In this document: positions 1-64,000 of the stretch, one piece after another
How positions within the stretch are numbered: the stretch's first letter is position 1
Layout: the number at the start of each line of letters is the position of its first letter
Origin: a virus
Direction: 5' to 3' (one strand)
DNA: 64,000 nucleotides
IMG/VR virus record: IMGVR_UViG_3300037070_001066
Coordinates: 32,001 to 96,000 of that record
Notes under the pieces: model-generated
What the model saw: only the letters and a program-made list of their open reading frames with translations
Database searches by the model: none
What the model was told of the DNA's origin: nothing
Made by a program: the position numbers and the translations under genes

Positions 1-209
1 GTAGGGCTATATATGGTTATAGAGTTGCAACTGGAGCTGATTCAAAAACATTTGGAAAAGTTTCCTTAATTATCACGCATGGAATGTTTAATAATGGATT
101 CGCTGAATTAGCTAGATATTTTAATTCTATGTATACAACGAATAGTTATAAAAACATAAATAAAGCTTTCTTGACTGCGCATAAAATTAAACAGTTAGAT
201 GTATTTTAA
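1..209 (+). CDS. 3' end of ribose-phosphate pyrophosphokinase-like (PRPP synthetase/Adps-like) protein, truncated by window
   Basis: Frame from nt 3 reads ...GKVSLIITHGMFNNGFAELARYFNSMYTTNSY...LDVF*, matching the Prs C-terminal 'V.L.VTHG.F..G...L.....IYTTNS' pattern. Confidence 0.7.
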   Translation, partial: RAIYGYRVATGADSKTFGKVSLIITHGMFNNGFAELARYFNSMYTTNSYKNINKAFLTAHKIKQLDVF

Positions 210-616
210 TGAATGGAAACACTAGAAAAGTTGCTCGTACGGGGTCCATAATGGTCAGGATCAATAATAAGTTTTATGAAGTTCCAGATAATGTTTTATT
301 ATTTAAATCTCATGATGGAAAAGATATCTATCTTTCTGGTGTAAAAAATGATTCTAAAAATGATTTTAGAAAAGACTGGGTTGGAATTGTTAAATTTATT
401 GAAGATGATAAATTTGAAAACGTTCCTTTGGCGTTATTAGAAAAGTTTATGGATGAACCATATAAGAAATTTGTTATAGATGATGAGGAATATGATATCC
501 CTTTGCATCTATCAGATGATTGTAGACAAAAGATTTCCAAAATATCTAAGTATGTACCAAGAATTTTAAGAGAATTAAAAGAATCTTACAAAGATTTTCT
601 ATTTAAAAGTAATTAA
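209..616 (+). CDS. hypothetical protein
   Basis: 135-aa ORF, TAATG-coupled to the upstream gene. Confidence 0.7.
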   Translation: MNGNTRKVARTGSIMVRINNKFYEVPDNVLLFKSHDGKDIYLSGVKNDSKNDFRKDWVGIVKFIEDDKFENVPLALLEKFMDEPYKKFVIDDEEYDIPLHLSDDCRQKISKISKYVPRILRELKESYKDFLFKSN

Positions 617-627
617 AATAAACGTAT

Positions 628-843
628 ATGTCTAAAAAGTTGTATTCACAAATGGCCATGGCTATAGATTTAGTTTCGTTTGAATATAGAACAGGTAATC
701 CAATTATACTTGCTGAAAAGATACATCAAGATTTAGGTATAGATTACTCTATTCACCAAATTTCTGATTACCTAGACATCAATAGAATTGATGATTACGA
801 AAAACAGTCAAAACAAATAGAGTATGAATTCAAAAACATTTAA
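628..843 (+). CDS. hypothetical protein
   Basis: 71-aa ORF in tightly packed + strand operon. Confidence 0.65.
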   Translation: MSKKLYSQMAMAIDLVSFEYRTGNPIILAEKIHQDLGIDYSIHQISDYLDINRIDDYEKQSKQIEYEFKNI

Positions 844-845
844 AA

Positions 846-1586
846 ATGGCAAACTTTATAATAAAGATTCTTGAAAAAAACAGAGAACATGTTGAATCAC
901 TTAAAGACTCAGTAGTATCACGCAATGGCTTTTTCTTAAACGAATGGGCTTATGATAATTTGGGTATTATAGTAGCGCTATACACTGTCTTCGTTTTAAT
1001 ATTTATTGCGTTATTTGCAATATTTATGTTACCTATATCAATAGTTATGATATCTATAAATGCTTGTTACAAAGGATTTAAGGCAATAAGAGGATCATAT
1101 TACTTTTATAGGAAACACATACGAGAATCAATAAAGGAATATGAAGCTTCTCTTAACAAGAAGAATACATATTTTCTATGCGATAAAGGGGATCTAAATG
1201 ATTGGACATGTATTGTCCTAGAATCACAATTAGAAGAATTCCTTATCAAGTTCTTTAACCACTATAATTCTACATATGACACTTATGAAATGAACACTAA
1301 TGAGTGTGTGTGTACTAGATATAGAAGGAGAAGCATAGGAGATCTTTATTTAATTTGCAAGAGTTATTTTCCAGACACTAATCTCGATGAAGTTATCATA
1401 TGCTTAATTAAGCTAGTTAATGACAACGTGATAGCTGTTTCTAAATGTAGCGATATAAAGAGATACGTCTTTGTTAAGAAAGATACTTATACAGGAAATT
1501 ATCAAAACAAGGAAGTAGAATTTATAAGCGGCGTTAACTTTGAACAATTAACTGCGTATTATGAACGAAACGGAAGAATGTCCTAA
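846..1586 (+). CDS. membrane-anchored hypothetical protein with C-terminal 'C-x-RS...FP..L.E' paralog domain
   Basis: Hydrophobic segment aa ~39-73; C-terminal half resembles ORFs 3390-3815 and 5573-6043. Confidence 0.7.
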   Translation: MANFIIKILEKNREHVESLKDSVVSRNGFFLNEWAYDNLGIIVALYTVFVLIFIALFAIFMLPISIVMISINACYKGFKAIRGSYYFYRKHIRESIKEYEASLNKKNTYFLCDKGDLNDWTCIVLESQLEEFLIKFFNHYNSTYDTYEMNTNECVCTRYRRRSIGDLYLICKSYFPDTNLDEVIICLIKLVNDNVIAVSKCSDIKRYVFVKKDTYTGNYQNKEVEFISGVNFEQLTAYYERNGRMS

Positions 1587-1746
1587 ATGCTTTGGTTCTA
1601 CGGAAACTATGGAAGCCAAAGAAACTAAGGGGTTTGAATACAATAAATGCAGTCTGTGTAAAGGAGAAGGTGTTGTTTTAGCTGAAATAGCTGAAGACTT
1701 CATATTTTCAATCACAGAAGATAATTTTAATGATGAAACAATTTGA
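1561..1746 (+). CDS. small zinc-finger protein (DnaJ-type CxxCxG repeats)
   Basis: CPKCFGS ... CSLCKGEG. Confidence 0.65.
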   Translation: MNETEECPKCFGSTETMEAKETKGFEYNKCSLCKGEGVVLAEIAEDFIFSITEDNFNDETI

Positions 1747-1749
1747 CAC

Positions 1750-2148
1750 ATGGAAAGAAACAATTTAATAGCAGTTTACGGTACATTACGAAAGGGATGC
1801 GGAAATCACAGTCATTTTTTAAGAAATGCTGATTTTAAAGGAGAGTTTTCTACTGAACCAGTTTACAGTTTATATAGCTTAGGAGGTTTTCCTGGGTTAA
1901 AGGCTAATGGCAATACGTCTGTTAAGATGGAAGTATATGCAGTTAATGATGATGAAGCAGATACTGTAGATTCATTGGAGGGATATTCTAAAAATAGAAC
2001 TCCTCACTTTTATGATAAAGAGGAAATCGAGACTCCTTGGGGAACAGCTAGTGTATACACTTATGTTAGAGATGTGAATGAAGATTCATTTATTCCAACT
2101 GGTGACTGGCTTAACAGGGTAGTTATGGAGCCTGTTTATCGTTTTTAA
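1750..2148 (+). CDS. gamma-glutamylcyclotransferase (GGCT/AIG2-like) family protein
   Basis: AVYGTLRKG, FPGL, EVY.V, DSLEGY, C-terminal I.TGDW motifs. Confidence 0.9.
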   Translation: MERNNLIAVYGTLRKGCGNHSHFLRNADFKGEFSTEPVYSLYSLGGFPGLKANGNTSVKMEVYAVNDDEADTVDSLEGYSKNRTPHFYDKEEIETPWGTASVYTYVRDVNEDSFIPTGDWLNRVVMEPVYRF

Positions 2149-2159
2149 TATTATTCACA

Positions 2160-2738
2160 ATGAACATAAACTCTTTTGTTTTAGACTTTAGTCTATTAGA
2201 GGAGCAAAATCTTTCTGTAGAAGAGTTCATTGCATTGATAAGTTTGGTTAATGGAGTTGAATATCCTAATCAATACCTATCATTGCAATCAAAACAATTT
2301 GTCAAGATAACAGAAGACAATGAAATAATATTAAGGGAAAAAGGAAAATTGTTTGTTGAATTAGTTTCAATAGATAAGGTTAGCTCTAGTGGCAAAAAAA
2401 AGATATCTAAGCCTGTTGTAGTGGATGGTTTTGATGAGTTTATATTTGAATATAGATTGCAATGGAAAGGAAGGAAAGCTGGAAGTATGGGATCATTGTC
2501 TAGTTGTAAAGAGAAAATGATTCGTTGGATGGAAGAAAATCCTACATACACTAAAGAAGAGATCCTTAAAGCCGCAAAACTATATCTAAACACATTAGAA
2601 AATATACGTTATCTTCAAAGAGCTGACTTTTTCATCTTCAAGAAGGATGAGAATAAGGAAGAAAGCTCAAGATTAAGTGCATTCATTGAGGAAATAGATG
2701 AAAGACCCGTAGAAGATTGGACTAACATATTATTGTAG
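2160..2738 (+). CDS. hypothetical protein, possible replication initiator/helicase loader
   Basis: 192 aa; 'EILKAAKLYL...YLQRADFFIFK...SRL' resembles phage replication-protein C-termini; lies upstream of DnaB. Confidence 0.45.
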   Translation: MNINSFVLDFSLLEEQNLSVEEFIALISLVNGVEYPNQYLSLQSKQFVKITEDNEIILREKGKLFVELVSIDKVSSSGKKKISKPVVVDGFDEFIFEYRLQWKGRKAGSMGSLSSCKEKMIRWMEENPTYTKEEILKAAKLYLNTLENIRYLQRADFFIFKKDENKEESSRLSAFIEEIDERPVEDWTNILL

Positions 2739-2743
2739 TTTTA

Positions 2744-2775
2744 TTAGGAAAAATCAATTATTTTTCGTATATTTG
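2744..2775 (+). promoter_or_regulatory. Bacteroidota sigmaA-type promoter for the GIY-YIG gene
   Basis: TTAG(2744-47)-N20-TATATTTG(2768-75) versus consensus TTTG-N19-21-TAnnTTTG. Confidence 0.6.
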
Positions 2776-2791
2776 TATAAAATTTATACAA

Positions 2792-3382
2792 ATGATAGGA
2801 ATATATAAAATTACATCTCCATCAAATAAAATATACATTGGTCAAAGTACGGATATTGAAAAAAGATTTAGTCAATATTTAAAGTTAAATTGTAAATTTC
2901 AAAAAAGATTGTTCAATTCATTTACCAAATATGGTGTTGAAAACCATAAATTTGAAATATTGACATTGTGTTATGAAGAACAATTAAGTATATTTGAACG
3001 AGATTTTCAAGAAGCTTATGATGTTATTGGTAAAAATGGATTAAATTGTATATTAACAAATACAAGTTCATTAAAAAAGATTTTATCTGAAGAAACTAGG
3101 ATAAAAATGTCTAATTCTAGAATTGGTTTTAAATTTTCTGATGAATCTAAACTTAAAATGAGTATAGCTAAAAAAGGAAGAAAAAGAACTGAAAAAGAGT
3201 TGAAATCTTACGAGTTATATCATAGTTCTAAATCTAAACCAATAATTTGTACTAAAACAAATAAAGAATGGTATTCTTTAAGAAAATGTGCTAAAGAGCA
3301 TGGAATTTCAAAAAGCATATTAAGTAATTATTTGAATGGTAAAAATCCTAATAAAACAACATTGATTTATAAAAATTCTTAA
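2792..3382 (+). mobile_element. free-standing GIY-YIG homing endonuclease with NUMOD DNA-binding repeats
   Basis: GIYKITSPSNKIYIGQS, R..Y, E, GLN; SEETRIKMS/SDESKLKMS NUMOD3 repeats; C-terminal HTH-like segment. Confidence 0.9.
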
Positions 3383-3389
3383 AAGAACA

Positions 3390-3815
3390 ATGGAAAAAAC
3401 AAACCTAATCTACGTTAGACTTGGTGATATTCCTGCCACAAAAACACGTAAGGGATTCATTAAGAAACTTTTAACTTCAAAAGGTGTATTGACTTATTTA
3501 GATGAGGATTGTTCAAAATTGCAATGTGCTAAAAAGGGAGCTTTTAGGAGTGTTAGCGAGTTGCATTTAATTGTACGTTCTCGTTTTAAGTTTACATCAT
3601 TGGAAGCTTTATTGAAGATTTTGAAAGAAATCATTGATGAAGAAAAATGTGTTGCATTAATTTGGTGTACACAAATTCACAAAGTAGTTGTTAAGTATCA
3701 AGAAAACACACCCAAAGAGTATATTACTCAATATAGTAAAAGTAATCACTATGAATCAAAAGGGGTAGATGGTTGGTCACTTAAAGATTACGAAGAAATT
3801 ATTAACAAATTGTAG
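3390..3815 (+). CDS. hypothetical protein (paralog family)
   Basis: LQC...FRSVSELHL...F...LE...L...WC..I.K motif shared with two other ORFs. Confidence 0.7.
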   Translation: MEKTNLIYVRLGDIPATKTRKGFIKKLLTSKGVLTYLDEDCSKLQCAKKGAFRSVSELHLIVRSRFKFTSLEALLKILKEIIDEEKCVALIWCTQIHKVVVKYQENTPKEYITQYSKSNHYESKGVDGWSLKDYEEIINKL

Positions 3816-3891
3816 GATATTCATAAAAACAATATCAAACAATAAGAACCGACTAAATAGAGTATCTTATGATTAAATCTAGCAAATTTAA

Positions 3892-4998
3892 TTGGAGAAA
3901 CAAAGTTTATTTGAAAGAACATTTAATAGAATTTCAGAACGTAGACAGCGTGTTTTAGATGGTAAGATAAATTGTATCCCATGGAATTTGCCTAGATTTG
4001 AAGAATCTTGTCCAGGTATTGAACAAGGTAAATACTATTTAGTATCTGCAAATCAAAAAGTAGGTAAAACACAGATAACTGACTGGTTGTTTGTGTATAA
4101 CCCTATTCAACAGATACTAGATGGAAATTTAAACATCAAACTTAAAATCTTCTATTTCTCTTTAGAGATGTCTAAAGAAGAGAAAATGCTGTCTTGTTTT
4201 GCAAATATATTGTATGTTAAAGAAGGCATTAGAGTGAGTCCTATCGACTTAAAATCTACGAGGGCAAGTAATGTCCTTTCTGCGGAGATCTTGTCTGTAA
4301 TCGAACGTTACAGGCCTTATTTCGAACGTATAGAGGAGACCGTCGAGTTCATTGATGATATACGCCATGGTTTTGGTATGTATAACCTAGTTAGAGAGTA
4401 TGCTTTAGCTAATGGAACTATACATACAAGAAAGATAGAGATAGACGGAAAAGTTACAGAAGTAGAGGATTATTATGAATCTAATGATCCTGACGAATAT
4501 GTAATGATCTTAATTGACCACATCAGTCTAATATCACCAGAAAAAAGAAATGGTTTACAACTAACTTTACATGAAAGTATATCTTCATTATCAGCAGACT
4601 ATTTAATTAAGCTTAGAAATAGGTTTAACTATATACCTGTAGTAATTCAACAACAAAGTGCTTCCCAAGAGGGTATTGAGAACAAAAAGGCTAACAAGCT
4701 TAAGCCAACAATGGACGGGTTAGGAGACAATAAGCTAACTGGTAGAGATCCAAATGTAATGTTAGGGTTGTTTAGTCCATTTAGACATGAAATCCCTGAT
4801 TATTTTGGATATGATATTACCCAATTCAAGGATAATATTAGGTTCTTAGAAATTATGGGCTCTCGTGACGGTGGTGCTGGTGCAATTTGTCCATTATATT
4901 TTGATGGAGCTACCAATTATTTTAGAGAATTGCCAAGACCTGAAGATAAAGAACAGTTAATGAGAGTGTATGATTTTTTAAAAACAATGAAAAAATGA
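3892..4998 (+). CDS. dnaB: DnaB-like replicative helicase (crAss type)
   Basis: Walker A ANQKVGKT, YFSLEM, ILIDH, VIQQQ, LFSP motifs. Confidence 0.9.
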   Translation: MEKQSLFERTFNRISERRQRVLDGKINCIPWNLPRFEESCPGIEQGKYYLVSANQKVGKTQITDWLFVYNPIQQILDGNLNIKLKIFYFSLEMSKEEKMLSCFANILYVKEGIRVSPIDLKSTRASNVLSAEILSVIERYRPYFERIEETVEFIDDIRHGFGMYNLVREYALANGTIHTRKIEIDGKVTEVEDYYESNDPDEYVMILIDHISLISPEKRNGLQLTLHESISSLSADYLIKLRNRFNYIPVVIQQQSASQEGIENKKANKLKPTMDGLGDNKLTGRDPNVMLGLFSPFRHEIPDYFGYDITQFKDNIRFLEIMGSRDGGAGAICPLYFDGATNYFRELPRPEDKEQLMRVYDFLKTMKK

Positions 4999-5558
4999 GA
5001 AAAACTTATGAATGGGGAAAAGCTAATTACCAAATTTTATTAAAAGAGAAGATTGTTCTTGATTGTAAGAGAGGTGTAGCTTGTTTTTCTGACTTTATGT
5101 CAAGAGGTAGCATAGAATCTTATGATACCATAAAAATCTATAACATTGATTCTGAGCCTACAGTAGATTATAAAAACTTTTTTCTACAATACGTAATTGA
5201 CATGTATGGATTAACAGGTTCTTTTGATGATGATCACTTTGAGTTTAAATCACTCGGTCACAAAATTAAAGATGTTTTAGTTATGTCTACAGTTAGGTTA
5301 TTGTGGGAGAACTTAGGTAGTATGACGCCTCATGTTGATACTGCTAATTTACTATTTAAAAGGTTAAGAGACGATGAGTGTCCTCATGAAGATAAACTTG
5401 AAAGATTTTGTTATTTTTACAAAGCATTAGATAATCATAAAGGTTATTTCTCTGATGGACATTCTTGGCCTCCTAAAAATACATTAATAAAATCCTGCAA
5501 GGACTTTAAGACACGTGTTGATTGGCCGTCTGTTAATGGATTTTTTACAAGAATTTAA
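4995..5558 (+). CDS. hypothetical protein
   Basis: 187-aa ORF with ATGA overlap to the helicase gene. Confidence 0.7.
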   Translation: MRKTYEWGKANYQILLKEKIVLDCKRGVACFSDFMSRGSIESYDTIKIYNIDSEPTVDYKNFFLQYVIDMYGLTGSFDDDHFEFKSLGHKIKDVLVMSTVRLLWENLGSMTPHVDTANLLFKRLRDDECPHEDKLERFCYFYKALDNHKGYFSDGHSWPPKNTLIKSCKDFKTRVDWPSVNGFFTRI

Positions 5559-5572
5559 CAAAACTAAAGGTA

Positions 5573-6043
5573 ATGAAAAAGAGCGATGTAAAGGATTTTG
5601 ACACATTAGAAGAATATTACGATAAAGTTAGGAAGATTAAGTTTGATGATAACGTTCAGATTGAATCTTTGGACGATATATACAATAACTTGTTTACACT
5701 ACACAGAGTTGGGTTTTCTCAACGACCAACATTCTTCTCCAGAGGCAAGCTACAATGTTCTTCTGGAAGATTTCGTAGTATAGATGACTTCGTAAAACTT
5801 GTTAAAAAGTACTTCCCTGACAAAACACTAAAAGAAATATTTCAATACTTGAAAGATAAAGAAGATACATTTAAAAAAGATGATCTTATTCAAAGTTTCA
5901 GATATTGTGGAACTATTAGGAAATATAATTTCAGCGGCTTAATACCTTCAAGATATTCTCAGCATATGGAAATTGAGAAGTATAGACTAAGAGATTTAAA
6001 TCCTAATTTAGGAGTTGCCACAGTAGCTGATCTTTTAACTTAA
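5573..6043 (+). CDS. hypothetical protein (paralog family)
   Basis: LQCSSGRFRSIDDF...KYFPDKTLKEI...YCGTIRK. Confidence 0.7.
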   Translation: MKKSDVKDFDTLEEYYDKVRKIKFDDNVQIESLDDIYNNLFTLHRVGFSQRPTFFSRGKLQCSSGRFRSIDDFVKLVKKYFPDKTLKEIFQYLKDKEDTFKKDDLIQSFRYCGTIRKYNFSGLIPSRYSQHMEIEKYRLRDLNPNLGVATVADLLT

Positions 6044-6064
6044 TAGTGGTCGGTATGGGTCGGA

Positions 6065-6838
6065 ATGATGATGATGATTGAATTACCAATTAAAAAGCAA
6101 GATCCTGTTCAGATTAATCCTAAAAAATTAATATTGTTCAGTCAGCCTAAAACAGGCAAAACAGAAGCACTAAGCAGACTTGAGGGTAATCTTATATTAG
6201 ACCTTGAAGATGGAGCTGGATATGTATCTGGGTTAGTTATAAACGTATTGGACGTTGCTAGAAAGAATAAAGTTAAGCCTATTGGCGCTTTAAAATCTAT
6301 TATTGAGGAAATCAGTGAAGCAAACGAATTAGTAGAAGGTTACGCTTATAAATATATAACTATAGATACAATATCTGCTCTTGAGGATTATTATGCGCCA
6401 GATTTGGCATTGGGGATGTATAAGGCTACTCCTATAGGGCGTAATTATCAAGGAGACAATATATTAGATTTGCCACAAGGAGCTGGATGGGCTATCTTAA
6501 GGAATGCAATTCTGATTATTATAGCAGAACTAGAAGCTTTATGCGAAACATTAATTATATCAGGTCATACTAAAGACAAACTCGTAGAGTTCAATGGAAA
6601 AGAAATGAATCAACGTGGACTAGATTTGTCAGGTAAAACACCAGGTATACTTTGTTCGAAATCAGATGCAATTGCATATTTGTACCGTAAGGACAATCAA
6701 ACTATAGCAAACTTTCAGTCTGCAGAAACATTGATTGTAGGCGCAAGAAGTAAGCATTTGAAAAATAGAGAGATAGTTATCTTAGAATCAGATGAAGAAG
6801 GAAACTTCACGTCCCATTGGGATAAGATTTTCCTATAA
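6065..6838 (+). CDS. AAA_24/Sak4-like ATPase (ssDNA annealing/recombination)
   Basis: SQPKTGKT Walker A, LDLEDG, ITIDT, LPQGAGW, IISGH, DAIAYLYR. Confidence 0.85.
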   Translation: MMMMIELPIKKQDPVQINPKKLILFSQPKTGKTEALSRLEGNLILDLEDGAGYVSGLVINVLDVARKNKVKPIGALKSIIEEISEANELVEGYAYKYITIDTISALEDYYAPDLALGMYKATPIGRNYQGDNILDLPQGAGWAILRNAILIIIAELEALCETLIISGHTKDKLVEFNGKEMNQRGLDLSGKTPGILCSKSDAIAYLYRKDNQTIANFQSAETLIVGARSKHLKNREIVILESDEEGNFTSHWDKIFL

Positions 6839-6841
6839 TAT

Positions 6842-6958
6842 GTGCCCCTGATCAGGGATCGTAAGCATGGTAAAGCCTCTTGCGTAAGCAATGTAACCAT
6901 CTAAGATCGTAAGCTTAGCGCATTGGAGCCATGCGGCTTAGTAGGTTCCTCTAAACCT
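6842..6958 (+). ncRNA. candidate structured RNA / 5' leader with several hairpins and GUAA tetraloops
   Basis: GC-richer intergenic stretch; CGTAAG three times; stems ttgc-GTAA-gcaa, ctaag..GTAA..cttag, atggt/accat, cgcat/atgcg, aggtt/aacct, ccctgatcaggg. Confidence 0.5.
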
Positions 6959-6969
6959 TAAAACGAGAG

Positions 6970-7575
6970 ATGATGATTGATTTAAATGGAAGTGAGTTTA
7001 ATAGACCAACAGTGTCTATTTTCAATAATGGTGTAGCGGGAAGAGTTAATAACGTTACTATGAGTGTTGAACGTGTTCATAAGCTAGATATGGCGGATAA
7101 GAATCCAGATTATCAGGTTATATTCACAGACGAGATTGGTAGTATCAATTTAGGGATTTATTACCCAGGTGAGGAATCTACAGATTCTAAAAATAAGATC
7201 TTAGCACAGAAATGTACAGATTTAGTTAAAGCTGTGGCAGGAGATAATTATATATTTCCATCATATAACTCTTACAAAGAAATGGTCGATTCTTGTATGA
7301 AAATTATTTCTGAGAACAGTAAAGGCAAATTGGTAAACGTAATGGCTACGTATGGTACTGTTGGATTCCCTAAGAAATTCTTAGGTATTTACAAAAACTT
7401 TAATTTTGTTGAGGCAGCTGGTTCTACTCCGACTAAATTAAAAGTATCTAAGAATCCAAACAAAGCTGAATACGATGATTTGTTTGAAAGAATTGTTGAA
7501 GACGCTCCTCTTGGAAGCGTAGATATTAGTCGTATAGTTGAACAAACTCCGACTAAGTCACCTTGGGCATTGTAA
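6970..7575 (+). CDS. putative single-stranded DNA-binding protein (crAss-like)
   Basis: Position between AAA ATPase and primase; low-complexity C-tail ending in PW; own terminator. Confidence 0.5.
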   Translation: MMIDLNGSEFNRPTVSIFNNGVAGRVNNVTMSVERVHKLDMADKNPDYQVIFTDEIGSINLGIYYPGEESTDSKNKILAQKCTDLVKAVAGDNYIFPSYNSYKEMVDSCMKIISENSKGKLVNVMATYGTVGFPKKFLGIYKNFNFVEAAGSTPTKLKVSKNPNKAEYDDLFERIVEDAPLGSVDISRIVEQTPTKSPWAL

Positions 7576-7583
7576 TATTTAAT

Positions 7584-7612
7584 AGAGGGGGGCAGAAATG
7601 CCCCTTTTCTTT
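7584..7612 (+). terminator. intrinsic terminator
   Basis: ggggca-GAAA-tgcccc followed by ttttcttt. Confidence 0.8.
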
Positions 7613-7626
7613 AATAAACAAAAAAG

Positions 7627-8658
7627 ATGACAGAAATAAATTTAAATAAAGTTTTTGTTACAAAATCTAATCTTTTGAATCATATATCAGACTATGAAAT
7701 ATACAAAATGTATATAGGTAACACTGCTATAAATACAAAAGGGAGGATAAGATCTCCGTTAAGAGAAGATGAATCTCCTTCATTTGGATTCTTTATTGGA
7801 GAGACTGGTGAATTATGTTTTAAAGACTTTGTTCTTGGTTCAGGTGATTGTGTAAGGTTTGTTATGTTTAAATTTGGACTTACTTATTTTGAAGCATTAA
7901 GCCAGATTGCAATAGACGCTAACTTAGATGATAAATTTATTATAAAAGCTTCGTTTAAAACAAGCGTAATAAGTGACAGTAAAGGAAAAAGAGAAGACTT
8001 CGTTAAAACAGTAAATTCGAACTATCTTGGTAAAACAAGTAGGAATTGGGAAATAAGAGACTACGTCTTTTGGAATCAATTTGGTATAACTAAGCCAATA
8101 TTAGAGAGGTATAATGTTCAACCTGTAGCATATCTACATGTTGGAATAGATAAGAAGATAGTTAAACCTGATTTTCATACGTATTGTTACAATGAAATGA
8201 AAGATGGAATTAATTCTTTTAAAATATATCAACCTAATAAAGAGGAATACAAATGGTTAAACAACCATAATGATTCTGTATGGCAAGGATGGACTCAATT
8301 ACCAGAAAAAGGAGATACTCTTATAATTACTAAATCATTAAAAGATGTTATGGCTATTGCTGGAGTAACAGGAATACCTGCTGTAAGCTTACAAGCTGAA
8401 GGTAGTAAACCTAAACAAAGCGTGATAGACGAACTTCAAGAAAGATTTGAAACTATATTCGTATTATATGACAACGATTATGATAAAACTGTCAATTGGG
8501 GTAGAGAGTTTGGACGAAAACTTTCTAGCGCACATGGATTTTGTCAAGTTGAAATAGAAGAGGCTTATAGATCAAAGGATTTCAGTGACTTAGTAATGAA
8601 TCATGGCGAAAAGCTTTCAAGAAAATACTTAGAAGAACTAATAGAAAGACCTTTTTAA
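7627..8658 (+). CDS. DNA primase (crAss-type DnaG/TOPRIM)
   Basis: SPLRED.SPSF, FKDF..G.GD; TOPRIM ITKSLKDVM, YDND, KDFSD. Confidence 0.9.
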   Translation: MTEINLNKVFVTKSNLLNHISDYEIYKMYIGNTAINTKGRIRSPLREDESPSFGFFIGETGELCFKDFVLGSGDCVRFVMFKFGLTYFEALSQIAIDANLDDKFIIKASFKTSVISDSKGKREDFVKTVNSNYLGKTSRNWEIRDYVFWNQFGITKPILERYNVQPVAYLHVGIDKKIVKPDFHTYCYNEMKDGINSFKIYQPNKEEYKWLNNHNDSVWQGWTQLPEKGDTLIITKSLKDVMAIAGVTGIPAVSLQAEGSKPKQSVIDELQERFETIFVLYDNDYDKTVNWGREFGRKLSSAHGFCQVEIEEAYRSKDFSDLVMNHGEKLSRKYLEELIERPF

Positions 8659-8660
8659 AA

Positions 8661-9083
8661 ATGGAAGAAAAAATCATAGTTGGAGTATATGATGGCCTTA
8701 GAAAAAATGGAGAATCTCATGATTTATTTATGTCAAAAGCTAACTACTTAGGCACATTTTATACTGAGCCAGAATTCTCACTATTTTCATTCTCTAAAAA
8801 ATATCCAGCACTAAGTTTAGGAGGTTCCACTTCTGTTTTGTTAGAAGTCTATGAGGTTACTGAAGAAATTTTAAAGACAATAGATTACTATGAAGGGTGT
8901 AATGACATAGATCCTTATATGAATATCTATAATAAAGCAGAGATTGAAACTCCGTTTGGTGAATGTATTATCTATATCTACAACAGGATGGTAGTAAACA
9001 AGCCGCTTATTGAATCAGGTGATTGGTTTAGATTTAAAAAAGAAGTAAGACAACGAATAGAAGAAACAAGAAAAATAGTATAA
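8661..9083 (+). CDS. gamma-glutamylcyclotransferase-like protein (second copy)
   Basis: GVYDGLRKNG (variant of YGTLR), YPAL, EVYEV, DYYEG, IESGDW. Confidence 0.85.
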   Translation: MEEKIIVGVYDGLRKNGESHDLFMSKANYLGTFYTEPEFSLFSFSKKYPALSLGGSTSVLLEVYEVTEEILKTIDYYEGCNDIDPYMNIYNKAEIETPFGECIIYIYNRMVVNKPLIESGDWFRFKKEVRQRIEETRKIV

Positions 9084-9086
9084 ATC

Positions 9087-9965
9087 ATGGTAATAAACAT
9101 TAATTCAAAAAAGAAAGTAGGAGATGTTCTATTATCAGTTGCATTAAGAACTGGTAAATATGTTCCAATGATTAGAAGCAGACATCCTTCTCATGCAGGT
9201 TTAAGAAGAGCTTTACCTAAACTTCCGTTTAGAAGTGTCATCAGACTAGGCTCTCTGACTGTATTAGAGGACGATAGCAGCAAGAAAGGGAACAGGGTGG
9301 AACTGAACAGTGCATTGGCTATAAAGAATAGCTCTAGCAAGCTTAAAATGAAGCAATGTTTTACTCAAGGAGGCGTTAAAACAGCTGAATGGATATATTC
9401 TACAAGTGAGAATGATATCATAAATTGGCTGAAGGAATATCCAATTGTGGCTAAAAGCCATATGGGTTCTCGCGGAAGAGGAAATACATTGTTGAAAACT
9501 GAAGCTGAAGTAAGAGCTTTTATTAGAAGCAAGGATCTTTCACATTACATTTTTGAAAAGTATTATAACTACAACAAGGAGTATAGATTGCATGTCAGTG
9601 CTGACGGTTGCTTTTATGCTTGTAGAAAAATGCTTAAGAATGAATTTAAAGATCATCCTAATGCGTGGCAAAGACATGATGACAATTGTTCTTGGATACT
9701 TGAAGAGAATGAAATGTTTGACAAACCTACAAATTGGGCTAATATAATTGATCATTGCGTTAAAGCATTGATTAGTTGTGGTCTTGATTTTGGAGCATGT
9801 GATTTGAGAGTTCAAAACAATATTGATAAAGAAGGAGTTAGAAGACTTCAACCTGACTTCATTGTTGTAGAGATTAATTCTGCGCCATCATTTGGTAAAG
9901 TTACTCTTGAAAAATACAAAGAAGTATTACCTCAACTTTTAGTTAAAAAACATGAAAATCGTTAA
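9087..9965 (+). CDS. ATP-grasp ligase (RimK/glutathione synthetase-like)
   Basis: PIVAK..GSRGRG, FEKY, EYRLHV, LDFGACD, VEINSAPS. Confidence 0.9.
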   Translation: MVININSKKKVGDVLLSVALRTGKYVPMIRSRHPSHAGLRRALPKLPFRSVIRLGSLTVLEDDSSKKGNRVELNSALAIKNSSSKLKMKQCFTQGGVKTAEWIYSTSENDIINWLKEYPIVAKSHMGSRGRGNTLLKTEAEVRAFIRSKDLSHYIFEKYYNYNKEYRLHVSADGCFYACRKMLKNEFKDHPNAWQRHDDNCSWILEENEMFDKPTNWANIIDHCVKALISCGLDFGACDLRVQNNIDKEGVRRLQPDFIVVEINSAPSFGKVTLEKYKEVLPQLLVKKHENR

Positions 9966-10173
9966 AAAAGGAGATGAACCAACTTTTGTTCCTATAACCT
10001 TATATATTACTATAGAGAGCAAAGAGGAGCAAGAGACGTTATTATCATTATTTAAAACAATAACTTCTCATGAGTTAACAACAATTGCTTTAAAGAATAC
10101 AAAAGAACATCTTAACCAAAAGGTTATTAGCACATTTATAGGAGGTTTTTATAATTCATTATTAGATAAATAA
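9952..10173 (+). CDS. hypothetical protein
   Basis: 73-aa ORF overlapping the ATP-grasp stop. Confidence 0.6.
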   Translation: MKIVKKGDEPTFVPITLYITIESKEEQETLLSLFKTITSHELTTIALKNTKEHLNQKVISTFIGGFYNSLLDK

Positions 10174-10180
10174 AAAAAAC

Positions 10181-10921
10181 ATGAAAAAAATAATTGGAGT
10201 TTATGCTGATGTAGCAAATGGTAGAGTTGGTCAAACAGCTCCGTATATGCAATTCTTAGGTCAATTTGGTAATGTACGTTTAATACTACCTACTGACAAT
10301 TTAAGAGAGGTTGCAAAAAGTATTGATATGTTAGTATTGCCTGGAGGTTCTGATATAAATTCTGCCAAATATAATCAAGCGCCAGATATTATGACAGGAC
10401 GTCCTAATATGCATTTTGATTATTTAGATGCTAATCTGTTGCCTTTGGTAATTGAGATGAAGAAACCTATTTTAGGTATTTGTCGAGGTATGCAAGCATT
10501 AAATGTTCACTTTGGTGGTACATTAAATCAGCATGTTATTGGTCATCACCAAGGAGACAATCGTGCTGCTACAAAGCAAGAAATTCAATTTGAAGACGGA
10601 AAGAAACCGCATATGATTAACTCTATGCACCATCAATCTGTTAACATTTTAGGAGATGGTTTTGAAATTGTAGCTTATAGCCAATGTTATCAAGGATGTT
10701 ATTCTGAAAAGAAACATGTTAGAAACTGGTATTTTGTTGATGACAAGAAGAAGAAAGAATTCTTTGAATGTATTGTCATCATTGAGATGATTAAGCACAA
10801 AAATCTTCCTATTGTTGGAGTTCAATGGCATCCAGAGGAGTTCAATTGTAAAGTTACAGTTGATTGTATTAACACTTTATTAAAAGAATATGAAGAAAAA
10901 GTTAGCAGTCCTAGTAAATGA
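10181..10921 (+). CDS. class I glutamine amidotransferase / peptidase C26 (PuuD-like gamma-glutamyl hydrolase)
   Basis: LPGGSD, GICRGMQ nucleophile elbow, NSMHHQ, GVQWHPE catalytic triad. Confidence 0.92.
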   Translation: MKKIIGVYADVANGRVGQTAPYMQFLGQFGNVRLILPTDNLREVAKSIDMLVLPGGSDINSAKYNQAPDIMTGRPNMHFDYLDANLLPLVIEMKKPILGICRGMQALNVHFGGTLNQHVIGHHQGDNRAATKQEIQFEDGKKPHMINSMHHQSVNILGDGFEIVAYSQCYQGCYSEKKHVRNWYFVDDKKKKEFFECIVIIEMIKHKNLPIVGVQWHPEEFNCKVTVDCINTLLKEYEEKVSSPSK

Positions 10922-11570
10922 TTCAGCAGATTATGAATCTTATGTTGCGTTCCTTAAACTAAAATATGATATTGAGCTTGTAAAGCTTTCTTCTATTGCA
11001 AAGAAAGAAACGATTCCTGAGATTGATTTAATGTTGTTTACTGGAGGAGAAGATGTTGATCCAGCTTATTACAATGAGAAACCTGGAAAAAGAACATTCT
11101 ATAATCCTTCAAGAGACAATGATGAATCTAAAATGTTTAGAATGCTAAATCAAAAGATTCCAAAACTTGGAATTTGTAGAGGAAGTCAATTCTTAACTGT
11201 AATGAGTGGTGGTAAATTAATACAACATGTGGAAAATCATGGTATTGGTGGAACTCATTCAATTACATTTGATTATATTCATAATCATAAAATGCAGATT
11301 ACGTCAACGCATCACCAAATGATGTATCCTTTTGATTTATCAAAGAAAGAATATATACTTTGTGCTTATGCAACCAACTATTTAAGTCCTATATACTTAA
11401 ATGGTAATGACAGAAACATTGAAGTGCCTGAAGAATTCTTGGAGCCAGAGATTGTATTCTATCCTAGAAGTAATTCTTTAGCAATTCAAGGTCATCCTGA
11501 ATCTGGTATTATGTCAGATGATGGAAAAATGTTTATATTGAACTATATAGACAATGTATTAAAGCTTTAA
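10890..11570 (+). CDS. class I glutamine amidotransferase / peptidase C26 (second copy)
   Basis: FTGGEDV.P..Y, GICRGSQ, TSTHHQMM, IQGHPE. Confidence 0.92.
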   Translation: MKKKLAVLVNDSADYESYVAFLKLKYDIELVKLSSIAKKETIPEIDLMLFTGGEDVDPAYYNEKPGKRTFYNPSRDNDESKMFRMLNQKIPKLGICRGSQFLTVMSGGKLIQHVENHGIGGTHSITFDYIHNHKMQITSTHHQMMYPFDLSKKEYILCAYATNYLSPIYLNGNDRNIEVPEEFLEPEIVFYPRSNSLAIQGHPESGIMSDDGKMFILNYIDNVLKL

Positions 11571-11595
11571 CATTAAACCTTTAAATTATAAAAAC

Positions 11596-12414
11596 ATGGA
11601 AAAAATTGTAGAAAACAAGCATGGAGTTACCTTAGGTAGTGATCCTGAGATTTTTATATGTAATGCTGAAGAGATCGTCTCAGCAGAAGGTTTAACAGGT
11701 GGAACGAAACACGATCCCGTTCCAATTAGCGAGGAAGGACATATGATTCAAGAAGATGGTATTGCTCTCGAGTATAACATACCAGCTTGCTCCACAGTAG
11801 AGGAGTTTATTGCTCATCATGAATTTGTTCAAGACTATTTTAAAGTTTTAATCGCCGCTCATGGTTATGAGTTTAGCAAAGAAAGAAGTGCGGATATTAA
11901 TCCAATCTTCTTGCAAACTGAGCAAGCTCAAACATTTGGGTGTGAACCTGATTATAACGTTTATACTAGAAGCGAGAACGAAGCTCCTGAATCAGGACAG
12001 AATTTAAGATGTGTTGGAGGTCATATTCACATTGGATATCCAGATCCAGACCAAGACGTTACTGAGAAAATTGTAATGATGTTTGACATGTTTGCAACCT
12101 TGCCATCTCTATTTAAAGACAATGATACGCGTCGTAGAGAATTGTATGGTAAAGCCGGTAGTTTTAGGTTTAAGATTTTTGGATTAGAATGTAGAGCATT
12201 GTCTAACTTTTGGATTCATACAAGAGAAGACATGACTTGGGTATGGAATCAAACAATGAGAGCTGTTAATTGTGTTCTTGACGGAGAGTCTGATGCTTTA
12301 ATTGAAAAGTATTCTTCTGATGTTAGAAATGCAATTAATACTGCTGATTTAAAATTAGCAGCTGAATTGATGATCATGATTGATCATGAAGTACAAAAAG
12401 AAGTGGTAGAATAG
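11596..12414 (+). CDS. phiEco32-like COOH-NH2 ligase type 2
   Basis: LGSDPE.F, GGTK..P, QEDG...E.N, FGCEPDYN, R..GGHIH.G, RRELYGKAG..R.K..G.E.R..SNFW. Confidence 0.9.
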   Translation: MEKIVENKHGVTLGSDPEIFICNAEEIVSAEGLTGGTKHDPVPISEEGHMIQEDGIALEYNIPACSTVEEFIAHHEFVQDYFKVLIAAHGYEFSKERSADINPIFLQTEQAQTFGCEPDYNVYTRSENEAPESGQNLRCVGGHIHIGYPDPDQDVTEKIVMMFDMFATLPSLFKDNDTRRRELYGKAGSFRFKIFGLECRALSNFWIHTREDMTWVWNQTMRAVNCVLDGESDALIEKYSSDVRNAINTADLKLAAELMIMIDHEVQKEVVE

Positions 12415-12435
12415 ACAAACAAACAAGACTAAATA

Positions 12436-14403
12436 ATGGAAATAAAAATTTTATTACTACTATTATTAGCACATTATATACTCTTCTTTCTATTTAGAGG
12501 GAAGGGTGATGTGCTCGCTTGCGGTATATTTGGATGGTCTGGAAGCAGAACTACAAGATTTAACAAGCAAAAATTTGATATTCTAGGACTTTTTAACAAT
12601 TCAAGAGGTGGAGATTCATGTGGAGTGTCTACAGATGGAGAAATCTATTATGGTACACTTTTAAACAAAAGTTATGATGACTTTGTTGTTAACAAGAATT
12701 ATCTTTCTCCTGTAAGAATTCCTGTTGTTATTGGACATTCTCGTAAAGCAAGTGTTGGAGCTGTAAGTGAAACAAATGCTCATCCATTTGGATTTGGAGA
12801 TTTAGGAGAAGGTCATGCTTTTATTGGGTGTCATAATGGTACTTTAAGCAATTATGAGGAACTTGGTAAAAAATATGAAGTCGAAACTTCTGTCTACAGT
12901 GAAAGAAATATGTTCCTAAGGACTAAAGTAGATTCTGAAATACTATTGGAGATACTATATAAAACTAAAGATACGGAAGTATTACAAGAATATATAGGAG
13001 GAGCTGCTTTATTATTCCAAAATTTAGAAGAACCTAACACATTATTTGCATTTCATGGAGCTTCTAAAAAAGAAGTTGGAGATAGAGGTGAAACTTTATA
13101 CGAAGAAAGACCTTTATATTACTATCAAGAAGCAAAAGATTCAGTTTACATTTCTTCAATAGAAGAAGCTTTAATATTCATAGGTGGAGAAAAAGACAAA
13201 ACTGTTTTTGAATTTGATCACAATCTTTTGTACAAAATCAAAGATGGAAATGTTGATAAAGCTGTAACTTATGAAGTGGACAGGAGAGGAGCTGGCCAAA
13301 AGAAACCCTATGGGGGTGCGGGTTTTTGCATGGGTGGGACGGCTACTGGGACTAATACTGCCAGAAACCACGGTCCTGCCAAAAGGGGAAAGCGAAAAGA
13401 AAGAAGTAAATCTAGACGGTTCAAACAAATAGCAAATGTCGCAAATATATACGATGAAACTGTTATTGAGGGAGACTTTAAATCTGCAATATATTATAAC
13501 AAATTAAGATATTGGAGAAATGGTCACTTAATAGATGGTGTTTTCACATATATTAAAGGATTTGGTTTGTATAAGATCGGAGATCAAGCTTCTGATTCAA
13601 ATAATAAATTGTATCAATTGATGGGAGAACACTTTAGTCTTGAAGATGGTATGTTTTTAGATACTGTTTATTTAGAACAAAGACTCGCTCTTGATGAAAC
13701 TATATTTGTACCATTTGAATTTAGTACAAAGGAACCACCTGTATTCTTCTTTCATAATGGAATCATGCTAGAAACAATGCATGACTTTGCTGCATTAAAT
13801 GGAGAGTATGCAAGTAAATTTTCCTTTGAACATTTATCGCAAATGTCTAAATACCCTATCTGTAGAATGCGCAAGAATCGGCCAGACAATAACAGACAAG
13901 AAATACTTTATAATGGTCAGCCTTATACCAATAATTTTATACCTTTGCAATGTAATAATTGCTACAATATTGAAAATGGTAATTTAATCAATATAGATAG
14001 GTTAGAAGAAATTGTTGTGAAAGAAGCTGAAATTTGTTGTTCTGTTAAGATTCCTTCTACTAATGAGGTGATACAGTTGCCCATGGAATTTGATGCTCCA
14101 ATTATGGGGCCGAATAGTTTGATCAATGCATATCATCCTGCTAGACCAACTGTTGAATTTCTGGATGAAGATCCTCCTATTGAAGATTATTTCCAAAAAA
14201 AGGGAGATGATGAAAAGGTTTTGAGCATCATTAATAAGCACATTATGCCAGTTTACACACAATTGCAAACTTGTAATGAGGATCTTAAAAATGAAGAAGA
14301 TGAAACTATTCAAGAGCTTATTGACTTAAACAAGGATTACTTATTGAGTGTTGACTGTATTGTTGAATCAAAATCCAAAGAAAATGAAGGAGAAGCTAGT
14401 TAA
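12436..14403 (+). CDS. class II (Ntn) glutamine amidotransferase with hydrophobic leader and long C-terminal extension
   Basis: CGIFG at aa 29, RGGDSCG, GHSRKAS, NAHPF, HNGTL, VDSE. Confidence 0.9.
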   Translation: MEIKILLLLLLAHYILFFLFRGKGDVLACGIFGWSGSRTTRFNKQKFDILGLFNNSRGGDSCGVSTDGEIYYGTLLNKSYDDFVVNKNYLSPVRIPVVIGHSRKASVGAVSETNAHPFGFGDLGEGHAFIGCHNGTLSNYEELGKKYEVETSVYSERNMFLRTKVDSEILLEILYKTKDTEVLQEYIGGAALLFQNLEEPNTLFAFHGASKKEVGDRGETLYEERPLYYYQEAKDSVYISSIEEALIFIGGEKDKTVFEFDHNLLYKIKDGNVDKAVTYEVDRRGAGQKKPYGGAGFCMGGTATGTNTARNHGPAKRGKRKERSKSRRFKQIANVANIYDETVIEGDFKSAIYYNKLRYWRNGHLIDGVFTYIKGFGLYKIGDQASDSNNKLYQLMGEHFSLEDGMFLDTVYLEQRLALDETIFVPFEFSTKEPPVFFFHNGIMLETMHDFAALNGEYASKFSFEHLSQMSKYPICRMRKNRPDNNRQEILYNGQPYTNNFIPLQCNNCYNIENGNLINIDRLEEIVVKEAEICCSVKIPSTNEVIQLPMEFDAPIMGPNSLINAYHPARPTVEFLDEDPPIEDYFQKKGDDEKVLSIINKHIMPVYTQLQTCNEDLKNEEDETIQELIDLNKDYLLSVDCIVESKSKENEGEAS

Positions 14404-16396
14404 AACAATTAAAGGAGAAGATCGTAATGAGAAAGACTGTAGACTTATTGATGGACAATACTATTATATAGGGGACATCCATAGAGAAAACTCTGGAGAT
14501 ATATATCTAATTAACAATAGATATATAAGAGCGTCTACTGAAAGAATCGTATTCGATCATTTTGAAGGTGAGTATAAGTTGAAAAATAGCAGTTTAACTC
14601 ATGGTATAATTGATATTGAAGACGGAACTCCTGTATTTGGTTATTTCTCTAAAAATGATCTTTATAACGTAAAGGTTATAGTTAAGGATTTGAGCGAAAG
14701 AGTTGCAATTTCAGCAAATGTACTTGGATATGAATTCAGAGAAAGAAGATCTGATGGAGTGTTCTATCACATTTCCCTTTTAGATGCTAATAAGTTTAAC
14801 CTGCTTAGAGGTATTTCAAGAGAAATAAAAGAAAGCTTTCCTTATGATTCTAAAGGGTCTATTGCTAAAATTACAAAAACATTTGAGTCTAATTACAAAC
14901 CTGTTATTTGTAGAAATGCAGAAATTGTAGGTAAAACTTTAAAGGATTATACATTTGGATTAGAGTTTGAAACATGTGCTGGAATAATACCTAATAATAA
15001 ATTAGTATACTTGCCATTAATACCATTGAGAGATGGTTCAATTAGCGGTATAGAATATGCTACAATTCCATTAAAAGGTCCAGTAGGAGTTCAAGCATTA
15101 ATTGATTCTGTAGATGAATTGAAAAGAAGAACATCCTATAGTGATGAATGCTCTTTACATATACATGTTGGTGGTATGCCAAGAACGACTGAGTATATAT
15201 TAGCATTCTACAAGACTATATCATTGTTGCAAAATGACATATTTTCAATGTTCCCGCTTTACAAGAAATATAATTTTGGCGTTAAACGTAAAAACTATAG
15301 CGCGCCATTTCCATTTGAAGAGATTAACTTTAGAATGGATCCGATCATAAATTATAATGATAAAAAGCAGGTTAATAAGAATTTTGATCATTTGTTCACA
15401 TATTTATCTGGAGGTGTAACTTTCGCAGAATATGGTAATGATTTAAGTCAAGTACTTGTACATCCTCAAGATCCTCAAGGAGCTGCTAAATGGAATATTA
15501 AGCATAGATATTCTTTTGTAAACTTAATTCCTTTAATATTTGGAAATCATCAAACTATTGAATTTAGAATTCATACACCAACGTATGATATAAATAAAAT
15601 ATTGGATTTCTTGATGTTGAATATTTATATAATTGATTATGTTAACATAAACTATAAATTGATTCTTGCAGGCAAAGATACTTTATCTATCATGAGACCA
15701 AGCTTGCAGTTTATGTTAAATGATTATGTAAATAACATTGAAGGAAGTAGTAGAAAAACTATATTTAATGAGTTAAATCGTTATATTAGTGAAAGAAAAC
15801 ATGCTTCTGAAGACATTGCAAGAACAAAAGGTGTTGTTTACCAAGAAGAAGACTTAAGACTTCCTAAAGGTTTAGGATTTAATACCTACAAATACCATAG
15901 ATCAAATGGATCTTATTTTTCAGCTTCATATCTTGAAGATATTCTATACGAAAGTAGTCTGAGTAGCTTTGACAGCCCTTTTGCTGAGGCTTCTATTAAA
16001 TTCGAAGATGTAAATCCTTCTGCTAAATTAAAACTTCGCAGTGATGTTGGAGTTTCTCCTAAAAGGAGGCCAAGAGATTTAGCTAGAGAGAAAGAAGTTT
16101 TAGAATCTTCAAGAAAAGCTCTTGAACAGATACAAGCATCTGAAAAAGAACGTTTAGATAAGGGGTTAGGTGGAGGTTTATATGAGCAAATGAGACAAGC
16201 TGCTGAAATTAGATATTCTCTTAAAGACAATGGAACTAGGCCTGTAATTTCAGATCCTGGAACTTTATCTGGACTTGGTGTATCTACTTTTGGAACTAGC
16301 GGCTCTGTTCAAGTTAAAGAAAGTTCTTATGATTGGACTCTTAAGGCTTCTAAGTCTAATGATGATTGGGAAGAATCTATACATAAACCAGAATAG
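14348..16396 (+). CDS. putative amidoligase (COOH-NH2 ligase superfamily); likely start ATG 14384
   Basis: FGLEFET, RDGSI.G.EY, CSLHIHVG, RY..VN, TIEFR.H. Confidence 0.85.
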   Translation: MLTVLLNQNPKKMKEKLVKTIKGEDRNEKDCRLIDGQYYYIGDIHRENSGDIYLINNRYIRASTERIVFDHFEGEYKLKNSSLTHGIIDIEDGTPVFGYFSKNDLYNVKVIVKDLSERVAISANVLGYEFRERRSDGVFYHISLLDANKFNLLRGISREIKESFPYDSKGSIAKITKTFESNYKPVICRNAEIVGKTLKDYTFGLEFETCAGIIPNNKLVYLPLIPLRDGSISGIEYATIPLKGPVGVQALIDSVDELKRRTSYSDECSLHIHVGGMPRTTEYILAFYKTISLLQNDIFSMFPLYKKYNFGVKRKNYSAPFPFEEINFRMDPIINYNDKKQVNKNFDHLFTYLSGGVTFAEYGNDLSQVLVHPQDPQGAAKWNIKHRYSFVNLIPLIFGNHQTIEFRIHTPTYDINKILDFLMLNIYIIDYVNINYKLILAGKDTLSIMRPSLQFMLNDYVNNIEGSSRKTIFNELNRYISERKHASEDIARTKGVVYQEEDLRLPKGLGFNTYKYHRSNGSYFSASYLEDILYESSLSSFDSPFAEASIKFEDVNPSAKLKLRSDVGVSPKRRPRDLAREKEVLESSRKALEQIQASEKERLDKGLGGGLYEQMRQAAEIRYSLKDNGTRPVISDPGTLSGLGVSTFGTSGSVQVKESSYDWTLKASKSNDDWEESIHKPE

Positions 16397-16398
16397 AC

Positions 16399-17097
16399 AT
16401 GAAGGTAATCTATTACAAAGAAGATAGTAGCTTTAATTTGGCTGTTGATTATGGTAAAATGATTGGTAATGGTTGGTCTAGAAGATTGAAAGAATATCTT
16501 CACAGTAAGGATATGCAAGATACTATGTATGAAGTTTCTAAATTATACACTAACAAGCATTTAGCTATGTTTCCTGCAAAGGATCAAATTTTCGCTTCAT
16601 TAGGTAAAATGGATCTTACTGAGATTAATGTTGCCATAATAAATTGTAATCCTACGTTTAATTATAGAAGTAATGGCGTTGCCTTTTCTAATACATCTAA
16701 GCACAGAGGAGATATCGACCTTCAATTGTCTAACTTATTTGATAAGATAAACATCTATGAAAGAAGAACATCTTCTGCTGAGGATTACACTTTAGACCAT
16801 TGGATAGAACAAAGTGTGTTTTTATTCAATGTATCATTAACTGGATTCACTAGTTATAACCAACGTTCTTTATGGTTTGGATTCTCAAGAGCTGTTATTG
16901 AGACCATTAGTAGATGTAGGCAAGGATTAGTTTTCTTATTTATAGGTACAGAAGAACAATGCAAGCTTTACAGCGAAAAAGTCGACCAACGAAAACATAC
17001 GATTTTAAGACACGATACACTTAGCTATGACGCGCTAAATGAAGTCAACCTTGAAATCGATAGTATAGATGGTAAAGATTATAGAATTAAATGGTGA
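16399..17097 (+). CDS. uracil-DNA glycosylase family 1-like protein with degenerate catalytic motifs
   Basis: FP.KDQIF, NG.AFS, L.HW..Q.VFL.N..LT, W..F, LVFL..G; GQDPY replaced by NCNPT; HPSP absent. Confidence 0.75.
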   Translation: MKVIYYKEDSSFNLAVDYGKMIGNGWSRRLKEYLHSKDMQDTMYEVSKLYTNKHLAMFPAKDQIFASLGKMDLTEINVAIINCNPTFNYRSNGVAFSNTSKHRGDIDLQLSNLFDKINIYERRTSSAEDYTLDHWIEQSVFLFNVSLTGFTSYNQRSLWFGFSRAVIETISRCRQGLVFLFIGTEEQCKLYSEKVDQRKHTILRHDTLSYDALNEVNLEIDSIDGKDYRIKW

Positions 17098-17536
17098 AGA
17101 CTTCCTATTTATACAAGGGAATGTCCCGTCACTTAAAAATGCCAAGATAAAGACTACAAGAGGTATATTCTCATCGAAAACGGTGCAGAATTACCTTAGG
17201 TCTCTTGGTATCCAAAGATACTCTTCAAGTAAAAAGATCGTAGTAAAGTATGCACGCAAGGATAATGAATTCCAGAAGTGTTCAGCTTATTTCGATAAAT
17301 ACCTTGTTGAAGTTCCTCACGAAGTTGGGTTTCATTTCATTAGAGGTTCTAAGCACAGATTCGATTTCAATAATGCTTCACAGATACTAGCAGATTTAAT
17401 GACTGCTCATGACTTCATAGAAGATGATGATATGGATAATTTCCTTCCATATCCAATGAAAATCGATGGAAAAGCTTATTCCTACGATAAAGAGAATCCT
17501 GGAGTATTAATTAAAATACTTAATAAAAATGGATAA
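17069..17536 (+). CDS. RusA-like Holliday junction resolvase
   Basis: GNVPSLKN, RGSKHRFDFNN, DLM....IEDDD, DKENPGV.I. Confidence 0.7.
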   Translation: MVKIIELNGEDFLFIQGNVPSLKNAKIKTTRGIFSSKTVQNYLRSLGIQRYSSSKKIVVKYARKDNEFQKCSAYFDKYLVEVPHEVGFHFIRGSKHRFDFNNASQILADLMTAHDFIEDDDMDNFLPYPMKIDGKAYSYDKENPGVLIKILNKNG

Positions 17537-17777
17537 AACTATATCAAACATCAAAAGCCTAGCTTTATCTGTACTTAATTATGATGAATATGTCACATTT
17601 ATGTCTTATATCTATAATGGTGAATACAATCTAGCTAGGTTGTTTTTAAAAAGCTATTATCATCACGATGATGCTGAAAACCATAATAGATTAGAAGACA
17701 TTCTGATCGATTTAATCATGAAGAAGGAAGATGAAGGAGGAGATGAAAGTGAACAAGCTAACAGAGATTCTGGATAG
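17529..17777 (+). CDS. hypothetical protein
   Basis: 82-aa ORF overlapping its neighbours. Confidence 0.6.
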   Translation: MDKTISNIKSLALSVLNYDEYVTFMSYIYNGEYNLARLFLKSYYHHDDAENHNRLEDILIDLIMKKEDEGGDESEQANRDSG

Positions 17778-18753
17778 CAGTGAAACCATAGATTTATTTG
17801 TGTCCTATAGTAAATTATCTGATTTTGATCGAAATGGCCCTAGTTGCTTAGTCCACAAGACCAGTGGAGGTAAAGAAGCGGTTAAGCTTGGATCTTTAGT
17901 AGATGACTTGCTGTTTTTAGACAAATCAGCATTTGATGAAAAGTATTATCTATATGATGGTGACAAGCCATCAGCCACATTAGGATTGTTATGTGATGTT
18001 ATAACCAACAACTACATGGAGATACCTTCTAAAGAAGATGTCATCAAGATTGGTGTTACAAACAATTTCTGGACAAACATTAAAAAACCTGAATTATATT
18101 TAGCAAAATTCAATGTCCCAGAATTCTGGGATTATTTAGATACCATGTTTAAAGTTAGCAATAGAACCATTATAACATCGTCTGAACTTAACACAGCAAC
18201 AGATCTCGCTGAGATCCTTCGAACTCATCCGTATTCAAAGAGTATTCTTGACAATGAACTCGATAACTATTACCAAGTTAAATTCCAATACGATTATAAT
18301 GGTTTTAAAGTTAGGGGAATTATTGATATTTTAAGTGTAGACCATAAGAGTAAAAAAGTCGTTATGACTGACTTGAAAACTGGAAAAGGGTCTTCTACAG
18401 AATTTGAAGAGAGCTTCGTTAAATGGAGATACTACTTTCAAGCCGCACTATATGTGAAAGCATTCCAAGAGATTTGTGATGCATTGGAGCTTAAAGATTA
18501 TACTCTAGAACCTTTTCAATTTCTATATATTTCTAGATCAGACAAAACACCTTTATTATTTATCACCACAGACAAATGGATTAAAGCCGCTTGGAAAGGG
18601 TTCCGTATTAGTAAATACATATATAAAGGGATCGACGAGATATTAGAAGAAATATACTGGTGTTGGAAGAACAAAGAATACATTATTCCAAAACGTGTAG
18701 CAGAAGCTAACGGAGTTGTTGAACTTAAAGATAATTTTATTGAAGTTGACTAG
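17731..18753 (+). CDS. PD-(D/E)XK exonuclease (RecB/ExoVIII-like)
   Basis: SYS.L, GS.VD, RGIID, DLKT, Y..QAA.Y. Confidence 0.85.
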   Translation: MKEEMKVNKLTEILDSSETIDLFVSYSKLSDFDRNGPSCLVHKTSGGKEAVKLGSLVDDLLFLDKSAFDEKYYLYDGDKPSATLGLLCDVITNNYMEIPSKEDVIKIGVTNNFWTNIKKPELYLAKFNVPEFWDYLDTMFKVSNRTIITSSELNTATDLAEILRTHPYSKSILDNELDNYYQVKFQYDYNGFKVRGIIDILSVDHKSKKVVMTDLKTGKGSSTEFEESFVKWRYYFQAALYVKAFQEICDALELKDYTLEPFQFLYISRSDKTPLLFITTDKWIKAAWKGFRISKYIYKGIDEILEEIYWCWKNKEYIIPKRVAEANGVVELKDNFIEVD

Positions 18754-19315
18754 TAAGAGTAGATATAACAAGTCCAAAACCTATCTTTTACCATTGATCT
18801 CTGAGGTCGTTGGTATAGAAAGTGACTTCATAGACTACTTGGAAGATACTTACTTGTTTGATGAACAAGGCGAATTTAAAAATTGTATTTTTATAAAGTA
18901 TGAATCTGATTTTAGGAATCCTGATTTTACTTCATATGAGTATAAATTGACGAATAGTTCTTATTTTGTTAAGCACGTAGATATTGGAAATAAAGTAGTC
19001 TATGTTTTCAACTTTCCAGAAGAATATCTTCCTGAGTATAATCATTTTATAAACGGGGAATATTCAAGATTTGGAGAGGATGCTAAGATTTTAATCTTGC
19101 ATTTTTGGACTCAAATGTATGGTAGAACTGCTTCTGGAATCAACGCGATTCTTAAGATAAAACAAGTACTATATAGAGACAAAAAACTAAAGCAACAAAT
19201 AGAAGAGCGTTTAAGTTCAGAGCACTGTCGCATTATCTTAGATGATAATGCTGAATTAGGGGATTTGGTTTTATTGGAAGATGAAACTTTTAAATTAAAT
19301 GATAGTGATTTATGA
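18716..19315 (+). CDS. hypothetical protein (crAss-like conserved)
   Basis: KSKTYLLP...F..GEYS.F pattern; true start probably TTG near 18746. Confidence 0.6.
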   Translation: MLNLKIILLKLTSKSRYNKSKTYLLPLISEVVGIESDFIDYLEDTYLFDEQGEFKNCIFIKYESDFRNPDFTSYEYKLTNSSYFVKHVDIGNKVVYVFNFPEEYLPEYNHFINGEYSRFGEDAKILILHFWTQMYGRTASGINAILKIKQVLYRDKKLKQQIEERLSSEHCRIILDDNAELGDLVLLEDETFKLNDSDL

Positions 19316-19328
19316 AAGGGGATATTAA

Positions 19329-21197
19329 ATGAATTTGAACTTAGATAAGCAAATATTAAGTGATATAACGGTACATACAAAGTACGCGAAATACTTACCT
19401 GTAGAACAACGTAGAGAGACGTGGGCGGAATTAGTCAATAGGAATATGAACATGCACATTAAGAAGCATCCAACTTTAGAGGAGGATATCAAATATGTGT
19501 ATGAACATTACGTAATGACGAAGAAAATCCTACCTTCCATGCGAAGTCTTCAGTTTGGTGGTAAAGCCATTGAGTTAAATAATAGTAGAATATATAATTG
19601 TGCATTCTTGCCTATTGATGATATACGGAGTTTCAGTGAAACAATGTTCTTATTGTTAGGTGGATGTGGAGTTGGATATAGTGTTCAAGGACATCATATC
19701 GATAAGTTACCTGAGATTAGGAAGCCTAACTATAGCCGTAGAAAGCGATATGTAGTACAGGATAGTATAATTGGGTGGGCTGATGCTATAAAAACTTTAT
19801 TTAAATCATATACTGGCTCTATTAATTCACATATTGAATTTGATTTATCAGATATAAGGCCAAAAGGAGCACTTTTGGTGACAGCAGGTGGTAAAGCGCC
19901 AGGCCCGGAGCCTTTGCGTATTGCCCTTGTTAAAATAGAAGCAATTCTTCGAGAGAAGAATGACACTTCAAAACTTACAGACATTGAATGCCACAGAATT
20001 CAATGTTTTATCGCAGATGCTGTACTAGCGGGTGGCATAAGAAGAGCAGCTATGATAAGCTTATTCGATTTAGATAGTGATTCTATGTTAAATTGCAAAG
20101 CTGGTAGCTGGTGGGAGACTATGCCAGAATTAGGTAGAGCGAACAATTCAGTCGTATTACTTAGACATAAAATTGATAAAAAGACTTTTGACAAAGTTTG
20201 GGAACGTATAGAAGTTTCAGGTTCCGGCGAGCCAGGTATATACCTTACTAATGACAAAGATTGGGGAACTAACCCTTGTTGTGAAATTGCGCTTAGACCT
20301 TATCAATTCTGTAACCTATGCGAGATCAATATGTCTAACATACAATCACAGGCCGATCTTAATGAAAGAGCGAGTGCAGCTTCCTTCGTAGGCACGTTAC
20401 AAGCCTCGTATACGGACTTTCATTACCTTCGTGATGTATGGAGAAAGAATACAGAAAAGGATGCCTTAATTGGTGTCTCAATGACTGGAATTGCATCAAA
20501 AAGTAATCTTGAATTAGACTATTCAGTAGCTAGTGAAATAGTTGTTGAACAGAACAGAGTTACAGCTGAAAGGCTTGGAATAAATCAGGCAGCTCGTACT
20601 ACAGCAGTTAAGCCTGCAGGAACAACTTCGTTGGTCTTAGGTACGTCATCTGGAATCCATGCTTGGCATAATGATTATTATATTCGTAGAATTAGATTAG
20701 GAAAGAATGAAGCAATTTATACTTACCTTTCTATCTATCATCCAGAGCTTCTAGAAGATGAATATTTTAATCCTAAGTCACAAGCAATCATCGCTGTACC
20801 ACAGAAGGCTCCTGAAGGGGCTATAACTCGTCATGAATCAACGATCGACCTATTAGAGAGGGTAAAGCTCATTTCAAAAGAATGGGTTAAAACAGGGCAC
20901 TTAAAAGGGCAAAACACGCACAATGTTTCTTGCACAGTATCTGTTAGACCTGACGAATGGAAAATAGTTGGAGAGTGGATGTGGGTTAATAAAGATTATT
21001 ATAATGGACTTTCTGTATTGCCATTTGATGGTGGTACATATAAACAAACTCCGTTCGAGGATTGTTCTAAAGAGACTTATGACAATATGATGAAAACATT
21101 GAAAGGTGTAGATTTATCTAAAGTTGTAGAGCTTCAAGACAATACATCGCTGAATGAAAATTTAGCGTGTGGACCAGGAGGATGTGAAATATTGTAA
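19329..21197 (+). CDS. nrdJ: class II (adenosylcobalamin-dependent) ribonucleotide reductase
   Basis: RRETW, YNC, GCGVG.S, RRAA, RANNS, TNPCCEI, FCNL.E, VKPAGTTS, C-terminal CGPGGCEI; no beta subunit gene adjacent. Confidence 0.93.
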   Translation: MNLNLDKQILSDITVHTKYAKYLPVEQRRETWAELVNRNMNMHIKKHPTLEEDIKYVYEHYVMTKKILPSMRSLQFGGKAIELNNSRIYNCAFLPIDDIRSFSETMFLLLGGCGVGYSVQGHHIDKLPEIRKPNYSRRKRYVVQDSIIGWADAIKTLFKSYTGSINSHIEFDLSDIRPKGALLVTAGGKAPGPEPLRIALVKIEAILREKNDTSKLTDIECHRIQCFIADAVLAGGIRRAAMISLFDLDSDSMLNCKAGSWWETMPELGRANNSVVLLRHKIDKKTFDKVWERIEVSGSGEPGIYLTNDKDWGTNPCCEIALRPYQFCNLCEINMSNIQSQADLNERASAASFVGTLQASYTDFHYLRDVWRKNTEKDALIGVSMTGIASKSNLELDYSVASEIVVEQNRVTAERLGINQAARTTAVKPAGTTSLVLGTSSGIHAWHNDYYIRRIRLGKNEAIYTYLSIYHPELLEDEYFNPKSQAIIAVPQKAPEGAITRHESTIDLLERVKLISKEWVKTGHLKGQNTHNVSCTVSVRPDEWKIVGEWMWVNKDYYNGLSVLPFDGGTYKQTPFEDCSKETYDNMMKTLKGVDLSKVVELQDNTSLNENLACGPGGCEIL

Positions 21198-21204
21198 GGT
21201 TAAA

Positions 21205-21237
21205 GGGTTGGGGGAATATTTCCCCCTTCCTAACTTT
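21205..21237 (+). terminator. probable terminator hairpin after nrdJ
   Basis: gggggaa-tat-ttccccc stem with a weak U tract. Confidence 0.55.
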
Positions 21238-21250
21238 AAAAAAGATAATT

Positions 21251-21439
21251 ATGGAAATTTTATTTTTTGCTTTATTTGTAATTTACTCATTAATTACAGC
21301 CTTATGGGTGGCTAATCTTGCTGAATCTAAAGGCATTGAATTTTTAAATGCATTTTTGGTATCTTTCTTTTTAGGTCCAATCATTGGGTTACTGTATGTT
21401 GTTGTTAAATCTCTTGATTCAAATTGTAGTTGTAAATAA
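21251..21439 (+). CDS. small two-TM membrane protein
   Basis: Two hydrophobic segments; A..KG...F..S.FL.PIIG pattern. Confidence 0.65.
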   Translation: MEILFFALFVIYSLITALWVANLAESKGIEFLNAFLVSFFLGPIIGLLYVVVKSLDSNCSCK

Positions 21440-21483
21440 TTATTTTTAGTGGATGCACATGCGTCATTTAAACATGTTATTCT

Positions 21484-22764
21484 ATGGAAGCAAATGAATT
21501 AAAGAATACTATACAAGATTTTGCTATTGAGAAATGGAAATCCAAAGATAAGGTTGGAACTATAGAAACACCTTCATTAAACAGTAAAACTTTTATATTT
21601 CTGAAAGCTCTTTATACTATGCCTAAAGACGATAAGAAGACAATTCACTTGTTCTTATCTGAAACTATGACTAGGGAAAAAGAAGCTTTGGCTGAGATAG
21701 TTAAGTTTGATGAAATTTTTAATTTAGATGTTTTAAGAGATTATAATCTGCAGTTCTTTTCATATGTTGGAGTTTCATCTTGGCAGAATAGAGAATTTGG
21801 CTTAGTTTGTTGTGATAAATTTCAAGAACAATTAACCGTTGGGAATTTTAAATTCCATCTAAATAATAAGTATAAAGCTCTAATTGGAGTTACCAATTCT
21901 ATAAACAAGTATAGTTTCTTTAGTATCAAATCTGATCTATTATTATCATCTTATTTCGATAAGAAAGTGGTTAGTAAAGAAGAAATGCTTGATAAAATTG
22001 CTCCTGTCTGCTTTAAATATAATATTAGAGGTGATTACAAGAAACCAGTCAAGAATAAATTGAACATCTTTGTTATTAAGAACAAATTAGATGCAACAAA
22101 TCGTAATGTTAGACATGAAACTTTCAAATCTATAACTTACAAAACTGAAGAAGATTCATACAACCTTATAATGAGTGAGATCAATGAACTTAAACTTAGG
22201 ATTCCTGAAGAGGGAGAAGATTTGTTTGAGTTTACTGAAAATAAGATTGCAAGAATGAAGATACTTCTAAATAGAAGAAACAAACTACTTTATACGCTAG
22301 GCTCTAAAAAGATATTAGCTGAAGGTCTTTTGTTTAGGCTAAGAGGAAGAACAATGATTTTTGGCAACAATCTTCAATCATTGGAAATACTTACTGTAAG
22401 TAAGGTATTGTGTATGAAAAATACAGACGAAAGAAACTCTTTAATAAAGAGAACTTTTGATAATGGAAAATTGAGAGCAATTAGCAACTATTGTGATATG
22501 GAAGAAAATCCTGATATATCAATGGCTGACAATTGTTTATTCAAAGATGTTCCACAATCAAAAGAAGACTTTGTTGAAAAGATTGCTAGCTTAAGAACTT
22601 TAAACAAGGAAAAAGCTGGTAATGTCTTTATTTTTGTAACTGAAGGAACACAAGAAGTTGCGTGGTTGAATGAGTCTCTAAAAGGACTTAATGAACACAA
22701 ATACATGCTTTGTGACAATTTAATTTCAACTTTTAACAAATATTCAATAATTGAAGACTACTAA
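21484..22764 (+). CDS. SF2 helicase-like protein with degenerate motifs (probably inactive)
   Basis: IQ..A...W....GT.E..SLNSKT (Walker A remnant), LVCCDKFQ (DExH remnant), IGVTNS, IFVT.GTQE..W. Confidence 0.7.
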   Translation: MEANELKNTIQDFAIEKWKSKDKVGTIETPSLNSKTFIFLKALYTMPKDDKKTIHLFLSETMTREKEALAEIVKFDEIFNLDVLRDYNLQFFSYVGVSSWQNREFGLVCCDKFQEQLTVGNFKFHLNNKYKALIGVTNSINKYSFFSIKSDLLLSSYFDKKVVSKEEMLDKIAPVCFKYNIRGDYKKPVKNKLNIFVIKNKLDATNRNVRHETFKSITYKTEEDSYNLIMSEINELKLRIPEEGEDLFEFTENKIARMKILLNRRNKLLYTLGSKKILAEGLLFRLRGRTMIFGNNLQSLEILTVSKVLCMKNTDERNSLIKRTFDNGKLRAISNYCDMEENPDISMADNCLFKDVPQSKEDFVEKIASLRTLNKEKAGNVFIFVTEGTQEVAWLNESLKGLNEHKYMLCDNLISTFNKYSIIEDY

Positions 22765-23065
22765 TATGATTACAAAGGAAGAAAAAGATCAAGTGTACCA
22801 ACACTTGGTTGAAAAGAATTATCATCACTATAATCTTTTAAAAGCTTCTGAAGAACTACAAGAGTTAGCTCTTATATTGACACAGAAGGTTAATAAGAAG
22901 AATAATGTGCCTGATCAAAAGATTATTGATGAAATAGGAGATGTGAAGATAAGACTTAAGGTTTTAGAGAAAATGTTTCCTAAAGAATTAATAGACGAAA
23001 GAGTAAATAAAAAATTAACTTCATTTCAAAGTTATATCCAAACTGAGAAATACAAAAACATTTAA
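22751..23065 (+). CDS. MazG-like NTP pyrophosphohydrolase (likely start ATG 22766)
   Basis: K..EEL.EL ... DEIGDV.I motifs. Confidence 0.8.
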   Translation: MKTTNMITKEEKDQVYQHLVEKNYHHYNLLKASEELQELALILTQKVNKKNNVPDQKIIDEIGDVKIRLKVLEKMFPKELIDERVNKKLTSFQSYIQTEKYKNI

Positions 23066-23069
23066 AAAC

Positions 23070-23888
23070 ATGAGAACAGTAGAATGTAAAAAGTTAGGAA
23101 GCGTTACGTCTTTAACAGTTGGAAAAGTATATAATATCATTGAAGAAACTAATGATCGATTTTCTATTGAAAACGACAAAGGCGTTCAGATGAGGTATGG
23201 TAAGAATTTGTTTAATAATCCTGTAGAAGTTCCTGTAGAAGACAATCCATTATTAGGATTACCAGGAGCACCTGTAAGAAGAGGTCCTGGAAGACCAAGA
23301 GGAAGAGCAGTAGGTCAAGAAGGTAGAATGCTTGCTCCAGAAATGGCTCAAGTTCCTGCTCCAGCACCTGCACCTGTACCTGTTGTTAATCAAATTCAAA
23401 TTAACACTTCTGCAAGCAATTCTAATGGACTTGTATCATTTAGAGTAGAGTCTATATTCTTGCAAGATGTAGTTCATACATATTCTACTGGGAATATTAT
23501 CTCTACAAATGGTATTTCTGCATCTTGTGGTATTCAATCTTTAAGTGGTCTTGATGAATTAAGATATCATATTACTCAATTAAGATCTGAATTTACGATC
23601 TTCGTAAATGAAAATCGAGGAAGATTTATATTAGCTGGAGATATTGACTTAAATTTACTATTTGAAGAAATTGCTGTTGCATTGGTTCAAGACCTTGTAG
23701 CTTCTTATCAAGGAGGAGATGCAGACATCAAAGCAGGTATCTTGATTTTATCTACAACAGAAGATTCAATCAGACAAGAACCTTGTTTAAGAAGAGCACT
23801 TAATAATGCCTCTGCTGGAAACATTCCTGTTTACAATCCAAATAGCGGTAATGATATTGTTATGTGGAATATACCTGTTGAGGCATAA
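23070..23888 (+). CDS. hypothetical protein with N-terminal SH3-like module and AT-hook-like motif
   Basis: LTVGKVY.I..E....F.I.ND.G....Y...LF; RRGPGRPRGR; Pro/Ala linker; C-terminal NPNSGN. Confidence 0.6.
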   Translation: MRTVECKKLGSVTSLTVGKVYNIIEETNDRFSIENDKGVQMRYGKNLFNNPVEVPVEDNPLLGLPGAPVRRGPGRPRGRAVGQEGRMLAPEMAQVPAPAPAPVPVVNQIQINTSASNSNGLVSFRVESIFLQDVVHTYSTGNIISTNGISASCGIQSLSGLDELRYHITQLRSEFTIFVNENRGRFILAGDIDLNLLFEEIAVALVQDLVASYQGGDADIKAGILILSTTEDSIRQEPCLRRALNNASAGNIPVYNPNSGNDIVMWNIPVEA

Positions 23889-23891
23889 AAT

Positions 23892-23925
23892 AAAAAGCCC
23901 TGTAGACAATTAAGTTTACAGGGCT
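23892..23925. terminator. stem-loop, probable terminator
   Basis: agccctgtagac-aattaa-gtttacagggct with upstream A tract. Confidence 0.65.
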
Positions 23926-23966
23926 ATAATACCTTCTAAATAGATAATAACAAAAACAGTGACAAA

Positions 23967-24188
23967 ATGGCAAATCGTGTTTTATTTACAAATGTTAAGT
24001 ACTGGGTTGGAGGTGGTAAAAGTGGGAAGCCTTTAAGGATTCGAAAACACCAAAACATTCATTTGACGATTCATATGCCAGTTGATGGAATAAAACCATA
24101 TTACTTGGATATACTGTCTGATGGAAAATACATGTCTACAAAACTAACCAAAATTAAAATTAGAAATCATGAGCAACTACAAGAATAG
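23967..24188 (+). CDS. hypothetical protein
   Basis: 73-aa basic ORF. Confidence 0.5.
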   Translation: MANRVLFTNVKYWVGGGKSGKPLRIRKHQNIHLTIHMPVDGIKPYYLDILSDGKYMSTKLTKIKIRNHEQLQE

Positions 24189-24423
24189 ATATACTAATAG
24201 ATTGATTACGGAAACTGAATATTACAATTTGTTTCCATCTGAAAGAGGTGATTATGAAAGAATTAGTATTCATGATGTTCCTCAAAGAGATTCTGGTGGA
24301 GATTTTATGACATCTGCTGTGATTGGAGCTGTAACAGATTCTGCATTCCTAGGAGGTTTTATTGGAGGAGATATGCTAGGAGGAATTGTTGGAGATATAA
24401 TTGACGGTGATTTAGGAGACTAA
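24169..24423 (+). CDS. glycine-zipper small protein
   Basis: C-terminal G-x-x-G-G repeats (LGGFIGGDMLGGIVGD). Confidence 0.7.
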   Translation: MSNYKNRYTNRLITETEYYNLFPSERGDYERISIHDVPQRDSGGDFMTSAVIGAVTDSAFLGGFIGGDMLGGIVGDIIDGDLGD

Positions 24424-24914
24424 TGAGCGTCGTTAGATATATTTCTGACCTTCATCTTGGACACTTAAATATGGCTACTAAAAGAGGCTTTAAAGACCAA
24501 CATGAAATGAATGACCACATTATTAAGAGCTGGAACTCTGTAGTTGGAAGGAAAGATGTCACTTGGATACTTGGAGACATAACTATGGAGAAAGCGGTTC
24601 ACTATCATATGTTAAACAGACTTAATGGACTTAAAAAAGTTGTATTAGGAAATCATGATAGACCAGAACATGTGCCTCATTTACTAAATTACGTAAATAG
24701 TGTTTGCTCAATGAAATATCATAAAGATAAAGAATTTGGCAACGTTATATTTACACATGCTCCTATTCATCCTTGTGAATTAGACTATAGATTTACTATA
24801 AATATTCATGGTCATGATCACGAGAGAAATCTTAAGGATGAAAGATATATAAATATTTGTGCAGAATTTATAGACTATAAACCTAAATTACTAAGTGAAT
24901 TGATATGTCGATAA
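24423..24914 (+). CDS. calcineurin-like metallophosphoesterase
   Basis: SDLHLGH, LGD, GNHD, THAP, NIHGH.H. Confidence 0.92.
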   Translation: MSVVRYISDLHLGHLNMATKRGFKDQHEMNDHIIKSWNSVVGRKDVTWILGDITMEKAVHYHMLNRLNGLKKVVLGNHDRPEHVPHLLNYVNSVCSMKYHKDKEFGNVIFTHAPIHPCELDYRFTINIHGHDHERNLKDERYINICAEFIDYKPKLLSELICR

Positions 24915-25036
24915 TAAAATCAATAATTAATGGCAATGAAGTTTATGTATATTGGAATGGTGAATTGATTTACAAGAAATGGTTTAATCAAGAACACGGT
25001 GTTGTTTTTCAAAATTACAAAAGATGGCATACATAG
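24905..25036 (+). CDS. small hypothetical protein (not in ORF track)
   Basis: MSIIKSIINGNEVYVYWNGELIYKKWFNQEHGVVFQNYKRWHT*, 43 aa; fills the gap and overlaps both neighbours. Confidence 0.55.
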   Translation: MSIIKSIINGNEVYVYWNGELIYKKWFNQEHGVVFQNYKRWHT

Positions 25037-26106
25037 ACAGAGAATACCATAAATTGCTAAATGCAATTAAAAGAGATGGTTATACGTACGAAGATCCTAA
25101 CAGAGAAGGAGTTTTTAGGACAGAGATTACAAGTTTTACAATAAGGCATTTGTTTAAAAATGGATTTCCATTGATAAGTACAAGGGAGTTGAATTATAAT
25201 AATATTATAGTCGAACTTCTTTGGTTTCTTAAAGGAGATACAAACATTAAATATTTAGTTGACAGAGGTTGTAATATTTGGAATAAAGATGCTTATAAGT
25301 ATTATTTAAAAAAAGGAGGACACGCTTCTGAAAAAATGTTTAAAACTTTAGTATCACAACAAGATGAATTTGACTCAAGGATTAAAGATTATAAGTATGG
25401 TGATTTAGGTCCAGTTTATGGTAGACAGTGGCGTAATTTTAATGGAGTTGACCAAATAGCTAAGTTGATTAAAGGTCTTAAAGAAAAACCTTTAGGAACT
25501 GAACATATTGTAAACTCTTGGAATCCAGCAGATATTCCTGATATGGCTTTACCTCCTTGTCATTATGGATTTCAAGTTGTAGTTAGACCATTAACCGTAT
25601 CTGAAAGGTTTCATGCAACTCCTGGTGCTAATCTAAAAGATGTTGATGTGTTTGTTGAGAACGCACATATTATTTATTTAGATGGAATAGGGGCGCCTAA
25701 ATATGGCTTCGAATTACACTGGGAACAAAGATCTGTAGATACCTTCTTAGGTTTACCCTATAATATAGCCTCCTACGCTTCATTAGCGTTGATCTTAGAG
25801 AAGATAACAGGTCATGTGGCACTAGGTATCCAAGGAAATTTAAAGAAGGTGCATTTGTACGATAATAGCCTCAATGCAGTAGCTCAACAATTGAAGAATG
25901 ATCAGTATTTGAATGACGAATGTAAATTAGTATTTCCTGAAGACGAAGTTAATCCAGATGGACTTGATTTTAATCTTAGAATGGGATATTTAAGGGGGAA
26001 TTTGAGCCTAAATGATTTCATTGAGGAAATGAAACCTGAGTGGTTTTCTATTGAAGGGTATTCACCTTATCCTTCAATTAATGTACCAATGTTAGCAAAA
26101 GATTAA
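25024..26106 (+). CDS. thyA: thymidylate synthase
   Basis: ELLWFLKGDTN, IW, GDLGPVYG.QWR, MALPPCH, QRS.D.FLGLPYNIASY, HLY. Confidence 0.95.
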   Translation: MAYIDREYHKLLNAIKRDGYTYEDPNREGVFRTEITSFTIRHLFKNGFPLISTRELNYNNIIVELLWFLKGDTNIKYLVDRGCNIWNKDAYKYYLKKGGHASEKMFKTLVSQQDEFDSRIKDYKYGDLGPVYGRQWRNFNGVDQIAKLIKGLKEKPLGTEHIVNSWNPADIPDMALPPCHYGFQVVVRPLTVSERFHATPGANLKDVDVFVENAHIIYLDGIGAPKYGFELHWEQRSVDTFLGLPYNIASYASLALILEKITGHVALGIQGNLKKVHLYDNSLNAVAQQLKNDQYLNDECKLVFPEDEVNPDGLDFNLRMGYLRGNLSLNDFIEEMKPEWFSIEGYSPYPSINVPMLAKD

Positions 26107-26168
26107 TTATGTGGTGGATTGTTATTATTATAATTGTGTGGATATTATTATCTGAGGATTAAAAATGG

Positions 26169-26214
26169 AAAAACCGCTAGAAGACCTTAATTGGTTGTCT
26201 AGCGGTTTTTTTTT
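26169..26214. terminator. bidirectional intrinsic terminator at the convergence of the replication and virion modules
   Basis: aaaaaccgctaga...tctagcggttttttttt, with A/T tracts on both sides. Confidence 0.85.
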
Positions 26215-26227
26215 GACTTTTCAGAAG

Positions 26228-29200
26228 CTACTCTAATATCGTGTATAATTGATAATAATCTTTATCTAACTGAGACCATATTGGCACAAGTCTTTTAGTT
26301 GCTTTAACTAATTCATTCTTGTGTTTAGCGTCTTCATCTAAATATGAAAAGAAATTTTCATCATCCTCTGGGAAGAAGTTAATTGGAGTTACAACTTGTT
26401 GTATAAAGTCTAAACCTGTTTGTATTAATTTAATACCTGCAACAGGATTTGTTAAAATCTTAGCTGTCTCTCTAGGATCTCTAAATTGAGATAATTCAGA
26501 CTCTAATCTTCTAAGTTGATATACTAAGAACCATAATTCATCATCATCAGGGGCTGCTGCTCCTGCAATTAATGCTCCAATAGCTGGTAAAATTACAGAT
26601 GTTAACATTATCTCAAGAGTTGCTTTCTTTAAATTAGCCTTCTCGTGGTCTGATAATGAGTTATATACATCTTTCATATACATCAATTGCATAGACTTCA
26701 TTGATGGAACAACTCCATTTACGAAATATCTAGCTAAAGATGTGTAAATACCTTCAGTATATTCTTTCTTAGCAGAACTATAGTTTAATTCATCTTCAGT
26801 TAAGTCTTCTCTACTTTTAAGTGATGTAGATATACCTGTATATCTGTAAGCAAGAGCGCCTAAGAAGAAGTTTTTAAACATCATCACTAGTTTACCTGAG
26901 ATAGTTTTAGACAATTCATTCTTAAAGTTATTATCATAAACACCATACAAGTCAAATACTTTGCTCTTAATCAAAAGATTTATATGAGTTTTACCTCCTT
27001 TAGCATATTCAGTAGTAAGATTGTGTTTGGTAAATTTAACTTTATCGTCCATTACTAACTTACCTTTGTTGTCCATCTTAAGCATATCTAATAATGAAGA
27101 AGCTTTAGATTCATCTACAACTTTACCATTCTTATCTATAAATTTATTGTCAGAATTCATCACTTTAAGAGAGTCTAGTACGGCCATAGTAAGTATAGAG
27201 TTCATCATGTGCTCTCCAACTTCGTTTATACCATTCATATTCTTTCTAGAAGCTAACTTCTTTGCCAATGTATTTCTAAGATATTCTTGTGTAGCAGGAT
27301 CAAATCCTCCAAATACATCATACATTTCTAAAGTTTGATTTACAAAAGATGTTTTAACTGGATTACTTAAGTCAGACAATGTGTTAGGAAGTTCAGTTCC
27401 ATAAAGTTTCTCAGCTTTAAGTAAATTCTTAGGACTAATAACGTCTCCTCCAAATGACTCTATAAACAATTGAGTGAATCCATTGAATAAGTTAGCAGTT
27501 CCTGATGCTACGTTTAGAGACATAGCAATACTTGCAGTAGCTCCATTTACGTAAGATACAATCTTATTTCCATCTAAAGGACCTAATCTTCCTCCATGTT
27601 CATGAAATACATCATATATCATCCTGTCCATTAAACCTTTTATTCTCTTATATTCATTAGTAAATTCACCTGGAATAGTTACAACTGGCTGATTCTTGTT
27701 CCAAATATTCATTAAAGGAAGTCCAGTTTTAGTAGAAGTTTGAAAATACCTTTTACTTTTAGATACATCTGCCAACATAATAGCATTAGTTTCGACCTTA
27801 CTTTTCTCTCTAAAGCTAATAACATTGAAATATTCTTTTCTCAGCATTGTAGCTACGTCTAAAGATTGAGTTTTTGGATCTATATCACCTCTATAATGAA
27901 CTTTAACACCGCGAACAGACTCACCTGTTTTGTTATCTATAGCTTCACCATATCCAACATCATCTGGTTTAATCTCAGTAGCATCTGTCCACTTTTGTTT
28001 AACTAAGCCTTTAAAGTCTTTCTCTACACCTCTTTCGAAATCAGATTTAGTTATAGATGGAAACTTATAGAAACTTACTTGGCCTGTCTTTCTAACAAGA
28101 CTCCTACTTCCGCCTGTAGTTGTGTGACCTAATTTGGCTAAAGAAACTGCTTCTTTAAGCATTTCAGCACTAGCTCCAGTTGGTTTAGTATTTCTATATT
28201 TGTCTTTAGGATACCATTTAAGACCATGTTCATCAGATTGATCTCTAACTGTATGCTCTTTCATCCAGGCTTTAGTCTTCTGATACAATGCTTTGTATTC
28301 ATCATTCTTCATGAAATCTTTAGCCATTACAGCTCCTTCTGCTTTAAGTTTATCCTTCAATTCACTAAGCTCTAATTCCATAGGTTTGTATTCTTCTAAA
28401 TAGATATCTCTAAATTTTACACTATAAATACCTTTAAAGAAGTAATTACCATCTTTGTCTTGCTCATATATATCTTTATATAACTCAGACGGAGCAAGGT
28501 TACCTTTTTCTTTAACTAAATCATTAAAAACATTTTTAAGAGCTAAATCATAATCTTTGTACAAATCTATAATAGTATCTCTTGCTGCACTAATCATATT
28601 AGTGATTATTTGTATAAGTTTACTGTTAGTATTTAAAGGGTCTTCAAAGTTCTTTTTAAATGAACTTATGTCGAATGCTGGATTGTATACAATTTTCTCT
28701 GCAGCTTTAATTAAATCTTCTTCAAATAAATCTTTATCTCTAGTAGTCAACATTCTAGATGCATATTCAATTCTAGATTCACCAGTTATTTTCTTATCTA
28801 CATATTCTTTGTAAAGTCTATTTCTGTGATCTGTCTCTACTTGTGTATTAAACTTTGGATTAGCAAGAAATTTAACAGCTTGTTCGTTTTTTATAGCGTG
28901 AAACTGAGATTTAAGTGATTTACTTTCACCTGCAGCATAAGATATAATCTTTCTTATAGAATTAAAATCTTCAACTTCCTCTTCAGTTAAGTCTTTTTTA
29001 AGGACAGAGGCTCCAACAAGTTTACTTATATCATCAATAAGATCATATGCGGCTAGATACTCTTCATAACTATTTATAGTCTTAAGTAGATCTTCGTCTC
29101 TATAGTCTTTTGTTTTCTTATGAAGTCTTTCTAAACCTTTTGTAACTTGAATAACAGTTTTGTTTAATGTATTAGCATAACCTAAAATAACTTTAACTTT

Positions 29201-30364
29201 TTGAGTCTCAGACATTTTGTCCATCTCTTTAATTAAAGCATCTATATTCTTCAAGTGATCTTTTTTGTCTTTCCTTGATATAGGTTTTTTTGTCTTAGCA
29301 GTTCTAGCTCTAGCTTGAGCAATTCTATCTTTAGTTTCTTTTACAAGCTCATCAAGTTTGTTTTCAAAACTAGTCATCTCTGGTTTAACAAATTCAAGCT
29401 CTTTAGCAAACACACCTTTATATTGAGTCTCTTCATTTTCATCCTGAACATTTTGTTCATTGAAGTCCATTATCGTGTTGAATAAGGTTGTATATTCACT
29501 ATTTAGTGGTATATTGAAAAATCTTCTTATTGCGTTAATGAATTGATTCCACAATCCTTCAGATTCAGATTTAACTTGATCTCTAAATTCAGGATTAGAA
29601 TAAAACTCAGCAACAAATTCAAATTCATTTTTAAATCCATATTCCTCTGCTAAATCACTATCTTTGTATTTCTTCATAAACTTGTCAACAACTTCAACAA
29701 GTTCTTTCTCTGCAAGAGTTCTATTCTTAGGATCTTTAGCTAAAGCATCAGCAGTAATACTATGAACAACTTCATGAAGAAAAGCTACAACAACATCTTT
29801 CTCACTAAGACCTTTAATTCTCTCTGAAGAAACTTGAATTTTCTTAGATACTGGGTCATATTGCATAACTGCAGAAGTAGATATCATGACTTCTTCATCA
29901 ACTAATTCAACTTTTGCTTTCGATCCACCCATAATACGTGCCGCTCTAGTAGCTAAATCTTGCGCGTAAGGCGTTAAATCAGAAATTCCAGTACTTATAT
30001 TAGATAAAATATTATCGACGCTTAAATCGCCTTTAAATAGGTTTTCAGTAAATACTTCAACTTCAGGATCATATGAAATTTCTTCATCAAGAGTATTTGG
30101 AGCATTTTCATCAACTAAATCATGAAAATTTACTTCATCTGACAATCCTATCTCACTAATTGGTTCTGTTAATTTTTGTTCAGGTTTTGCATTTTCTTTA
30201 ACAACTGATGCAGTATGTAGTTCGTCTACTGTAGGAAACTTTTCAAGTCCATTTACTTCTTGCCACAAAGATATCTTAGCAGCAGCAATTAGGGGACTAA
30301 CCCCTAACTCGCTAGCCAAATCAATAACAGCATGACTCTTATGATTAACACAATGTATTGCCAT
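26228..30364 (-). CDS. large virion cargo/ejection protein with N-terminal zincin-like (HExxH) domain
   Basis: 1378 aa; FLHEVVH...EFVAE; hydrophobic C-terminal segment; third gene of the crAss giant-gene block. Confidence 0.75.
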   Translation of the reverse strand: MAIHCVNHKSHAVIDLASELGVSPLIAAAKISLWQEVNGLEKFPTVDELHTASVVKENAKPEQKLTEPISEIGLSDEVNFHDLVDENAPNTLDEEISYDPEVEVFTENLFKGDLSVDNILSNISTGISDLTPYAQDLATRAARIMGGSKAKVELVDEEVMISTSAVMQYDPVSKKIQVSSERIKGLSEKDVVVAFLHEVVHSITADALAKDPKNRTLAEKELVEVVDKFMKKYKDSDLAEEYGFKNEFEFVAEFYSNPEFRDQVKSESEGLWNQFINAIRRFFNIPLNSEYTTLFNTIMDFNEQNVQDENEETQYKGVFAKELEFVKPEMTSFENKLDELVKETKDRIAQARARTAKTKKPISRKDKKDHLKNIDALIKEMDKMSETQKVKVILGYANTLNKTVIQVTKGLERLHKKTKDYRDEDLLKTINSYEEYLAAYDLIDDISKLVGASVLKKDLTEEEVEDFNSIRKIISYAAGESKSLKSQFHAIKNEQAVKFLANPKFNTQVETDHRNRLYKEYVDKKITGESRIEYASRMLTTRDKDLFEEDLIKAAEKIVYNPAFDISSFKKNFEDPLNTNSKLIQIITNMISAARDTIIDLYKDYDLALKNVFNDLVKEKGNLAPSELYKDIYEQDKDGNYFFKGIYSVKFRDIYLEEYKPMELELSELKDKLKAEGAVMAKDFMKNDEYKALYQKTKAWMKEHTVRDQSDEHGLKWYPKDKYRNTKPTGASAEMLKEAVSLAKLGHTTTGGSRSLVRKTGQVSFYKFPSITKSDFERGVEKDFKGLVKQKWTDATEIKPDDVGYGEAIDNKTGESVRGVKVHYRGDIDPKTQSLDVATMLRKEYFNVISFREKSKVETNAIMLADVSKSKRYFQTSTKTGLPLMNIWNKNQPVVTIPGEFTNEYKRIKGLMDRMIYDVFHEHGGRLGPLDGNKIVSYVNGATASIAMSLNVASGTANLFNGFTQLFIESFGGDVISPKNLLKAEKLYGTELPNTLSDLSNPVKTSFVNQTLEMYDVFGGFDPATQEYLRNTLAKKLASRKNMNGINEVGEHMMNSILTMAVLDSLKVMNSDNKFIDKNGKVVDESKASSLLDMLKMDNKGKLVMDDKVKFTKHNLTTEYAKGGKTHINLLIKSKVFDLYGVYDNNFKNELSKTISGKLVMMFKNFFLGALAYRYTGISTSLKSREDLTEDELNYSSAKKEYTEGIYTSLARYFVNGVVPSMKSMQLMYMKDVYNSLSDHEKANLKKATLEIMLTSVILPAIGALIAGAAAPDDDELWFLVYQLRRLESELSQFRDPRETAKILTNPVAGIKLIQTGLDFIQQVVTPINFFPEDDENFFSYLDEDAKHKNELVKATKRLVPIWSQLDKDYYQLYTILE

Positions 30365-30370
30365 ATATTT

Positions 30371-30733
30371 TTATTTTAAAAATTTTAATTTATATAGCGT
30401 ACTATATATTAATTCTAATATGTCATCAATTATTTGTTGTAGATATCCGCAGTCACTTAAAGACTCTCTAAAGGATTTAAAAGACTCAATAAATCCTTCT
30501 AAATAAGAAATTGGACTAATGCTTTCAGAAATAGAAAACGACTTATAGCCTTTTATAATTCCATATTCTCCTTGGTAAGACTCAATGAATCTATCTCTAA
30601 GATCTACAATATCTCTATATAATCCATCTAAAGCTTTATGCTCTGCAAAACTAGATGTTTGCAAGTGAGCAATATGTGCATTTACTTCTATTGCAAATAG
30701 GTTAGACACAAACTCTTGTACTTTATTTTCCAT
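30371..30733 (-). CDS. ferritin/Dps-like four-helix protein
   Basis: H..HLQT.SFAEHKAL..LY......D.FIE.YQG.YG; L..IIDDI......TLYKL. Confidence 0.8.
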   Translation of the reverse strand: MENKVQEFVSNLFAIEVNAHIAHLQTSSFAEHKALDGLYRDIVDLRDRFIESYQGEYGIIKGYKSFSISESISPISYLEGFIESFKSFRESLSDCGYLQQIIDDILELIYSTLYKLKFLK

Positions 30734-33700
30734 AACATTCTATTAATTTTTCTTTTTCATCGTCACTTAACGCCATGAATGACTCCTTAGTCATAGTAGG
30801 ATCTGCTTGTTGGAAAGCCTTAGAATGCTTATTCCATGAATCTTCAATAAACTTATCATAATCTTGTTCAGTAGTCTCTTCTCCAGTTAAATTCAATGCT
30901 CTTGAGGCATTTCCTTCAATAGTCTCAGCTTTGTTACTAATTCCAATTACAGTAGTTTTAGCTCTAGTTAAAGCCGTATAAATACTTCTAGATTTAGATT
31001 TTGCTGATAAAGGACCAACACTATTGATGTCTTGGATATCTACTATAACACTATCATATGTAGAACCTTGAGATTTATGTGAAGTTATAGCATAAGCATA
31101 ATCTATGTTAGCAAAAGACTTTTTAAGTCCCCATGCTTGTGCATACATTTGCTTTCTTAATGCTCCAGGAGGCATTTGTTTAGCCTTAGCGAACATCTCA
31201 GCTACTCTTTCATTAAACTCAACTTTAGATTCATCTGCAAGTACTGGAAATGACATATCAGTATTAGTTCCATCACCACGCTCTACAGTAACTGCATAAG
31301 CTTGAAAACCATTATATGTAGTCTTTCTAACACCTTTTATAGAGAATTCATCACTATTAGATACCTTAGTTCTAGAATCAACATCAAAGTTGTCTTGGAA
31401 CATTATAATATCATTCTCAATTAATTGAGGCACATCTTCTCCGAATACAGCTTTTCTAATATCATTATTGTAAGCAGTTCTTGTAGCGTTTCTATATGTA
31501 ACAACTTTGATTACATTAGGGTTTTGCTCAAGTATACCTCTTTTAAATGAGTCTACTACATCTTCAAATATATGACCAAATGATCTTACAAATACTAAAT
31601 TACCTTTAGGAGATAATGTATCTTTCATAACTCCATCTGGAACAGGATCTTGTTGAGAAGTTTCTAACTCAGAGTTATCCCAATAATAATCTGCAAATGG
31701 AAGTATAGGAGACTCTTCTCCTTGACGAACACGTTCAGTTAGGCTAGCTTTATTCTCAGAATCAAATACAGGACTAATGCTATCTAAATCAGTTTTAGAC
31801 CATCCATGATAATAAGGATTTTTAAGATCTCTAATAGGAGGCAATTGACCTCTATCTCCCAAGAACACTAATTTAGCAGATCTTCTTTTCATCTCCATCA
31901 TCATCTCAATAGCCTCTTCATTAACCATAGAAGCTTCATCTATAATAATAATATCATGTTTAGTAATCTTAGCATCTTCAGAAAATGAATCAGTAAACTC
32001 ACCTGTCTCAACATCCATAGTCTTGCCTAATATACCAGCTATACTTCCACTTTCAATCTTCCCAGGATATCTATTGTCAAGCTTCTCTGATAAAACTAAC
32101 TTAGCTTTATGAGATAATGCTGCAATTAAAATCTTTTTACCTGCATTTACAAATGGGGCAATAGCTTCTTGTACAATAGTAGTTTTACCAGTACCAGCCT
32201 TACCTTCAATTACAAGTATCTCTCCTGGATTACCATTCTTAACAAACTCTTGAATTACGTTAATTGCATTCTCTTGTTGTTCATTTGCAGGTTTAAATAC
32301 TTGCTTATTATTAATGCTGTCATAAGGAGGGTTTGTTATAATATCAACTTTAGGTGTTGCAAGAATACCATGTTCAGCTAAACTAAGTATGTTCCTTCTT
32401 TCAGAAGATTCATCTACCCATTTCATTATCTTATTATTAGTAAGAGAAATAATTGTATTATTAGGAGTAACAACATAATCACTACCTAAGTAAGTAACAA
32501 ATTTACCTTTCTCTTTTCTACTTGTAAGTTTAGATTTAGATACAGACAGCTTAGCTAAAGCACCTTCCATTCCTGGATTATATATTTGAACAGTTCCTAT
32601 TGCATTAAATTGAGTAACTATATATGGAACTCCATTATAATCTACAAATCTACCAATTTCTAAAGGATATTCGCTAATAGGTTCAATTTTCTTGATATTA
32701 GTACCAGCTTCTCTTTTAACTGCTTCATATTCTTCTTCGGTTAACTCATGAGGAACAACATCTGCATCAGCTGCGTCCATTATAGCCTCTTCAGTTCTTT
32801 TATACAAATCTCTAATGGCTTGTTTTGCAGCTTCTTCTTTTTTAGTTCCTAAATACTCTTGTCTAGGAGTCCATTTATTAGTAGATTTATCTAAAGTATT
32901 ATAATTTTCTATATCTCTAGTTCCAACACCTGCAAAATCCTTAGTCAAAATAGGTGGTTTATGTAGTTCAAAATACTTACCATTCCATCTATTCCACTTT
33001 TCAGTTTTAGTGTCCCATACGTAAACAGGTTTTCTTAACTTAATACCTAATTGAACTGCAGTATTAGTTCCTCCATGTACAGCTGTTGAATTGAATTTAT
33101 CATTAATATCTAAAGGAGCTACAGCAAATACAGCATCAGAATTAGCTACTTGATAGTAATTTCTAACTTGAAGATTGCCTTGAACTGTATTTGGGAATTT
33201 TTTACCAAGCAATCTCTCAACTTCAATCCTAGCAGTTTCCATTTGTTCATCTGTTAATACAGTTGCTTCTACTTTGCTATTTTTAAGTTTTTGAGATAGT
33301 CCAGTATTTTTGCCCTCTCTATAATGTTTATGTTCAGTAACACCAAATTCTCTACCAATAATATCAAAGTATGTATCTGCACCATAAGCTCCACCACTAT
33401 GATTAGTTATTTCAGACATAGAAGATACTTCTAGTACAGGTTCTTTTAATACTATAGAATCTTTTATATCTTCAACTTTACGATATACTGGAGCAAGTTC
33501 TTTAACTTCAACAGGTTTCCCTGGCTCTTCAATTCTTTCATCAACCTCTGATAATTCAAAGTTAGGATTAAAGTTTTCTCTTTCAGTTACAACCATATTC
33601 ATTAAATAGTCAATTTCTTCTTTATTACTTAATTCTGGTCTCTTAATGAATCTATCTCCATATTCTATAACAACACTTCCTTTAAGTTTCTTACCAAGAG

Positions 33701-36700
33701 GATTTACTCTTGTATAAATTCCTTTGTTTTCAGAATCATATCCTTCAAGTTTATAAATATGATTATCATCTAATTGAACATAGAATCTAGACTTACCAGA
33801 TTCTTTCTTAATGAAGCCAGATTCTTTATCTCTAGTAACCATTTCATTCTCGAATACTAAAGGAACATATTTGTACTTATGTGTATTGTTTAAATAGAAT
33901 TTATCTATGAAATCTTCTTGATTTGCTCTAGAAAATTTAGGAACAAAGTAATTTACACCTTCATTTATCATATATTCATGAGGAATATATGTATAGAACT
34001 GATTAGAGTTCATTCTAAATCCTGAAGTAAGAAATGAATACTTTATTAAATCTTCAGCAAATTGAACATGGTCTAATCTTAAATCTCTCCATGAATCAGT
34101 AAACTTCTCTTCAAATGATGTAGATTTCTTTCTATTATTCAAAGATATGATCTTAACTTTACCATCTCTTTTAATTTGAAGCTCATCTAAGATCATATAC
34201 TTACCTCTATATTCCTTTCTAAATTCATCAAATTTAGCAGGAAGATTATTAAGTAAATCTCTAGACTCTTCTTCAGATAAGTTAAATGGATTAAAGTTAG
34301 ACATTACATAAGTGTAGTAGTTTTTCTCTAAATCTGTAGTAAGCTCTTCATTTGTAGCAGGCATACTATATAAATCATCAGAAATTGTATTAAACATTTT
34401 CTGAACTTTCTCCTGTCCTTGAGGAAATAAACTTGGATTAGATTGGACTATTCTCATCATCTCTTTAAGAGATTCAAAGTAATGTCCTAATGTAGTATTG
34501 TCAAACTTAGATTGAAGTCCATTTAAAGCCTTGTAATTATCATTCTCTTCTTTACCTAAAATATATTGTTTTAAGTTAAAAATAGAATATAATGAGTTAA
34601 TATTTTTACCCATACCATTAGTGTCTAATTTAGAGACATCAACATTCTCTTTCATAGTTTTACTAACTTCTTGCAATTCTAAGAACTTTTTATATACAGC
34701 TAATTGAAATGGACCATCTGGCTTGCCAGTAATTTGTTCTCTAAAGAATTGTAAGTCATATTCTTTACTAGTTATATTAACAGTTTCTTCCTTAAAGATT
34801 TCATTATGAGCATCTCTAATCTCATCCAATATTGGATTTATTTCATCAAATGTAGCTTTCTTTCCAAGAACTTTTTTAATCTCACTAACTCCTTTATCTA
34901 GTGCCTTATCATTAAGAATCCCATCTGCTTTCATTTTTTGATAAACAACTCCATAAGGAAATCCTTTTTCATCTTGAAGCTTGATAAGATTTTCTAATAC
35001 AAGATTTCTTTTAAATTTAGTCTTAGTGTCTCCACTATTCTTAGATGTAATTGATTCAAGACTAGATTGATACTGAACATATTGCTTTATTATTGGCTGA
35101 GCCATAAATGCAGTAACATACAAAGGATGTGTGCCTGATCTTAACAATAAGTTTCCTATATTAGTTGTAGATGTAGTCCAGTTTCCTCTAGTAATATAAG
35201 GGTCTTTGGCTATATCCACAAATGCATTAAGAATTGCAGTTAATGAATCGCCTATCTTAACTTTACTAATTTCGTTAGCAAGTTCTTCAGATCCATTCAT
35301 TGCTTTAAGATAATACTCTAAATCAGATGGACTTAATTGTTCAGAAAACTCTTTATCAAATACTGTCTCTCTAATATTATTTCTAACTTCACTATGTCCC
35401 CAACCAATGTAGTATTTATTTAGACTTAAATTACCTATTCTATTAATATCAACCAAAGCGTTAGCTTCTTGACCAACACCTGCTTTACCCCCAATAAATT
35501 CATATCTAAGTTTGATATCACTAACAGCGTCAAAGTGAAACATAGGTTTACTTGTATCAGCCTTCACAAGGTCTTTTATCTCGTTCTCAATGAACTTAAT
35601 ATCTACGGGCTTCATAACATCCTTAATTACTTTTGGATTCGTTAAAACAGCCTTATATAGCTCCACAAGCCTATTCTGAACAGCTTCCTTAGATTGTTCT
35701 TCATTGGACAACTCTGGATTGTATTCAGTGTACTTAAGTTTGCCTTCTGATAATGTATAGTTAGACATCATAATGAACATCTTATCAATATCAAAATCCG
35801 ATCCAGTTTTAGTTGTAATACCTGTGTAAGCTACAATTGTATCGCCATTCTCTTCAGGAAGGATTCCTACTATTTGTAATGCATCATTAGATGAAAGTCC
35901 TTGATTTGGAATACGATATCCTACTATATTACTTAAAATTCTATCATCTATAATCCCTTCAACTTTATTACCATCTTCATCTGTATATCCAAATAATTCT
36001 TCAGCTTTATATTTTTTGTAGTCAGGAATATATTTAGCAATAAACGATCCTGATATTAATATACCTCCTGGTCTAATCTTAGTTTTACCAGTATCTTCAT
36101 CTACATATATTGTAGGTTCAAATGTGGTATCTCCATTGTTTAATACAGGACTCCATATAATACCTTTGTCTCCATTTTCTTTAGATATGCCAAAGTTAGA
36201 CATCTGAATGAATGCTCCACCATTAGTTTTAATCTTAATCAGCCTATCATTCATAATAGAAGAATAGATGCTTATGATCTTGTCTATAGACTGTGGCATT
36301 CCATATAAAGTAACTTGTTTATTAAGAGCATCAATTATATTTTTAGATCCACCTCTTTTTTCAAGCTCTTTAACTAAAGCGTTATATAATCCTTTTACAT
36401 TGTTTATCTTACCACTCTTACCTATACTAAACTCTTTGTTAACTTCTTCAAGTCCTTTACCTATAAGGCCTTTAACTATGTCAGAAATTCCATCTGAAAT
36501 CTCCTTTCCAGTTACATCTTTTCCATCTAAATAGAAACCTTTTTGTTTTGCATTAAACTTTAGACCTGCAAATATATTCTTTTGAATTTGAGATCCTACA
36601 TCAGTTTGTTTAAATGTTTTAATAGGAAGATCTTGTTGCAATTTCCATCCATAATTAGACAGACTTACCTTATTAAAAGTAACATTATCTATCTCTCCTT

Positions 36701-39700
36701 TAGCATTATGAATAGTAGTTGGAGTAGGAGAACCTACTTTAAATCCATCTATTGTAATAAGCTCATCAACACCTTGCTCTTGCATTCCATTAAACAACTT
36801 CTCTAGTCCAGTATTTTTAACTAAACCTCTAGTTAATACAGCTTGAGAGTATTTAAGGTATGTAGGAGTTTTTCCATTCATATAAAAGTAAACACCCTTT
36901 AATGGTTGTGCCATTATCTTAAGTTCGTCTTTAGTATAGATTGGATGTGTATCTGATGTCATTTTCTCATACACAGCATTGTGAGTTTTATTATCCCACT
37001 TACCAAGTCTTTCAAGTAAGAATCTCCATCTTTGAGGAGTTATCCAAGCTTGAGCATCAGCAGAGTTAATTTTTTTGTATGGTTTAGCACCATCTTCTCC
37101 AAGCATTTCAACTAACTTATCAAATACAGGAGATTCTATTTCTATACTATTAATTGTAGCAGCAGTAAAAGTTTCTTCTCCCTCTTTCAATCTCAATTGA
37201 AGTCCATCAGTATATGTACCAGGAATACGTTTCTTATAATCAACCATGTTTTTATAGAAAGCAACATCTCCTGTAAACAGTTTAGAGTACTCTATATTTT
37301 GAATTAATCCGTTAATATAGAAGTCAGATGCTGCAGATGTAACTGCATTAGTTGTATCTCCAAAATTATTTTCTAAATACTTTTTAAAAACGTCTTTATC
37401 TATTCTTTTATTAGAATAACCGTCTTTATTTATTTCTACAACTTCTTGGTTAATCAATGAGAATACAGTTTCTTGTATACCACCTTGTAGCATATCATTA
37501 ATATATGCTTCTATCTCAGATCTTAACTCTGGATTAGTAGACAAGTCAGCAGTATGTTTAATACTACCATCACTGTTATATAACTTACTTTTAATTTCAT
37601 TAACAGCACTATTGTCAGATTTCTCTGAGAAAGATAACTCTGGAAAGTATTGAGAATTAAATGCATTACCATTCTTTGAGTAAATATCTGAACCTGCTTT
37701 GTAATGATAATGTATTCTAAGATTCTCAGGGTTCTCACCAGCAACATCTACTTCAGCATTAGCCTCCTTCATTCTATTGAATTCAGAGTTAAAGTAGTTG
37801 AAGAACAATCTTAATGTTCTATCATTAATAGAAACCTCATCATTTCTAATAGTAGTTGTATCTACAAATAGTCCAGTTCTAATTTGAAGATCTGTAGTCT
37901 TATCAGCAGGAGTTGTTGTTCTTACATATGAATTTGATAATACCTTATTTAAGTTATCATTAAAGTAATCATTGTAAGATATATCACTTGCAGACACATA
38001 GTCTCCGTCTTTCTCTTGAAATGTATTGAACACGCCTAAATTTAAACTATCAAGTCTTTCTTTAGATACTTTTCTTCTTTCTTCTTTTAGTCCATCTTTA
38101 AGAACTTTTTTATTTCCAAATTCATCTTTAGGATTAATATCTAATGCTAGTAAGTATTTTGCAAGTTCAGATCCTTTATTATATGCAGATTGGTCATACC
38201 AATTTCTTAACAATTCAGGATTTTTCTTCCATTGTAAAATTCTAGTAGAGATATATGACGGATATGAAAACAACCATTTATTCTTACCTGAAGTCCATAT
38301 ACTTGCATCAGAACCTTCTGACAAAAAGAAAGACTCTGCTTTAGCTAACTCTTTAAATATACTTTGAGTTTCAAAAGGATTGTTAAAATCTTTATGAGCT
38401 TTTTTAAAATAGTTTAAAGATTTCTTTAGAACATAACTAGTTCTTTGAACAGATTTAGTTAACTTACCTTTCTGATGTTCAATATTGAATGATTTGGATC
38501 CATTATCATCTAAATAGTTAATAAAACCATTCTTTGTCAATTCAACTCCTAACTCTCTAGTTAAAGCAACATATTCATTAGAGTATTTAGTAAATTCCTC
38601 TTCGGACATATCTTTAGAAACTAAATTAAGAAGTGAATCTAGCTCACTTATAATACCTTCTAAATTAGCTTTAGCTCCTTCTTTAAATGAATTATCTTCT
38701 TTCAAGAAACTTAGTCTAAAGTTATTACCCCATTCTGATTCAACAATAGATGCCTTAGATCCAGACTCTGAAACTTCTTTCACGTCTAACTTAAATGTCT
38801 TTTCGACATTGCTAGTTTCCGTATCTACAACTTTAGTTCTTATCTCAGATACAAGAAAGTTTTGCTTATGTAAGTTAAATGCTTGAGCAAATTGATTCTT
38901 ATCGCTTTCAGTAAATCTCTTATCGTTAAAGAATCCAATCAATTGATTTAGGTATTCTTTTTTGTAGGCTATTTTCTTAATCTGAGTTCTTTGCAATTCA
39001 AACATATCTTCACCAGGAAGAGCAACTTGATTTGAAATGTTGTTTAAAAGAGTTGAGTATACATCATTAAATGGAACAAACGTAGGTTCATTCCATACAG
39101 GATCTCTTTCTTCGTTGTTTTCAAGCAAAGACAATCTAAGTTTAATGTTGTTACTTAAAGAATTCTTACTGTCTTGTTCAAATGAAGCTTTGTTGAATAC
39201 AGGATCTTTACCTTCTTCACTTATCGTTTGTAAGTCAGAAGCTTCGTCGTTATCAACTCTTTTAATACTTATCTGTTTGTAAAAATTGTCAATTCTATCT
39301 ACATATTCATCTAAATAATCTAATGACTTTCCGAGAGATCTAGACATAAATTTCCCTTTAGGACCTTCTGTTTGAAGAGAAGCTATCTTCTTTTTTATTT
39401 CAGATTCAACATGATCTCTTAATCTAGGAAGTTTTTCTCCTTCTTCGAATTCAATGTTATTGAAGTTAATATTAGGAGATTGTTTAAAGTAATTTAAAGC
39501 AAGTCTAGAAACAATTCTATCCATTTGTTTATAGTCAAAAACAGAACGAAGTCCTCTTTTTTCTATTGGATATGGTATCTGTTCATCATTTTTACTAATG
39601 AAGTAATACTTTTTAGACTCTTCACTATAAAACAATTTAGGTTCTCCATTATCGTAAACTCTTTTACTGAATGAAGGATCTCCTTCTTTATATCCTTCAA

Positions 39701-39863
39701 CCCAATCTCCAAATTCTTCTACAAATGCAGATTGTTCACCAGGAACAACATCAAAATAAGCATAAGCTTCCTCAGCTTTAAACTCATTACTATAGATATG
39801 CTCTAATGTTTTAATCAATTTCGATTCAGAACCATTTGTTCTTGTGATCTTTTTACACGCCAT
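30723..39863 (-). CDS. virion-packaged RNA polymerase (crAss gp66-like) fused to SLOG-like and SF1B (RecD/Dda-like) helicase domains
   Basis: GYRIPNQG and catalytic GSDFDIDK (35781-35804); HSGGAYGAD...RN..QV..SD...GGT..AV; GKAGTGKTT, DEASMV, GD..QLPP, YAIT.HKSQGSTY, YTA.TRA. Confidence 0.9.
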   Translation of the reverse strand: MACKKITRTNGSESKLIKTLEHIYSNEFKAEEAYAYFDVVPGEQSAFVEEFGDWVEGYKEGDPSFSKRVYDNGEPKLFYSEESKKYYFISKNDEQIPYPIEKRGLRSVFDYKQMDRIVSRLALNYFKQSPNINFNNIEFEEGEKLPRLRDHVESEIKKKIASLQTEGPKGKFMSRSLGKSLDYLDEYVDRIDNFYKQISIKRVDNDEASDLQTISEEGKDPVFNKASFEQDSKNSLSNNIKLRLSLLENNEERDPVWNEPTFVPFNDVYSTLLNNISNQVALPGEDMFELQRTQIKKIAYKKEYLNQLIGFFNDKRFTESDKNQFAQAFNLHKQNFLVSEIRTKVVDTETSNVEKTFKLDVKEVSESGSKASIVESEWGNNFRLSFLKEDNSFKEGAKANLEGIISELDSLLNLVSKDMSEEEFTKYSNEYVALTRELGVELTKNGFINYLDDNGSKSFNIEHQKGKLTKSVQRTSYVLKKSLNYFKKAHKDFNNPFETQSIFKELAKAESFFLSEGSDASIWTSGKNKWLFSYPSYISTRILQWKKNPELLRNWYDQSAYNKGSELAKYLLALDINPKDEFGNKKVLKDGLKEERRKVSKERLDSLNLGVFNTFQEKDGDYVSASDISYNDYFNDNLNKVLSNSYVRTTTPADKTTDLQIRTGLFVDTTTIRNDEVSINDRTLRLFFNYFNSEFNRMKEANAEVDVAGENPENLRIHYHYKAGSDIYSKNGNAFNSQYFPELSFSEKSDNSAVNEIKSKLYNSDGSIKHTADLSTNPELRSEIEAYINDMLQGGIQETVFSLINQEVVEINKDGYSNKRIDKDVFKKYLENNFGDTTNAVTSAASDFYINGLIQNIEYSKLFTGDVAFYKNMVDYKKRIPGTYTDGLQLRLKEGEETFTAATINSIEIESPVFDKLVEMLGEDGAKPYKKINSADAQAWITPQRWRFLLERLGKWDNKTHNAVYEKMTSDTHPIYTKDELKIMAQPLKGVYFYMNGKTPTYLKYSQAVLTRGLVKNTGLEKLFNGMQEQGVDELITIDGFKVGSPTPTTIHNAKGEIDNVTFNKVSLSNYGWKLQQDLPIKTFKQTDVGSQIQKNIFAGLKFNAKQKGFYLDGKDVTGKEISDGISDIVKGLIGKGLEEVNKEFSIGKSGKINNVKGLYNALVKELEKRGGSKNIIDALNKQVTLYGMPQSIDKIISIYSSIMNDRLIKIKTNGGAFIQMSNFGISKENGDKGIIWSPVLNNGDTTFEPTIYVDEDTGKTKIRPGGILISGSFIAKYIPDYKKYKAEELFGYTDEDGNKVEGIIDDRILSNIVGYRIPNQGLSSNDALQIVGILPEENGDTIVAYTGITTKTGSDFDIDKMFIMMSNYTLSEGKLKYTEYNPELSNEEQSKEAVQNRLVELYKAVLTNPKVIKDVMKPVDIKFIENEIKDLVKADTSKPMFHFDAVSDIKLRYEFIGGKAGVGQEANALVDINRIGNLSLNKYYIGWGHSEVRNNIRETVFDKEFSEQLSPSDLEYYLKAMNGSEELANEISKVKIGDSLTAILNAFVDIAKDPYITRGNWTTSTTNIGNLLLRSGTHPLYVTAFMAQPIIKQYVQYQSSLESITSKNSGDTKTKFKRNLVLENLIKLQDEKGFPYGVVYQKMKADGILNDKALDKGVSEIKKVLGKKATFDEINPILDEIRDAHNEIFKEETVNITSKEYDLQFFREQITGKPDGPFQLAVYKKFLELQEVSKTMKENVDVSKLDTNGMGKNINSLYSIFNLKQYILGKEENDNYKALNGLQSKFDNTTLGHYFESLKEMMRIVQSNPSLFPQGQEKVQKMFNTISDDLYSMPATNEELTTDLEKNYYTYVMSNFNPFNLSEEESRDLLNNLPAKFDEFRKEYRGKYMILDELQIKRDGKVKIISLNNRKKSTSFEEKFTDSWRDLRLDHVQFAEDLIKYSFLTSGFRMNSNQFYTYIPHEYMINEGVNYFVPKFSRANQEDFIDKFYLNNTHKYKYVPLVFENEMVTRDKESGFIKKESGKSRFYVQLDDNHIYKLEGYDSENKGIYTRVNPLGKKLKGSVVIEYGDRFIKRPELSNKEEIDYLMNMVVTERENFNPNFELSEVDERIEEPGKPVEVKELAPVYRKVEDIKDSIVLKEPVLEVSSMSEITNHSGGAYGADTYFDIIGREFGVTEHKHYREGKNTGLSQKLKNSKVEATVLTDEQMETARIEVERLLGKKFPNTVQGNLQVRNYYQVANSDAVFAVAPLDINDKFNSTAVHGGTNTAVQLGIKLRKPVYVWDTKTEKWNRWNGKYFELHKPPILTKDFAGVGTRDIENYNTLDKSTNKWTPRQEYLGTKKEEAAKQAIRDLYKRTEEAIMDAADADVVPHELTEEEYEAVKREAGTNIKKIEPISEYPLEIGRFVDYNGVPYIVTQFNAIGTVQIYNPGMEGALAKLSVSKSKLTSRKEKGKFVTYLGSDYVVTPNNTIISLTNNKIMKWVDESSERRNILSLAEHGILATPKVDIITNPPYDSINNKQVFKPANEQQENAINVIQEFVKNGNPGEILVIEGKAGTGKTTIVQEAIAPFVNAGKKILIAALSHKAKLVLSEKLDNRYPGKIESGSIAGILGKTMDVETGEFTDSFSEDAKITKHDIIIIDEASMVNEEAIEMMMEMKRRSAKLVFLGDRGQLPPIRDLKNPYYHGWSKTDLDSISPVFDSENKASLTERVRQGEESPILPFADYYWDNSELETSQQDPVPDGVMKDTLSPKGNLVFVRSFGHIFEDVVDSFKRGILEQNPNVIKVVTYRNATRTAYNNDIRKAVFGEDVPQLIENDIIMFQDNFDVDSRTKVSNSDEFSIKGVRKTTYNGFQAYAVTVERGDGTNTDMSFPVLADESKVEFNERVAEMFAKAKQMPPGALRKQMYAQAWGLKKSFANIDYAYAITSHKSQGSTYDSVIVDIQDINSVGPLSAKSKSRSIYTALTRAKTTVIGISNKAETIEGNASRALNLTGEETTEQDYDKFIEDSWNKHSKAFQQADPTMTKESFMALSDDEKEKLIECYGK

Positions 39864-39875
39864 TTTTTATAGTTT

Positions 39876-39910
39876 ATGTAAATATACAATTTTTTTATTT
39901 AATATGCAAA
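39876..39910 (-). promoter_or_regulatory. promoter upstream of the vRNAP gene
   Basis: TTTGCATA-N15-GTATATTTACAT, identical boxes and spacing to 59372-59406. Confidence 0.65.
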
Positions 39911-42900
39911 TTAAAATCCACATATTTGTTTTATATCGTCAATAGACTTGTTATTTTTCTTAGCAACATCTATTAGCTCATTAAAAGTCTTATTAAGATT
40001 CTCTGAAGAGAAAGATTCATCAGAAGTGTATTTATCTAAAACGTTGAATTTGTCAGCAAGACTAAATATAACTTCTGCCTTAGTATCATCATCAACTTTA
40101 TTAAATAAAATTTCTAATTCATTGACATTAGTTTTAACATCTTGTTTACTATTAGGAGCTTCTTCTTTCTTTTTCTTGGCATTAAGCATATCTTGAAATA
40201 ATTGACTAGTTCTAGCAACTTTACCTTCTTCATTAGACTCTACAGTAATCTCCTTCTTAACTTCCTCTTTAACTTTCTTAGCAACAGGTTTGCTATTTTT
40301 AACGTCCTGATTAAGATATATATTACTATATCCTTGAAATGTAGGTTGATTAACTACAGCATTTGTTGTCAATAGTGGCATATTCTTATTTAGAAGGTAT
40401 TCTACATATGCTGGGTTATTGAAAACAAACTGACCTGGAGCATCTCTAGTTATAAGAATGTTATGTCTCTTATATTGAACATATCTCATTATAGCCTCTC
40501 TAGCTTCAGGAGAAGCTAACTCTTCTTTAGTTATAGACAATTTATGTTCAAATCCAGAACCATCTAATAAATGCATTGCTAATGAACCTAGAATTAAATT
40601 ACCGTCAGGCATTAAATTAAAACCAGTTTTAGGATTTAAACTTTTATGATATATGATTAAGTCTAATAACCTAGAAAGACTTTCATTCCTTTCATCACCT
40701 TTAGCAGTTCTTTTAACAAATCCTATCTCACCTTTCAAAGCTTCTTGTAATGAAGCACTAAGATCTGGATCTATTTCATCTAATTGTTTAAAGAATTGTC
40801 CTACAGTTAAAGCTTGAAAACTAGTCTTCTTGCCTATAGACTGAGATACTTGACTTAAAGATTTAACAATCTCATATACAGCTTCAGCTTTCTCTTCATT
40901 TATTCTAGACACATTTAGCTTTAAAGGGAATGGAGTTCCATTGTTTTGATTGACCATAAGGAAAACTTCTCCCTTAGACTTTATACCAATATTAGTTTGC
41001 ATAATATGATCTTTGTCTAATGTACTAACTAAGTTTCCTTCCCAGTTAACATAACCAGTATTCTTTTGAAAATATTCAATCTTCTGAGCTTTAGTCATAC
41101 CATCAAATACCTGTAAATCAAGTACACTGTTCATTGGAACAGGACCATCCTCTTCTCTCTGAGTTATTTTAAGGACTCCAGGGAACTGATCTATTACGTT
41201 TGATGATATACCATCAAAACCTTTATTTAATACAGCCTGAGCGATTATATTGCGTCTGAGAGGCATAGTTTGCTTCTCTAGTATCTCTTGAGAATCAGGA
41301 TGAGCTTGATTGTCTTCAGTTTTGTTTTCTATAAAAGAATGTACTTTTTTCTCTTTACCATCTTTCTTGTATGTAAACGTAACTCTAATAGGTAATTCAT
41401 CTTCAAGTAACTTAATGTCGCTTGCTGTGGCAATACCAGAAACTAAATTATTAAATGCAGCTTCGACTTCTTTAGTAGTTGTCTTAATTACTTTACCAAC
41501 ATTATTAGGATCTGCTATAGAACTTACAAATGAGAAAGTTACTCCGTCACCAGATTTATCTCTAGGAGTTCTTTCATATTCAACGAAAGATTCTAAATTA
41601 GGATATAAAGCTTTGCCAGTTTTTCTTTTTGTACTAATAACTTTAGCTCCAGCTTGAGGAGAATCTAAATCATCGTCAATTTCTTTCTCAGTTTTGTTAG
41701 CTCCAGTTTCAACTTCTTCATCTTCAACTTCATCTTCTCTAGTAGGTAATGATTCAGATTGATAATCTCCTTCTTCATCTTCAGTTACAGGAGGAACTAC
41801 GATTTCTACAACTTCTTCAGGTTCGTCTATCTTTTGAGTTTCTTCTAGTTCTGTTTGAATGTTTTTCTCTACCTCTTTTTCTACAGCCTCTTCTTCGTTT
41901 AATTGATCTTCTTTTTCTTTAATCTTCTGAGCTATAACAGGATTCTTGACTAGAGGATTAACCTTCCTATCTTTAAGATTCTGTATATCTTCCCAAAACT
42001 CTCGTTCATTATTTAATGAATTAAGAGCTTGCTTATTAATTACAGCCTTATTTATCCTATTAAGTTTATCTTTAGTGTCTTTTAAATCAGATTTAGCTTC
42101 TTGTAAGTTTTTAGATGTTCTAAGAAACTCATCTCTAACATACTTATAATCTTCCATATTAGTACCAGGCTTAATCTTGCCTAACATGTCTGCATATGTC
42201 TCAAGTATACCTTTAAGTACAGTTCTATATCCATCTAATGAATCTACAGCTTCTTCAAGTTCTTCAACTCTACGTTCTGTACCTAATTGATGTGTTAACA
42301 AAACTCCTAAGTCTTGACGATGATCTTTAAATAGATCTGAACTTTTATTTAAGTAATCTACAATATCCTGAATGGTTTCTAATTCAAGATTATTCACTTG
42401 ATTATACCTGTCAAAGATATAGTTAATTTCTTTATTTAGTTGTTTAAGTTCACCTTCAAGGTCATTGATAGCTTTTTCATACCTAGAGATGTCTTTATTA
42501 ACCTCTTCTAGCTGGTTTTCAGCCTCTCTAATGAGTTGTTTTAATATTTTGGCATTACGACCTCTAGGAGATTTATTCTCTTCTTGTAGAGCCTTAATTA
42601 AAGCCTTCTGAATTGATATAAGATTGTTTAACTCGTCTTGATGTTTAGATAAAGTCTCTTGAACTTCTTCAGCATGACTATAATATTCGTCTAATACATC
42701 TTCTAAAGTATCTTTAAAAGCTTCTTGCTCTTCAATTCTTCCTGACAATGTATCTTCTATATCATCTATTAAGTCATTAATTGCAGATGAAGTCATATTC
42801 AATGCTTTCAACTTATCTAAATTTGACTTTAAATTAGAAGTAGAATCATCATTTGATATACTTTTAGAAACTTGACTAACAACATGTTCTTCTGTTGCTC

Positions 42901-45379
42901 TATCATAATCTTCATTAGATACATGAGCAGGAAGCATCAACATATTTAACTCATCTTTTGATTGAGCAGAATCAACATTGTCTATAAACTCTTGAGCCTT
43001 AGCAACAGCTTCAGGTGAAGATGCATTTTCTTCAGCTTTCTCATGACCTATGAACTTATTAAAAGCTTCTTGAATATTGTCTCCACCTTTCCAAATATCA
43101 GCAATATCTTTCTTATGTTTTTCAACTTCTAATTTTTTAGCTTGATAATCTTTATCTATATTTTTAATTAATTCATTTGATTCTAAGGCTTCTTTTGTTT
43201 TAGTAGCTCTTTCTTCTAATTTTTCATCAGTTACTAATCCTGGTTTCATTTTACTAGTAGGGAATTCAGAAGTAGGATCATATAATTCATCTACTCCAGC
43301 TTCATCATAAGCTTTTCTTCTTTTATCTTCTAGTTTTTTTAAGTCATTTTCAGCGTTTCTAAGGGCATATTTTGAGTTAAGGTAACTTGCACTAAGTCTT
43401 TCAAAGAATTGTTCCTTATGCGCCTCCGTACCATCTCTATTGTCAAGTCTAATGACGTCTCTACTAAAGTCTTGAAACCTTTCTTTTTGAGACTGTAACC
43501 ATTTAGCGCTTTCTAATGTTTCTTTAACAAAGTTTTTAGAGTTATCTTTAGAGTCAGACTTAGCATCTCTTTCTACAATTTCATTGAATTGAGCATCTTG
43601 ATTAAGCTTTTGTTCTAACGCTTTTAAGCCAGCCTCTCCATTATGAATAGCTGGCATTATTAAATTAAATATTGCTTGTCTCTTAATTTGATCAACAACT
43701 TCTGTATTGCCAGATTGAACAGCTAAATCGAAAAGTGCAGATTGTCTCTCTGTAAAGTTTAAATTCTTGGCAACTCTTCTTACTTCTTTGTTGTCTAAAA
43801 TTCTTTCAGTAGTTTCTTCACCATTTTCATCTAACTTGTATTCAAAAGAACCGTCTTCTTTCTTTTTGTATATGTTATTTTCAAATGTAGTGTTGAAATT
43901 TAATATCTCACTATCTATGTTATCAAGAATTGCATTAGTTCTTTTTCTATTTTTAACATCTTCTTTTCTTCCTTGATAAGACATCATTGGTCCTCCAAGA
44001 ACTCCTCCTAAGAATATAGCTTTCTGTCCTTCTACTGTAGATAAAGTATTGGCATACTCTTTAGTAAACTCTCCAATTAAGTCAAATGAATTAGCATCTT
44101 TCTTTCCCAATTCACCTCTCATTGCTTTGTTTACAAACATATTCTCTACAGTGGTTTGAGAACCTTCTTCCCACAAACCTTCAGATACTCCTGCTTCTCC
44201 CCATCTTAGAGCAGCTTTACCAGCTCTTTTTGCAATACCTTTAATTCCTACTTCAGCAGTTTTTTCAAACTTCTCTGCAGCTTTACCCCATATGGCCTTA
44301 TGCATTATAGCATTAGGCCCTAACAAGATAGCGACGTTAGATACAAATGTGTCTCGCATTGCTAAAGCACGTTGAGCGCTAAAAGCTTTTTCTGCCTCTT
44401 CACCTATATTTTGAGATAATTCATTATATTGGTCTATGCTTATTTGACCTGATCTTCTTTGTTGATCAAGCTCTGTCATTCTTTTTTTATTGTATGTTTC
44501 TACAAATTGTGGCTTTTTAGCATCTAAATCATCACCAACACCTTTAGCCTCAGCTCCTGCTTCTAATAATGTATTTCCTGTTACAGATAATGCTGTGTCT
44601 ATATTTCTACCAGTCATTCCCATAAGCTTAGCAACTTGTGTGCCTTCTTCAGCTTTACCTGCCATATTAGTTAACCATCCTAATTTCTTAGAATTAGCTG
44701 CAGATTCAACAAGTTTACTTCCTAAGCCTAACTTTTCAAATGCCATTCCAGGGGCCATCATTCCTACAAGAAATCCAAGTCCATCAGCACCATCAGTTGC
44801 CCAAAAAGCTGTGGAAGATATATTGTCCCAAAGGTTACCTTCTTTCATTGCTTTAGACGCATAAACAGGAAGTAAATCTTCATTTACATTCTTGTTTAAT
44901 TTATCTACACTTTTAACCCATTCATTATTAAATATAGTGTCAAAACCTTCACCATCTTCAGCAAAAGGAGCTGCAATAGCACCAGCAATTACTCCAGGAA
45001 TTTTAGCAACCTCAGCTGCAGCTTTAGCTACTGCTCTTGTAGGAAGTTTACCTAATTGCTCCCATCCAGATTGGTTCTCAGCTCGTATATCTTCATATGG
45101 ATCTTCAGCGTTTAAATTAGCGAATTGATCAAGTAATGGATTTGTGCCAGGAGTTACTTCATCTTGATTAGACGAATTAATATTAACACTATGTCTTTCT
45201 GTATCAAAAGCATTAGAAGTAGCTGTTCTTAGTTTGCCTTTTTGAGATGACCATTGTTTATACGCATTTGTATTAGCAAGACTATCTAAAAACTTATCAT
45301 CATAACTACTTGCTGTCTTCTTTCCTTTAGGCGGATCTATTTCACTCATCTTATTTCTTTTTAGCTTGATTCTTGGCAA
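39911..45379 (-). CDS. large virion cargo/ejection protein (coiled coil, N-terminal Gly/Ala hydrophobic segments); likely start ATG 45349
   Basis: 1822 aa; EAGAEA and E...EE..Q motifs typical of crAss giant proteins; immediately upstream of vRNAP. Confidence 0.75.
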   Translation of the reverse strand: MPRIKLKRNKMSEIDPPKGKKTASSYDDKFLDSLANTNAYKQWSSQKGKLRTATSNAFDTERHSVNINSSNQDEVTPGTNPLLDQFANLNAEDPYEDIRAENQSGWEQLGKLPTRAVAKAAAEVAKIPGVIAGAIAAPFAEDGEGFDTIFNNEWVKSVDKLNKNVNEDLLPVYASKAMKEGNLWDNISSTAFWATDGADGLGFLVGMMAPGMAFEKLGLGSKLVESAANSKKLGWLTNMAGKAEEGTQVAKLMGMTGRNIDTALSVTGNTLLEAGAEAKGVGDDLDAKKPQFVETYNKKRMTELDQQRRSGQISIDQYNELSQNIGEEAEKAFSAQRALAMRDTFVSNVAILLGPNAIMHKAIWGKAAEKFEKTAEVGIKGIAKRAGKAALRWGEAGVSEGLWEEGSQTTVENMFVNKAMRGELGKKDANSFDLIGEFTKEYANTLSTVEGQKAIFLGGVLGGPMMSYQGRKEDVKNRKRTNAILDNIDSEILNFNTTFENNIYKKKEDGSFEYKLDENGEETTERILDNKEVRRVAKNLNFTERQSALFDLAVQSGNTEVVDQIKRQAIFNLIMPAIHNGEAGLKALEQKLNQDAQFNEIVERDAKSDSKDNSKNFVKETLESAKWLQSQKERFQDFSRDVIRLDNRDGTEAHKEQFFERLSASYLNSKYALRNAENDLKKLEDKRRKAYDEAGVDELYDPTSEFPTSKMKPGLVTDEKLEERATKTKEALESNELIKNIDKDYQAKKLEVEKHKKDIADIWKGGDNIQEAFNKFIGHEKAEENASSPEAVAKAQEFIDNVDSAQSKDELNMLMLPAHVSNEDYDRATEEHVVSQVSKSISNDDSTSNLKSNLDKLKALNMTSSAINDLIDDIEDTLSGRIEEQEAFKDTLEDVLDEYYSHAEEVQETLSKHQDELNNLISIQKALIKALQEENKSPRGRNAKILKQLIREAENQLEEVNKDISRYEKAINDLEGELKQLNKEINYIFDRYNQVNNLELETIQDIVDYLNKSSDLFKDHRQDLGVLLTHQLGTERRVEELEEAVDSLDGYRTVLKGILETYADMLGKIKPGTNMEDYKYVRDEFLRTSKNLQEAKSDLKDTKDKLNRINKAVINKQALNSLNNEREFWEDIQNLKDRKVNPLVKNPVIAQKIKEKEDQLNEEEAVEKEVEKNIQTELEETQKIDEPEEVVEIVVPPVTEDEEGDYQSESLPTREDEVEDEEVETGANKTEKEIDDDLDSPQAGAKVISTKRKTGKALYPNLESFVEYERTPRDKSGDGVTFSFVSSIADPNNVGKVIKTTTKEVEAAFNNLVSGIATASDIKLLEDELPIRVTFTYKKDGKEKKVHSFIENKTEDNQAHPDSQEILEKQTMPLRRNIIAQAVLNKGFDGISSNVIDQFPGVLKITQREEDGPVPMNSVLDLQVFDGMTKAQKIEYFQKNTGYVNWEGNLVSTLDKDHIMQTNIGIKSKGEVFLMVNQNNGTPFPLKLNVSRINEEKAEAVYEIVKSLSQVSQSIGKKTSFQALTVGQFFKQLDEIDPDLSASLQEALKGEIGFVKRTAKGDERNESLSRLLDLIIYHKSLNPKTGFNLMPDGNLILGSLAMHLLDGSGFEHKLSITKEELASPEAREAIMRYVQYKRHNILITRDAPGQFVFNNPAYVEYLLNKNMPLLTTNAVVNQPTFQGYSNIYLNQDVKNSKPVAKKVKEEVKKEITVESNEEGKVARTSQLFQDMLNAKKKKEEAPNSKQDVKTNVNELEILFNKVDDDTKAEVIFSLADKFNVLDKYTSDESFSSENLNKTFNELIDVAKKNNKSIDDIKQICGF

Positions 45380-47330
45380 TTCGTATCATCAATGCTTCTC
45401 TTGCATCTGAATCTACTTCTGCTCTTTGAACTAATTCTTTAGTTGGAATATTAGCGTATTGATTTTCTATTAATGCATTAGAAACTTCTGATCCTTGAAA
45501 ATTACCAGTAACTTCATTTCTACCTCCCTTATCTTTCCAGAAATCAGCTATAGCTCCAGATAAAGATTTATATCCAGCTGCTGATCCTGCATCAAAAGAG
45601 TTAGAGAATTTTTTAAGTCTAAATGTTACAGTAACAGGTTTCTCTGCTCCTCCATATTGATCGTCTTCTCCTTGAATTCCTTTTAAATCATAATCACTAG
45701 CACCTTTTCCAGTGTTAAATGTCATTGTAATCTCAGGAGTTTTACTATCTCCATATGTTTTAATATTGTTTATTTTAAATGATTTTGGATCACCATTTTT
45801 CAACAACTCTTGTATGTTAGAAACATCTTTACTATTAACATCTTTTCTATTACCACTAGGAGTTGAAATACTTGTTAAATCTAATACGTTTCCTAAACTA
45901 GGAATACCTCTTAATGTATTATAAACACCTTCATTATGTAAATTCCAAATACTTTCCTCTTTAGGATTAGTTGGCATATATGAATAGTTATGTCTAGTTG
46001 AAGAAGATTCTTTCCAAGCAGCATTTTTTATTTCAGTATATTGACCATCTATTTGCCTAAGATCATTTCTTAATTTAGCTGTTTTAATTCTTGAACTCTT
46101 ACCATTAAAGGTTGGAGCATTATATTCTATTTCAGCTAAATAATCATTATCACTCATTCCAGGTTTTCTTGGAACTTTGAATTCTTCTCCAAGTTTTTTA
46201 GCTTCTTCTTGTATTTTCTTTCTCTTCATATTAAGAGCAACATATTCTTTATTCTGATTTAATTTAGAATCTGCATTTCTTCTTAATTCATTTAAGTCTT
46301 CTAATTTAGCGGCATCTGCTGCACTAAGAGCTCCTTTTGATCCAGAAAGTCTTTTGATTTCAGTAAGAGCATCTGTGTAAGTTTTGTTGTCTACAGCATT
46401 ACTTTGTAATGTACTATCATTACTTATAATGGTTCCACTTCCAAAACCTTCTTCTGCTTTAGGATTTAAGGACTCTGGTATGCTAAAATTTTCTCCTCTA
46501 GTGTCTTCGCTTCCTGTAGATACCATAGAACCAAATTTACCTTTAGCTTGATTTTGTAAGTTTTGTAAATCTAGTCCAGCATGTTCTGCCCACTTACGTC
46601 CTTCTCCTTCTTTTTCAAACCATCTGGCATTAAATGCCTTAATAGCGTCATTAACTTGAGGAACATTAGTTGAAGTTGTAAGATTACCTTTTCTATCAGC
46701 AAACATCATTTTACCTGTAGTAGAGTCTTGGAACACTCTATACCCGCTATTAGCTAATGCTGTAGAGTTATGTCCTAAGATAGACTTAGCTTCCAATATA
46801 TCTTTATCAAAGTCTTGCTTAGCAGGTGCTCCGTAAGCTCCTATATTAGATATTTTGTTATTACTATCAAATCCTGTATAGTTATCTTTAGCATATTTAG
46901 CCCAATTCTCTTCAGCTCTAGCTTTACCTATTCCAGATTTATCTACAGCATCTTTAATATAAGCTTCTTTTTCTTTTGCATAAATTTCTTTAGCTGTATT
47001 AATTCTACCAATCTCTCCAGTAGGAGAAACTAAATCTTGTATTTCTCTATTTAGTCCTAAGGTCTTGCCTATCATATCAGGATTAACTCCTTGAGAAGCA
47101 AGTTCTGCAGCAGTGGCGTCCATTTTACCTTCAATACCTTTCTTTAACTCAAGAGCTCTTTGATAATGAACGTCTAACGGATCTACCTTAGCTAATCCAC
47201 TACGTATTGCTTCTTGCTGAGCTATTACAGCATCATGCTGCTTCCGCTTCATGGCAGGAAGCATGGCTATTTCTTCCAAAGTTAGAGGAGTGTATGCGCT
47301 AGGCGATAAATTTGTGTAACGGTTAGCCAT
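45351..47330 (-). CDS. virion internal/cargo protein
   Basis: 659 aa, Cys-free; N-terminal MANRY...Y.P pattern; position in the cargo operon. Confidence 0.65.
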   Translation of the reverse strand: MANRYTNLSPSAYTPLTLEEIAMLPAMKRKQHDAVIAQQEAIRSGLAKVDPLDVHYQRALELKKGIEGKMDATAAELASQGVNPDMIGKTLGLNREIQDLVSPTGEIGRINTAKEIYAKEKEAYIKDAVDKSGIGKARAEENWAKYAKDNYTGFDSNNKISNIGAYGAPAKQDFDKDILEAKSILGHNSTALANSGYRVFQDSTTGKMMFADRKGNLTTSTNVPQVNDAIKAFNARWFEKEGEGRKWAEHAGLDLQNLQNQAKGKFGSMVSTGSEDTRGENFSIPESLNPKAEEGFGSGTIISNDSTLQSNAVDNKTYTDALTEIKRLSGSKGALSAADAAKLEDLNELRRNADSKLNQNKEYVALNMKRKKIQEEAKKLGEEFKVPRKPGMSDNDYLAEIEYNAPTFNGKSSRIKTAKLRNDLRQIDGQYTEIKNAAWKESSSTRHNYSYMPTNPKEESIWNLHNEGVYNTLRGIPSLGNVLDLTSISTPSGNRKDVNSKDVSNIQELLKNGDPKSFKINNIKTYGDSKTPEITMTFNTGKGASDYDLKGIQGEDDQYGGAEKPVTVTFRLKKFSNSFDAGSAAGYKSLSGAIADFWKDKGGRNEVTGNFQGSEVSNALIENQYANIPTKELVQRAEVDSDAREALMIRIAKNQAKKK

Positions 47331-47883
47331 TTGTTAAAAATTTAAAAGTTGTTTTATTAATTGTTTGCCCTCTTAAATATTGACTTAATGTAATCATTAC
47401 AAAGCCATTTTCATTTGCACAATCTGCAATCGAGTCCCAAATTTTCCCAGTCTCAGTGCAAATAACTTTTTTAGCCATTCCACTATTTTTTTTAAGATTT
47501 TCTTTATGATATTCAGAATGTTTTATTCCTTTATTCCATGAAGGTTTTCCTAATTTATTTTTTGACATTTTCTTTTTAGATTTATCTGAATGTTTTAATC
47601 CAAAAGAACCTTCTCCTCCTAATGTTATATTACATAAAGTTCCGGTTCTAGAAGTTTTTCTTCCATAATAATCAATTAAAATAATCTCTAATTCTTTAGC
47701 ATCTTCTAATTCCATATCTTTTTTCAATATTTCAACTAAATAATCAGGATATTTTTTAATTGTTTTAGACCAAATATCATTTCTATGTCTTCTTTCATAT
47801 GGTCTTTTTATATTACCTATGCCTATATAAAAGACTTCTCCATTTGGTTTTATATGTCTATATATGCAATATCTATTTGCCAT
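47323..47883 (-). mobile_element. free-standing GIY-YIG homing endonuclease with NUMOD3 repeats
   Basis: CIYRH...VFYIGIG..R, E..LI..YGR, L.N.T.GGEG, HSDKSKKKMS, KVICTETGKIW. Confidence 0.88.
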
Positions 47884-50800
47884 AACTTCTTCTTGTTAAA
47901 AATCCACCATATGCTGAAACGGTAACTTCTTTACCTTCTGCATTTAAATATTTGTCTCCAGCTTTAAGTGTAGGAGGAGTTTTTCCTAATGCAGCTTCTT
48001 TCATTTTAGAAATCTCTTCTGGAGTTGCAACTTTACCTGTCTTTTTATTTACAAGATAATTACCTCTTCTATCGTATCCATACATATTAGCAACTTGATC
48101 CATTCTGTCATTTTCTAATCCAATTGCTCCAATATCATTACCTATTTGAGATGTAAACTTAGATCTTTGTGAATCATAATTTGCAATATCTTTATCATAA
48201 GTTTCTCTATCATAGTCAGATTTACCTGCATTATATTGAGCAATTTGACTTTTGTATTGTTGTTCTTGCATTGCTCTGTTTATTCTAATATTCTCAAGAC
48301 CTTCTTGCGTTTTAGATATAGCCTCATTTTGCTGTGCGCCTATACCTAACATTGCTGCTCTTTGTTGTGCTTGACTACCTCCCATTTGACCTAAAGCTCT
48401 ATACTTATTATTGTATGCAGCATTTATATCTCTCATTGCTCTAGCTTCATCTACTTGAGGCACATTGTAAGCATCATTAAGTCTAGCAGAATATGTTCCT
48501 GTAGGTTTAGTTATTTTATCTCTTTCTATGTAGTTAGATATAGCAGGATATAATCTCATTGCTGAATTAGCTGCGCCTTTTAAATCTCCAGCATTTTCAC
48601 CTAAAAATGAACTTGCATTTGGATTACTTGCATTTGCACTTATATTACCAAAATCATTTTGTAAAGTATTTCTATTTAAATATTGACTAGCTAAATCATC
48701 AGTTATGCCTTTATCTGTTAAAATACCTTCTTCGCCATATTTACCTCCTCCTAAATATTTCTTTTTAATCAATCCACCATTCTTGGCATAAGTAGGAGTA
48801 GTCTTGTCTTTATTTTGAGCTATTGTGTTTACTGCTTTCACTATATTATCATTATCATATGTTCTATAAAAATTTTCAGATTCAGCACCTGCTGCTTTAG
48901 TTCTAGCTTCAAGATCTGCTCCGTCTTTGATAACTTCTCCAGGTTTTAAACCAAGTTTAGTTCTAAATTGATGAAAGTTCCCATAAGTCTCTTCAGGAGT
49001 TTGCATGTATCTTTTTACATCTCTCTTGGCATTTTTCACCTTTTGATCATAAGGACTTCCTAAAACTTTCTGAGTTGCTGGTCCTAAGATAGAATCAACT
49101 CCCATTCCATGTGCAATCTCATGATCTACTACACCTTTACCTGCTCCTTTTTCAAATACTGTATTCTCATTTGGATATCTAGAGAATTGAGCTTGAGTTC
49201 CATCTCCAGGAGTTCCTGCGCTTATTGGCACATTTAGACCGTGAGCTATTAAAGGATTTAATACATTAGAATCCATTCCTGTATTCTGAGTAAATCTTCT
49301 TCTAGTTTCAGGATTGTTGTACCAGTTTTGAATATTATTTCTTGCAGAGATAACTTCTTGGTCGTTGCCTGTGTATGGTTTTATTTTTTCATTTAAACCA
49401 ATTCTTCTAGGTTCTTTTCTAGTTCCTGAAGCAGTTGCTTGAACTATTCCAGTTGTGCTTGGTATTGCATACATTCCATATTCTTGTGGCAATGTAGGTC
49501 TAGACATTTTGTTTACACCAAGTATATCATTAGGTTTATTGTAGAAATCATTAGCATTATATTTAGGAGGATTTATATGACCACCATCTGCAAAACTATC
49601 TTTAACAGTTGAATATCTTTCTTTTAATTCTATTTTAGGATTTATTTTTCTAGCTTTTTTAGCATATTCATCAATCATTCTTTTTTCCCTGCTGCCTTGA
49701 TCAATTGTTTCTGACAACATTTGAGGAACTCCTCCTGGTAATATTCCTATAATATCAGCAGGATTGTAAGATTTATTATTATTATACGAGTCATAAATAC
49801 CATACATAGATCCAACATTACCTGGAAATTTTGAAAGGACACCTCTATTTAACAATTTACTTGACACTTGCAATGCGTCTGCACCTCTTTGTACTGTATT
49901 AGTATCGTCTTCTGAAGTAACTTTTCCTCCACTTGCATATTTAGAAGGCTTATGTGTAATATAACCACCCATTGCAGCTACACGTTCTTCTGCAGGACCA
50001 CCTATACCTGTCCATGCACTTGAATTAGGCATACCCGCATTAACTTTATTAATCAACATATCTTGGCCTTCAGCTATATTCTTTTTAGCCTTTTGTGAAC
50101 CAAAATATCCTGACGCTCCACCTATAACTGCACCTGCTGCTGCACCCCAAGGCCCAAACATCATACCAGCTGAAGCTCCTTGTACAGCTCCTGACGCTAT
50201 AGCACTACCAGCCTTTGGTGAAGTATTACCAGTTTTAGCAGTATTGTATAGATCAAATGCTGTTCCAGCTGCTTTCATATAACTTCCAGCACCACTTAAC
50301 ATCCCTGACGTAGCATCAGCTCCGCCTGCAGCAGCTCCGGCTCCAGATCCAGTTAAACTAGTTGGCATAGCAGGAGCCTCAATAGACTGAGGCATAGATT
50401 TACTTTGATCATACATACTACTAAACATACTACCATAAGAACCTCCATTATCAAATGATTGTTGTTCTCCAGCATATTCTTCCATTCCTTCAGGAACTTC
50501 TGTATTTTCAGGAGCAACTTGCTGAGAGTTCATCTGCATAGCTTGTTCTAGTTGCTCTTGCTGAATTCTCTTTTGTTCAGCTAACTGTGTGGCTCTTTTT
50601 GTAAACGCATCTAAAGTTTCTTTATCAGCTTTACTACCAGCTTTATCTTTAAACTTACCACTAAGTTTACCCATGTATTCACCAGCAGTTACAGGAACTC
50701 TACTAGATGGTAGTCCAGCTGCTTTAATCTCTTCAGGAGACCATACTTGTCTATCTGAAAATATATACTTAGATCCTGTAGGTTTTTCTGTAGGAACGCC

Positions 50801-50989
50801 ACTTTGATCAAGATTTACAGAAGTCTCTCCTTGCTCAACTAATGAATCTTCACCTAAAGGAATTCCTGAATGTGGGTTAGACTCATGACTTCCACCGACA
50901 TTATATGTAGTAAAAGGCCCTCCATTATCATATGTCTTTCTAGGATTTAGATAATCATTATATTTGTCTTTAATGTTATTATTCTGCAT
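47873..50989 (-). CDS. virion cargo protein with membrane segments and internal zincin-like motif
   Basis: GGSHE.NP..GI, VE.GET, FSDR motifs of crAss cargo proteins; GA.AG...GPWGAA.GA..GG segment; HEIAH...E.Y. Confidence 0.7.
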   Translation of the reverse strand: MQNNNIKDKYNDYLNPRKTYDNGGPFTTYNVGGSHESNPHSGIPLGEDSLVEQGETSVNLDQSGVPTEKPTGSKYIFSDRQVWSPEEIKAAGLPSSRVPVTAGEYMGKLSGKFKDKAGSKADKETLDAFTKRATQLAEQKRIQQEQLEQAMQMNSQQVAPENTEVPEGMEEYAGEQQSFDNGGSYGSMFSSMYDQSKSMPQSIEAPAMPTSLTGSGAGAAAGGADATSGMLSGAGSYMKAAGTAFDLYNTAKTGNTSPKAGSAIASGAVQGASAGMMFGPWGAAAGAVIGGASGYFGSQKAKKNIAEGQDMLINKVNAGMPNSSAWTGIGGPAEERVAAMGGYITHKPSKYASGGKVTSEDDTNTVQRGADALQVSSKLLNRGVLSKFPGNVGSMYGIYDSYNNNKSYNPADIIGILPGGVPQMLSETIDQGSREKRMIDEYAKKARKINPKIELKERYSTVKDSFADGGHINPPKYNANDFYNKPNDILGVNKMSRPTLPQEYGMYAIPSTTGIVQATASGTRKEPRRIGLNEKIKPYTGNDQEVISARNNIQNWYNNPETRRRFTQNTGMDSNVLNPLIAHGLNVPISAGTPGDGTQAQFSRYPNENTVFEKGAGKGVVDHEIAHGMGVDSILGPATQKVLGSPYDQKVKNAKRDVKRYMQTPEETYGNFHQFRTKLGLKPGEVIKDGADLEARTKAAGAESENFYRTYDNDNIVKAVNTIAQNKDKTTPTYAKNGGLIKKKYLGGGKYGEEGILTDKGITDDLASQYLNRNTLQNDFGNISANASNPNASSFLGENAGDLKGAANSAMRLYPAISNYIERDKITKPTGTYSARLNDAYNVPQVDEARAMRDINAAYNNKYRALGQMGGSQAQQRAAMLGIGAQQNEAISKTQEGLENIRINRAMQEQQYKSQIAQYNAGKSDYDRETYDKDIANYDSQRSKFTSQIGNDIGAIGLENDRMDQVANMYGYDRRGNYLVNKKTGKVATPEEISKMKEAALGKTPPTLKAGDKYLNAEGKEVTVSAYGGFLTRRSYGK

Positions 50990-51626
50990 TTGCTAAATAT
51001 ATAAAATTAGTATTATTTTTTCTAGAACCACTTAATTTTCTAGACATATTTTTTGGATTTAAATTATTTTCAATACAACATTCGCTTAAAGAATTCCATA
51101 TTTTTTTGGTGTCCAAGCATATTACTTGTTTAGATGCTGGATTATCCTTTCCAGTTTTTCCATACATTCCATTTTTATCTCCTTTTTTTGCTTCAGATAT
51201 ATTTTTACGAACATCTATTGTTCTTTCTGGTCTTTTTTTACCTTTTCTTGATAAACTCATTTTTTCACAACACTCTTTTGATCTTTTTTTCCCTTTATTA
51301 GAATTACTTATTTTTAATCTAGACTCTTCACTTAATCTAATTGGTAAAATATCTGTTTCTGTTAAAACGCAGTTTAATCCATTTTCACTTAAAACATTGT
51401 AATAGTCTTGCCAATATCTTTCTTTAATGTTTAAATCATCAAAAATACATTCATCAATAAATTCAAAAACATGATTATCGTATCCATATTTGTATAAAGA
51501 GCTATACAATTTAGGTTGACCTTTACAACTTAAGTTTTTATAATATGAAATCCTCTTTTCATAATTAGAACTTTGTCCTATATATATCTTTCCAGATGGA
51601 CTTGTTATTTTATATATCCCTATCAT
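50979..51626 (-). mobile_element. free-standing GIY-YIG homing endonuclease (start ATG 51626)
   Basis: MIGIYKITSPSGKIYIGQS; close paralog of 2792-3382; NUMOD repeats. Confidence 0.9.
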
Positions 51627-51642
51627 ATTAATATATTTATAC

Positions 51643-51679
51643 AAAAAATGGGAAGAAAGTTTTTAGCTCTCCCCCCATT
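51643..51679 (-). terminator. intrinsic terminator/attenuator hairpin
   Basis: Minus strand aatggggggagag-ctaaaaa-ctttcttcccatt-tttt; 13-bp stem with G-U pairs that form only on the minus strand. Confidence 0.65.
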
Positions 51680-51707
51680 GTATTTGGTTGTTTAGTAAGT
51701 TGTTCTG

Positions 51708-51739
51708 CAAAGATAATACATTTTTGTTTGCAAACCAAA
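51708..51739 (-). promoter_or_regulatory. Bacteroidota sigmaA consensus promoter
   Basis: Minus strand TTTG-N20-TATCTTTG, a perfect consensus match. Confidence 0.75.
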
Positions 51740-51784
51740 CTTTTTAGGAGTTATTTTATTATAAAATATTTGATAACGCATTAA

Positions 51785-54700
51785 TTACACAGTATAGTAC
51801 ACGTTTAGTGGGTGTAAAATCAACTTATAATCAATATTACCAGGATTATTATAGGTTTGATCAAAGTCAATTTCTAATTTAATCCATGGAGCTCTTATTC
51901 TATTACGTCCTTCTCTAGGTATTAATGCATTCCAATCTCTAAACTTACGTCTAAGATTATTATTACGTCCTAATATTAAGTCCTCATATCCTGAATCTTG
52001 ATAATCATTATATGCTCGTATATGAGATATTGTTTTGTCAGGAGCGTCTAACCCACTAAATGTATTATATACCTCAGATTTGAAATTGATATTATCAAAT
52101 ACACAATCTAAAAGTGGTTCTGGATTCACATTGAATATAACAGAAGATTTATACTTAGTTCCAAAGAACTCATTATAGTTTCCTTCATATTGTCTATACA
52201 ATCTTAAGTCAGTTGGATCAATTGCTATTAATACAGATCCTTTACTTATATACATTGTAGGTAGATAATCATAGAATGATACAAATGATGCAGACTTCTC
52301 ATTATAAGACAACGTAAAGTCTAGTCCATTAGGTTGATGAAATGTCATCAGTACATCATCATTGATATAATCATACCCAGAAGATATACCATCTAGCAAT
52401 AAAGGATTATCTGTTTTAAGCTCATTTGCGACCACATTATTTAAAAAGAATGTATGGAGACCTTTTATATCAGATAGTGGCTCTATGCCACCTTTAAATA
52501 CCTGAAACGACTGGTTTAACGTATCATAGTAGTATACACCTGAAGGCGCGACTACAACTCCCCATTTATTTAATGTTCCAGAGTTAGTTGAAGCATAACT
52601 ATAGTTGTTCAGAACTTGACCTGTACCTAACTCAATTGCAAGACCATCTTGACCTTGAACTTGAACTCTAGGATTAATAGATAAGAAAGCAAATGCTTTA
52701 TCTTGTAACGCATATAAGTAGTCATTGAAGCTAATCAATGCATTAATAGCTCCATATTTACCATCTAAAGTTAATACTTCATTTTGCAATATATCTGTCC
52801 AACTATCAATTATTTCTCCTGCAGACTTCTCTTTAGACGCAATTACATTAGTGTCAAATCCATCTACCTTCTTAACATTGAAATCTAACTCTCGTTTTGA
52901 TATCAGGTTAGGTAATTGTGAATAAACTTTATTGTATTTATGATATTCAGCATCTAAATAATGAAATTTACTATCCCATGTTGTGAAACTTGCATCGTTT
53001 CTATTCTTCATATCTACAGTAGATTCTGAAGCAAACTCAACTATCTCTTGCCATGATGGAACACCTTGTGAGAATGTAGCAGGAGTCTTAGGAATAACTC
53101 TAAGGAATTTAAAGAAGTTTACGAATGTATCTCCAGGTGAAACGATTAAGTTTACAGGAGTTAATTCATCAAAGTTTTTAAAATCCCCTATCTCTATATA
53201 TTTAGTTCTTTTCTTATCTTCCCAACTGTTACCTCCATATATATTACCTAAATATATTTGATCTCTTGGCTTTATAATTTCACCTACAATTCCTAAATTT
53301 GTTATACCTGATCCAAATGCAGCATCTGTAAATAAGTTTTCAGCTAATGGCCTGTCATACCAGTTAGTTGCTGTAGGAGTTTTATCTAATACAAATGTTA
53401 TACATCTGTTATTGTCACTATTCCCTGAAATTATAGCTCTACCATATTTACCTCCTTCTGCATAATAATTATTTTTATCTGAGCGTATGTCTAGAAATGT
53501 GTTAATATACTTATACTTAGAATCACCATTGTATGACGTCACATTCTGCCCTTTAACGGTCAATTCTGGCGTCCCATATATATTATATACACTTTGTGTA
53601 GTTGATGGCTTAAACGCGTCCGTAGGAGGTGCAGGAGCCGCTAATGTAGCTGATATCGCATTGTTAATTGAGTCAACACCTACTAACATAGGAGATCCAC
53701 TTACATCTCTGATTTCTGCATGTATATCTACATCGAAGACCATGTCAGCAGTTGGTACAATTTTAAAGTAATAATGATATTCTTTATAGATTCCACCAAA
53801 GTCTGGTTGATCTATTATAGGTAATGATACAACTGAGTTGCCTACACCAGTAAATGATGCTAAAACATTGTTTCCTTCAGAGTCAGCACATATAGCTGCA
53901 GTATAACTTATTGCTCCATTAGTTGGAGTTAATGTATATGTAAGTACAAATTCTCTATCATTATCAACTGCAATAAAAGTTATATCTCTATTGTTAGATT
54001 GAAATCTAATAGCTTCTGCAGGATAAGGAGGAATTGCTGGCATTGGCGGACTTGGAGGAACTGTAGACAATACAAATGGAACCAAGAATGAAACTATGTA
54101 GTTGTTTGCAGTAAATGTGTCATTAATGGAAACATTGCCATAACCTCTATACCAACTCAAAAATGCAACCCTATTTGGATCACTTCCTGCAGGATGACAT
54201 ATAAGACCTAAATTTGTAGGAGATTCTCCATTACCAGTTATTGTGACTTTTGTATCTGCATATGTTAAAGACAATCCATTAAGTCCTTTACCTTCGTCTA
54301 TAAGCTCTTGATTCTCTTTAAATGACTTACCCCATACAGCATTATATTTATTTTCAAGACCACCTTTCATTCTAAATTGATATCCCTGACTTAATTGAAT
54401 AGATTCGTTAAATACAATTTCTGGAGAGTATAGTTGATACATTGCATTATACTGGTAAAATCTACCCCTAGTATCATCGTCTCCTTGATTAGCTCTTTGA
54501 ATTTCATTGTCAGTACTCATTTTCACATTACACATTTCTTGTAAGTTTTGAGAAAGTTCTAGTGGTCTTGTGTTAGACCCAAAATGTCTGCTAAAGTCAT
54601 TAAAGAAAGGGCCTATATTTCTAAATAGAATGTTAGGAAGTTTTGGTATAGAGTCGGCTTTAGTTTTTAAATATGTAAGGTCAGCTGCATTTGGTAGATT

Positions 54701-56383
54701 GACATTTTTAGTGTTTTTGTCATTAATCATAACTGGAGTTACAAGTCCATTAGCCACAATAGTCTTATCATTAACAGTTCTTTCTGCAATTAAAACTCTA
54801 TAACCTACTGGCTTATCGTATTCAGTTTCAAAGTTACTAGCGTCGTTTAGCCAAACGAAAAATTCTGGTTTGAGTGTAAATATCAAAGCATTATAAAAAC
54901 CTCTTAAATTGCCCTCTCTGGCCTTGAAATCAGCTACCCAACTAGGTAGCGAGTATTGTCCAAATCCATTTACAAATTCTATTCCTAATCTATATATCTC
55001 ATCATCCTTAAAGTATCTTGCATCTGCGCTATACACAGTTGTTTGATGAAGCTCATATTTTAAATACAAACCTTCTCCTCCAAACGTTATACCATTCTTT
55101 TGAAACTTATATATACTATAGTCTAGATTGACAGAATCATTCTTTTCATCTGGTCCTAGAAATGTACTTGGATTAACAACTGTAGGATCGCCTGTAAGGC
55201 CTCCTACATCTGGTGTAAGATCTCCAGGTAACCATAACTTTACATTGTCATAAACTGTAGATAATCCTCCTGCGGTAAAGCTATATGCTCTTGTATCTAA
55301 ATTAACATCATAATTTCTTTCCTCATAGTTAGCTAAAAACATTCTATTGTCTTTAGAGTTAATATGTCTTGGTATAAGTATATCAGATCCAAGGAAAAGA
55401 AACTCTTCTAGTGATATTGATGTTATAACATTACCATCATCAAACACTTCTATTTCTCTAGATGAAGGAACTTCTCTGTCATCTATAATAGATATTGTAG
55501 GAGATTGATTGTATGAAGTATATTTAATTGCGTATACTTTTATATGTGTGTAGTCTTCATCTATATCTCTAATTGAAACTACTGGAGTAGATCCTACAAC
55601 TTCGTTTAAAGCACCACCACCTAATGCATCTTTATCTAAAGACACTAATTGACTAAGCGGACTTAATCTAGTTTGAGATGAGTTAACTCTATATAAGTTG
55701 TAAGCATATTGTATCATACCTGCAGTATGTATACCTCCAGTAAGTATTCTAACTATAATTGGTTGTGACACATCATATTGTCCTACCATGTCAATAGTAG
55801 TTAAAGATACGTCTATTAAATTCTCTAGATCTTCGTTCTCAATAGAATGCTCTATGTTAATGAATCTCATTTGATGAACTCCATCTACCCAATATACTTT
55901 ATCTATCGCTTTGTTTTCAAAGTTGTTTATAGCTTGAATAGGATAGTCTCTTTTAAATCCCATACTTCTTAAATATAGAAGAGTGATCTCATATCCAGGT
56001 TTCTCTATATCTATTTTCCAGATACAATCAAAGCCATTCTCATCAGATGTGAATAGTATTGCATAATGTCTTGTAGTAGTGTGCCCTATAATGTATTGAG
56101 GTCCTGACGAACCTGTTAAATCATCTAATTCATCTGTTGTAAATGGCAATTCTTCATCTAAGTATGTTATTTTACTATTTGTATGGTCTACTGTAACTAT
56201 TGGTATGGTGTAAATAAACTTGTTGCCTTTCTCATTTGATATTGCACCTGTAGATTGAGAATCTGTTGCTACAATCCTTATGTTTTTACCTTCGAAATAG
56301 AAGTTACTTCTAAATAGAGATTGGGCAACATCTTGATTCATCCCTTGGTAATTAAATTGTGTTGCTTTATTTGCCATCTTCAA
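51785..56383 (-). CDS. tail stabilization/muzzle protein (crAss; P22 gp10-like)
   Basis: 1532 aa; GMNQD...NIRI, YWVDG, K..GE..DSWT, LDG.YG.I, RKFR.W. Confidence 0.85.
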   Translation of the reverse strand: MKMANKATQFNYQGMNQDVAQSLFRSNFYFEGKNIRIVATDSQSTGAISNEKGNKFIYTIPIVTVDHTNSKITYLDEELPFTTDELDDLTGSSGPQYIIGHTTTRHYAILFTSDENGFDCIWKIDIEKPGYEITLLYLRSMGFKRDYPIQAINNFENKAIDKVYWVDGVHQMRFINIEHSIENEDLENLIDVSLTTIDMVGQYDVSQPIIVRILTGGIHTAGMIQYAYNLYRVNSSQTRLSPLSQLVSLDKDALGGGALNEVVGSTPVVSIRDIDEDYTHIKVYAIKYTSYNQSPTISIIDDREVPSSREIEVFDDGNVITSISLEEFLFLGSDILIPRHINSKDNRMFLANYEERNYDVNLDTRAYSFTAGGLSTVYDNVKLWLPGDLTPDVGGLTGDPTVVNPSTFLGPDEKNDSVNLDYSIYKFQKNGITFGGEGLYLKYELHQTTVYSADARYFKDDEIYRLGIEFVNGFGQYSLPSWVADFKAREGNLRGFYNALIFTLKPEFFVWLNDASNFETEYDKPVGYRVLIAERTVNDKTIVANGLVTPVMINDKNTKNVNLPNAADLTYLKTKADSIPKLPNILFRNIGPFFNDFSRHFGSNTRPLELSQNLQEMCNVKMSTDNEIQRANQGDDDTRGRFYQYNAMYQLYSPEIVFNESIQLSQGYQFRMKGGLENKYNAVWGKSFKENQELIDEGKGLNGLSLTYADTKVTITGNGESPTNLGLICHPAGSDPNRVAFLSWYRGYGNVSINDTFTANNYIVSFLVPFVLSTVPPSPPMPAIPPYPAEAIRFQSNNRDITFIAVDNDREFVLTYTLTPTNGAISYTAAICADSEGNNVLASFTGVGNSVVSLPIIDQPDFGGIYKEYHYYFKIVPTADMVFDVDIHAEIRDVSGSPMLVGVDSINNAISATLAAPAPPTDAFKPSTTQSVYNIYGTPELTVKGQNVTSYNGDSKYKYINTFLDIRSDKNNYYAEGGKYGRAIISGNSDNNRCITFVLDKTPTATNWYDRPLAENLFTDAAFGSGITNLGIVGEIIKPRDQIYLGNIYGGNSWEDKKRTKYIEIGDFKNFDELTPVNLIVSPGDTFVNFFKFLRVIPKTPATFSQGVPSWQEIVEFASESTVDMKNRNDASFTTWDSKFHYLDAEYHKYNKVYSQLPNLISKRELDFNVKKVDGFDTNVIASKEKSAGEIIDSWTDILQNEVLTLDGKYGAINALISFNDYLYALQDKAFAFLSINPRVQVQGQDGLAIELGTGQVLNNYSYASTNSGTLNKWGVVVAPSGVYYYDTLNQSFQVFKGGIEPLSDIKGLHTFFLNNVVANELKTDNPLLLDGISSGYDYINDDVLMTFHQPNGLDFTLSYNEKSASFVSFYDYLPTMYISKGSVLIAIDPTDLRLYRQYEGNYNEFFGTKYKSSVIFNVNPEPLLDCVFDNINFKSEVYNTFSGLDAPDKTISHIRAYNDYQDSGYEDLILGRNNNLRRKFRDWNALIPREGRNRIRAPWIKLEIDFDQTYNNPGNIDYKLILHPLNVYYTV

Positions 56384-56398
56384 AATGTATAAATATTA

Positions 56399-57160
56399 TC
56401 ATCGGAATTTTCTAAGGCGTTCCTTCTCACCCATTTTTTTGTAAAAGTTTTCGTGCATTGTTGTATTAAGAATAAGCCTATTGATACCATTCATGATAGA
56501 TTCCATTCCATCGTAGTTTGGCATTTGCAATGATGTGTAAGCTGAAGGCATGTAGAAGTATCTCTTTTGTTGTATGTATTCAAAAGCCTTGTCAGTTATT
56601 TTGCCCATCAACCATACTGGTTCTAAGTATCTTGATAATATATAGTATTCCATTGCTAGAGCCACCTTCTCATTATCAGGTATAAGTGGGAATCCATCTT
56701 CATCTGTAGCAAGACCTTTATAAGCCATCTCTATACAACCATCTCTCATAGATGTAAAGATAACTCCATTCTGAAGTTTATATGTGAACTCAGCTCTTCT
56801 ATGATTTCCTCTTAAATTGAACTCAGTATCTTGTTCACCTGCATGTTCCATTGGATCAAAGTGATAGATATCCGTAGCTTCTCTCATTGCTATAAATCTA
56901 GACGCATGAGACGTTTCTGGCTCACTGGTGTCAAGATAACGTACTCCATCTACTTTAAGTATATCGCATGGAATTGGTGCCTTATAATTGACTAAATCAA
57001 CTGAATAAAGCTTGTTTTCTTGTGCCGCTGGAGCTCCTAATAGTTTTAAGAATTCCATTGCATATTCTGCTGCTTCTTCATATGTTAGTTCCTCACATAA
57101 TCCATGCTTCATTACTTTCCACATTATTGTACCTAATGAGGTATAATGTCCATTTGTCAT
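56399..57160 (-). CDS. tail tubular/ring protein (crAss)
   Basis: Y....P.D, YK.Q...IFTS..DG..E..Y....TDE.G.PLIPD; synteny with crAss tail module. Confidence 0.75.
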   Translation of the reverse strand: MTNGHYTSLGTIMWKVMKHGLCEELTYEEAAEYAMEFLKLLGAPAAQENKLYSVDLVNYKAPIPCDILKVDGVRYLDTSEPETSHASRFIAMREATDIYHFDPMEHAGEQDTEFNLRGNHRRAEFTYKLQNGVIFTSMRDGCIEMAYKGLATDEDGFPLIPDNEKVALAMEYYILSRYLEPVWLMGKITDKAFEYIQQKRYFYMPSAYTSLQMPNYDGMESIMNGINRLILNTTMHENFYKKMGEKERLRKFR

Positions 57161-57179
57161 TGTATTATTTATTTAGTTG

Positions 57180-57698
57180 TTAATATAGAAGAAACGAGTC
57201 ATATTTATCTTTATCTTCATCCTTTATTCTTTTAGCTAATCTCCTTGAAAAGTATCTAGAAGATTTATAACTATAGTATTTCTTATTCATAAAAGGATAT
57301 ACATTCTTTTTAAATGATACTTTGAAGACATATTTAGATGTATGGTTGTTTAGATACCTAACAAGAAGCTTCTTTTCTTTAGCCTCTTCATCTTCATCCC
57401 ATAGTTTGTTAGTAGCAACCCAGTCAACTGGTGTAGGATTATACAACTTACCATCTTTAATCCTAGGAACACTTTTAGTTTTCTTTATAGATAGTGTAGC
57501 TCCAACATGTGGTAAGGCATACTCTAAATTATTCTCTATAATAAGGTCAATAAGTCCTATATTAAATTTACTAACTATCTCAGAGAACTCTCCTTTAGAT
57601 ATCTTTATTCCAGGATTATCCTTCTTAAAGAACTTATAGTAGTCTCTCATGCCATAATGTACAGGTATCTTACCTTCTGTTCGTTTGTTCTTGCTCAT
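57180..57698 (-). CDS. IHF/HU-like protein of the crAss tail module
   Basis: F..I...FN..L...I......LP..G...I.K; VDW.AT..LW; basic protein; synteny. Confidence 0.7.
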   Translation of the reverse strand: MSKNKRTEGKIPVHYGMRDYYKFFKKDNPGIKISKGEFSEIVSKFNIGLIDLIIENNLEYALPHVGATLSIKKTKSVPRIKDGKLYNPTPVDWVATNKLWDEDEEAKEKKLLVRYLNNHTSKYVFKVSFKKNVYPFMNKKYYSYKSSRYFSRRLAKRIKDEDKDKYDSFLLY

Positions 57699-58371
57699 CG
57701 TCTGAATCGTTTTCTCTGTCTTGAGGCGTATTAACGCTTATTGTAAGTTCTTTTATGATTTCAGCTTTAATGAAATCTATATAGTGTGGTTGTAATGGAT
57801 AGTTTGTTGTATACATATCATAACACGGTTTAGCATCATCACATCCACAACATGTACTATAATCCATCAATGCCAAAGGATCTTCAAATATTCCTGTAAC
57901 AGTTACGCATTCAATTAAGTTTAACTCTGCTTGTTTACCAACTATATAAATATACATATCATTATCTAAGAATGCATATACAGTATTGAATGGAGAGTAC
58001 TTGCTATACACGGCTTTCTGTTTAGTTGTAAAGCTAAAAGGAACTGCTAGTCTAGTAGTCGGTTTAATGGCAATTATAGCTGATTTAAGGTGCAAATCTA
58101 ATGGAGTTGGTATTTTATCTACAGTTCTTAAAATAGTCTCGCAATCGTACTCTAAACCACATTCATTGGCAGATACAACTTCAGTTGCCATACAGAGTGT
58201 TTGTGTTACAGATATATCTGTAGTATGTTGGTAATTGTTAAGATCTTGTCTTAGATATCTAGCTCTCTTTATATTATATAGATGTATAATATATCTATCG
58301 TCTATATCTCCATCATCTGAAAACTGTCTTAATTGTTCACGGACATCGTAAACGATTCTTTCTATGATCAT
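57670..58371 (-). CDS. tail ring/adaptor structural protein (crAss)
   Basis: SDD.D....I......RA..L.Q, Q.LC, GIFEDP, YP; synteny. Confidence 0.7.
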   Translation of the reverse strand: MIIERIVYDVREQLRQFSDDGDIDDRYIIHLYNIKRARYLRQDLNNYQHTTDISVTQTLCMATEVVSANECGLEYDCETILRTVDKIPTPLDLHLKSAIIAIKPTTRLAVPFSFTTKQKAVYSKYSPFNTVYAFLDNDMYIYIVGKQAELNLIECVTVTGIFEDPLALMDYSTCCGCDDAKPCYDMYTTNYPLQPHYIDFIKAEIIKELTISVNTPQDRENDSDDEQEQTNRR

Positions 58372-58384
58372 ATTTATTTAAATT

Positions 58385-58418
58385 AAAAAAGCTCCCCAAC
58401 ATTTGAGTCAAGAAGCTT
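58385..58418 (-). terminator. intrinsic terminator after exonuclease gene
   Basis: Minus strand aagcttcttgac-tcaaat-gttggggagctt-tttt. Confidence 0.6.
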
Positions 58419-58424
58419 TATATA

Positions 58425-59351
58425 TTATTGGTTTGATTTATATTTTAAATAACTTGTATTTGACATATTAAAATATTGTCCAGTTTCAAGATCTTTCATT
58501 GTATGTTTAATAGTTCCTGCAGGTGTAGTAGCTACACTTATGTGTTCTAAATTACTAGTTCCACTATATGGAGAAGTTTCTTTAGACCTTTCATTCAATA
58601 CTCCTGCATGATAATAAGGACCTTCATGATACATTAATTTGCAGTAAACTTTCTCAAGTAGCTCTACATCTTTATTACAATACTCAATCATCTTATTTAA
58701 AGCATCATCTGATTTTCTAAGAATAATATCATCCCATAAAGACATATCTGTTTTAATCTTATTACCAAATCCTAAGAACTCAGAAATGTAATCAAGTTTA
58801 TTTGAATTGAAGTTAAACTTACGTCTACATACTTTTAATGTATCAAACTGCTTGTAATCAATCTTCATTGGAATATTGTGTAGTAATGCTCTTGTTCTAA
58901 TCCAAGGTAGATCATATCCATCTCCATTATGAGCTACAATAAGATCTGCTTTATTTAGAACTTCAACAAATCTTTCTACTAATATAGCATCATCTTGTTT
59001 ACTATTCCACGCAATTGAGTGAACTTTATCTTCACCTAACCATTTATATGATACACATATAATCTTACGTTCACTTATAATGTCACCTGGTTGTATAGTC
59101 ATATTATAACCCACTCTCCAAGACTTTACAATATTATAAGAAGTTTCAATATCATAGAATAACACCTTAAGTTTTTCTATAGGAGAATATCCTTTTTTAA
59201 ATTCTGCATTCACTTCTCTCAAAGCTGTTTTACAGTTATTTGTAGTGGTAGTAAATCCTTTATTATTTAGATGGTTTCTTAATCTCTTAGATCCTTCTTT
59301 CAAATAGCCTGGCTTATTCCTTAAAAATTCCTTAATTTCATTCAGTTCCAT
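58425..59351 (-). CDS. RNase H-fold 3'-5' exonuclease (DEDD, PolB-exo-like); likely start ATG 59351
   Basis: FYDIETS, AHNGD.YD, DTLK, SNKLDY, YC.KDV; promoter lies at 59372-59406. Confidence 0.85.
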   Translation of the reverse strand: MELNEIKEFLRNKPGYLKEGSKRLRNHLNNKGFTTTTNNCKTALREVNAEFKKGYSPIEKLKVLFYDIETSYNIVKSWRVGYNMTIQPGDIISERKIICVSYKWLGEDKVHSIAWNSKQDDAILVERFVEVLNKADLIVAHNGDGYDLPWIRTRALLHNIPMKIDYKQFDTLKVCRRKFNFNSNKLDYISEFLGFGNKIKTDMSLWDDIILRKSDDALNKMIEYCNKDVELLEKVYCKLMYHEGPYYHAGVLNERSKETSPYSGTSNLEHISVATTPAGTIKHTMKDLETGQYFNMSNTSYLKYKSNQ

Positions 59352-59371
59352 ATGTTTATTTTTTAAGATAA

Positions 59372-59406
59372 ATGTAAATATACGAAATATATTTAACATA
59401 TGCAAA
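59372..59406 (-). promoter_or_regulatory. promoter upstream of exonuclease gene
   Basis: TTTGCATA-N15-GTATATTTACAT. Confidence 0.65.
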
Positions 59407-59422
59407 TATTTGCTTACTTATT

Positions 59423-60385
59423 TTAACAATAAGCTGTTTCTAAAATATTACCACTAGCATCAACTCTGAAACTTTGCATTGTAGTTATACAGCTATGCCA
59501 TCTATTGTCGCCACCTCCATTAAATCCAACATGTAAAGCGAAATCTGTACAAATTCTGTTTCCTACATATAAAACTCCTTCTGAATTTGGTGTAGAACAA
59601 TACCACACTCCTGTTTGAGTGCTATCACAATAATGTAAAGTAGTACTTGATCCACCATGATTATATACTCCTACTCCACAAGTAGCAGAATCTGTAACAT
59701 ATCCATTAACTATTTTCCATAAGTAACCAGTACTTATATCTTTATACCAGTTTTGTTGTAATTCATCTTGACCAAAAGGTATCGTAAATGCGGCATCATG
59801 AAATACTTTTTTAGTAATTCCTAATTCAGGAGAAGGAGAATAACCTATTGGCATAACTTGAGTTTCTGTACAAGCTTCTACAGGATCAGAATATCCAAAT
59901 CCAAATCCAGTTTGATATACTAGACATGAAAATTCAGCTAAAACCAATCCATCATCATTTACATAATATGACTTCCGTTGAGGGACAGCTTGAAACCAAG
60001 TTCCATCTCCAAACAAAGGACCTGTTAAATTGCTATTATGATATAATATTGTTGTGTTTACTACTATAGTAGGTGTGCTAGTATATAAAACCATTGTTGG
60101 CTCTAAAAATTCACAAGCTTCCCATTCACTACCTATTCCATTAACTGGAGTAAAGTCCCATTTAGTCAAACCTACTGCTACATCAATATAATTTGTACAA
60201 TTACCCGCTGATTTAATTCTAACATAATTTGAAAAATCAGGAACAACTGATGAAGTATATCCTGCAACCAAAGAAGATTTAGGAACGCCTGTTGCAAAAG
60301 CAGTAGTATATCCATCTAAATTAGAATACAAATTAAAAGGACCTACGTCTGTTCCTGCAGCTGTTAATGTTATTATTGCTGTCAT
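59423..60385 (-). CDS. putative virion surface protein with three Cys-bracketed tandem repeats
   Basis: N-terminal I.LT.AG.D.GPF.LYS beta domain followed by three ~70-aa repeats. Confidence 0.6.
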   Translation of the reverse strand: MTAIITLTAAGTDVGPFNLYSNLDGYTTAFATGVPKSSLVAGYTSSVVPDFSNYVRIKSAGNCTNYIDVAVGLTKWDFTPVNGIGSEWEACEFLEPTMVLYTSTPTIVVNTTILYHNSNLTGPLFGDGTWFQAVPQRKSYYVNDDGLVLAEFSCLVYQTGFGFGYSDPVEACTETQVMPIGYSPSPELGITKKVFHDAAFTIPFGQDELQQNWYKDISTGYLWKIVNGYVTDSATCGVGVYNHGGSSTTLHYCDSTQTGVWYCSTPNSEGVLYVGNRICTDFALHVGFNGGGDNRWHSCITTMQSFRVDASGNILETAYC

Positions 60386-60402
60386 AGTTTAAATTTTTTT
60401 TA

Positions 60403-61395
60403 TTAGCATAAACGCTTAAAGTCCCATTTTGTTCCTCCTGCTGGTCCTGTTACTCTTATTTTTACTGTATTATTAATATTAAAATCTGCTGTTGTGTATT
60501 TCCACCAAATAAGTTGAGTATAAAGACCTCCTGGCCAAGGTATAGTAGATCCAGTTTCTGCTCTATATTCAGCTTCTCTTGATGGAGTATTTCCACTATG
60601 AACATTACTTTCTGAACCAATAAACTGTGGTACATTTCTTGATTGACTAGTTTGTGGAATATTGTTACTAGGCTCTGTTCCCCATGAATTGTCAAAAGGT
60701 CCTGCATTTGTTCCTGTCATCCCAGATGTTGCTTTTTTAACTCCATTATGTATTATTTCTATTTTATCAGGTTCCTGATTTGGATTCATAGCAATAGTAA
60801 TAAATCCTCCTCCTTGAGATAGCCCAATACTTGTATCTTGAATACCTTCTCCTCCAGAAGGAGTAACTGTATTACATCCAGCATCAACTAATGATGTCAT
60901 AGTTATTGGATTACTAAACCCAGTACTACCAGTTTTAATTGCCCTGATTTGATAATTATAAGGTGTGCCTGACACTACTGCATTATCAGTATAACTTCCT
61001 GTTGAAGCGGATACTGTAGTAAGTAAGTCACCACCTTTAAAAATTTGATAAAAAGTAACACCTCTTGTTGAATTAGGCACTAAATCCCATGAAAAAGATA
61101 ATGACGTATAGTTAACTGCGCCTGCAGTTAAATTGAATGAAACTAATTCAACAGGACCAACAGTTATTTGTATAGCACCTGCCAAGATACAATCATATGC
61201 AGGATTAGGTGGATAACACCACCAATCATCAGGAAGAATATATGGACCTCCTTGATTAGCTTTAAGTTTAGGTGTTGAATTAGGCACAGCTAGTGCCCAT
61301 AAAGCACCCCATTCTATGTATTGTACACCAATACCAAGGCCGTTTGGGCCCATTATATCATCTGTACTTATTGGTCCGCTACAATTTAGTGCCAT
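60403..61395 (-). CDS. putative tail-associated protein with fibronectin type III domain
   Basis: LSFSW...V..YQI.......YTD..V..GT.Y.YQIRA FN3 pattern. Confidence 0.65.
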   Translation of the reverse strand: MALNCSGPISTDDIMGPNGLGIGVQYIEWGALWALAVPNSTPKLKANQGGPYILPDDWWCYPPNPAYDCILAGAIQITVGPVELVSFNLTAGAVNYTSLSFSWDLVPNSTRGVTFYQIFKGGDLLTTVSASTGSYTDNAVVSGTPYNYQIRAIKTGSTGFSNPITMTSLVDAGCNTVTPSGGEGIQDTSIGLSQGGGFITIAMNPNQEPDKIEIIHNGVKKATSGMTGTNAGPFDNSWGTEPSNNIPQTSQSRNVPQFIGSESNVHSGNTPSREAEYRAETGSTIPWPGGLYTQLIWWKYTTADFNINNTVKIRVTGPAGGTKWDFKRLC

Positions 61396-61396
61396 A

Positions 61397-64000
61397 CTAC
61401 TTAGATTCTAATGTTAATACTCTTTGTTCCAACTCTTTAATCGCTTCAACTAATACAGCAACCATTGCTTGGTAATTAACTGATTTTATTTTTTCTTCTG
61501 AATCATCAGTTTTAACCAACTCAGGAAATACTTTCTCTAAATCTTGTGCAATGAAGCCAATTTGATTTTTATCTTCATTATCAGTTCTATCAAAATTAAC
61601 ACCTTGAGTTTTCAATACTTTTGACAATGAGTTTTCAAGTGGCTTTATGTTTGTTTTTAGTCTAATATCTGAAGAGGCTGTTACTGTTCCATTAACACTA
61701 AGTCCGGAAGCAGTTATAATCATTCTTTGAACAGGTGTGTTCCCAACCCAAAAAGCAATTCCTTGAGCTACAGATGATAAGCCTAAACCAACACCGCTTT
61801 GTGGAAATATACAATAACCTACGCCAGATGGAGGCGCAAGTAAACCACCTCCACTAAATTGTATGTTACCAGTAAAATCAGCAATACCATCATAACTTAA
61901 TCTTAGTCTTTCGCCTCCGTTAACATAAACTATAAAAGGAGCTAGACCATCTCCGTAAAGAACATTTGCGTATGGTATGCTTCCAAGCGATGTTCCTGTA
62001 GAATTATTTTTTCCAAAGTAAAAATTACCATTATCATTTCTTGTATTTATAAAAGACGTTTCTGTAGATTGATTAAAAGTAGCTCCACCATAAACTTGTA
62101 GCTTTCCTCCAATATCAGAAGTCATTCCAATTAAAACATTTCCTGATGAATTAACTCTTAATCTTTCAAGACCAGTTGTATGAATGATAAAATCATTACC
62201 GGTTACCCCTATAAATGGAGTATAAGTTGTATTTGCTGCTTCAAATAATATACCTGATAAATTTGTAGTTCCATTTGTACTAGATAACAACAAAGGTTCA
62301 GAATAAATACCTTTAATATGTAACGACCTATTTGGAGTATCAGTTCCGATACCAACATTACCACCCATTAACGCTAATGAGTTAGTGAAGTTAATATATC
62401 CAGTAGATTTAACACTATCTGTAATTCCAATTTCTGCATAGCCACCAGACGTATTACTTGCTCTTATAGAAGTAGCGCCATCAGTAGGTTTTCTTACATC
62501 AAGTTGAGCTAATGGACTATTAGTTCCAATACCAACACTTCCGTTAGAATTAATAAACATTTTATTACTACCGTTAATATTGAAATACAAAGCCCCTGTA
62601 CCACCTACACTATCAATAGCTGCACCGCCTCCACCTAATGCGTTTAAACGAATAGTTGAACTATATGCACCAGCAGAACTACTAAGAGTTAATATAGCAT
62701 CAGCTGTAGCATGAATATGTAAGTTAGTACTTGGTGTTATAGTTCCAATACCAACATTACCACCTAATGGATTTAAAATTAATTGTCTTGGAACATCAGA
62801 ATTATCAATAACACCTTGTATAGAAGGCTCGCCACCATCAGCACCAAATACCAGTCCTCTATTTGTAGAAGTTGAACTTACTTTAAACCCTAGGTTACTA
62901 GTTGTTGATACGTGAAGTTTGTAAAAAGGTGAATTTGTTCCAATCCCAACATTGGCTCCGTCATCGTACATTACTCCAGTACCTAAATTTGAAGCTGATC
63001 CCCATTTTGCTATATAATTTGGTGACCCAGAACCTGAAGGTTTAGAATTCCAAATTCCTATGTCTGTTGTAGTAACATGTTGAAATGCAACATTATCATT
63101 CTTTCCTGTTAAAGCATCATGAGCAGTTACTCCTACAGAAGAACTTGAAGATGTTGCTGTTATTGGTCTAAAATAGAAATCATTTGGATCTCCTAATAGC
63201 GAACCATTTGCTGGGGTACCAGCTCTTAAATAGAATGTACCTAAAGCTATACTGTCTCCTGCAGGTAATACATCTGCAAATACTGTTGACGTTAAACCAG
63301 CTATTGCATCATCTCTATTTGCAAAGATTGCGTTTACTCCAAATGCAGGAGCATTACTTGTAGAAGCTTTGGTTTGTATAACCATTGTTCCAGTTACAGT
63401 GACAAGTAATTTATATACTTGGTAATTAGTATTTGCAACGGCTCCTGCTCCTACAGTACCTCCAGCATTATACCATTGTGTTGGATTGATAACTGTTGAT
63501 AAAGCAATACTAGTTGCTAATGAAGATAAGTTTGGCAATGCAAATAAGAACTGCATTGGAGTAGGATTAACTGTGTCTGCAATAGTTAAATAGTTTGGGT
63601 CTAATTTGTTGTTAGCATAGTTAATTGAATTCTTACTAAAAGTAACTCCTCTGTTCCCAAATGATATAGATGCTGCTCCAGATGGAACTATTGTTCCTGA
63701 AGAAAGGACAAGTCTGTCTCTATTGTTGACTCTATTATTAGCTAAATCAGGAAAGTATTTAAACGAAACAATGCTATAAACTCCTGCTGTATTTGCAACA
63801 ATCATACGAGCTAGATAACAAGTATCTTGGTCATAAACTTTAGAACCTTGAAATACTGCATTGCCTAACTTGTTTATCCCTACATAGAATACACCTCTTG
63901 TATTAACAGCTAAAGGAGTATTAGTAGCATTAACTACAAATGATTTATTCCCAAAACTTAATAAAAAGTTTGCTATTTTATTTGCAGGAGTATCAACTAC
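61397..64000 (-). CDS. tail fibre/spike with C-terminal peptidase S74 intramolecular chaperone (5' end beyond window)
   Basis: Repeated GNVGIGT..P...LH; SDIRLKTNI, IGFIAQD.E.VFPELV, VNY coiled coil; frame stays open from 63805 to 64000. Confidence 0.88.
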   Translation of the reverse strand, partial: VVDTPANKIANFLLSFGNKSFVVNATNTPLAVNTRGVFYVGINKLGNAVFQGSKVYDQDTCYLARMIVANTAGVYSIVSFKYFPDLANNRVNNRDRLVLSSGTIVPSGAASISFGNRGVTFSKNSINYANNKLDPNYLTIADTVNPTPMQFLFALPNLSSLATSIALSTVINPTQWYNAGGTVGAGAVANTNYQVYKLLVTVTGTMVIQTKASTSNAPAFGVNAIFANRDDAIAGLTSTVFADVLPAGDSIALGTFYLRAGTPANGSLLGDPNDFYFRPITATSSSSSVGVTAHDALTGKNDNVAFQHVTTTDIGIWNSKPSGSGSPNYIAKWGSASNLGTGVMYDDGANVGIGTNSPFYKLHVSTTSNLGFKVSSTSTNRGLVFGADGGEPSIQGVIDNSDVPRQLILNPLGGNVGIGTITPSTNLHIHATADAILTLSSSAGAYSSTIRLNALGGGGAAIDSVGGTGALYFNINGSNKMFINSNGSVGIGTNSPLAQLDVRKPTDGATSIRASNTSGGYAEIGITDSVKSTGYINFTNSLALMGGNVGIGTDTPNRSLHIKGIYSEPLLLSSTNGTTNLSGILFEAANTTYTPFIGVTGNDFIIHTTGLERLRVNSSGNVLIGMTSDIGGKLQVYGGATFNQSTETSFINTRNDNGNFYFGKNNSTGTSLGSIPYANVLYGDGLAPFIVYVNGGERLRLSYDGIADFTGNIQFSGGGLLAPPSGVGYCIFPQSGVGLGLSSVAQGIAFWVGNTPVQRMIITASGLSVNGTVTASSDIRLKTNIKPLENSLSKVLKTQGVNFDRTDNEDKNQIGFIAQDLEKVFPELVKTDDSEEKIKSVNYQAMVAVLVEAIKELEQRVLTLESK

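Follow-up and report, generated by a model that had tools for sequence, protein, structure and literature searches.

What might a phage build with three different ATP-dependent amide ligases encoded in a row with enzymes that cut amide bonds? The question is raised by a 64,000-nt stretch of viral DNA (the window), in which positions 8661-16396 form a one-strand, co-directional enzyme block with intergenic gaps of -32 to +25 nt. Profile searches with Pfam, PHROGs and NCBIfam uphold all the enzyme calls, and the block and its surroundings read as follows.

1750..2148, + strand: second GGACT/AIG2-type gamma-glutamyl(amine) cyclotransferase (PF06094 6.8e-19; phrog_2520 9.5e-23)
7627..8658, + strand: DnaG-type DNA primase, context at the 5' flank of the block (phrog_12622 4.6e-59)
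8661..9083, + strand: GGACT-type cyclotransferase of the cassette (PF06094 6.3e-14)
9087..9965, + strand: RimK-like ATP-grasp ligase (phrog_2599 8.6e-34; TIGR00768 rimK_fam 1.3e-9)
9952..10173, + strand: 73-aa ORF inside the block
10181..10921, + strand: Peptidase_C26/class-I GATase 'a' (PF07722 7.3e-32)
10890..11570, + strand: Peptidase_C26/class-I GATase 'b' (PF07722 7.8e-20; phrog_7218 5.7e-36)
11596..12414, + strand: phiEco32-type COOH-NH2 ligase, type 2 (PF14395 27.3 bits, cut-off 25; phrog_3815 6.6e-72)
12436..14403, + strand: Ntn class-II glutamine amidotransferase, 655 aa (PF13522 6e-10)
12436-12519: its 28-aa hydrophobic leader (Kyte-Doolittle 2.22, 19-residue window)
12520-13290: its Ntn domain, from Cys29
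13438-14004: its lineage-specific C-domain, residues 335-523
14384..16396, + strand: Amidoligase_2 enzyme (PF12224 22.2 bits, cut-off 22; phrog_2443 2.6e-23)
16399..17097, + strand: UDG-like gene at the 3' flank (TIGR00628 ung 1.9e-18, far under its cut-off)
19329-21197: RNR, a nucleotide-metabolism neighbour of the cassette
25024-26106: normal-looking thymidylate synthase, likewise a neighbour

An earlier note on this DNA had counted three amide ligases that use ATP, three enzymes that hydrolyse glutamine or gamma-glutamyl amides, and two cyclotransferases, and profile and fold matches bear out this count.

Enzymes of the block and their active sites

The cyclotransferase that opens the block has its substrate motif altered to YDGL and retains the catalytic Glu62; Y10, L13 and E62 are invariant in a 12-sequence alignment. 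The second GGACT gene, 6.5 kb upstream of the block, has the canonical YGTLR motif and catalytic Glu61. For the ATP-grasp ligase, the best structure matches of the family profile are RimK (5zct/4iwx, E 5e-11), with D-Ala-D-Ala ligases matched too (E 2e-8); K85, E165, R167, K181, D239 and E262 are invariant across 51 homologues, and N264 is kept in 98% of them. The 73-aa ORF at 9952-10173 has no match in Pfam, PHROG or NCBIfam and no tblastn match in any locus, and is thus unconserved among the relatives.

Both C26 genes retain their active-site motifs. In copy 'a' the Cys101-His217-Glu219 triad is intact and conserved in 47 homologues; among solved structures its nearest relatives are Lin1909 (3fij), the 7d4r chains annotated as 'probable glutamine amidotransferase' and PuuD, and it matches the gamma-glutamyl-CDP-amidate hydrolase model NF045546 at 2e-12. 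Copy 'b' carries the ICRGSQ, HHQ and GHPES motifs and occupies the conserved site immediately upstream of the COOH-NH2 ligase, and copy 'a' is an extra paralogue restricted to one sub-lineage. Single-copy C26 relatives (L012-L016) are nearer to 'b' (45-52%) than to 'a' (29-45%). Across 14 diverse homologues of the COOH-NH2 ligase, 37 residues are invariant, among them D16, E18, K38, E117, H143, H145, R191, E198 and R200; no solved structural relative of this enzyme was found.

The Ntn protein consists of the leader, the Ntn domain, a disordered and highly basic linker, the C-domain and a C-terminal helical hairpin. C29, R57, R103, N134-G135 and D166 are conserved, and the N-domain of its AF2 model (pLDDT 66) matches PurF at Z 22.8 and GlmS at Z 22.6. 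The C-domain is found solely in this architecture. Since the leader masks the nucleophile Cys29, the window's enzyme would be active only if processed.

The amidoligase ORF opens at GTG 14348, but alignment with 10 homologues indicates that the start is likely ATG 14384. The protein has a beta-rich N-terminal domain, a GS/GCS2/Dop-like catalytic core and a disordered variable tail. Its AF2 model (pLDDT 76) matches GS, Dop and YbdK at Z 8.7-9.1; every one of the best 18 fold matches is a glutamine synthetase, a Glu-Cys ligase, YbdK or Dop/PafA (Z 7.0-9.1), after which Z drops to 5.4. The GS-fold core is only 10-20% identical to these distant relatives, and E206, E208, D229, E236, H271, H273, E405 and R407 are conserved in 53 homologues. 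Catalytic residues, to which the earlier note had looked for a check on its idea, are thus intact in about 50 homologues: active-site residues are 90-100% conserved when 47-53 non-identical homologues, drawn from several lineages of phages, are compared.

Co-inheritance and adjacency of the cassette genes

We gathered 55 viral loci with the COOH-NH2 ligase as the sole query and judged the presence of the other genes where the flank sufficed. A four-gene core of this ligase, amidoligase, Ntn-GATase and ATP-grasp ligase is present in every sufficiently flanked locus, and also in phage-like MAG contigs with enough sequence. The genes therefore occur together in relatives, as the earlier note's reading called for, and because the same set recurs throughout these ligase-retrieved loci the grouping is far beyond chance.

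Within the cassette, three ligase/hydrolase gene pairs remain adjacent across at least four gene orders. The amidoligase adjoins the Ntn-GATase in 52/52 loci (median gap 7 nt), C26 adjoins the COOH-NH2 ligase in all 43 loci that have C26 (26 nt) and the ATP-grasp ligase adjoins GGACT in 18 of 22 (0 nt), counts that carry little statistical weight given the few independent rearrangements among related phages. The earlier suggestion of a write/erase pairing gains support from this adjacency. GGACT is undetectable in many loci and no C26 occurs in the phi14:2, phiEco32 or LUZ24-like cassettes; the hydrolases are thus accessory and a strict three-pair model is not universal.

The cassette had also been described as unusually complete and duplicated, which holds only in part. 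The window does have a tandem of C26 genes and a second GGACT, but both are shared with related contigs: the tandem occurs in at least eight (L005-L011, L018), and a 65%-identical copy of the second GGACT lies at the edge of contig L007. In loci with C26 (43/43), one such gene as a rule immediately precedes the COOH-NH2 ligase gene.

The primase always precedes the cassette in crAss-type loci, 17 of which have the order P-G-A, and the UDG-like gene comes after it; the cassette lies beside a primase in unrelated phage lineages as well. The UDG-like gene of the window is degenerate, with NCNPT in place of GQDPY and the HPSPLS loop deleted. Two cassette genes are interrupted in relatives at conserved catalytic motifs, one with a group-I-intron-like match, which is typical of conserved, selected genes. 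Homologues of the COOH-NH2 ligase occur in 316 deposited phage records, and named hosts include Pseudomonas, Escherichia, Vibrio, Aeromonas, Proteus, Salmonella and Cellulophaga. Such a range suggests that the module is self-contained and its target widespread.

A glutamate-based product and the alternatives

To our knowledge, all relevant characterized relatives of the cassette enzymes use glutamate. RimK adds L-Glu; glutamine synthetase, Glu-Cys ligase, PuuA and PafA activate the gamma-carboxylate of Glu; PuuD/C26, EgtC-type Ntn enzymes and GGACT remove gamma-glutamyl groups. These relatives make stepwise glutamate-based amide assembly the most likely mechanism, with a glutamate specificity extrapolated from distant relatives. 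We therefore propose, with a probability of roughly 60%, that the cassette builds and trims a glutamate-based (gamma-glutamyl-type) amide product in the host cell's cytoplasm during infection. Three ATP-dependent carboxylate-amine ligases each sit beside a cutter of gamma-glutamyl or glutamine amide bonds: the RimK-like ATP-grasp ligase with the GGACT cyclotransferase, the COOH-NH2 ligase with Peptidase_C26 (two copies in the window) and the GS/GCS2-fold Amidoligase_2 with the Ntn class-II amidotransferase. ATP-driven, stepwise assembly would yield a short amide-linked product, which could be a small peptide or a conjugate, or else a glutamyl tag attached to a molecule common to many bacteria. 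The hydrolase of each pair would either release ammonia from glutamine or shorten or take off the glutamyl part.

A hydropathy scan found no hydrophobic segment in the cassette enzymes bar the leader of the Ntn protein, and all of them look cytoplasmic. Since none has a signal peptide, action on the mature cell wall or on a surface receptor is unlikely. By analogy with phi14:2, the cassette would be an early-transcribed operon in the replication module. The earlier note knew of no determined product, and the literature likewise offers hypotheses only (PMC10580990, PMC5498523, PMC11945000, PMC3890496).

One such hypothesis, stated for the RIO-1, phiEco32 and LUZ24 cassettes (PMC5498523; PMC11945000; PMC10580990), is modification of peptidoglycan precursors, in which the ligases would make unusual stem-peptide links, the hydrolases would recycle the peptide and the altered wall would block superinfection by other phages. 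The ATP-grasp match to D-Ala-D-Ala ligases and the membrane-like leader on 5/11 crAss-type Ntn proteins fit this idea, but the nearest relatives of the ATP-grasp enzyme are RimK glutamate ligases rather than Ddl, and neither the cassette nor its flanks encode a Mur-type ligase, a peptidoglycan-binding domain, a signal peptide or a flippase. Moreover, GGACT and C26 cut L-gamma-glutamyl amides, whereas the stem peptide contains D-Glu. Parts of the gene set are also reported from phages of Gram-positive hosts, namely a Bacillus subtilis phage (PMC11945000) and mycobacteriophage Marvin (PMC10580990); the stem peptide of such hosts is unlike that of the Gram-negative hosts of cassette phages. We consider this explanation unlikely.

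Less likely again, the pairs could be two-subunit glutamine-dependent amidotransferases, with ammonia passing from Ntn-GATase to Amidoligase_2 and from C26 to the COOH-NH2 ligase, each pair turning a carboxylate into an amide like MurT/GatD or asparagine synthetase. Invariant adjacency of both pairs with near-zero gaps would suit such complexes, as would the conserved full glutaminase sets (Cys1/Arg/Asn-Gly/Asp in Ntn, Cys-His-Glu in C26) and the extra Ntn C-domain, which could dock a partner. However, the ATP-grasp/GGACT pair is left unexplained because GGACT is not a glutaminase, the COOH-NH2 ligase occurs without any C26 in the phi14:2, phiEco32 and LUZ24-like cassettes, and the nearest C26 relatives (PuuD, Lin1909, gamma-glutamyl-CDP-amidate hydrolase) are stand-alone gamma-glutamyl-amide hydrolases.

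As an auxiliary metabolic module, the cassette would act on gamma-glutamyl compounds in free form, whether glutathione-like peptides, gamma-glutamyl-polyamines or folyl-polyglutamate tails, and divert glutamate, glutamine, polyamine or folate pools to phage DNA synthesis. A GCS-fold ligase, an ATP-grasp ligase and a GGCT mirror glutathione synthesis and breakdown, the C26 enzymes resemble PuuD-type gamma-glutamyl-amine hydrolases, GGACT enzymes by Pfam definition free amines from gamma-glutamylamines, and RNR and thymidylate synthase lie nearby. This role is nevertheless improbable: three different ligases exceed the needs of any such simple pathway, linked genes for an oxidase, a transporter or a folate-binding domain are lacking, and all NCBIfam equivalog cut-offs are missed. 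Amino-acid-type hypermodification of phage DNA bases or nucleotides is very improbable, for despite the primase-adjacent site in the replication module of unrelated lineages, the UDG-like gene without catalytic motifs in the window's sub-lineage and the basic Ntn linker, the 20 neighbouring ORFs scanned include no annotated base-modifying enzyme, the thymidylate synthase looks normal and no enzyme family present has a known nucleic-acid substrate.

Comparison with known cassettes and characterized analogues

The block is the crAss-phage form of the known phiEco32-type amide-ligase cassette, which was first predicted in phiEco32-like phages in 2009, and is not new; the kinship with phiEco32 seen in the earlier note extends to the same five enzyme families. 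The layout is shared by Cellulophaga phage phi14:2 (Crassvirales, Steigviridae), where g037-g041 lie at the same site between primase and UDG. As in the window, the order is primase, GGCT, ATP-grasp, COOH-NH2 ligase, class-II amidotransferase, amidoligase, UDG and RusA; the proteins are 34-52% identical and include the amidoligase N-domain and the Ntn C-domain. In phi14:2 this region is one of those transcribed early, by the virion RNA polymerase. Unlike the window, phi14:2 has neither C26 nor a second GGACT, and its UDG-like gene retains GKEPY. In the uncultured gut crAss-like phage cr108_1 (Steigviridae, Pipoluvirus) the primase is followed by ATP-grasp, two unknown ORFs, one amidotransferase at the C26 position, COOH-NH2 ligase, GATase, amidoligase and UDG; it has no annotated GGCT, a single C26-position gene against two in the window, and a UDG with canonical GQDPY.

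The phiEco32 (Kuravirus) cassette, gp77-gp86, is said to be the type example behind PF14395 and PF12224 (Iyer et al. 2009, Mol Biosyst 5:1636). It comprises ligase gp86 (35% identical to the window's), amidoligase gp84, class-II GATase gp83, ATP-grasp gp80 and GGCT gp77, and adjoins primase/helicase as the window's adjoins primase. It differs in its order (L-X-M-N-A-G, with small ORFs interspersed), in a conserved ~200-aa gene X (gp85) that the window lacks, and in having no C26 and no N-terminal domain on the amidoligase. A 'putative peptidoglycan modification module' of LUZ24-like/RIO-1-like phages is described as conserved across podophages (PMC3890496, PMC5498523, PMC11945000); in UFV-P2 (ORF21-29) and PSA-HP1 (ORF40-47) it has the enzyme families of the window, but shorter Ntn and amidoligase proteins, gene X and, as another phage lineage, T7-type primase/helicase as replication proteins. 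Most of the 45-55 kb viral contigs retrieved have the order C26-L-X-M-N-A.

Biochemical precedents for pairing a ligase with a remover are EgtA/EgtC (ergothioneine), PuuA/PuuD (putrescine) and BtrJ/BtrG (butirosin), with RimK and PafA/Dop (pupylation) as further analogues: a GS/GCS-fold or ATP-grasp ligase makes a glutamyl amide that an Ntn, C26 or GGCT-type enzyme removes. Their folds match those of the cassette enzymes, but they are not orthologous (10-23% identity, all equivalog cut-offs missed), no Pup-like tag gene is present, and the cassette has no linked enzymes for chemistry between the adding and removing steps. The cassette is already annotated in phi14:2, cr108_1, phiEco32 and LUZ24-like phages and has its own Pfam families. 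Our comparison adds the pairwise adjacency kept through changes of gene order, the cytoplasmic look of the enzymes, and a crAss type distinguished by its lineage-specific extra domains and by the lack of the gene X of the phiEco32/LUZ24 type.

The gene block and its setting

The record containing the window is viral and 104,771 bp long, and the nearest named relative of the window is the crAss-like Cellulophaga phage phi14:2. The window has a GC content of about 32%; its + strand carries the replication module and its - strand giant ORFs, the longest of 3046 aa. Near-identical DNA was found in 9 DNA sequencing runs, mostly soil metagenomes, three of which may be the source sample; none of the runs listed was of RNA. 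The cassette and the related gene upstream of it comprise the following features.

Features of the amide-bond ligase/hydrolase cassette (window coordinates)
1750-2148, + strand: second GGACT (PF06094, 6.8e-19)
8661-9083, + strand: GGACT (PF06094, 6.3e-14)
9087-9965, + strand: ATP-grasp ligase, RimK-like (phrog_2599, 8.6e-34)
9952-10173, + strand: 73-aa ORF, no relatives, ends in LLDK
10181-10921, + strand: Peptidase_C26/class-I GATase a, C26a (Pfam, PHROGs, NCBIfam)
10890-11570, + strand: Peptidase_C26/class-I GATase b, C26b (Pfam, PHROGs, NCBIfam)
11596-12414, + strand: COOH-NH2 ligase type 2 (PF14395; phrog_3815, 6.6e-72)
12436-14403, + strand: class-II Ntn GATase (PF13522, 6e-10)
14348-16396, + strand: Amidoligase_2 (PF12224; phrog_2443, 2.6e-23)

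The earlier note had read these enzymes from the sequence alone, and each of them is borne out at its position by Pfam, PHROGs and NCBIfam. The cassette genes form a co-directional block in the early/replication region, with intergenic gaps of -32 to +25 nt and a primase directly upstream, as in phi14:2, cr108_1 and phiEco32. Judging by an alignment with ten homologues, the amidoligase probably starts at the ATG at 14384. An Rfam scan of window positions 1-26500 returned no match at gathering score. Elsewhere in the window, a GIY-YIG-type homing endonuclease gene (2792-3382; phrog_314, 3e-25) separates the second GGACT from the helicase region, and a thymidylate synthase homologue (25024-26106) is, at 360 aa, longer than usual; its PHROG matches are split into two stretches, suggesting an insertion.

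Conserved pairs and the crAss sub-type

We searched IMG/VR with the COOH-NH2 ligase alone, obtaining 55 viral loci (L005 and similar handles below), and identified cassette genes among their ORFs by iterative HMM searches. Two of the checks named in the earlier note, co-occurrence of the genes in relatives and presence of the catalytic residues, hold. The four-gene core of COOH-NH2 ligase (L), amidoligase (M), Ntn-GATase (N) and ATP-grasp ligase (A) is found in every locus holding enough flank. Likewise, the metal, ATP and nucleophile residues, among them the amidoligase metal and ATP residues and the ATP-grasp Mg/ATP residues, are 90-100% conserved; each family was represented by 47-53 non-identical homologues, GGACT by 22.

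Writing G for GGACT, c for C26, P for primase, U for the UDG-like gene and X for a gene described below, the order is P-G-A-(c)c-L-N-M-U in crAss-like contigs of 90-104 kb, c-L-X-M-N-A in 25 contigs of mostly ~45-55 kb and L-X-M-N-A-G in LUZ24-like phages; P-U-G-L-A-N-M also occurs, and phage-like MAG contigs add further orders. Across these arrangements M and N are adjacent in 52/52 loci (median gap 7 nt), c and L in 43/43 (26 nt) and A and G in 18/22 (0), counts that reflect a handful of independent rearrangements and are to be read as a pattern, not a statistic. Read from gene order, this pattern shows three ligase-hydrolase pairs as conserved units of the cassette. In many of the 45-55 kb contigs an ORF of 223-260 aa with no Pfam match lies directly 3' of the ATP-grasp gene (L022 10797-11534, L039 11385-12065, L044 14246-14929 and others). 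GGACT holds this position in LUZ24-like phages, and the ORF may encode a diverged partner or a substitute for it.

A scan of bacterial and archaeal genomes with exact peptide patterns, which is no proof of absence elsewhere, gave 19 loci, mostly on MAG contigs; those with enough sequence have a phage-like look and carry the whole cassette, and a 546-kb Bacteriovoracaceae contig carries one divergent ligase on its own.

Judged from gene content, the crAss lineage shows a distinct sub-type of the cassette, which lacks gene X and has a single C26 gene or two of them, the Ntn leader, and extra domains at the N-terminus of the amidoligase and in the C-terminal part of the Ntn protein, the latter with a terminal helical hairpin. 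Gene X is a conserved gene of ~200 aa that belongs to no recognised family and equals phiEco32 gp85; its place is after the COOH-NH2 ligase and before the amidoligase (L017 10759-11385, L046 9284-9853, L061 7823-8440 and 34 other loci). It has no match in Pfam. We defined it as a feature from 37 loci, and it does not figure in published descriptions; its HMM matches 37 type-2 loci but neither the window nor any crAss-type locus. Gene X is probably a sixth member of the phiEco32/LUZ24 sub-type (C26-L-X-M-N-A-G), and because it is missing from the window, the window cassette is by gene content assigned to the phi14:2-like sub-type. We rejected the idea that gene X has turned into one of the crAss-type extra domains (hhalign probability <0.1%).

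The earlier note had also called this copy unusually complete and duplicated, which is only mildly so: the tandem C26 genes and the second GGACT are indeed present, but both are common to relatives, the C26 pair in L005-L011 and L018 and the second GGACT also at the edge of L007. Where relatives have one C26 gene, the copy closest to the ligase is the one retained, and this copy is C26b-like (45-52% identity, versus 29-45% for C26a).

The UDG-like gene that follows the cassette (window 16399-17097) reads NCNPT for the GQDPY motif and has lost the HPSPLS loop; the same motif loss is seen in L005, L006, L007 and L018. Because phi14:2 has GKEPY and cr108_1 still the canonical GQDPY, the degeneration appears from these motifs to be stepwise within the lineage.

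Ligases and hydrolases

The COOH-NH2 ligase scores 27.3 bits against PF14395 (cut-off 25) and is 35% identical to phiEco32 gp86; neither its single sequence nor its profile found relatives among PDB sequences. In L018 (4871-6130) the homologous gene carries a 438-nt insert that separates two conserved motifs, LRCAG and GH.AIGY; the insert contains no ORF, has no Rfam match and may be an ORF-less intron.

The amidoligase is borderline against PF12224 (22.2 bits, cut-off 22), and its profile found no relatives among PDB sequences. The 18 top fold matches of its core (model pLDDT 76) are all glutamine synthetases, glutamate-cysteine ligases, YbdK or Dop/PafA (Z 7.0-9.1), with the next match at only 5.4; GS, Dop and YbdK align over 204-214 residues at Z 8.7-9.1 and rmsd 4.0-4.6. 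For this model the Z scores are modest, yet the predicted matches are uniform and span the whole core. The N-terminal domain is beta-rich and seen only as a fusion to viral amidoligases. A zinc finger, suggested by the LIM label on some Atlas neighbours, was rejected because the window sequence of this domain has a single Cys. The top match of the ATP-grasp family profile is RimK (5zct, E 4.9e-11).

Among the hydrolases, both C26 proteins have an intact Cys-His-Glu triad and are most similar to gamma-glutamyl-amide hydrolases (Lin1909, PuuD and gamma-glutamyl-CDP-amidate hydrolase). An insert of ~975 nt interrupts the C26a homologue of L005 (7648-9339), the break falling exactly ahead of the codon for the catalytic Cys. 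This insert encodes an HNH endonuclease on the strand opposite to the gene and matches a group I intron below threshold (RF00028, 29.5 bits, E 2.3e-5). The catalytic Glu of GGACT is invariant. The in-cassette copy has an altered substrate motif, YDGL for YGTL, and the cassette GGACTs of relatives are closer to the upstream copy of the window than to the in-cassette one, suggesting that the latter diverged after duplication.

The Ntn domain model (pLDDT 66, from an 11-sequence alignment) matches PurF, GlmS and EgtC at Z 22.8 to 19.4 (Foldseek E 6e-11), best of all PurF (Z 22.8, rmsd 2.6, 215 residues aligned), and Cys29, Arg57, Arg103, Asn134-Gly135 and Asp166 are conserved. The catalytic Cys29 is placed behind a hydrophobic leader of 28 residues (window 12436-12519; Kyte-Doolittle score 2.22 over a 19-residue window, predicted helix 2-19), with no start codon immediately 5' of the Cys codon. 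Such a leader occurs in 5/11 homologues (a similar one in L005, L007, L008 and L013), the other six beginning Met-Cys, and it implies a putative cleaved propeptide or membrane tether. A disordered, very basic linker follows the domain (window 13294-13434, residues 287-333, with a KRGKRKERSKSRR-like run), its basic character being kept in close relatives but not in the L013-L016 group. The C-terminal domain of ~190 residues (335-523), which is followed by a terminal helical hairpin, has no Pfam match even at E 5; in the Atlas the feature search was empty and structure rows reached a TM of only 0.26-0.33. Foldseek and a wide structure search hardly probed this domain, their matches being taken up by the N-domain and the terminal helices, and a big-database search returned only the same architecture (20 proteins, all with PF13522).

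Proposed chemistry and known systems

For all three ligases and all three types of hydrolase, the relatives that have been characterised act, to our knowledge, on glutamate carboxylates or on gamma-glutamyl or glutamine amides. The conserved pairing is matched by known pairs that add and remove such groups, namely EgtA/EgtC, PuuA/PuuD and BtrJ/BtrG. We found no secretion signal or membrane segment in the cassette enzymes save the Ntn leader, from which we infer that their chemistry would be cytoplasmic. The cassette stands beside non-orthologous primases in separate phage lineages and has spread across these and across very different hosts, an argument that its function is self-contained and its target widely shared. 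Given the chemistry of the relatives, the conserved pairing, the probable cytoplasmic site and the spread between lineages, we favour a glutamate-based amide product that would be assembled by the ATP-driven ligases and trimmed by the paired hydrolases.

The adjacency of the genes would also suit MurT/GatD-like amidotransferase pairs, that is, glutaminase-ligase complexes with ammonia transfer; a complex prediction for Ntn-GATase 29-525 with amidoligase 1-460 gave no support and is evidence neither way, and we consider this less likely than assembly and trimming. Modification of the cell wall and a metabolic role are also less likely. DNA modification is less likely too; the points in its favour are positional only, namely the primase and a UDG-like gene whose catalytic motifs are lost in this sub-lineage. 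A PHROG scan of 20 neighbouring ORFs named no base-modifying enzyme, but nine of them were unmatched, and models may be missing from the libraries. Thymidine hypermodification clusters encode a 5-hmdU DNA kinase and an amino-acid:DNA transferase.

It is a long shot that the three pairs form a self-contained, reversible glutamyl-tagging system acting early on a widely shared bacterial protein or the phage replisome, a phage analogue of pupylation or of the glutamylation of tubulin. If true, this would explain the place beside non-orthologous primases and the unit-wise movement between unrelated lineages. We found no + strand ORF of 25-130 aa ending in GGQ, GGE, GQ or GE, as for a Pup-like tag of PafA/Dop, in window positions 1-27000.

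Few phage enzyme modules without a known product are as widespread as this cassette, and finding that product would probably uncover a novel means by which phages reprogramme the cells they infect; the conserved pairs are concrete units for reconstitution, each pair together. The COOH-NH2 ligase is present in 316 deposited phage records, with named hosts including Pseudomonas, Escherichia, Vibrio, Aeromonas and Proteus, and crAss-like phages with the cassette come from seawater, human gut and soil. The cassette is already annotated in phi14:2 (g037-g041), cr108_1, phiEco32 (gp77-gp86) and Proteus phage Privateer. Papers describing it report no product and label it a putative peptidoglycan-modification or peptide-tagging module (PMC10580990, PMC5498523, PMC11945000, PMC3890496); by their account the proposal goes back to Iyer et al., 2009, with Hardies et al., 2013, cited as well in some. 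The window has these features of the phiEco32-type cassette: COOH-NH2 ligase, amidoligase, adjoining Ntn-GATase, ATP-grasp ligase, GGCT-type cyclotransferase and a primase-side block. It brings no new kind of system; its cassette is a real, intact and strongly conserved module of a known kind whose biochemistry is uncharacterised, and belongs to the crAss sub-type of that kind.

Follow-up and report, generated by a model that had tools for sequence, protein, structure and literature searches.

Cysteines confined to the facing ends of three giant cargo proteins of a crAss-like phage: a possible disulfide-linked ejection chain

The window analysed here is a stretch of 64,000 nucleotides, positions 32,001 to 96,000 of the IMG/VR record IMGVR_UViG_3300037070_001066. 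The source record (104,771 bp) was judged complete, and the virus is a crAss-like phage; its nearest cultured relative by tblastn is Cellulophaga phage phi14:2. The late block of the window lies on the minus strand (Table 1). It runs from the tail ring proteins and the muzzle protein through a GIY-YIG endonuclease, the 1038-aa cargo protein, a second GIY-YIG endonuclease and the 659-aa cargo protein to the large cargo protein A, the virion RNA polymerase (vRNAP, here also R), a DUF5856 gene and the cargo protein C. Matches to CrAss_Ring_1 and CrAss_Ring_2, like that of the muzzle protein, are found 5' of the cargo genes. A megablast search of the cargo block against phage records gave no match.

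Table 1. Genes, domains and cysteine codons of the window that are discussed in the text. Positions are those of the window.
Feature	Position	Strand	Length (aa)	Properties
330-aa protein of the tail module	60403-61395		330	
Muzzle protein	51785-56377	-		PF25731 crAss_MUZ match, E = 4.4e-200
1038-aa cargo protein	47873..50989	-	1038	Cys-free; position matches crAss001 gp45 (C1); HEIAH at residue 623
GIY-YIG homing endonuclease	47323-47883	-		four Cys; between the 1038-aa and 659-aa genes
659-aa cargo protein	45351..47330	-	659	Cys-free; position matches crAss001 gp46 (C2)
Cargo protein A	39911..45349	-	1812	length counted from ATG; 1822 aa if TTG at 45379 is the start
A Cys1810, codon TGT	39920..39922	-		third from C-end (..ICGF*); proposed partner vRNAP Cys3
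vRNAP (R)	30723..39863	-	3046	two-barrel RNAP core
vRNAP Cys3, codon TGT	39855..39857	-		head MAC..; proposed partner A Cys1810
vRNAP catalytic DFDxD motif	35784-35804	-		GSDFDID, residues 1354-1360
vRNAP C-terminal half		-		DprA/SLOG-like stretch at residues ~2148-2282, then Dda-like SF1B helicase at ~2519-2979
vRNAP Cys3043, codon TGT	30735..30737	-		fourth from C-end (..CYGK*); proposed partner C Cys5
DUF5856 / PHROG 858 gene	30371..30733	-	120	one Cys, at residue 95; between vRNAP and C
Cargo protein C	26228..30364	-	1378	HExxH at residue 197; single Cys
C Cys5, codon TGT	30350..30352	-		head MAIHC..; proposed partner vRNAP Cys3043

We assign the vRNAP to the crAss-like virion RNA polymerase family (phi14:2 gp66 family). 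It matches the phi14:2 polymerase structure PDB 6VR4 in a phmmer search (6vr4_A, E = 1.6e-228, query residues 12-1381) and is 34% identical to phi14:2 across 98% of its first 1,400 aa by tblastn. The three aspartates of its catalytic motif (D1356, D1358 and D1360) are invariant in an alignment of 30 R sequences (alignment A1). Cargo protein A is a homologue of phi14:2 gp078 and crAss001 gp47, and C is a homologue of phi14:2 gp076 and crAss001 gp49. The blocks gp078-gp077-gp076 of phi14:2 (g067-g066-g065 in the RNAP paper; PDB 6VR4) and gp47-gp50-gp49 of crAss001 consist of homologous families; the window's RNAP, unlike these blocks, has the extra DprA/SLOG-like stretch and the SF1B helicase at its C-end. 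Homologues of A, R and C are all known to be packaged in virions, in phi14:2 from record notes and a preprint and in crAss001 from mass spectrometry. Searches of PDB sequences with A (as a profile) and with C gave no match. The 1038-aa protein matches the cargo protein 1 domain crAss_CARG1 (PF25725) weakly, at 21.3 bits against a cut-off of 27.

A sequence-only reading of the window had reported just four cysteines in A, the vRNAP and C, all at protein ends, and apparently none in the 659-aa and 1038-aa proteins. The computed translations agree: A, the vRNAP and C have no additional internal Cys, and the count for the other two is zero. The length of 1822 aa given for A in that reading holds for the TTG start, whereas the ATG start gives the shorter form. 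Together the five cargo proteins have 4 Cys in 7,933 aa (0.05%), compared with 164 Cys in 12,018 aa (1.36%) for the window's remaining 38 ORFs (depletion: binomial P = 2.9e-41). All four lie at most 5 residues from the four facing ends, which make up 20 of the 6,236 positions of A, the vRNAP and C, and simple arithmetic puts the chance of such a placement at ~1e-10. Judged by their sequences, A, R and C are RNAP-associated cargo proteins of a Crassvirales phage that have been purged of cysteine save at their adjoining ends.

The facing ends had also been described as following one another in gene order. This adjacency fails in the strict sense: the DUF5856 gene separates the vRNAP from C, and a GIY-YIG gene separates the 1038-aa from the 659-aa protein, so the 'facing' order is an order of protein modules and not of strict gene neighbours. 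The DUF5856 gene is an intervening gene and no member of the proposed chain, and a gap of ~355-550 nt at its site is common among the relatives. In crAss001 the A gene (gp47) even lies on the strand opposite to the RNAP gene (gp50), yet its tail ..RCNS* is retained. The head-to-tail pairing itself is borne out by the comparison across breaks and fusions given below, whereas the gene-order part of the claim does not stand. The 659-aa and 1038-aa proteins are likewise outside the proposed chain; counterparts of the 659-aa protein (600-900 aa) are without Cys in nearly all loci.

The terminal cysteines are conserved, as that reading would require: they are kept in ~250 database homologues and in 62 non-redundant IMG/VR loci, and the pattern reaches relatives of ~25-30% identity. 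Among the matches listed, 120 homologues of R show 33-100% identity, have 2,033-3,396 aa and occur with or without the helicase. Nearly all of them contain exactly two Cys, one at position 3 (sometimes 4-8) and one within the last 0-6 residues. The C-end Cys of these homologues is kept irrespective of their C-terminal domain and length, even though the sequences of their C-ends differ completely. The database homologues of A have one Cys at the C-end, and those of C have one at the N-end. In the alignments, Cys3 of R is an invariant column (A1) and Cys1810 of A a near-invariant one (alignment A2).

The IMG/VR loci were retrieved with the 30-sequence R alignment; a single-protein query retrieved none. 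The C-end Cys of A lies 0-6 residues from the end in 51 of the 53 A proteins, and the two exceptions have it 11 and 31 residues from the end, within low-complexity tails. Every complete N-end of R has its Cys at position 3-7 (56/56), all 58 unfused RNAPs have one 0-5 residues from the C-end, and each of the 57 C proteins has one at position 2-6. Internal cysteines account for about 26 of the 248 Cys in the 323,631 aa of these 62 loci. At the two outer ends of the series (A N-end and C C-end), a Cys is never present in the loci and reference phages compared. Reference phages with the pattern are phi14:2 and crAss001, whose cargo blocks show it by our own count just as the window does, IAS virus, cr126_1, p-crAssphage (sequence BK010471), crAss002, several Suoliviridae and Flavobacterium phage Fpv3. 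The reference genomes cr10_1 and cr114_1 belong to the Suoliviridae, and the Crevaviridae are absent from the sample. The gut lineages IAS virus, cr7_1 and cr125_1 have several internal Cys.

Could the pattern be due to chance, to a composition low in Cys or to wrongly annotated starts? A few records point that way. Four database entries (P0011, P0016, P0141 and P0231) are without one terminal Cys, several of them on short contigs and apparently truncated, and the annotated start of crAss002 gp33 conceals an MSC head. Starts are tightly bounded, since mostly no more than a dozen codons separate the upstream stop from the first ATG, with a maximum of 26 in complete ORFs. Given the P values of ~3e-41 for depletion and ~1e-10 for placement, and the conservation data, which reject chance, we consider an artefact extremely improbable.

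Gene fusion among the relatives was taken as a natural experiment on the junction cysteines. At each real break of the collinear A-RNAP-C series both flanking ends have a Cys, and clean fusions of either junction lack both junction Cys and keep the other pair. The A+R fusion of Flavobacterium phage Fpv3 contains 1 Cys in 4,287 aa, at the next to last residue, and the next protein starts with MAC. Two further A+R fusions, L088 (1 Cys in 4,208 aa) and cr55_1 (2 Cys in 4,551 aa), have mapped junctions without Cys. In all three the Cys is kept at the C-end of the fusion and at the N-end of C, and other Suoliviridae A+R fusions likewise retain a Cys at their C-end and one at the N-end of the protein that follows.

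Fusions of R with C show the mirror image. The marine loci L051 and L058 encode fusion proteins of ~3,520 aa with 1 Cys, at position 7, and the Intestiviridae fusions (p-crAssphage, crAss002, cr8_1, ctbg_1) have the head MSC or MANNC. All of these R+C fusions have a Cys at the C-end of A and at the N-end of the fusion protein and none at the C-end of the latter. No junction Cys was found where the junction was mapped (L051, L058, and crAss002 at ~residue 2780). The fusion protein of L051 runs collinear with the R tail and then the C head of L052, its unfused sister, and a Cys-free linker of ~100 residues joins the two parts. In the RNAP-core tree, R+C fusions occupy at least two separate positions and A+R fusions one to four, a range due to the poorly resolved base of the tree.

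A few gut fusions are rich in internal Cys, and their junction mapping is too coarse to judge them. A sequence motif failed to locate the A/R junctions of gut Suoliviridae because the N-terminal regions are too divergent. In the cr7_1 fusion, Cys 2570 and Cys 2625 lie close to where the junction is estimated to be, and the coarse mapping leaves nearby cysteines possible. An apparent indel is seen at the boundary in cr10_1.

Three loci in which R looks split (L050, L028 and L038) served as a negative control. The apparent splits fall inside the catalytic motif, and their pseudo-ends are without Cys. The gap in L050 contains a group I intron (RF00028, 85 bits, well over the Rfam threshold), and those in L028 and L038 contain group I intron pieces that score under this threshold. 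We assign all three apparent splits to group I introns.

Cysteines on each side of every true break and nowhere else are what is expected if a Cys pair replaces a peptide bond. The predicted pairing of the A C-end with the RNAP N-end, and of the RNAP C-end with the C N-end, is strongly supported by this pattern. We therefore propose that A, R and C are probably joined head-to-tail by disulfides, as A-SS-RNAP-SS-C. In the virion, the C-terminal Cys of A would bond Cys3 of R, and the C-terminal Cys of R would bond Cys5 of C. The product would be a linear chain of ~6,200 residues with a single N-to-C polarity, equal to the single polyproteins of other crassviruses. With the cysteines so close to the ends, only short stubs would be left at each junction. 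Such extreme terminal placement fits a junction thin enough for a narrow channel, and mere stabilisation of a complex would not require it. The chain could trail the Cys-free, channel-forming cargo and pass the tail unfolded, as a single thread, and the reducing cytoplasm would then cut the links and free the polymerase. Loss of all other cysteines would prevent wrong links in the capsid or the periplasm. That the bonds form in crassviruses, that the chain is threaded as a unit and that reduction releases it we infer from the arrangement of the cysteines. The chain is also in line with the presence of all three protein families in phi14:2 and crAss001 virions, and with the inter-subunit disulfides known from other parts of the crAss001 virion.

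The terminal Cys may instead have a role other than linking: they could be sites of modification, act as redox sensors, be recognised during packaging or processing, or be left over from cleavage sites of a polyprotein. According to a preprint, some crassviruses encode these modules as polyproteins that presumably undergo cleavage, and HExxH motifs are present in both C and the 1038-aa protein. Yet the Cys alone is conserved and its sequence context is not, its position follows the physical end whichever domain happens to sit there, and no lipobox, signal peptide or intein-sized element is found beside it. A non-linking role is thus quite unlikely. Two specific readings of this kind were rejected. 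For an intein or split intein, an element of suitable size is absent, and the Cys occupy neither the +1 nor the 1 position; a lipoprotein would need a signal peptide and a lipobox, and neither is present.

A bond of the proposed kind has been seen in an unrelated phage. In the cryo-EM structure of cyanopodophage A4 (Anabaena phage A-4L), Cys1715 of gp27 and Cys5 of gp26 form a disulfide inside the virion (PNAS 2025, PMC12002296). These are two large ejection proteins encoded by adjacent genes. By our own count in the record, gp27 has 1,717 aa and its only Cys is third from the C-end (..PCQF*), and gp26 has 1,114 aa and its only Cys is at position 5 (MSKHC..). The A4 pair and the window's A, R and C are therefore alike in having the sole Cys of an end face the neighbour and in being otherwise Cys-free. 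No homology of gp27 or gp26 to A, R or C was detected (BLASTP E > 0.1; hhalign probability <= 0.5%), which makes A4 a structural precedent from which the device was not inherited; the likeness is one of mechanism and not of family. A4 differs in having one link and not two in series, in being without a virion RNA polymerase and in its T7-like pentameric pre-ejectosome. The A4 paper regards the bond as a local stabiliser and draws from it no general rule that involves gene fusion (PMC12002296).

The A4 structure also bears on the nature of the contact and on the choice of partner. The facing thiols might be bridged by a metal ion or an iron-sulfur cluster in place of a disulfide: the four terminal Cys of the three-protein architecture are the number required for a tetrathiolate site, and the head of C in the window is His-rich (MAIHCVNHKSH). 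Against such a bridge, fused architectures hold just two terminal Cys, no second ligand is conserved beside the Cys while heads and tails otherwise vary freely, and the bond in A4 is a plain disulfide. We regard it as very unlikely.

Alternatively, each terminal Cys may bond another partner, such as another copy of its own protein, the portal, or a protein of the tail or the capsid. Candidates are at hand. The virion of crAss001 has many inter-subunit disulfides in its tail and portal vertex, and tail-module proteins of the window bear end Cys themselves, one example being the 330-aa protein with its Cys5 and Cys330. Single terminal Cys also occur in other cargo proteins (p-crAssphage gp47/gp48, crAss002 gp30 and a 598-aa protein of Fpv3). 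A different partner leaves without explanation, however, why the Cys are restricted to the internal A-R-C breaks and never placed at the outer ends, and why both junction Cys are lost jointly in fusions while the other pair is kept. The partner observed in A4, moreover, is the neighbouring ejection protein. This alternative is, in our view, unlikely.

Returning to the A-SS-RNAP-SS-C chain, several observations bear on how it could form and how specific its links would be. Disulfides must form after assembly, given the reducing cytoplasm, and gut phages live in an anaerobic habitat besides; both points count against the chain. A profile search of the 104,771-bp record for thioredoxin (PF00085) gave no match. 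The search of the same record for Erv1/ALR (PF04777) gave none either, but its control matched nowhere and the result is uninformative. Co-folding of the C-terminal 180 aa of A with the N-terminal 420 aa of the RNAP from single sequences scored 0.00, which weighs neither way. Because the R tail and the C head are encoded next to each other, linkage confounds the co-variation that they seem to show. The tail motif ..YIKKCK* occurs on both A and R, in different phages, and tail motifs common to A and R suggest that pairing may be generic and not specific. If so, A would always cap the N-end of the chain and C its C-end. LC-MS/MS runs exist for both reduced and non-reduced crAss001 virions (Bayfield et al. 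2023, samples R and NR).

Two further systems invite comparison. The Schitoviridae (N4 gp50, DEV gp71-gp73) resemble the window's phage in ejecting a giant virion RNA polymerase with helper proteins and in strong suppression of Cys. Their polymerase is a single polypeptide of ~3,400-3,500 aa of the T7-like single-subunit type, with Cys suppressed altogether, whereas the window encodes a two-barrel polymerase with separate partner proteins in which the adjoining-end Cys are kept. The complete absence of Cys known from Schitoviridae ejection proteins is therefore not the case here; the depletion itself is present, and four terminal Cys remain. Two-chain (AB) bacterial toxins are held together outside the cell by one interchain disulfide, which is reduced in the cytosol after translocation. 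The principle is like that of the chain, but the proteins and the context are unrelated and the comparison is an analogy only.

Suppression of Cys in ejected phage proteins was already known, as was one disulfide between the C-end of one ejection protein and the N-end of another (A4, PMC12002296). What the comparison of sequences adds as new is an order-wide rule of two links, one on either side of the virion RNA polymerase, that covaries exactly with gene fusion. The literature on phi14:2 and crAss001 that we searched contained nothing on these Cys or on a link between the proteins, and for Crassvirales at large we found no paper on the terminal Cys or on such a link.

A wider generalisation can be put forward tentatively, as nearly but not quite evenly poised. 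Across Crassvirales, the RNAP-associated cargo may be a disulfide-stitched pseudo-polyprotein, in which a Cys pair would replace the peptide bond wherever the A-RNAP-C series is cut into genes. The resulting thread of > 6,000 residues would be injected N-to-C as one molecule and then cut by host thiol reductases. Under this generalisation the device would have arisen independently in cyanopodophage A4 and would represent a general design principle of podophage ejection machinery.

The question bears on how > 700 kDa of protein, including an RNA polymerase, passes through the narrow tail of crassviruses, which are the human gut's most abundant phages. If the chain exists, a reducible end-to-end tether would explain a 1:1:1 delivery ratio and an ordered N-to-C exit. 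It would also explain why nearly all other cysteines are gone and why these genes fuse and split freely in evolution. The terminal-Cys rule can in addition serve as an annotation aid in crAss-like genomes, where it marks true protein ends, separates real splits from introns and frameshifts, and helps to correct start codons.

In their sequences, the ends of the proteins in the proposed disulfide chain, namely the 1812-aa cargo protein A, the virion RNA polymerase (vRNAP) and the 1378-aa cargo protein C, look like exchangeable modules. Some phages carry C-terminal tail motifs on A, e.g. ..EYIKKCK*, that are near-identical to those ending the vRNAP of others (L020, L021, L050, L071 and other relatives' loci). 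The types of vRNAP tails and C heads co-occur, as in ..KKICK* with MSISC... The vRNAP of the window has a C-terminal extension that includes a DprA/SLOG-like stretch (residues ~2148-2282) and a Dda-like SF1B helicase (residues ~2519-2979) that is apparently intact; most relatives have neither. With or without these domains, the new vRNAP end takes the C-terminal Cys along. In three relatives (L050, L028 and L038), a group I intron interrupts the vRNAP gene exactly within its catalytic GSDFDIDKMY motif.

Two reference annotations probably need correction. The annotated start of crAss002 gp33 is likely 32 codons too early; Met33-Ser-Cys35 gives an MSC head that is kept in relatives. The boundary of the IAS virus "molybdenum carrier" and "RNA polymerase" genes (gp055/gp056) lies within an N-filled stretch, and the two are probably a single gene, whose product would then start with MSLYC.

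Features of the window and of related phage loci

Feature	Locus	Position	Strand	Remark
Group I intron in vRNAP gene	L050	14007-14284		RF00028 match, 85 bits
Group I intron pieces in vRNAP gene	L028	11683-12585		split, weaker matches around inserted ORF
Group I intron pieces in vRNAP gene	L038	14020-14923		split, weaker matches around inserted ORF
C-terminal vRNAP extension (DprA/SLOG-like stretch and helicase)	window	30723-33420	-	
crAss002 gp33 start	L006	17307-17405		annotated start vs Met33
IAS virus gp055/gp056 boundary	L003	16800-16870		stretch full of N
330-aa tail-module protein	window	60403-61395	-	Cys5 and Cys330 (last residue)
320-aa tail-module protein	window	59423-60385	-	Cys320 (last residue)
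DUF5856 / PHROG 858 gene, 120 aa	window	30371-30733	-	between vRNAP and C genes
GIY-YIG/NUMOD3 homing endonuclease gene	window	47323-47883	-	one side of 1038-aa cargo gene
GIY-YIG/NUMOD3 homing endonuclease gene	window	50979-51626	-	other side of 1038-aa cargo gene
Thioredoxin-like genes, p-crAssphage	L013	31878-32156 and 32876-33145		just past cargo block
Thioredoxin-like gene, cr8_1	L014	31821-32090		just past cargo block
HEVVH (HExxH motif), C protein	window	gene 26228-30364	-	residue 197
HEIAH (HExxH motif), 1038-aa cargo protein	window	gene 47873-50989	-	residue 623

Smaller cargo proteins of some phages likewise have Cys near one end. The sole Cys is the next-to-last residue of p-crAssphage gp47 (857 aa), the eighth from the end of crAss002 gp30 (557 aa) and residue 5 of a 598-aa Fpv3 protein; p-crAssphage gp48 and cr8_1 gp90 combine a Cys near one end with others. 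In such lineages, the chain, or the means by which it is anchored, may reach further. The Cys at the extreme ends of two tail-module proteins in the window are reminiscent of the crAss001 tail, where disulfides join different subunits. p-crAssphage and cr8_1 encode thioredoxin-like genes; thioredoxin (PF00085) had no match in the window's own 104,771-bp virus record.

The DUF5856 gene overlaps the vRNAP stop and may be a recurrent insert, since many relatives show a gap of ~355-550 nt at that site. PHROG 858 is labeled "starvation-inducible regulator", ferritin/Dps-like. Both homing endonucleases are rich in Cys, in contrast to the neighbouring proteins.

HExxH motifs make C and the 1038-aa cargo protein, both presumably injected, possible zincin-type proteases; in relatives, HEFxH is conserved in the corresponding N-terminal part of C.
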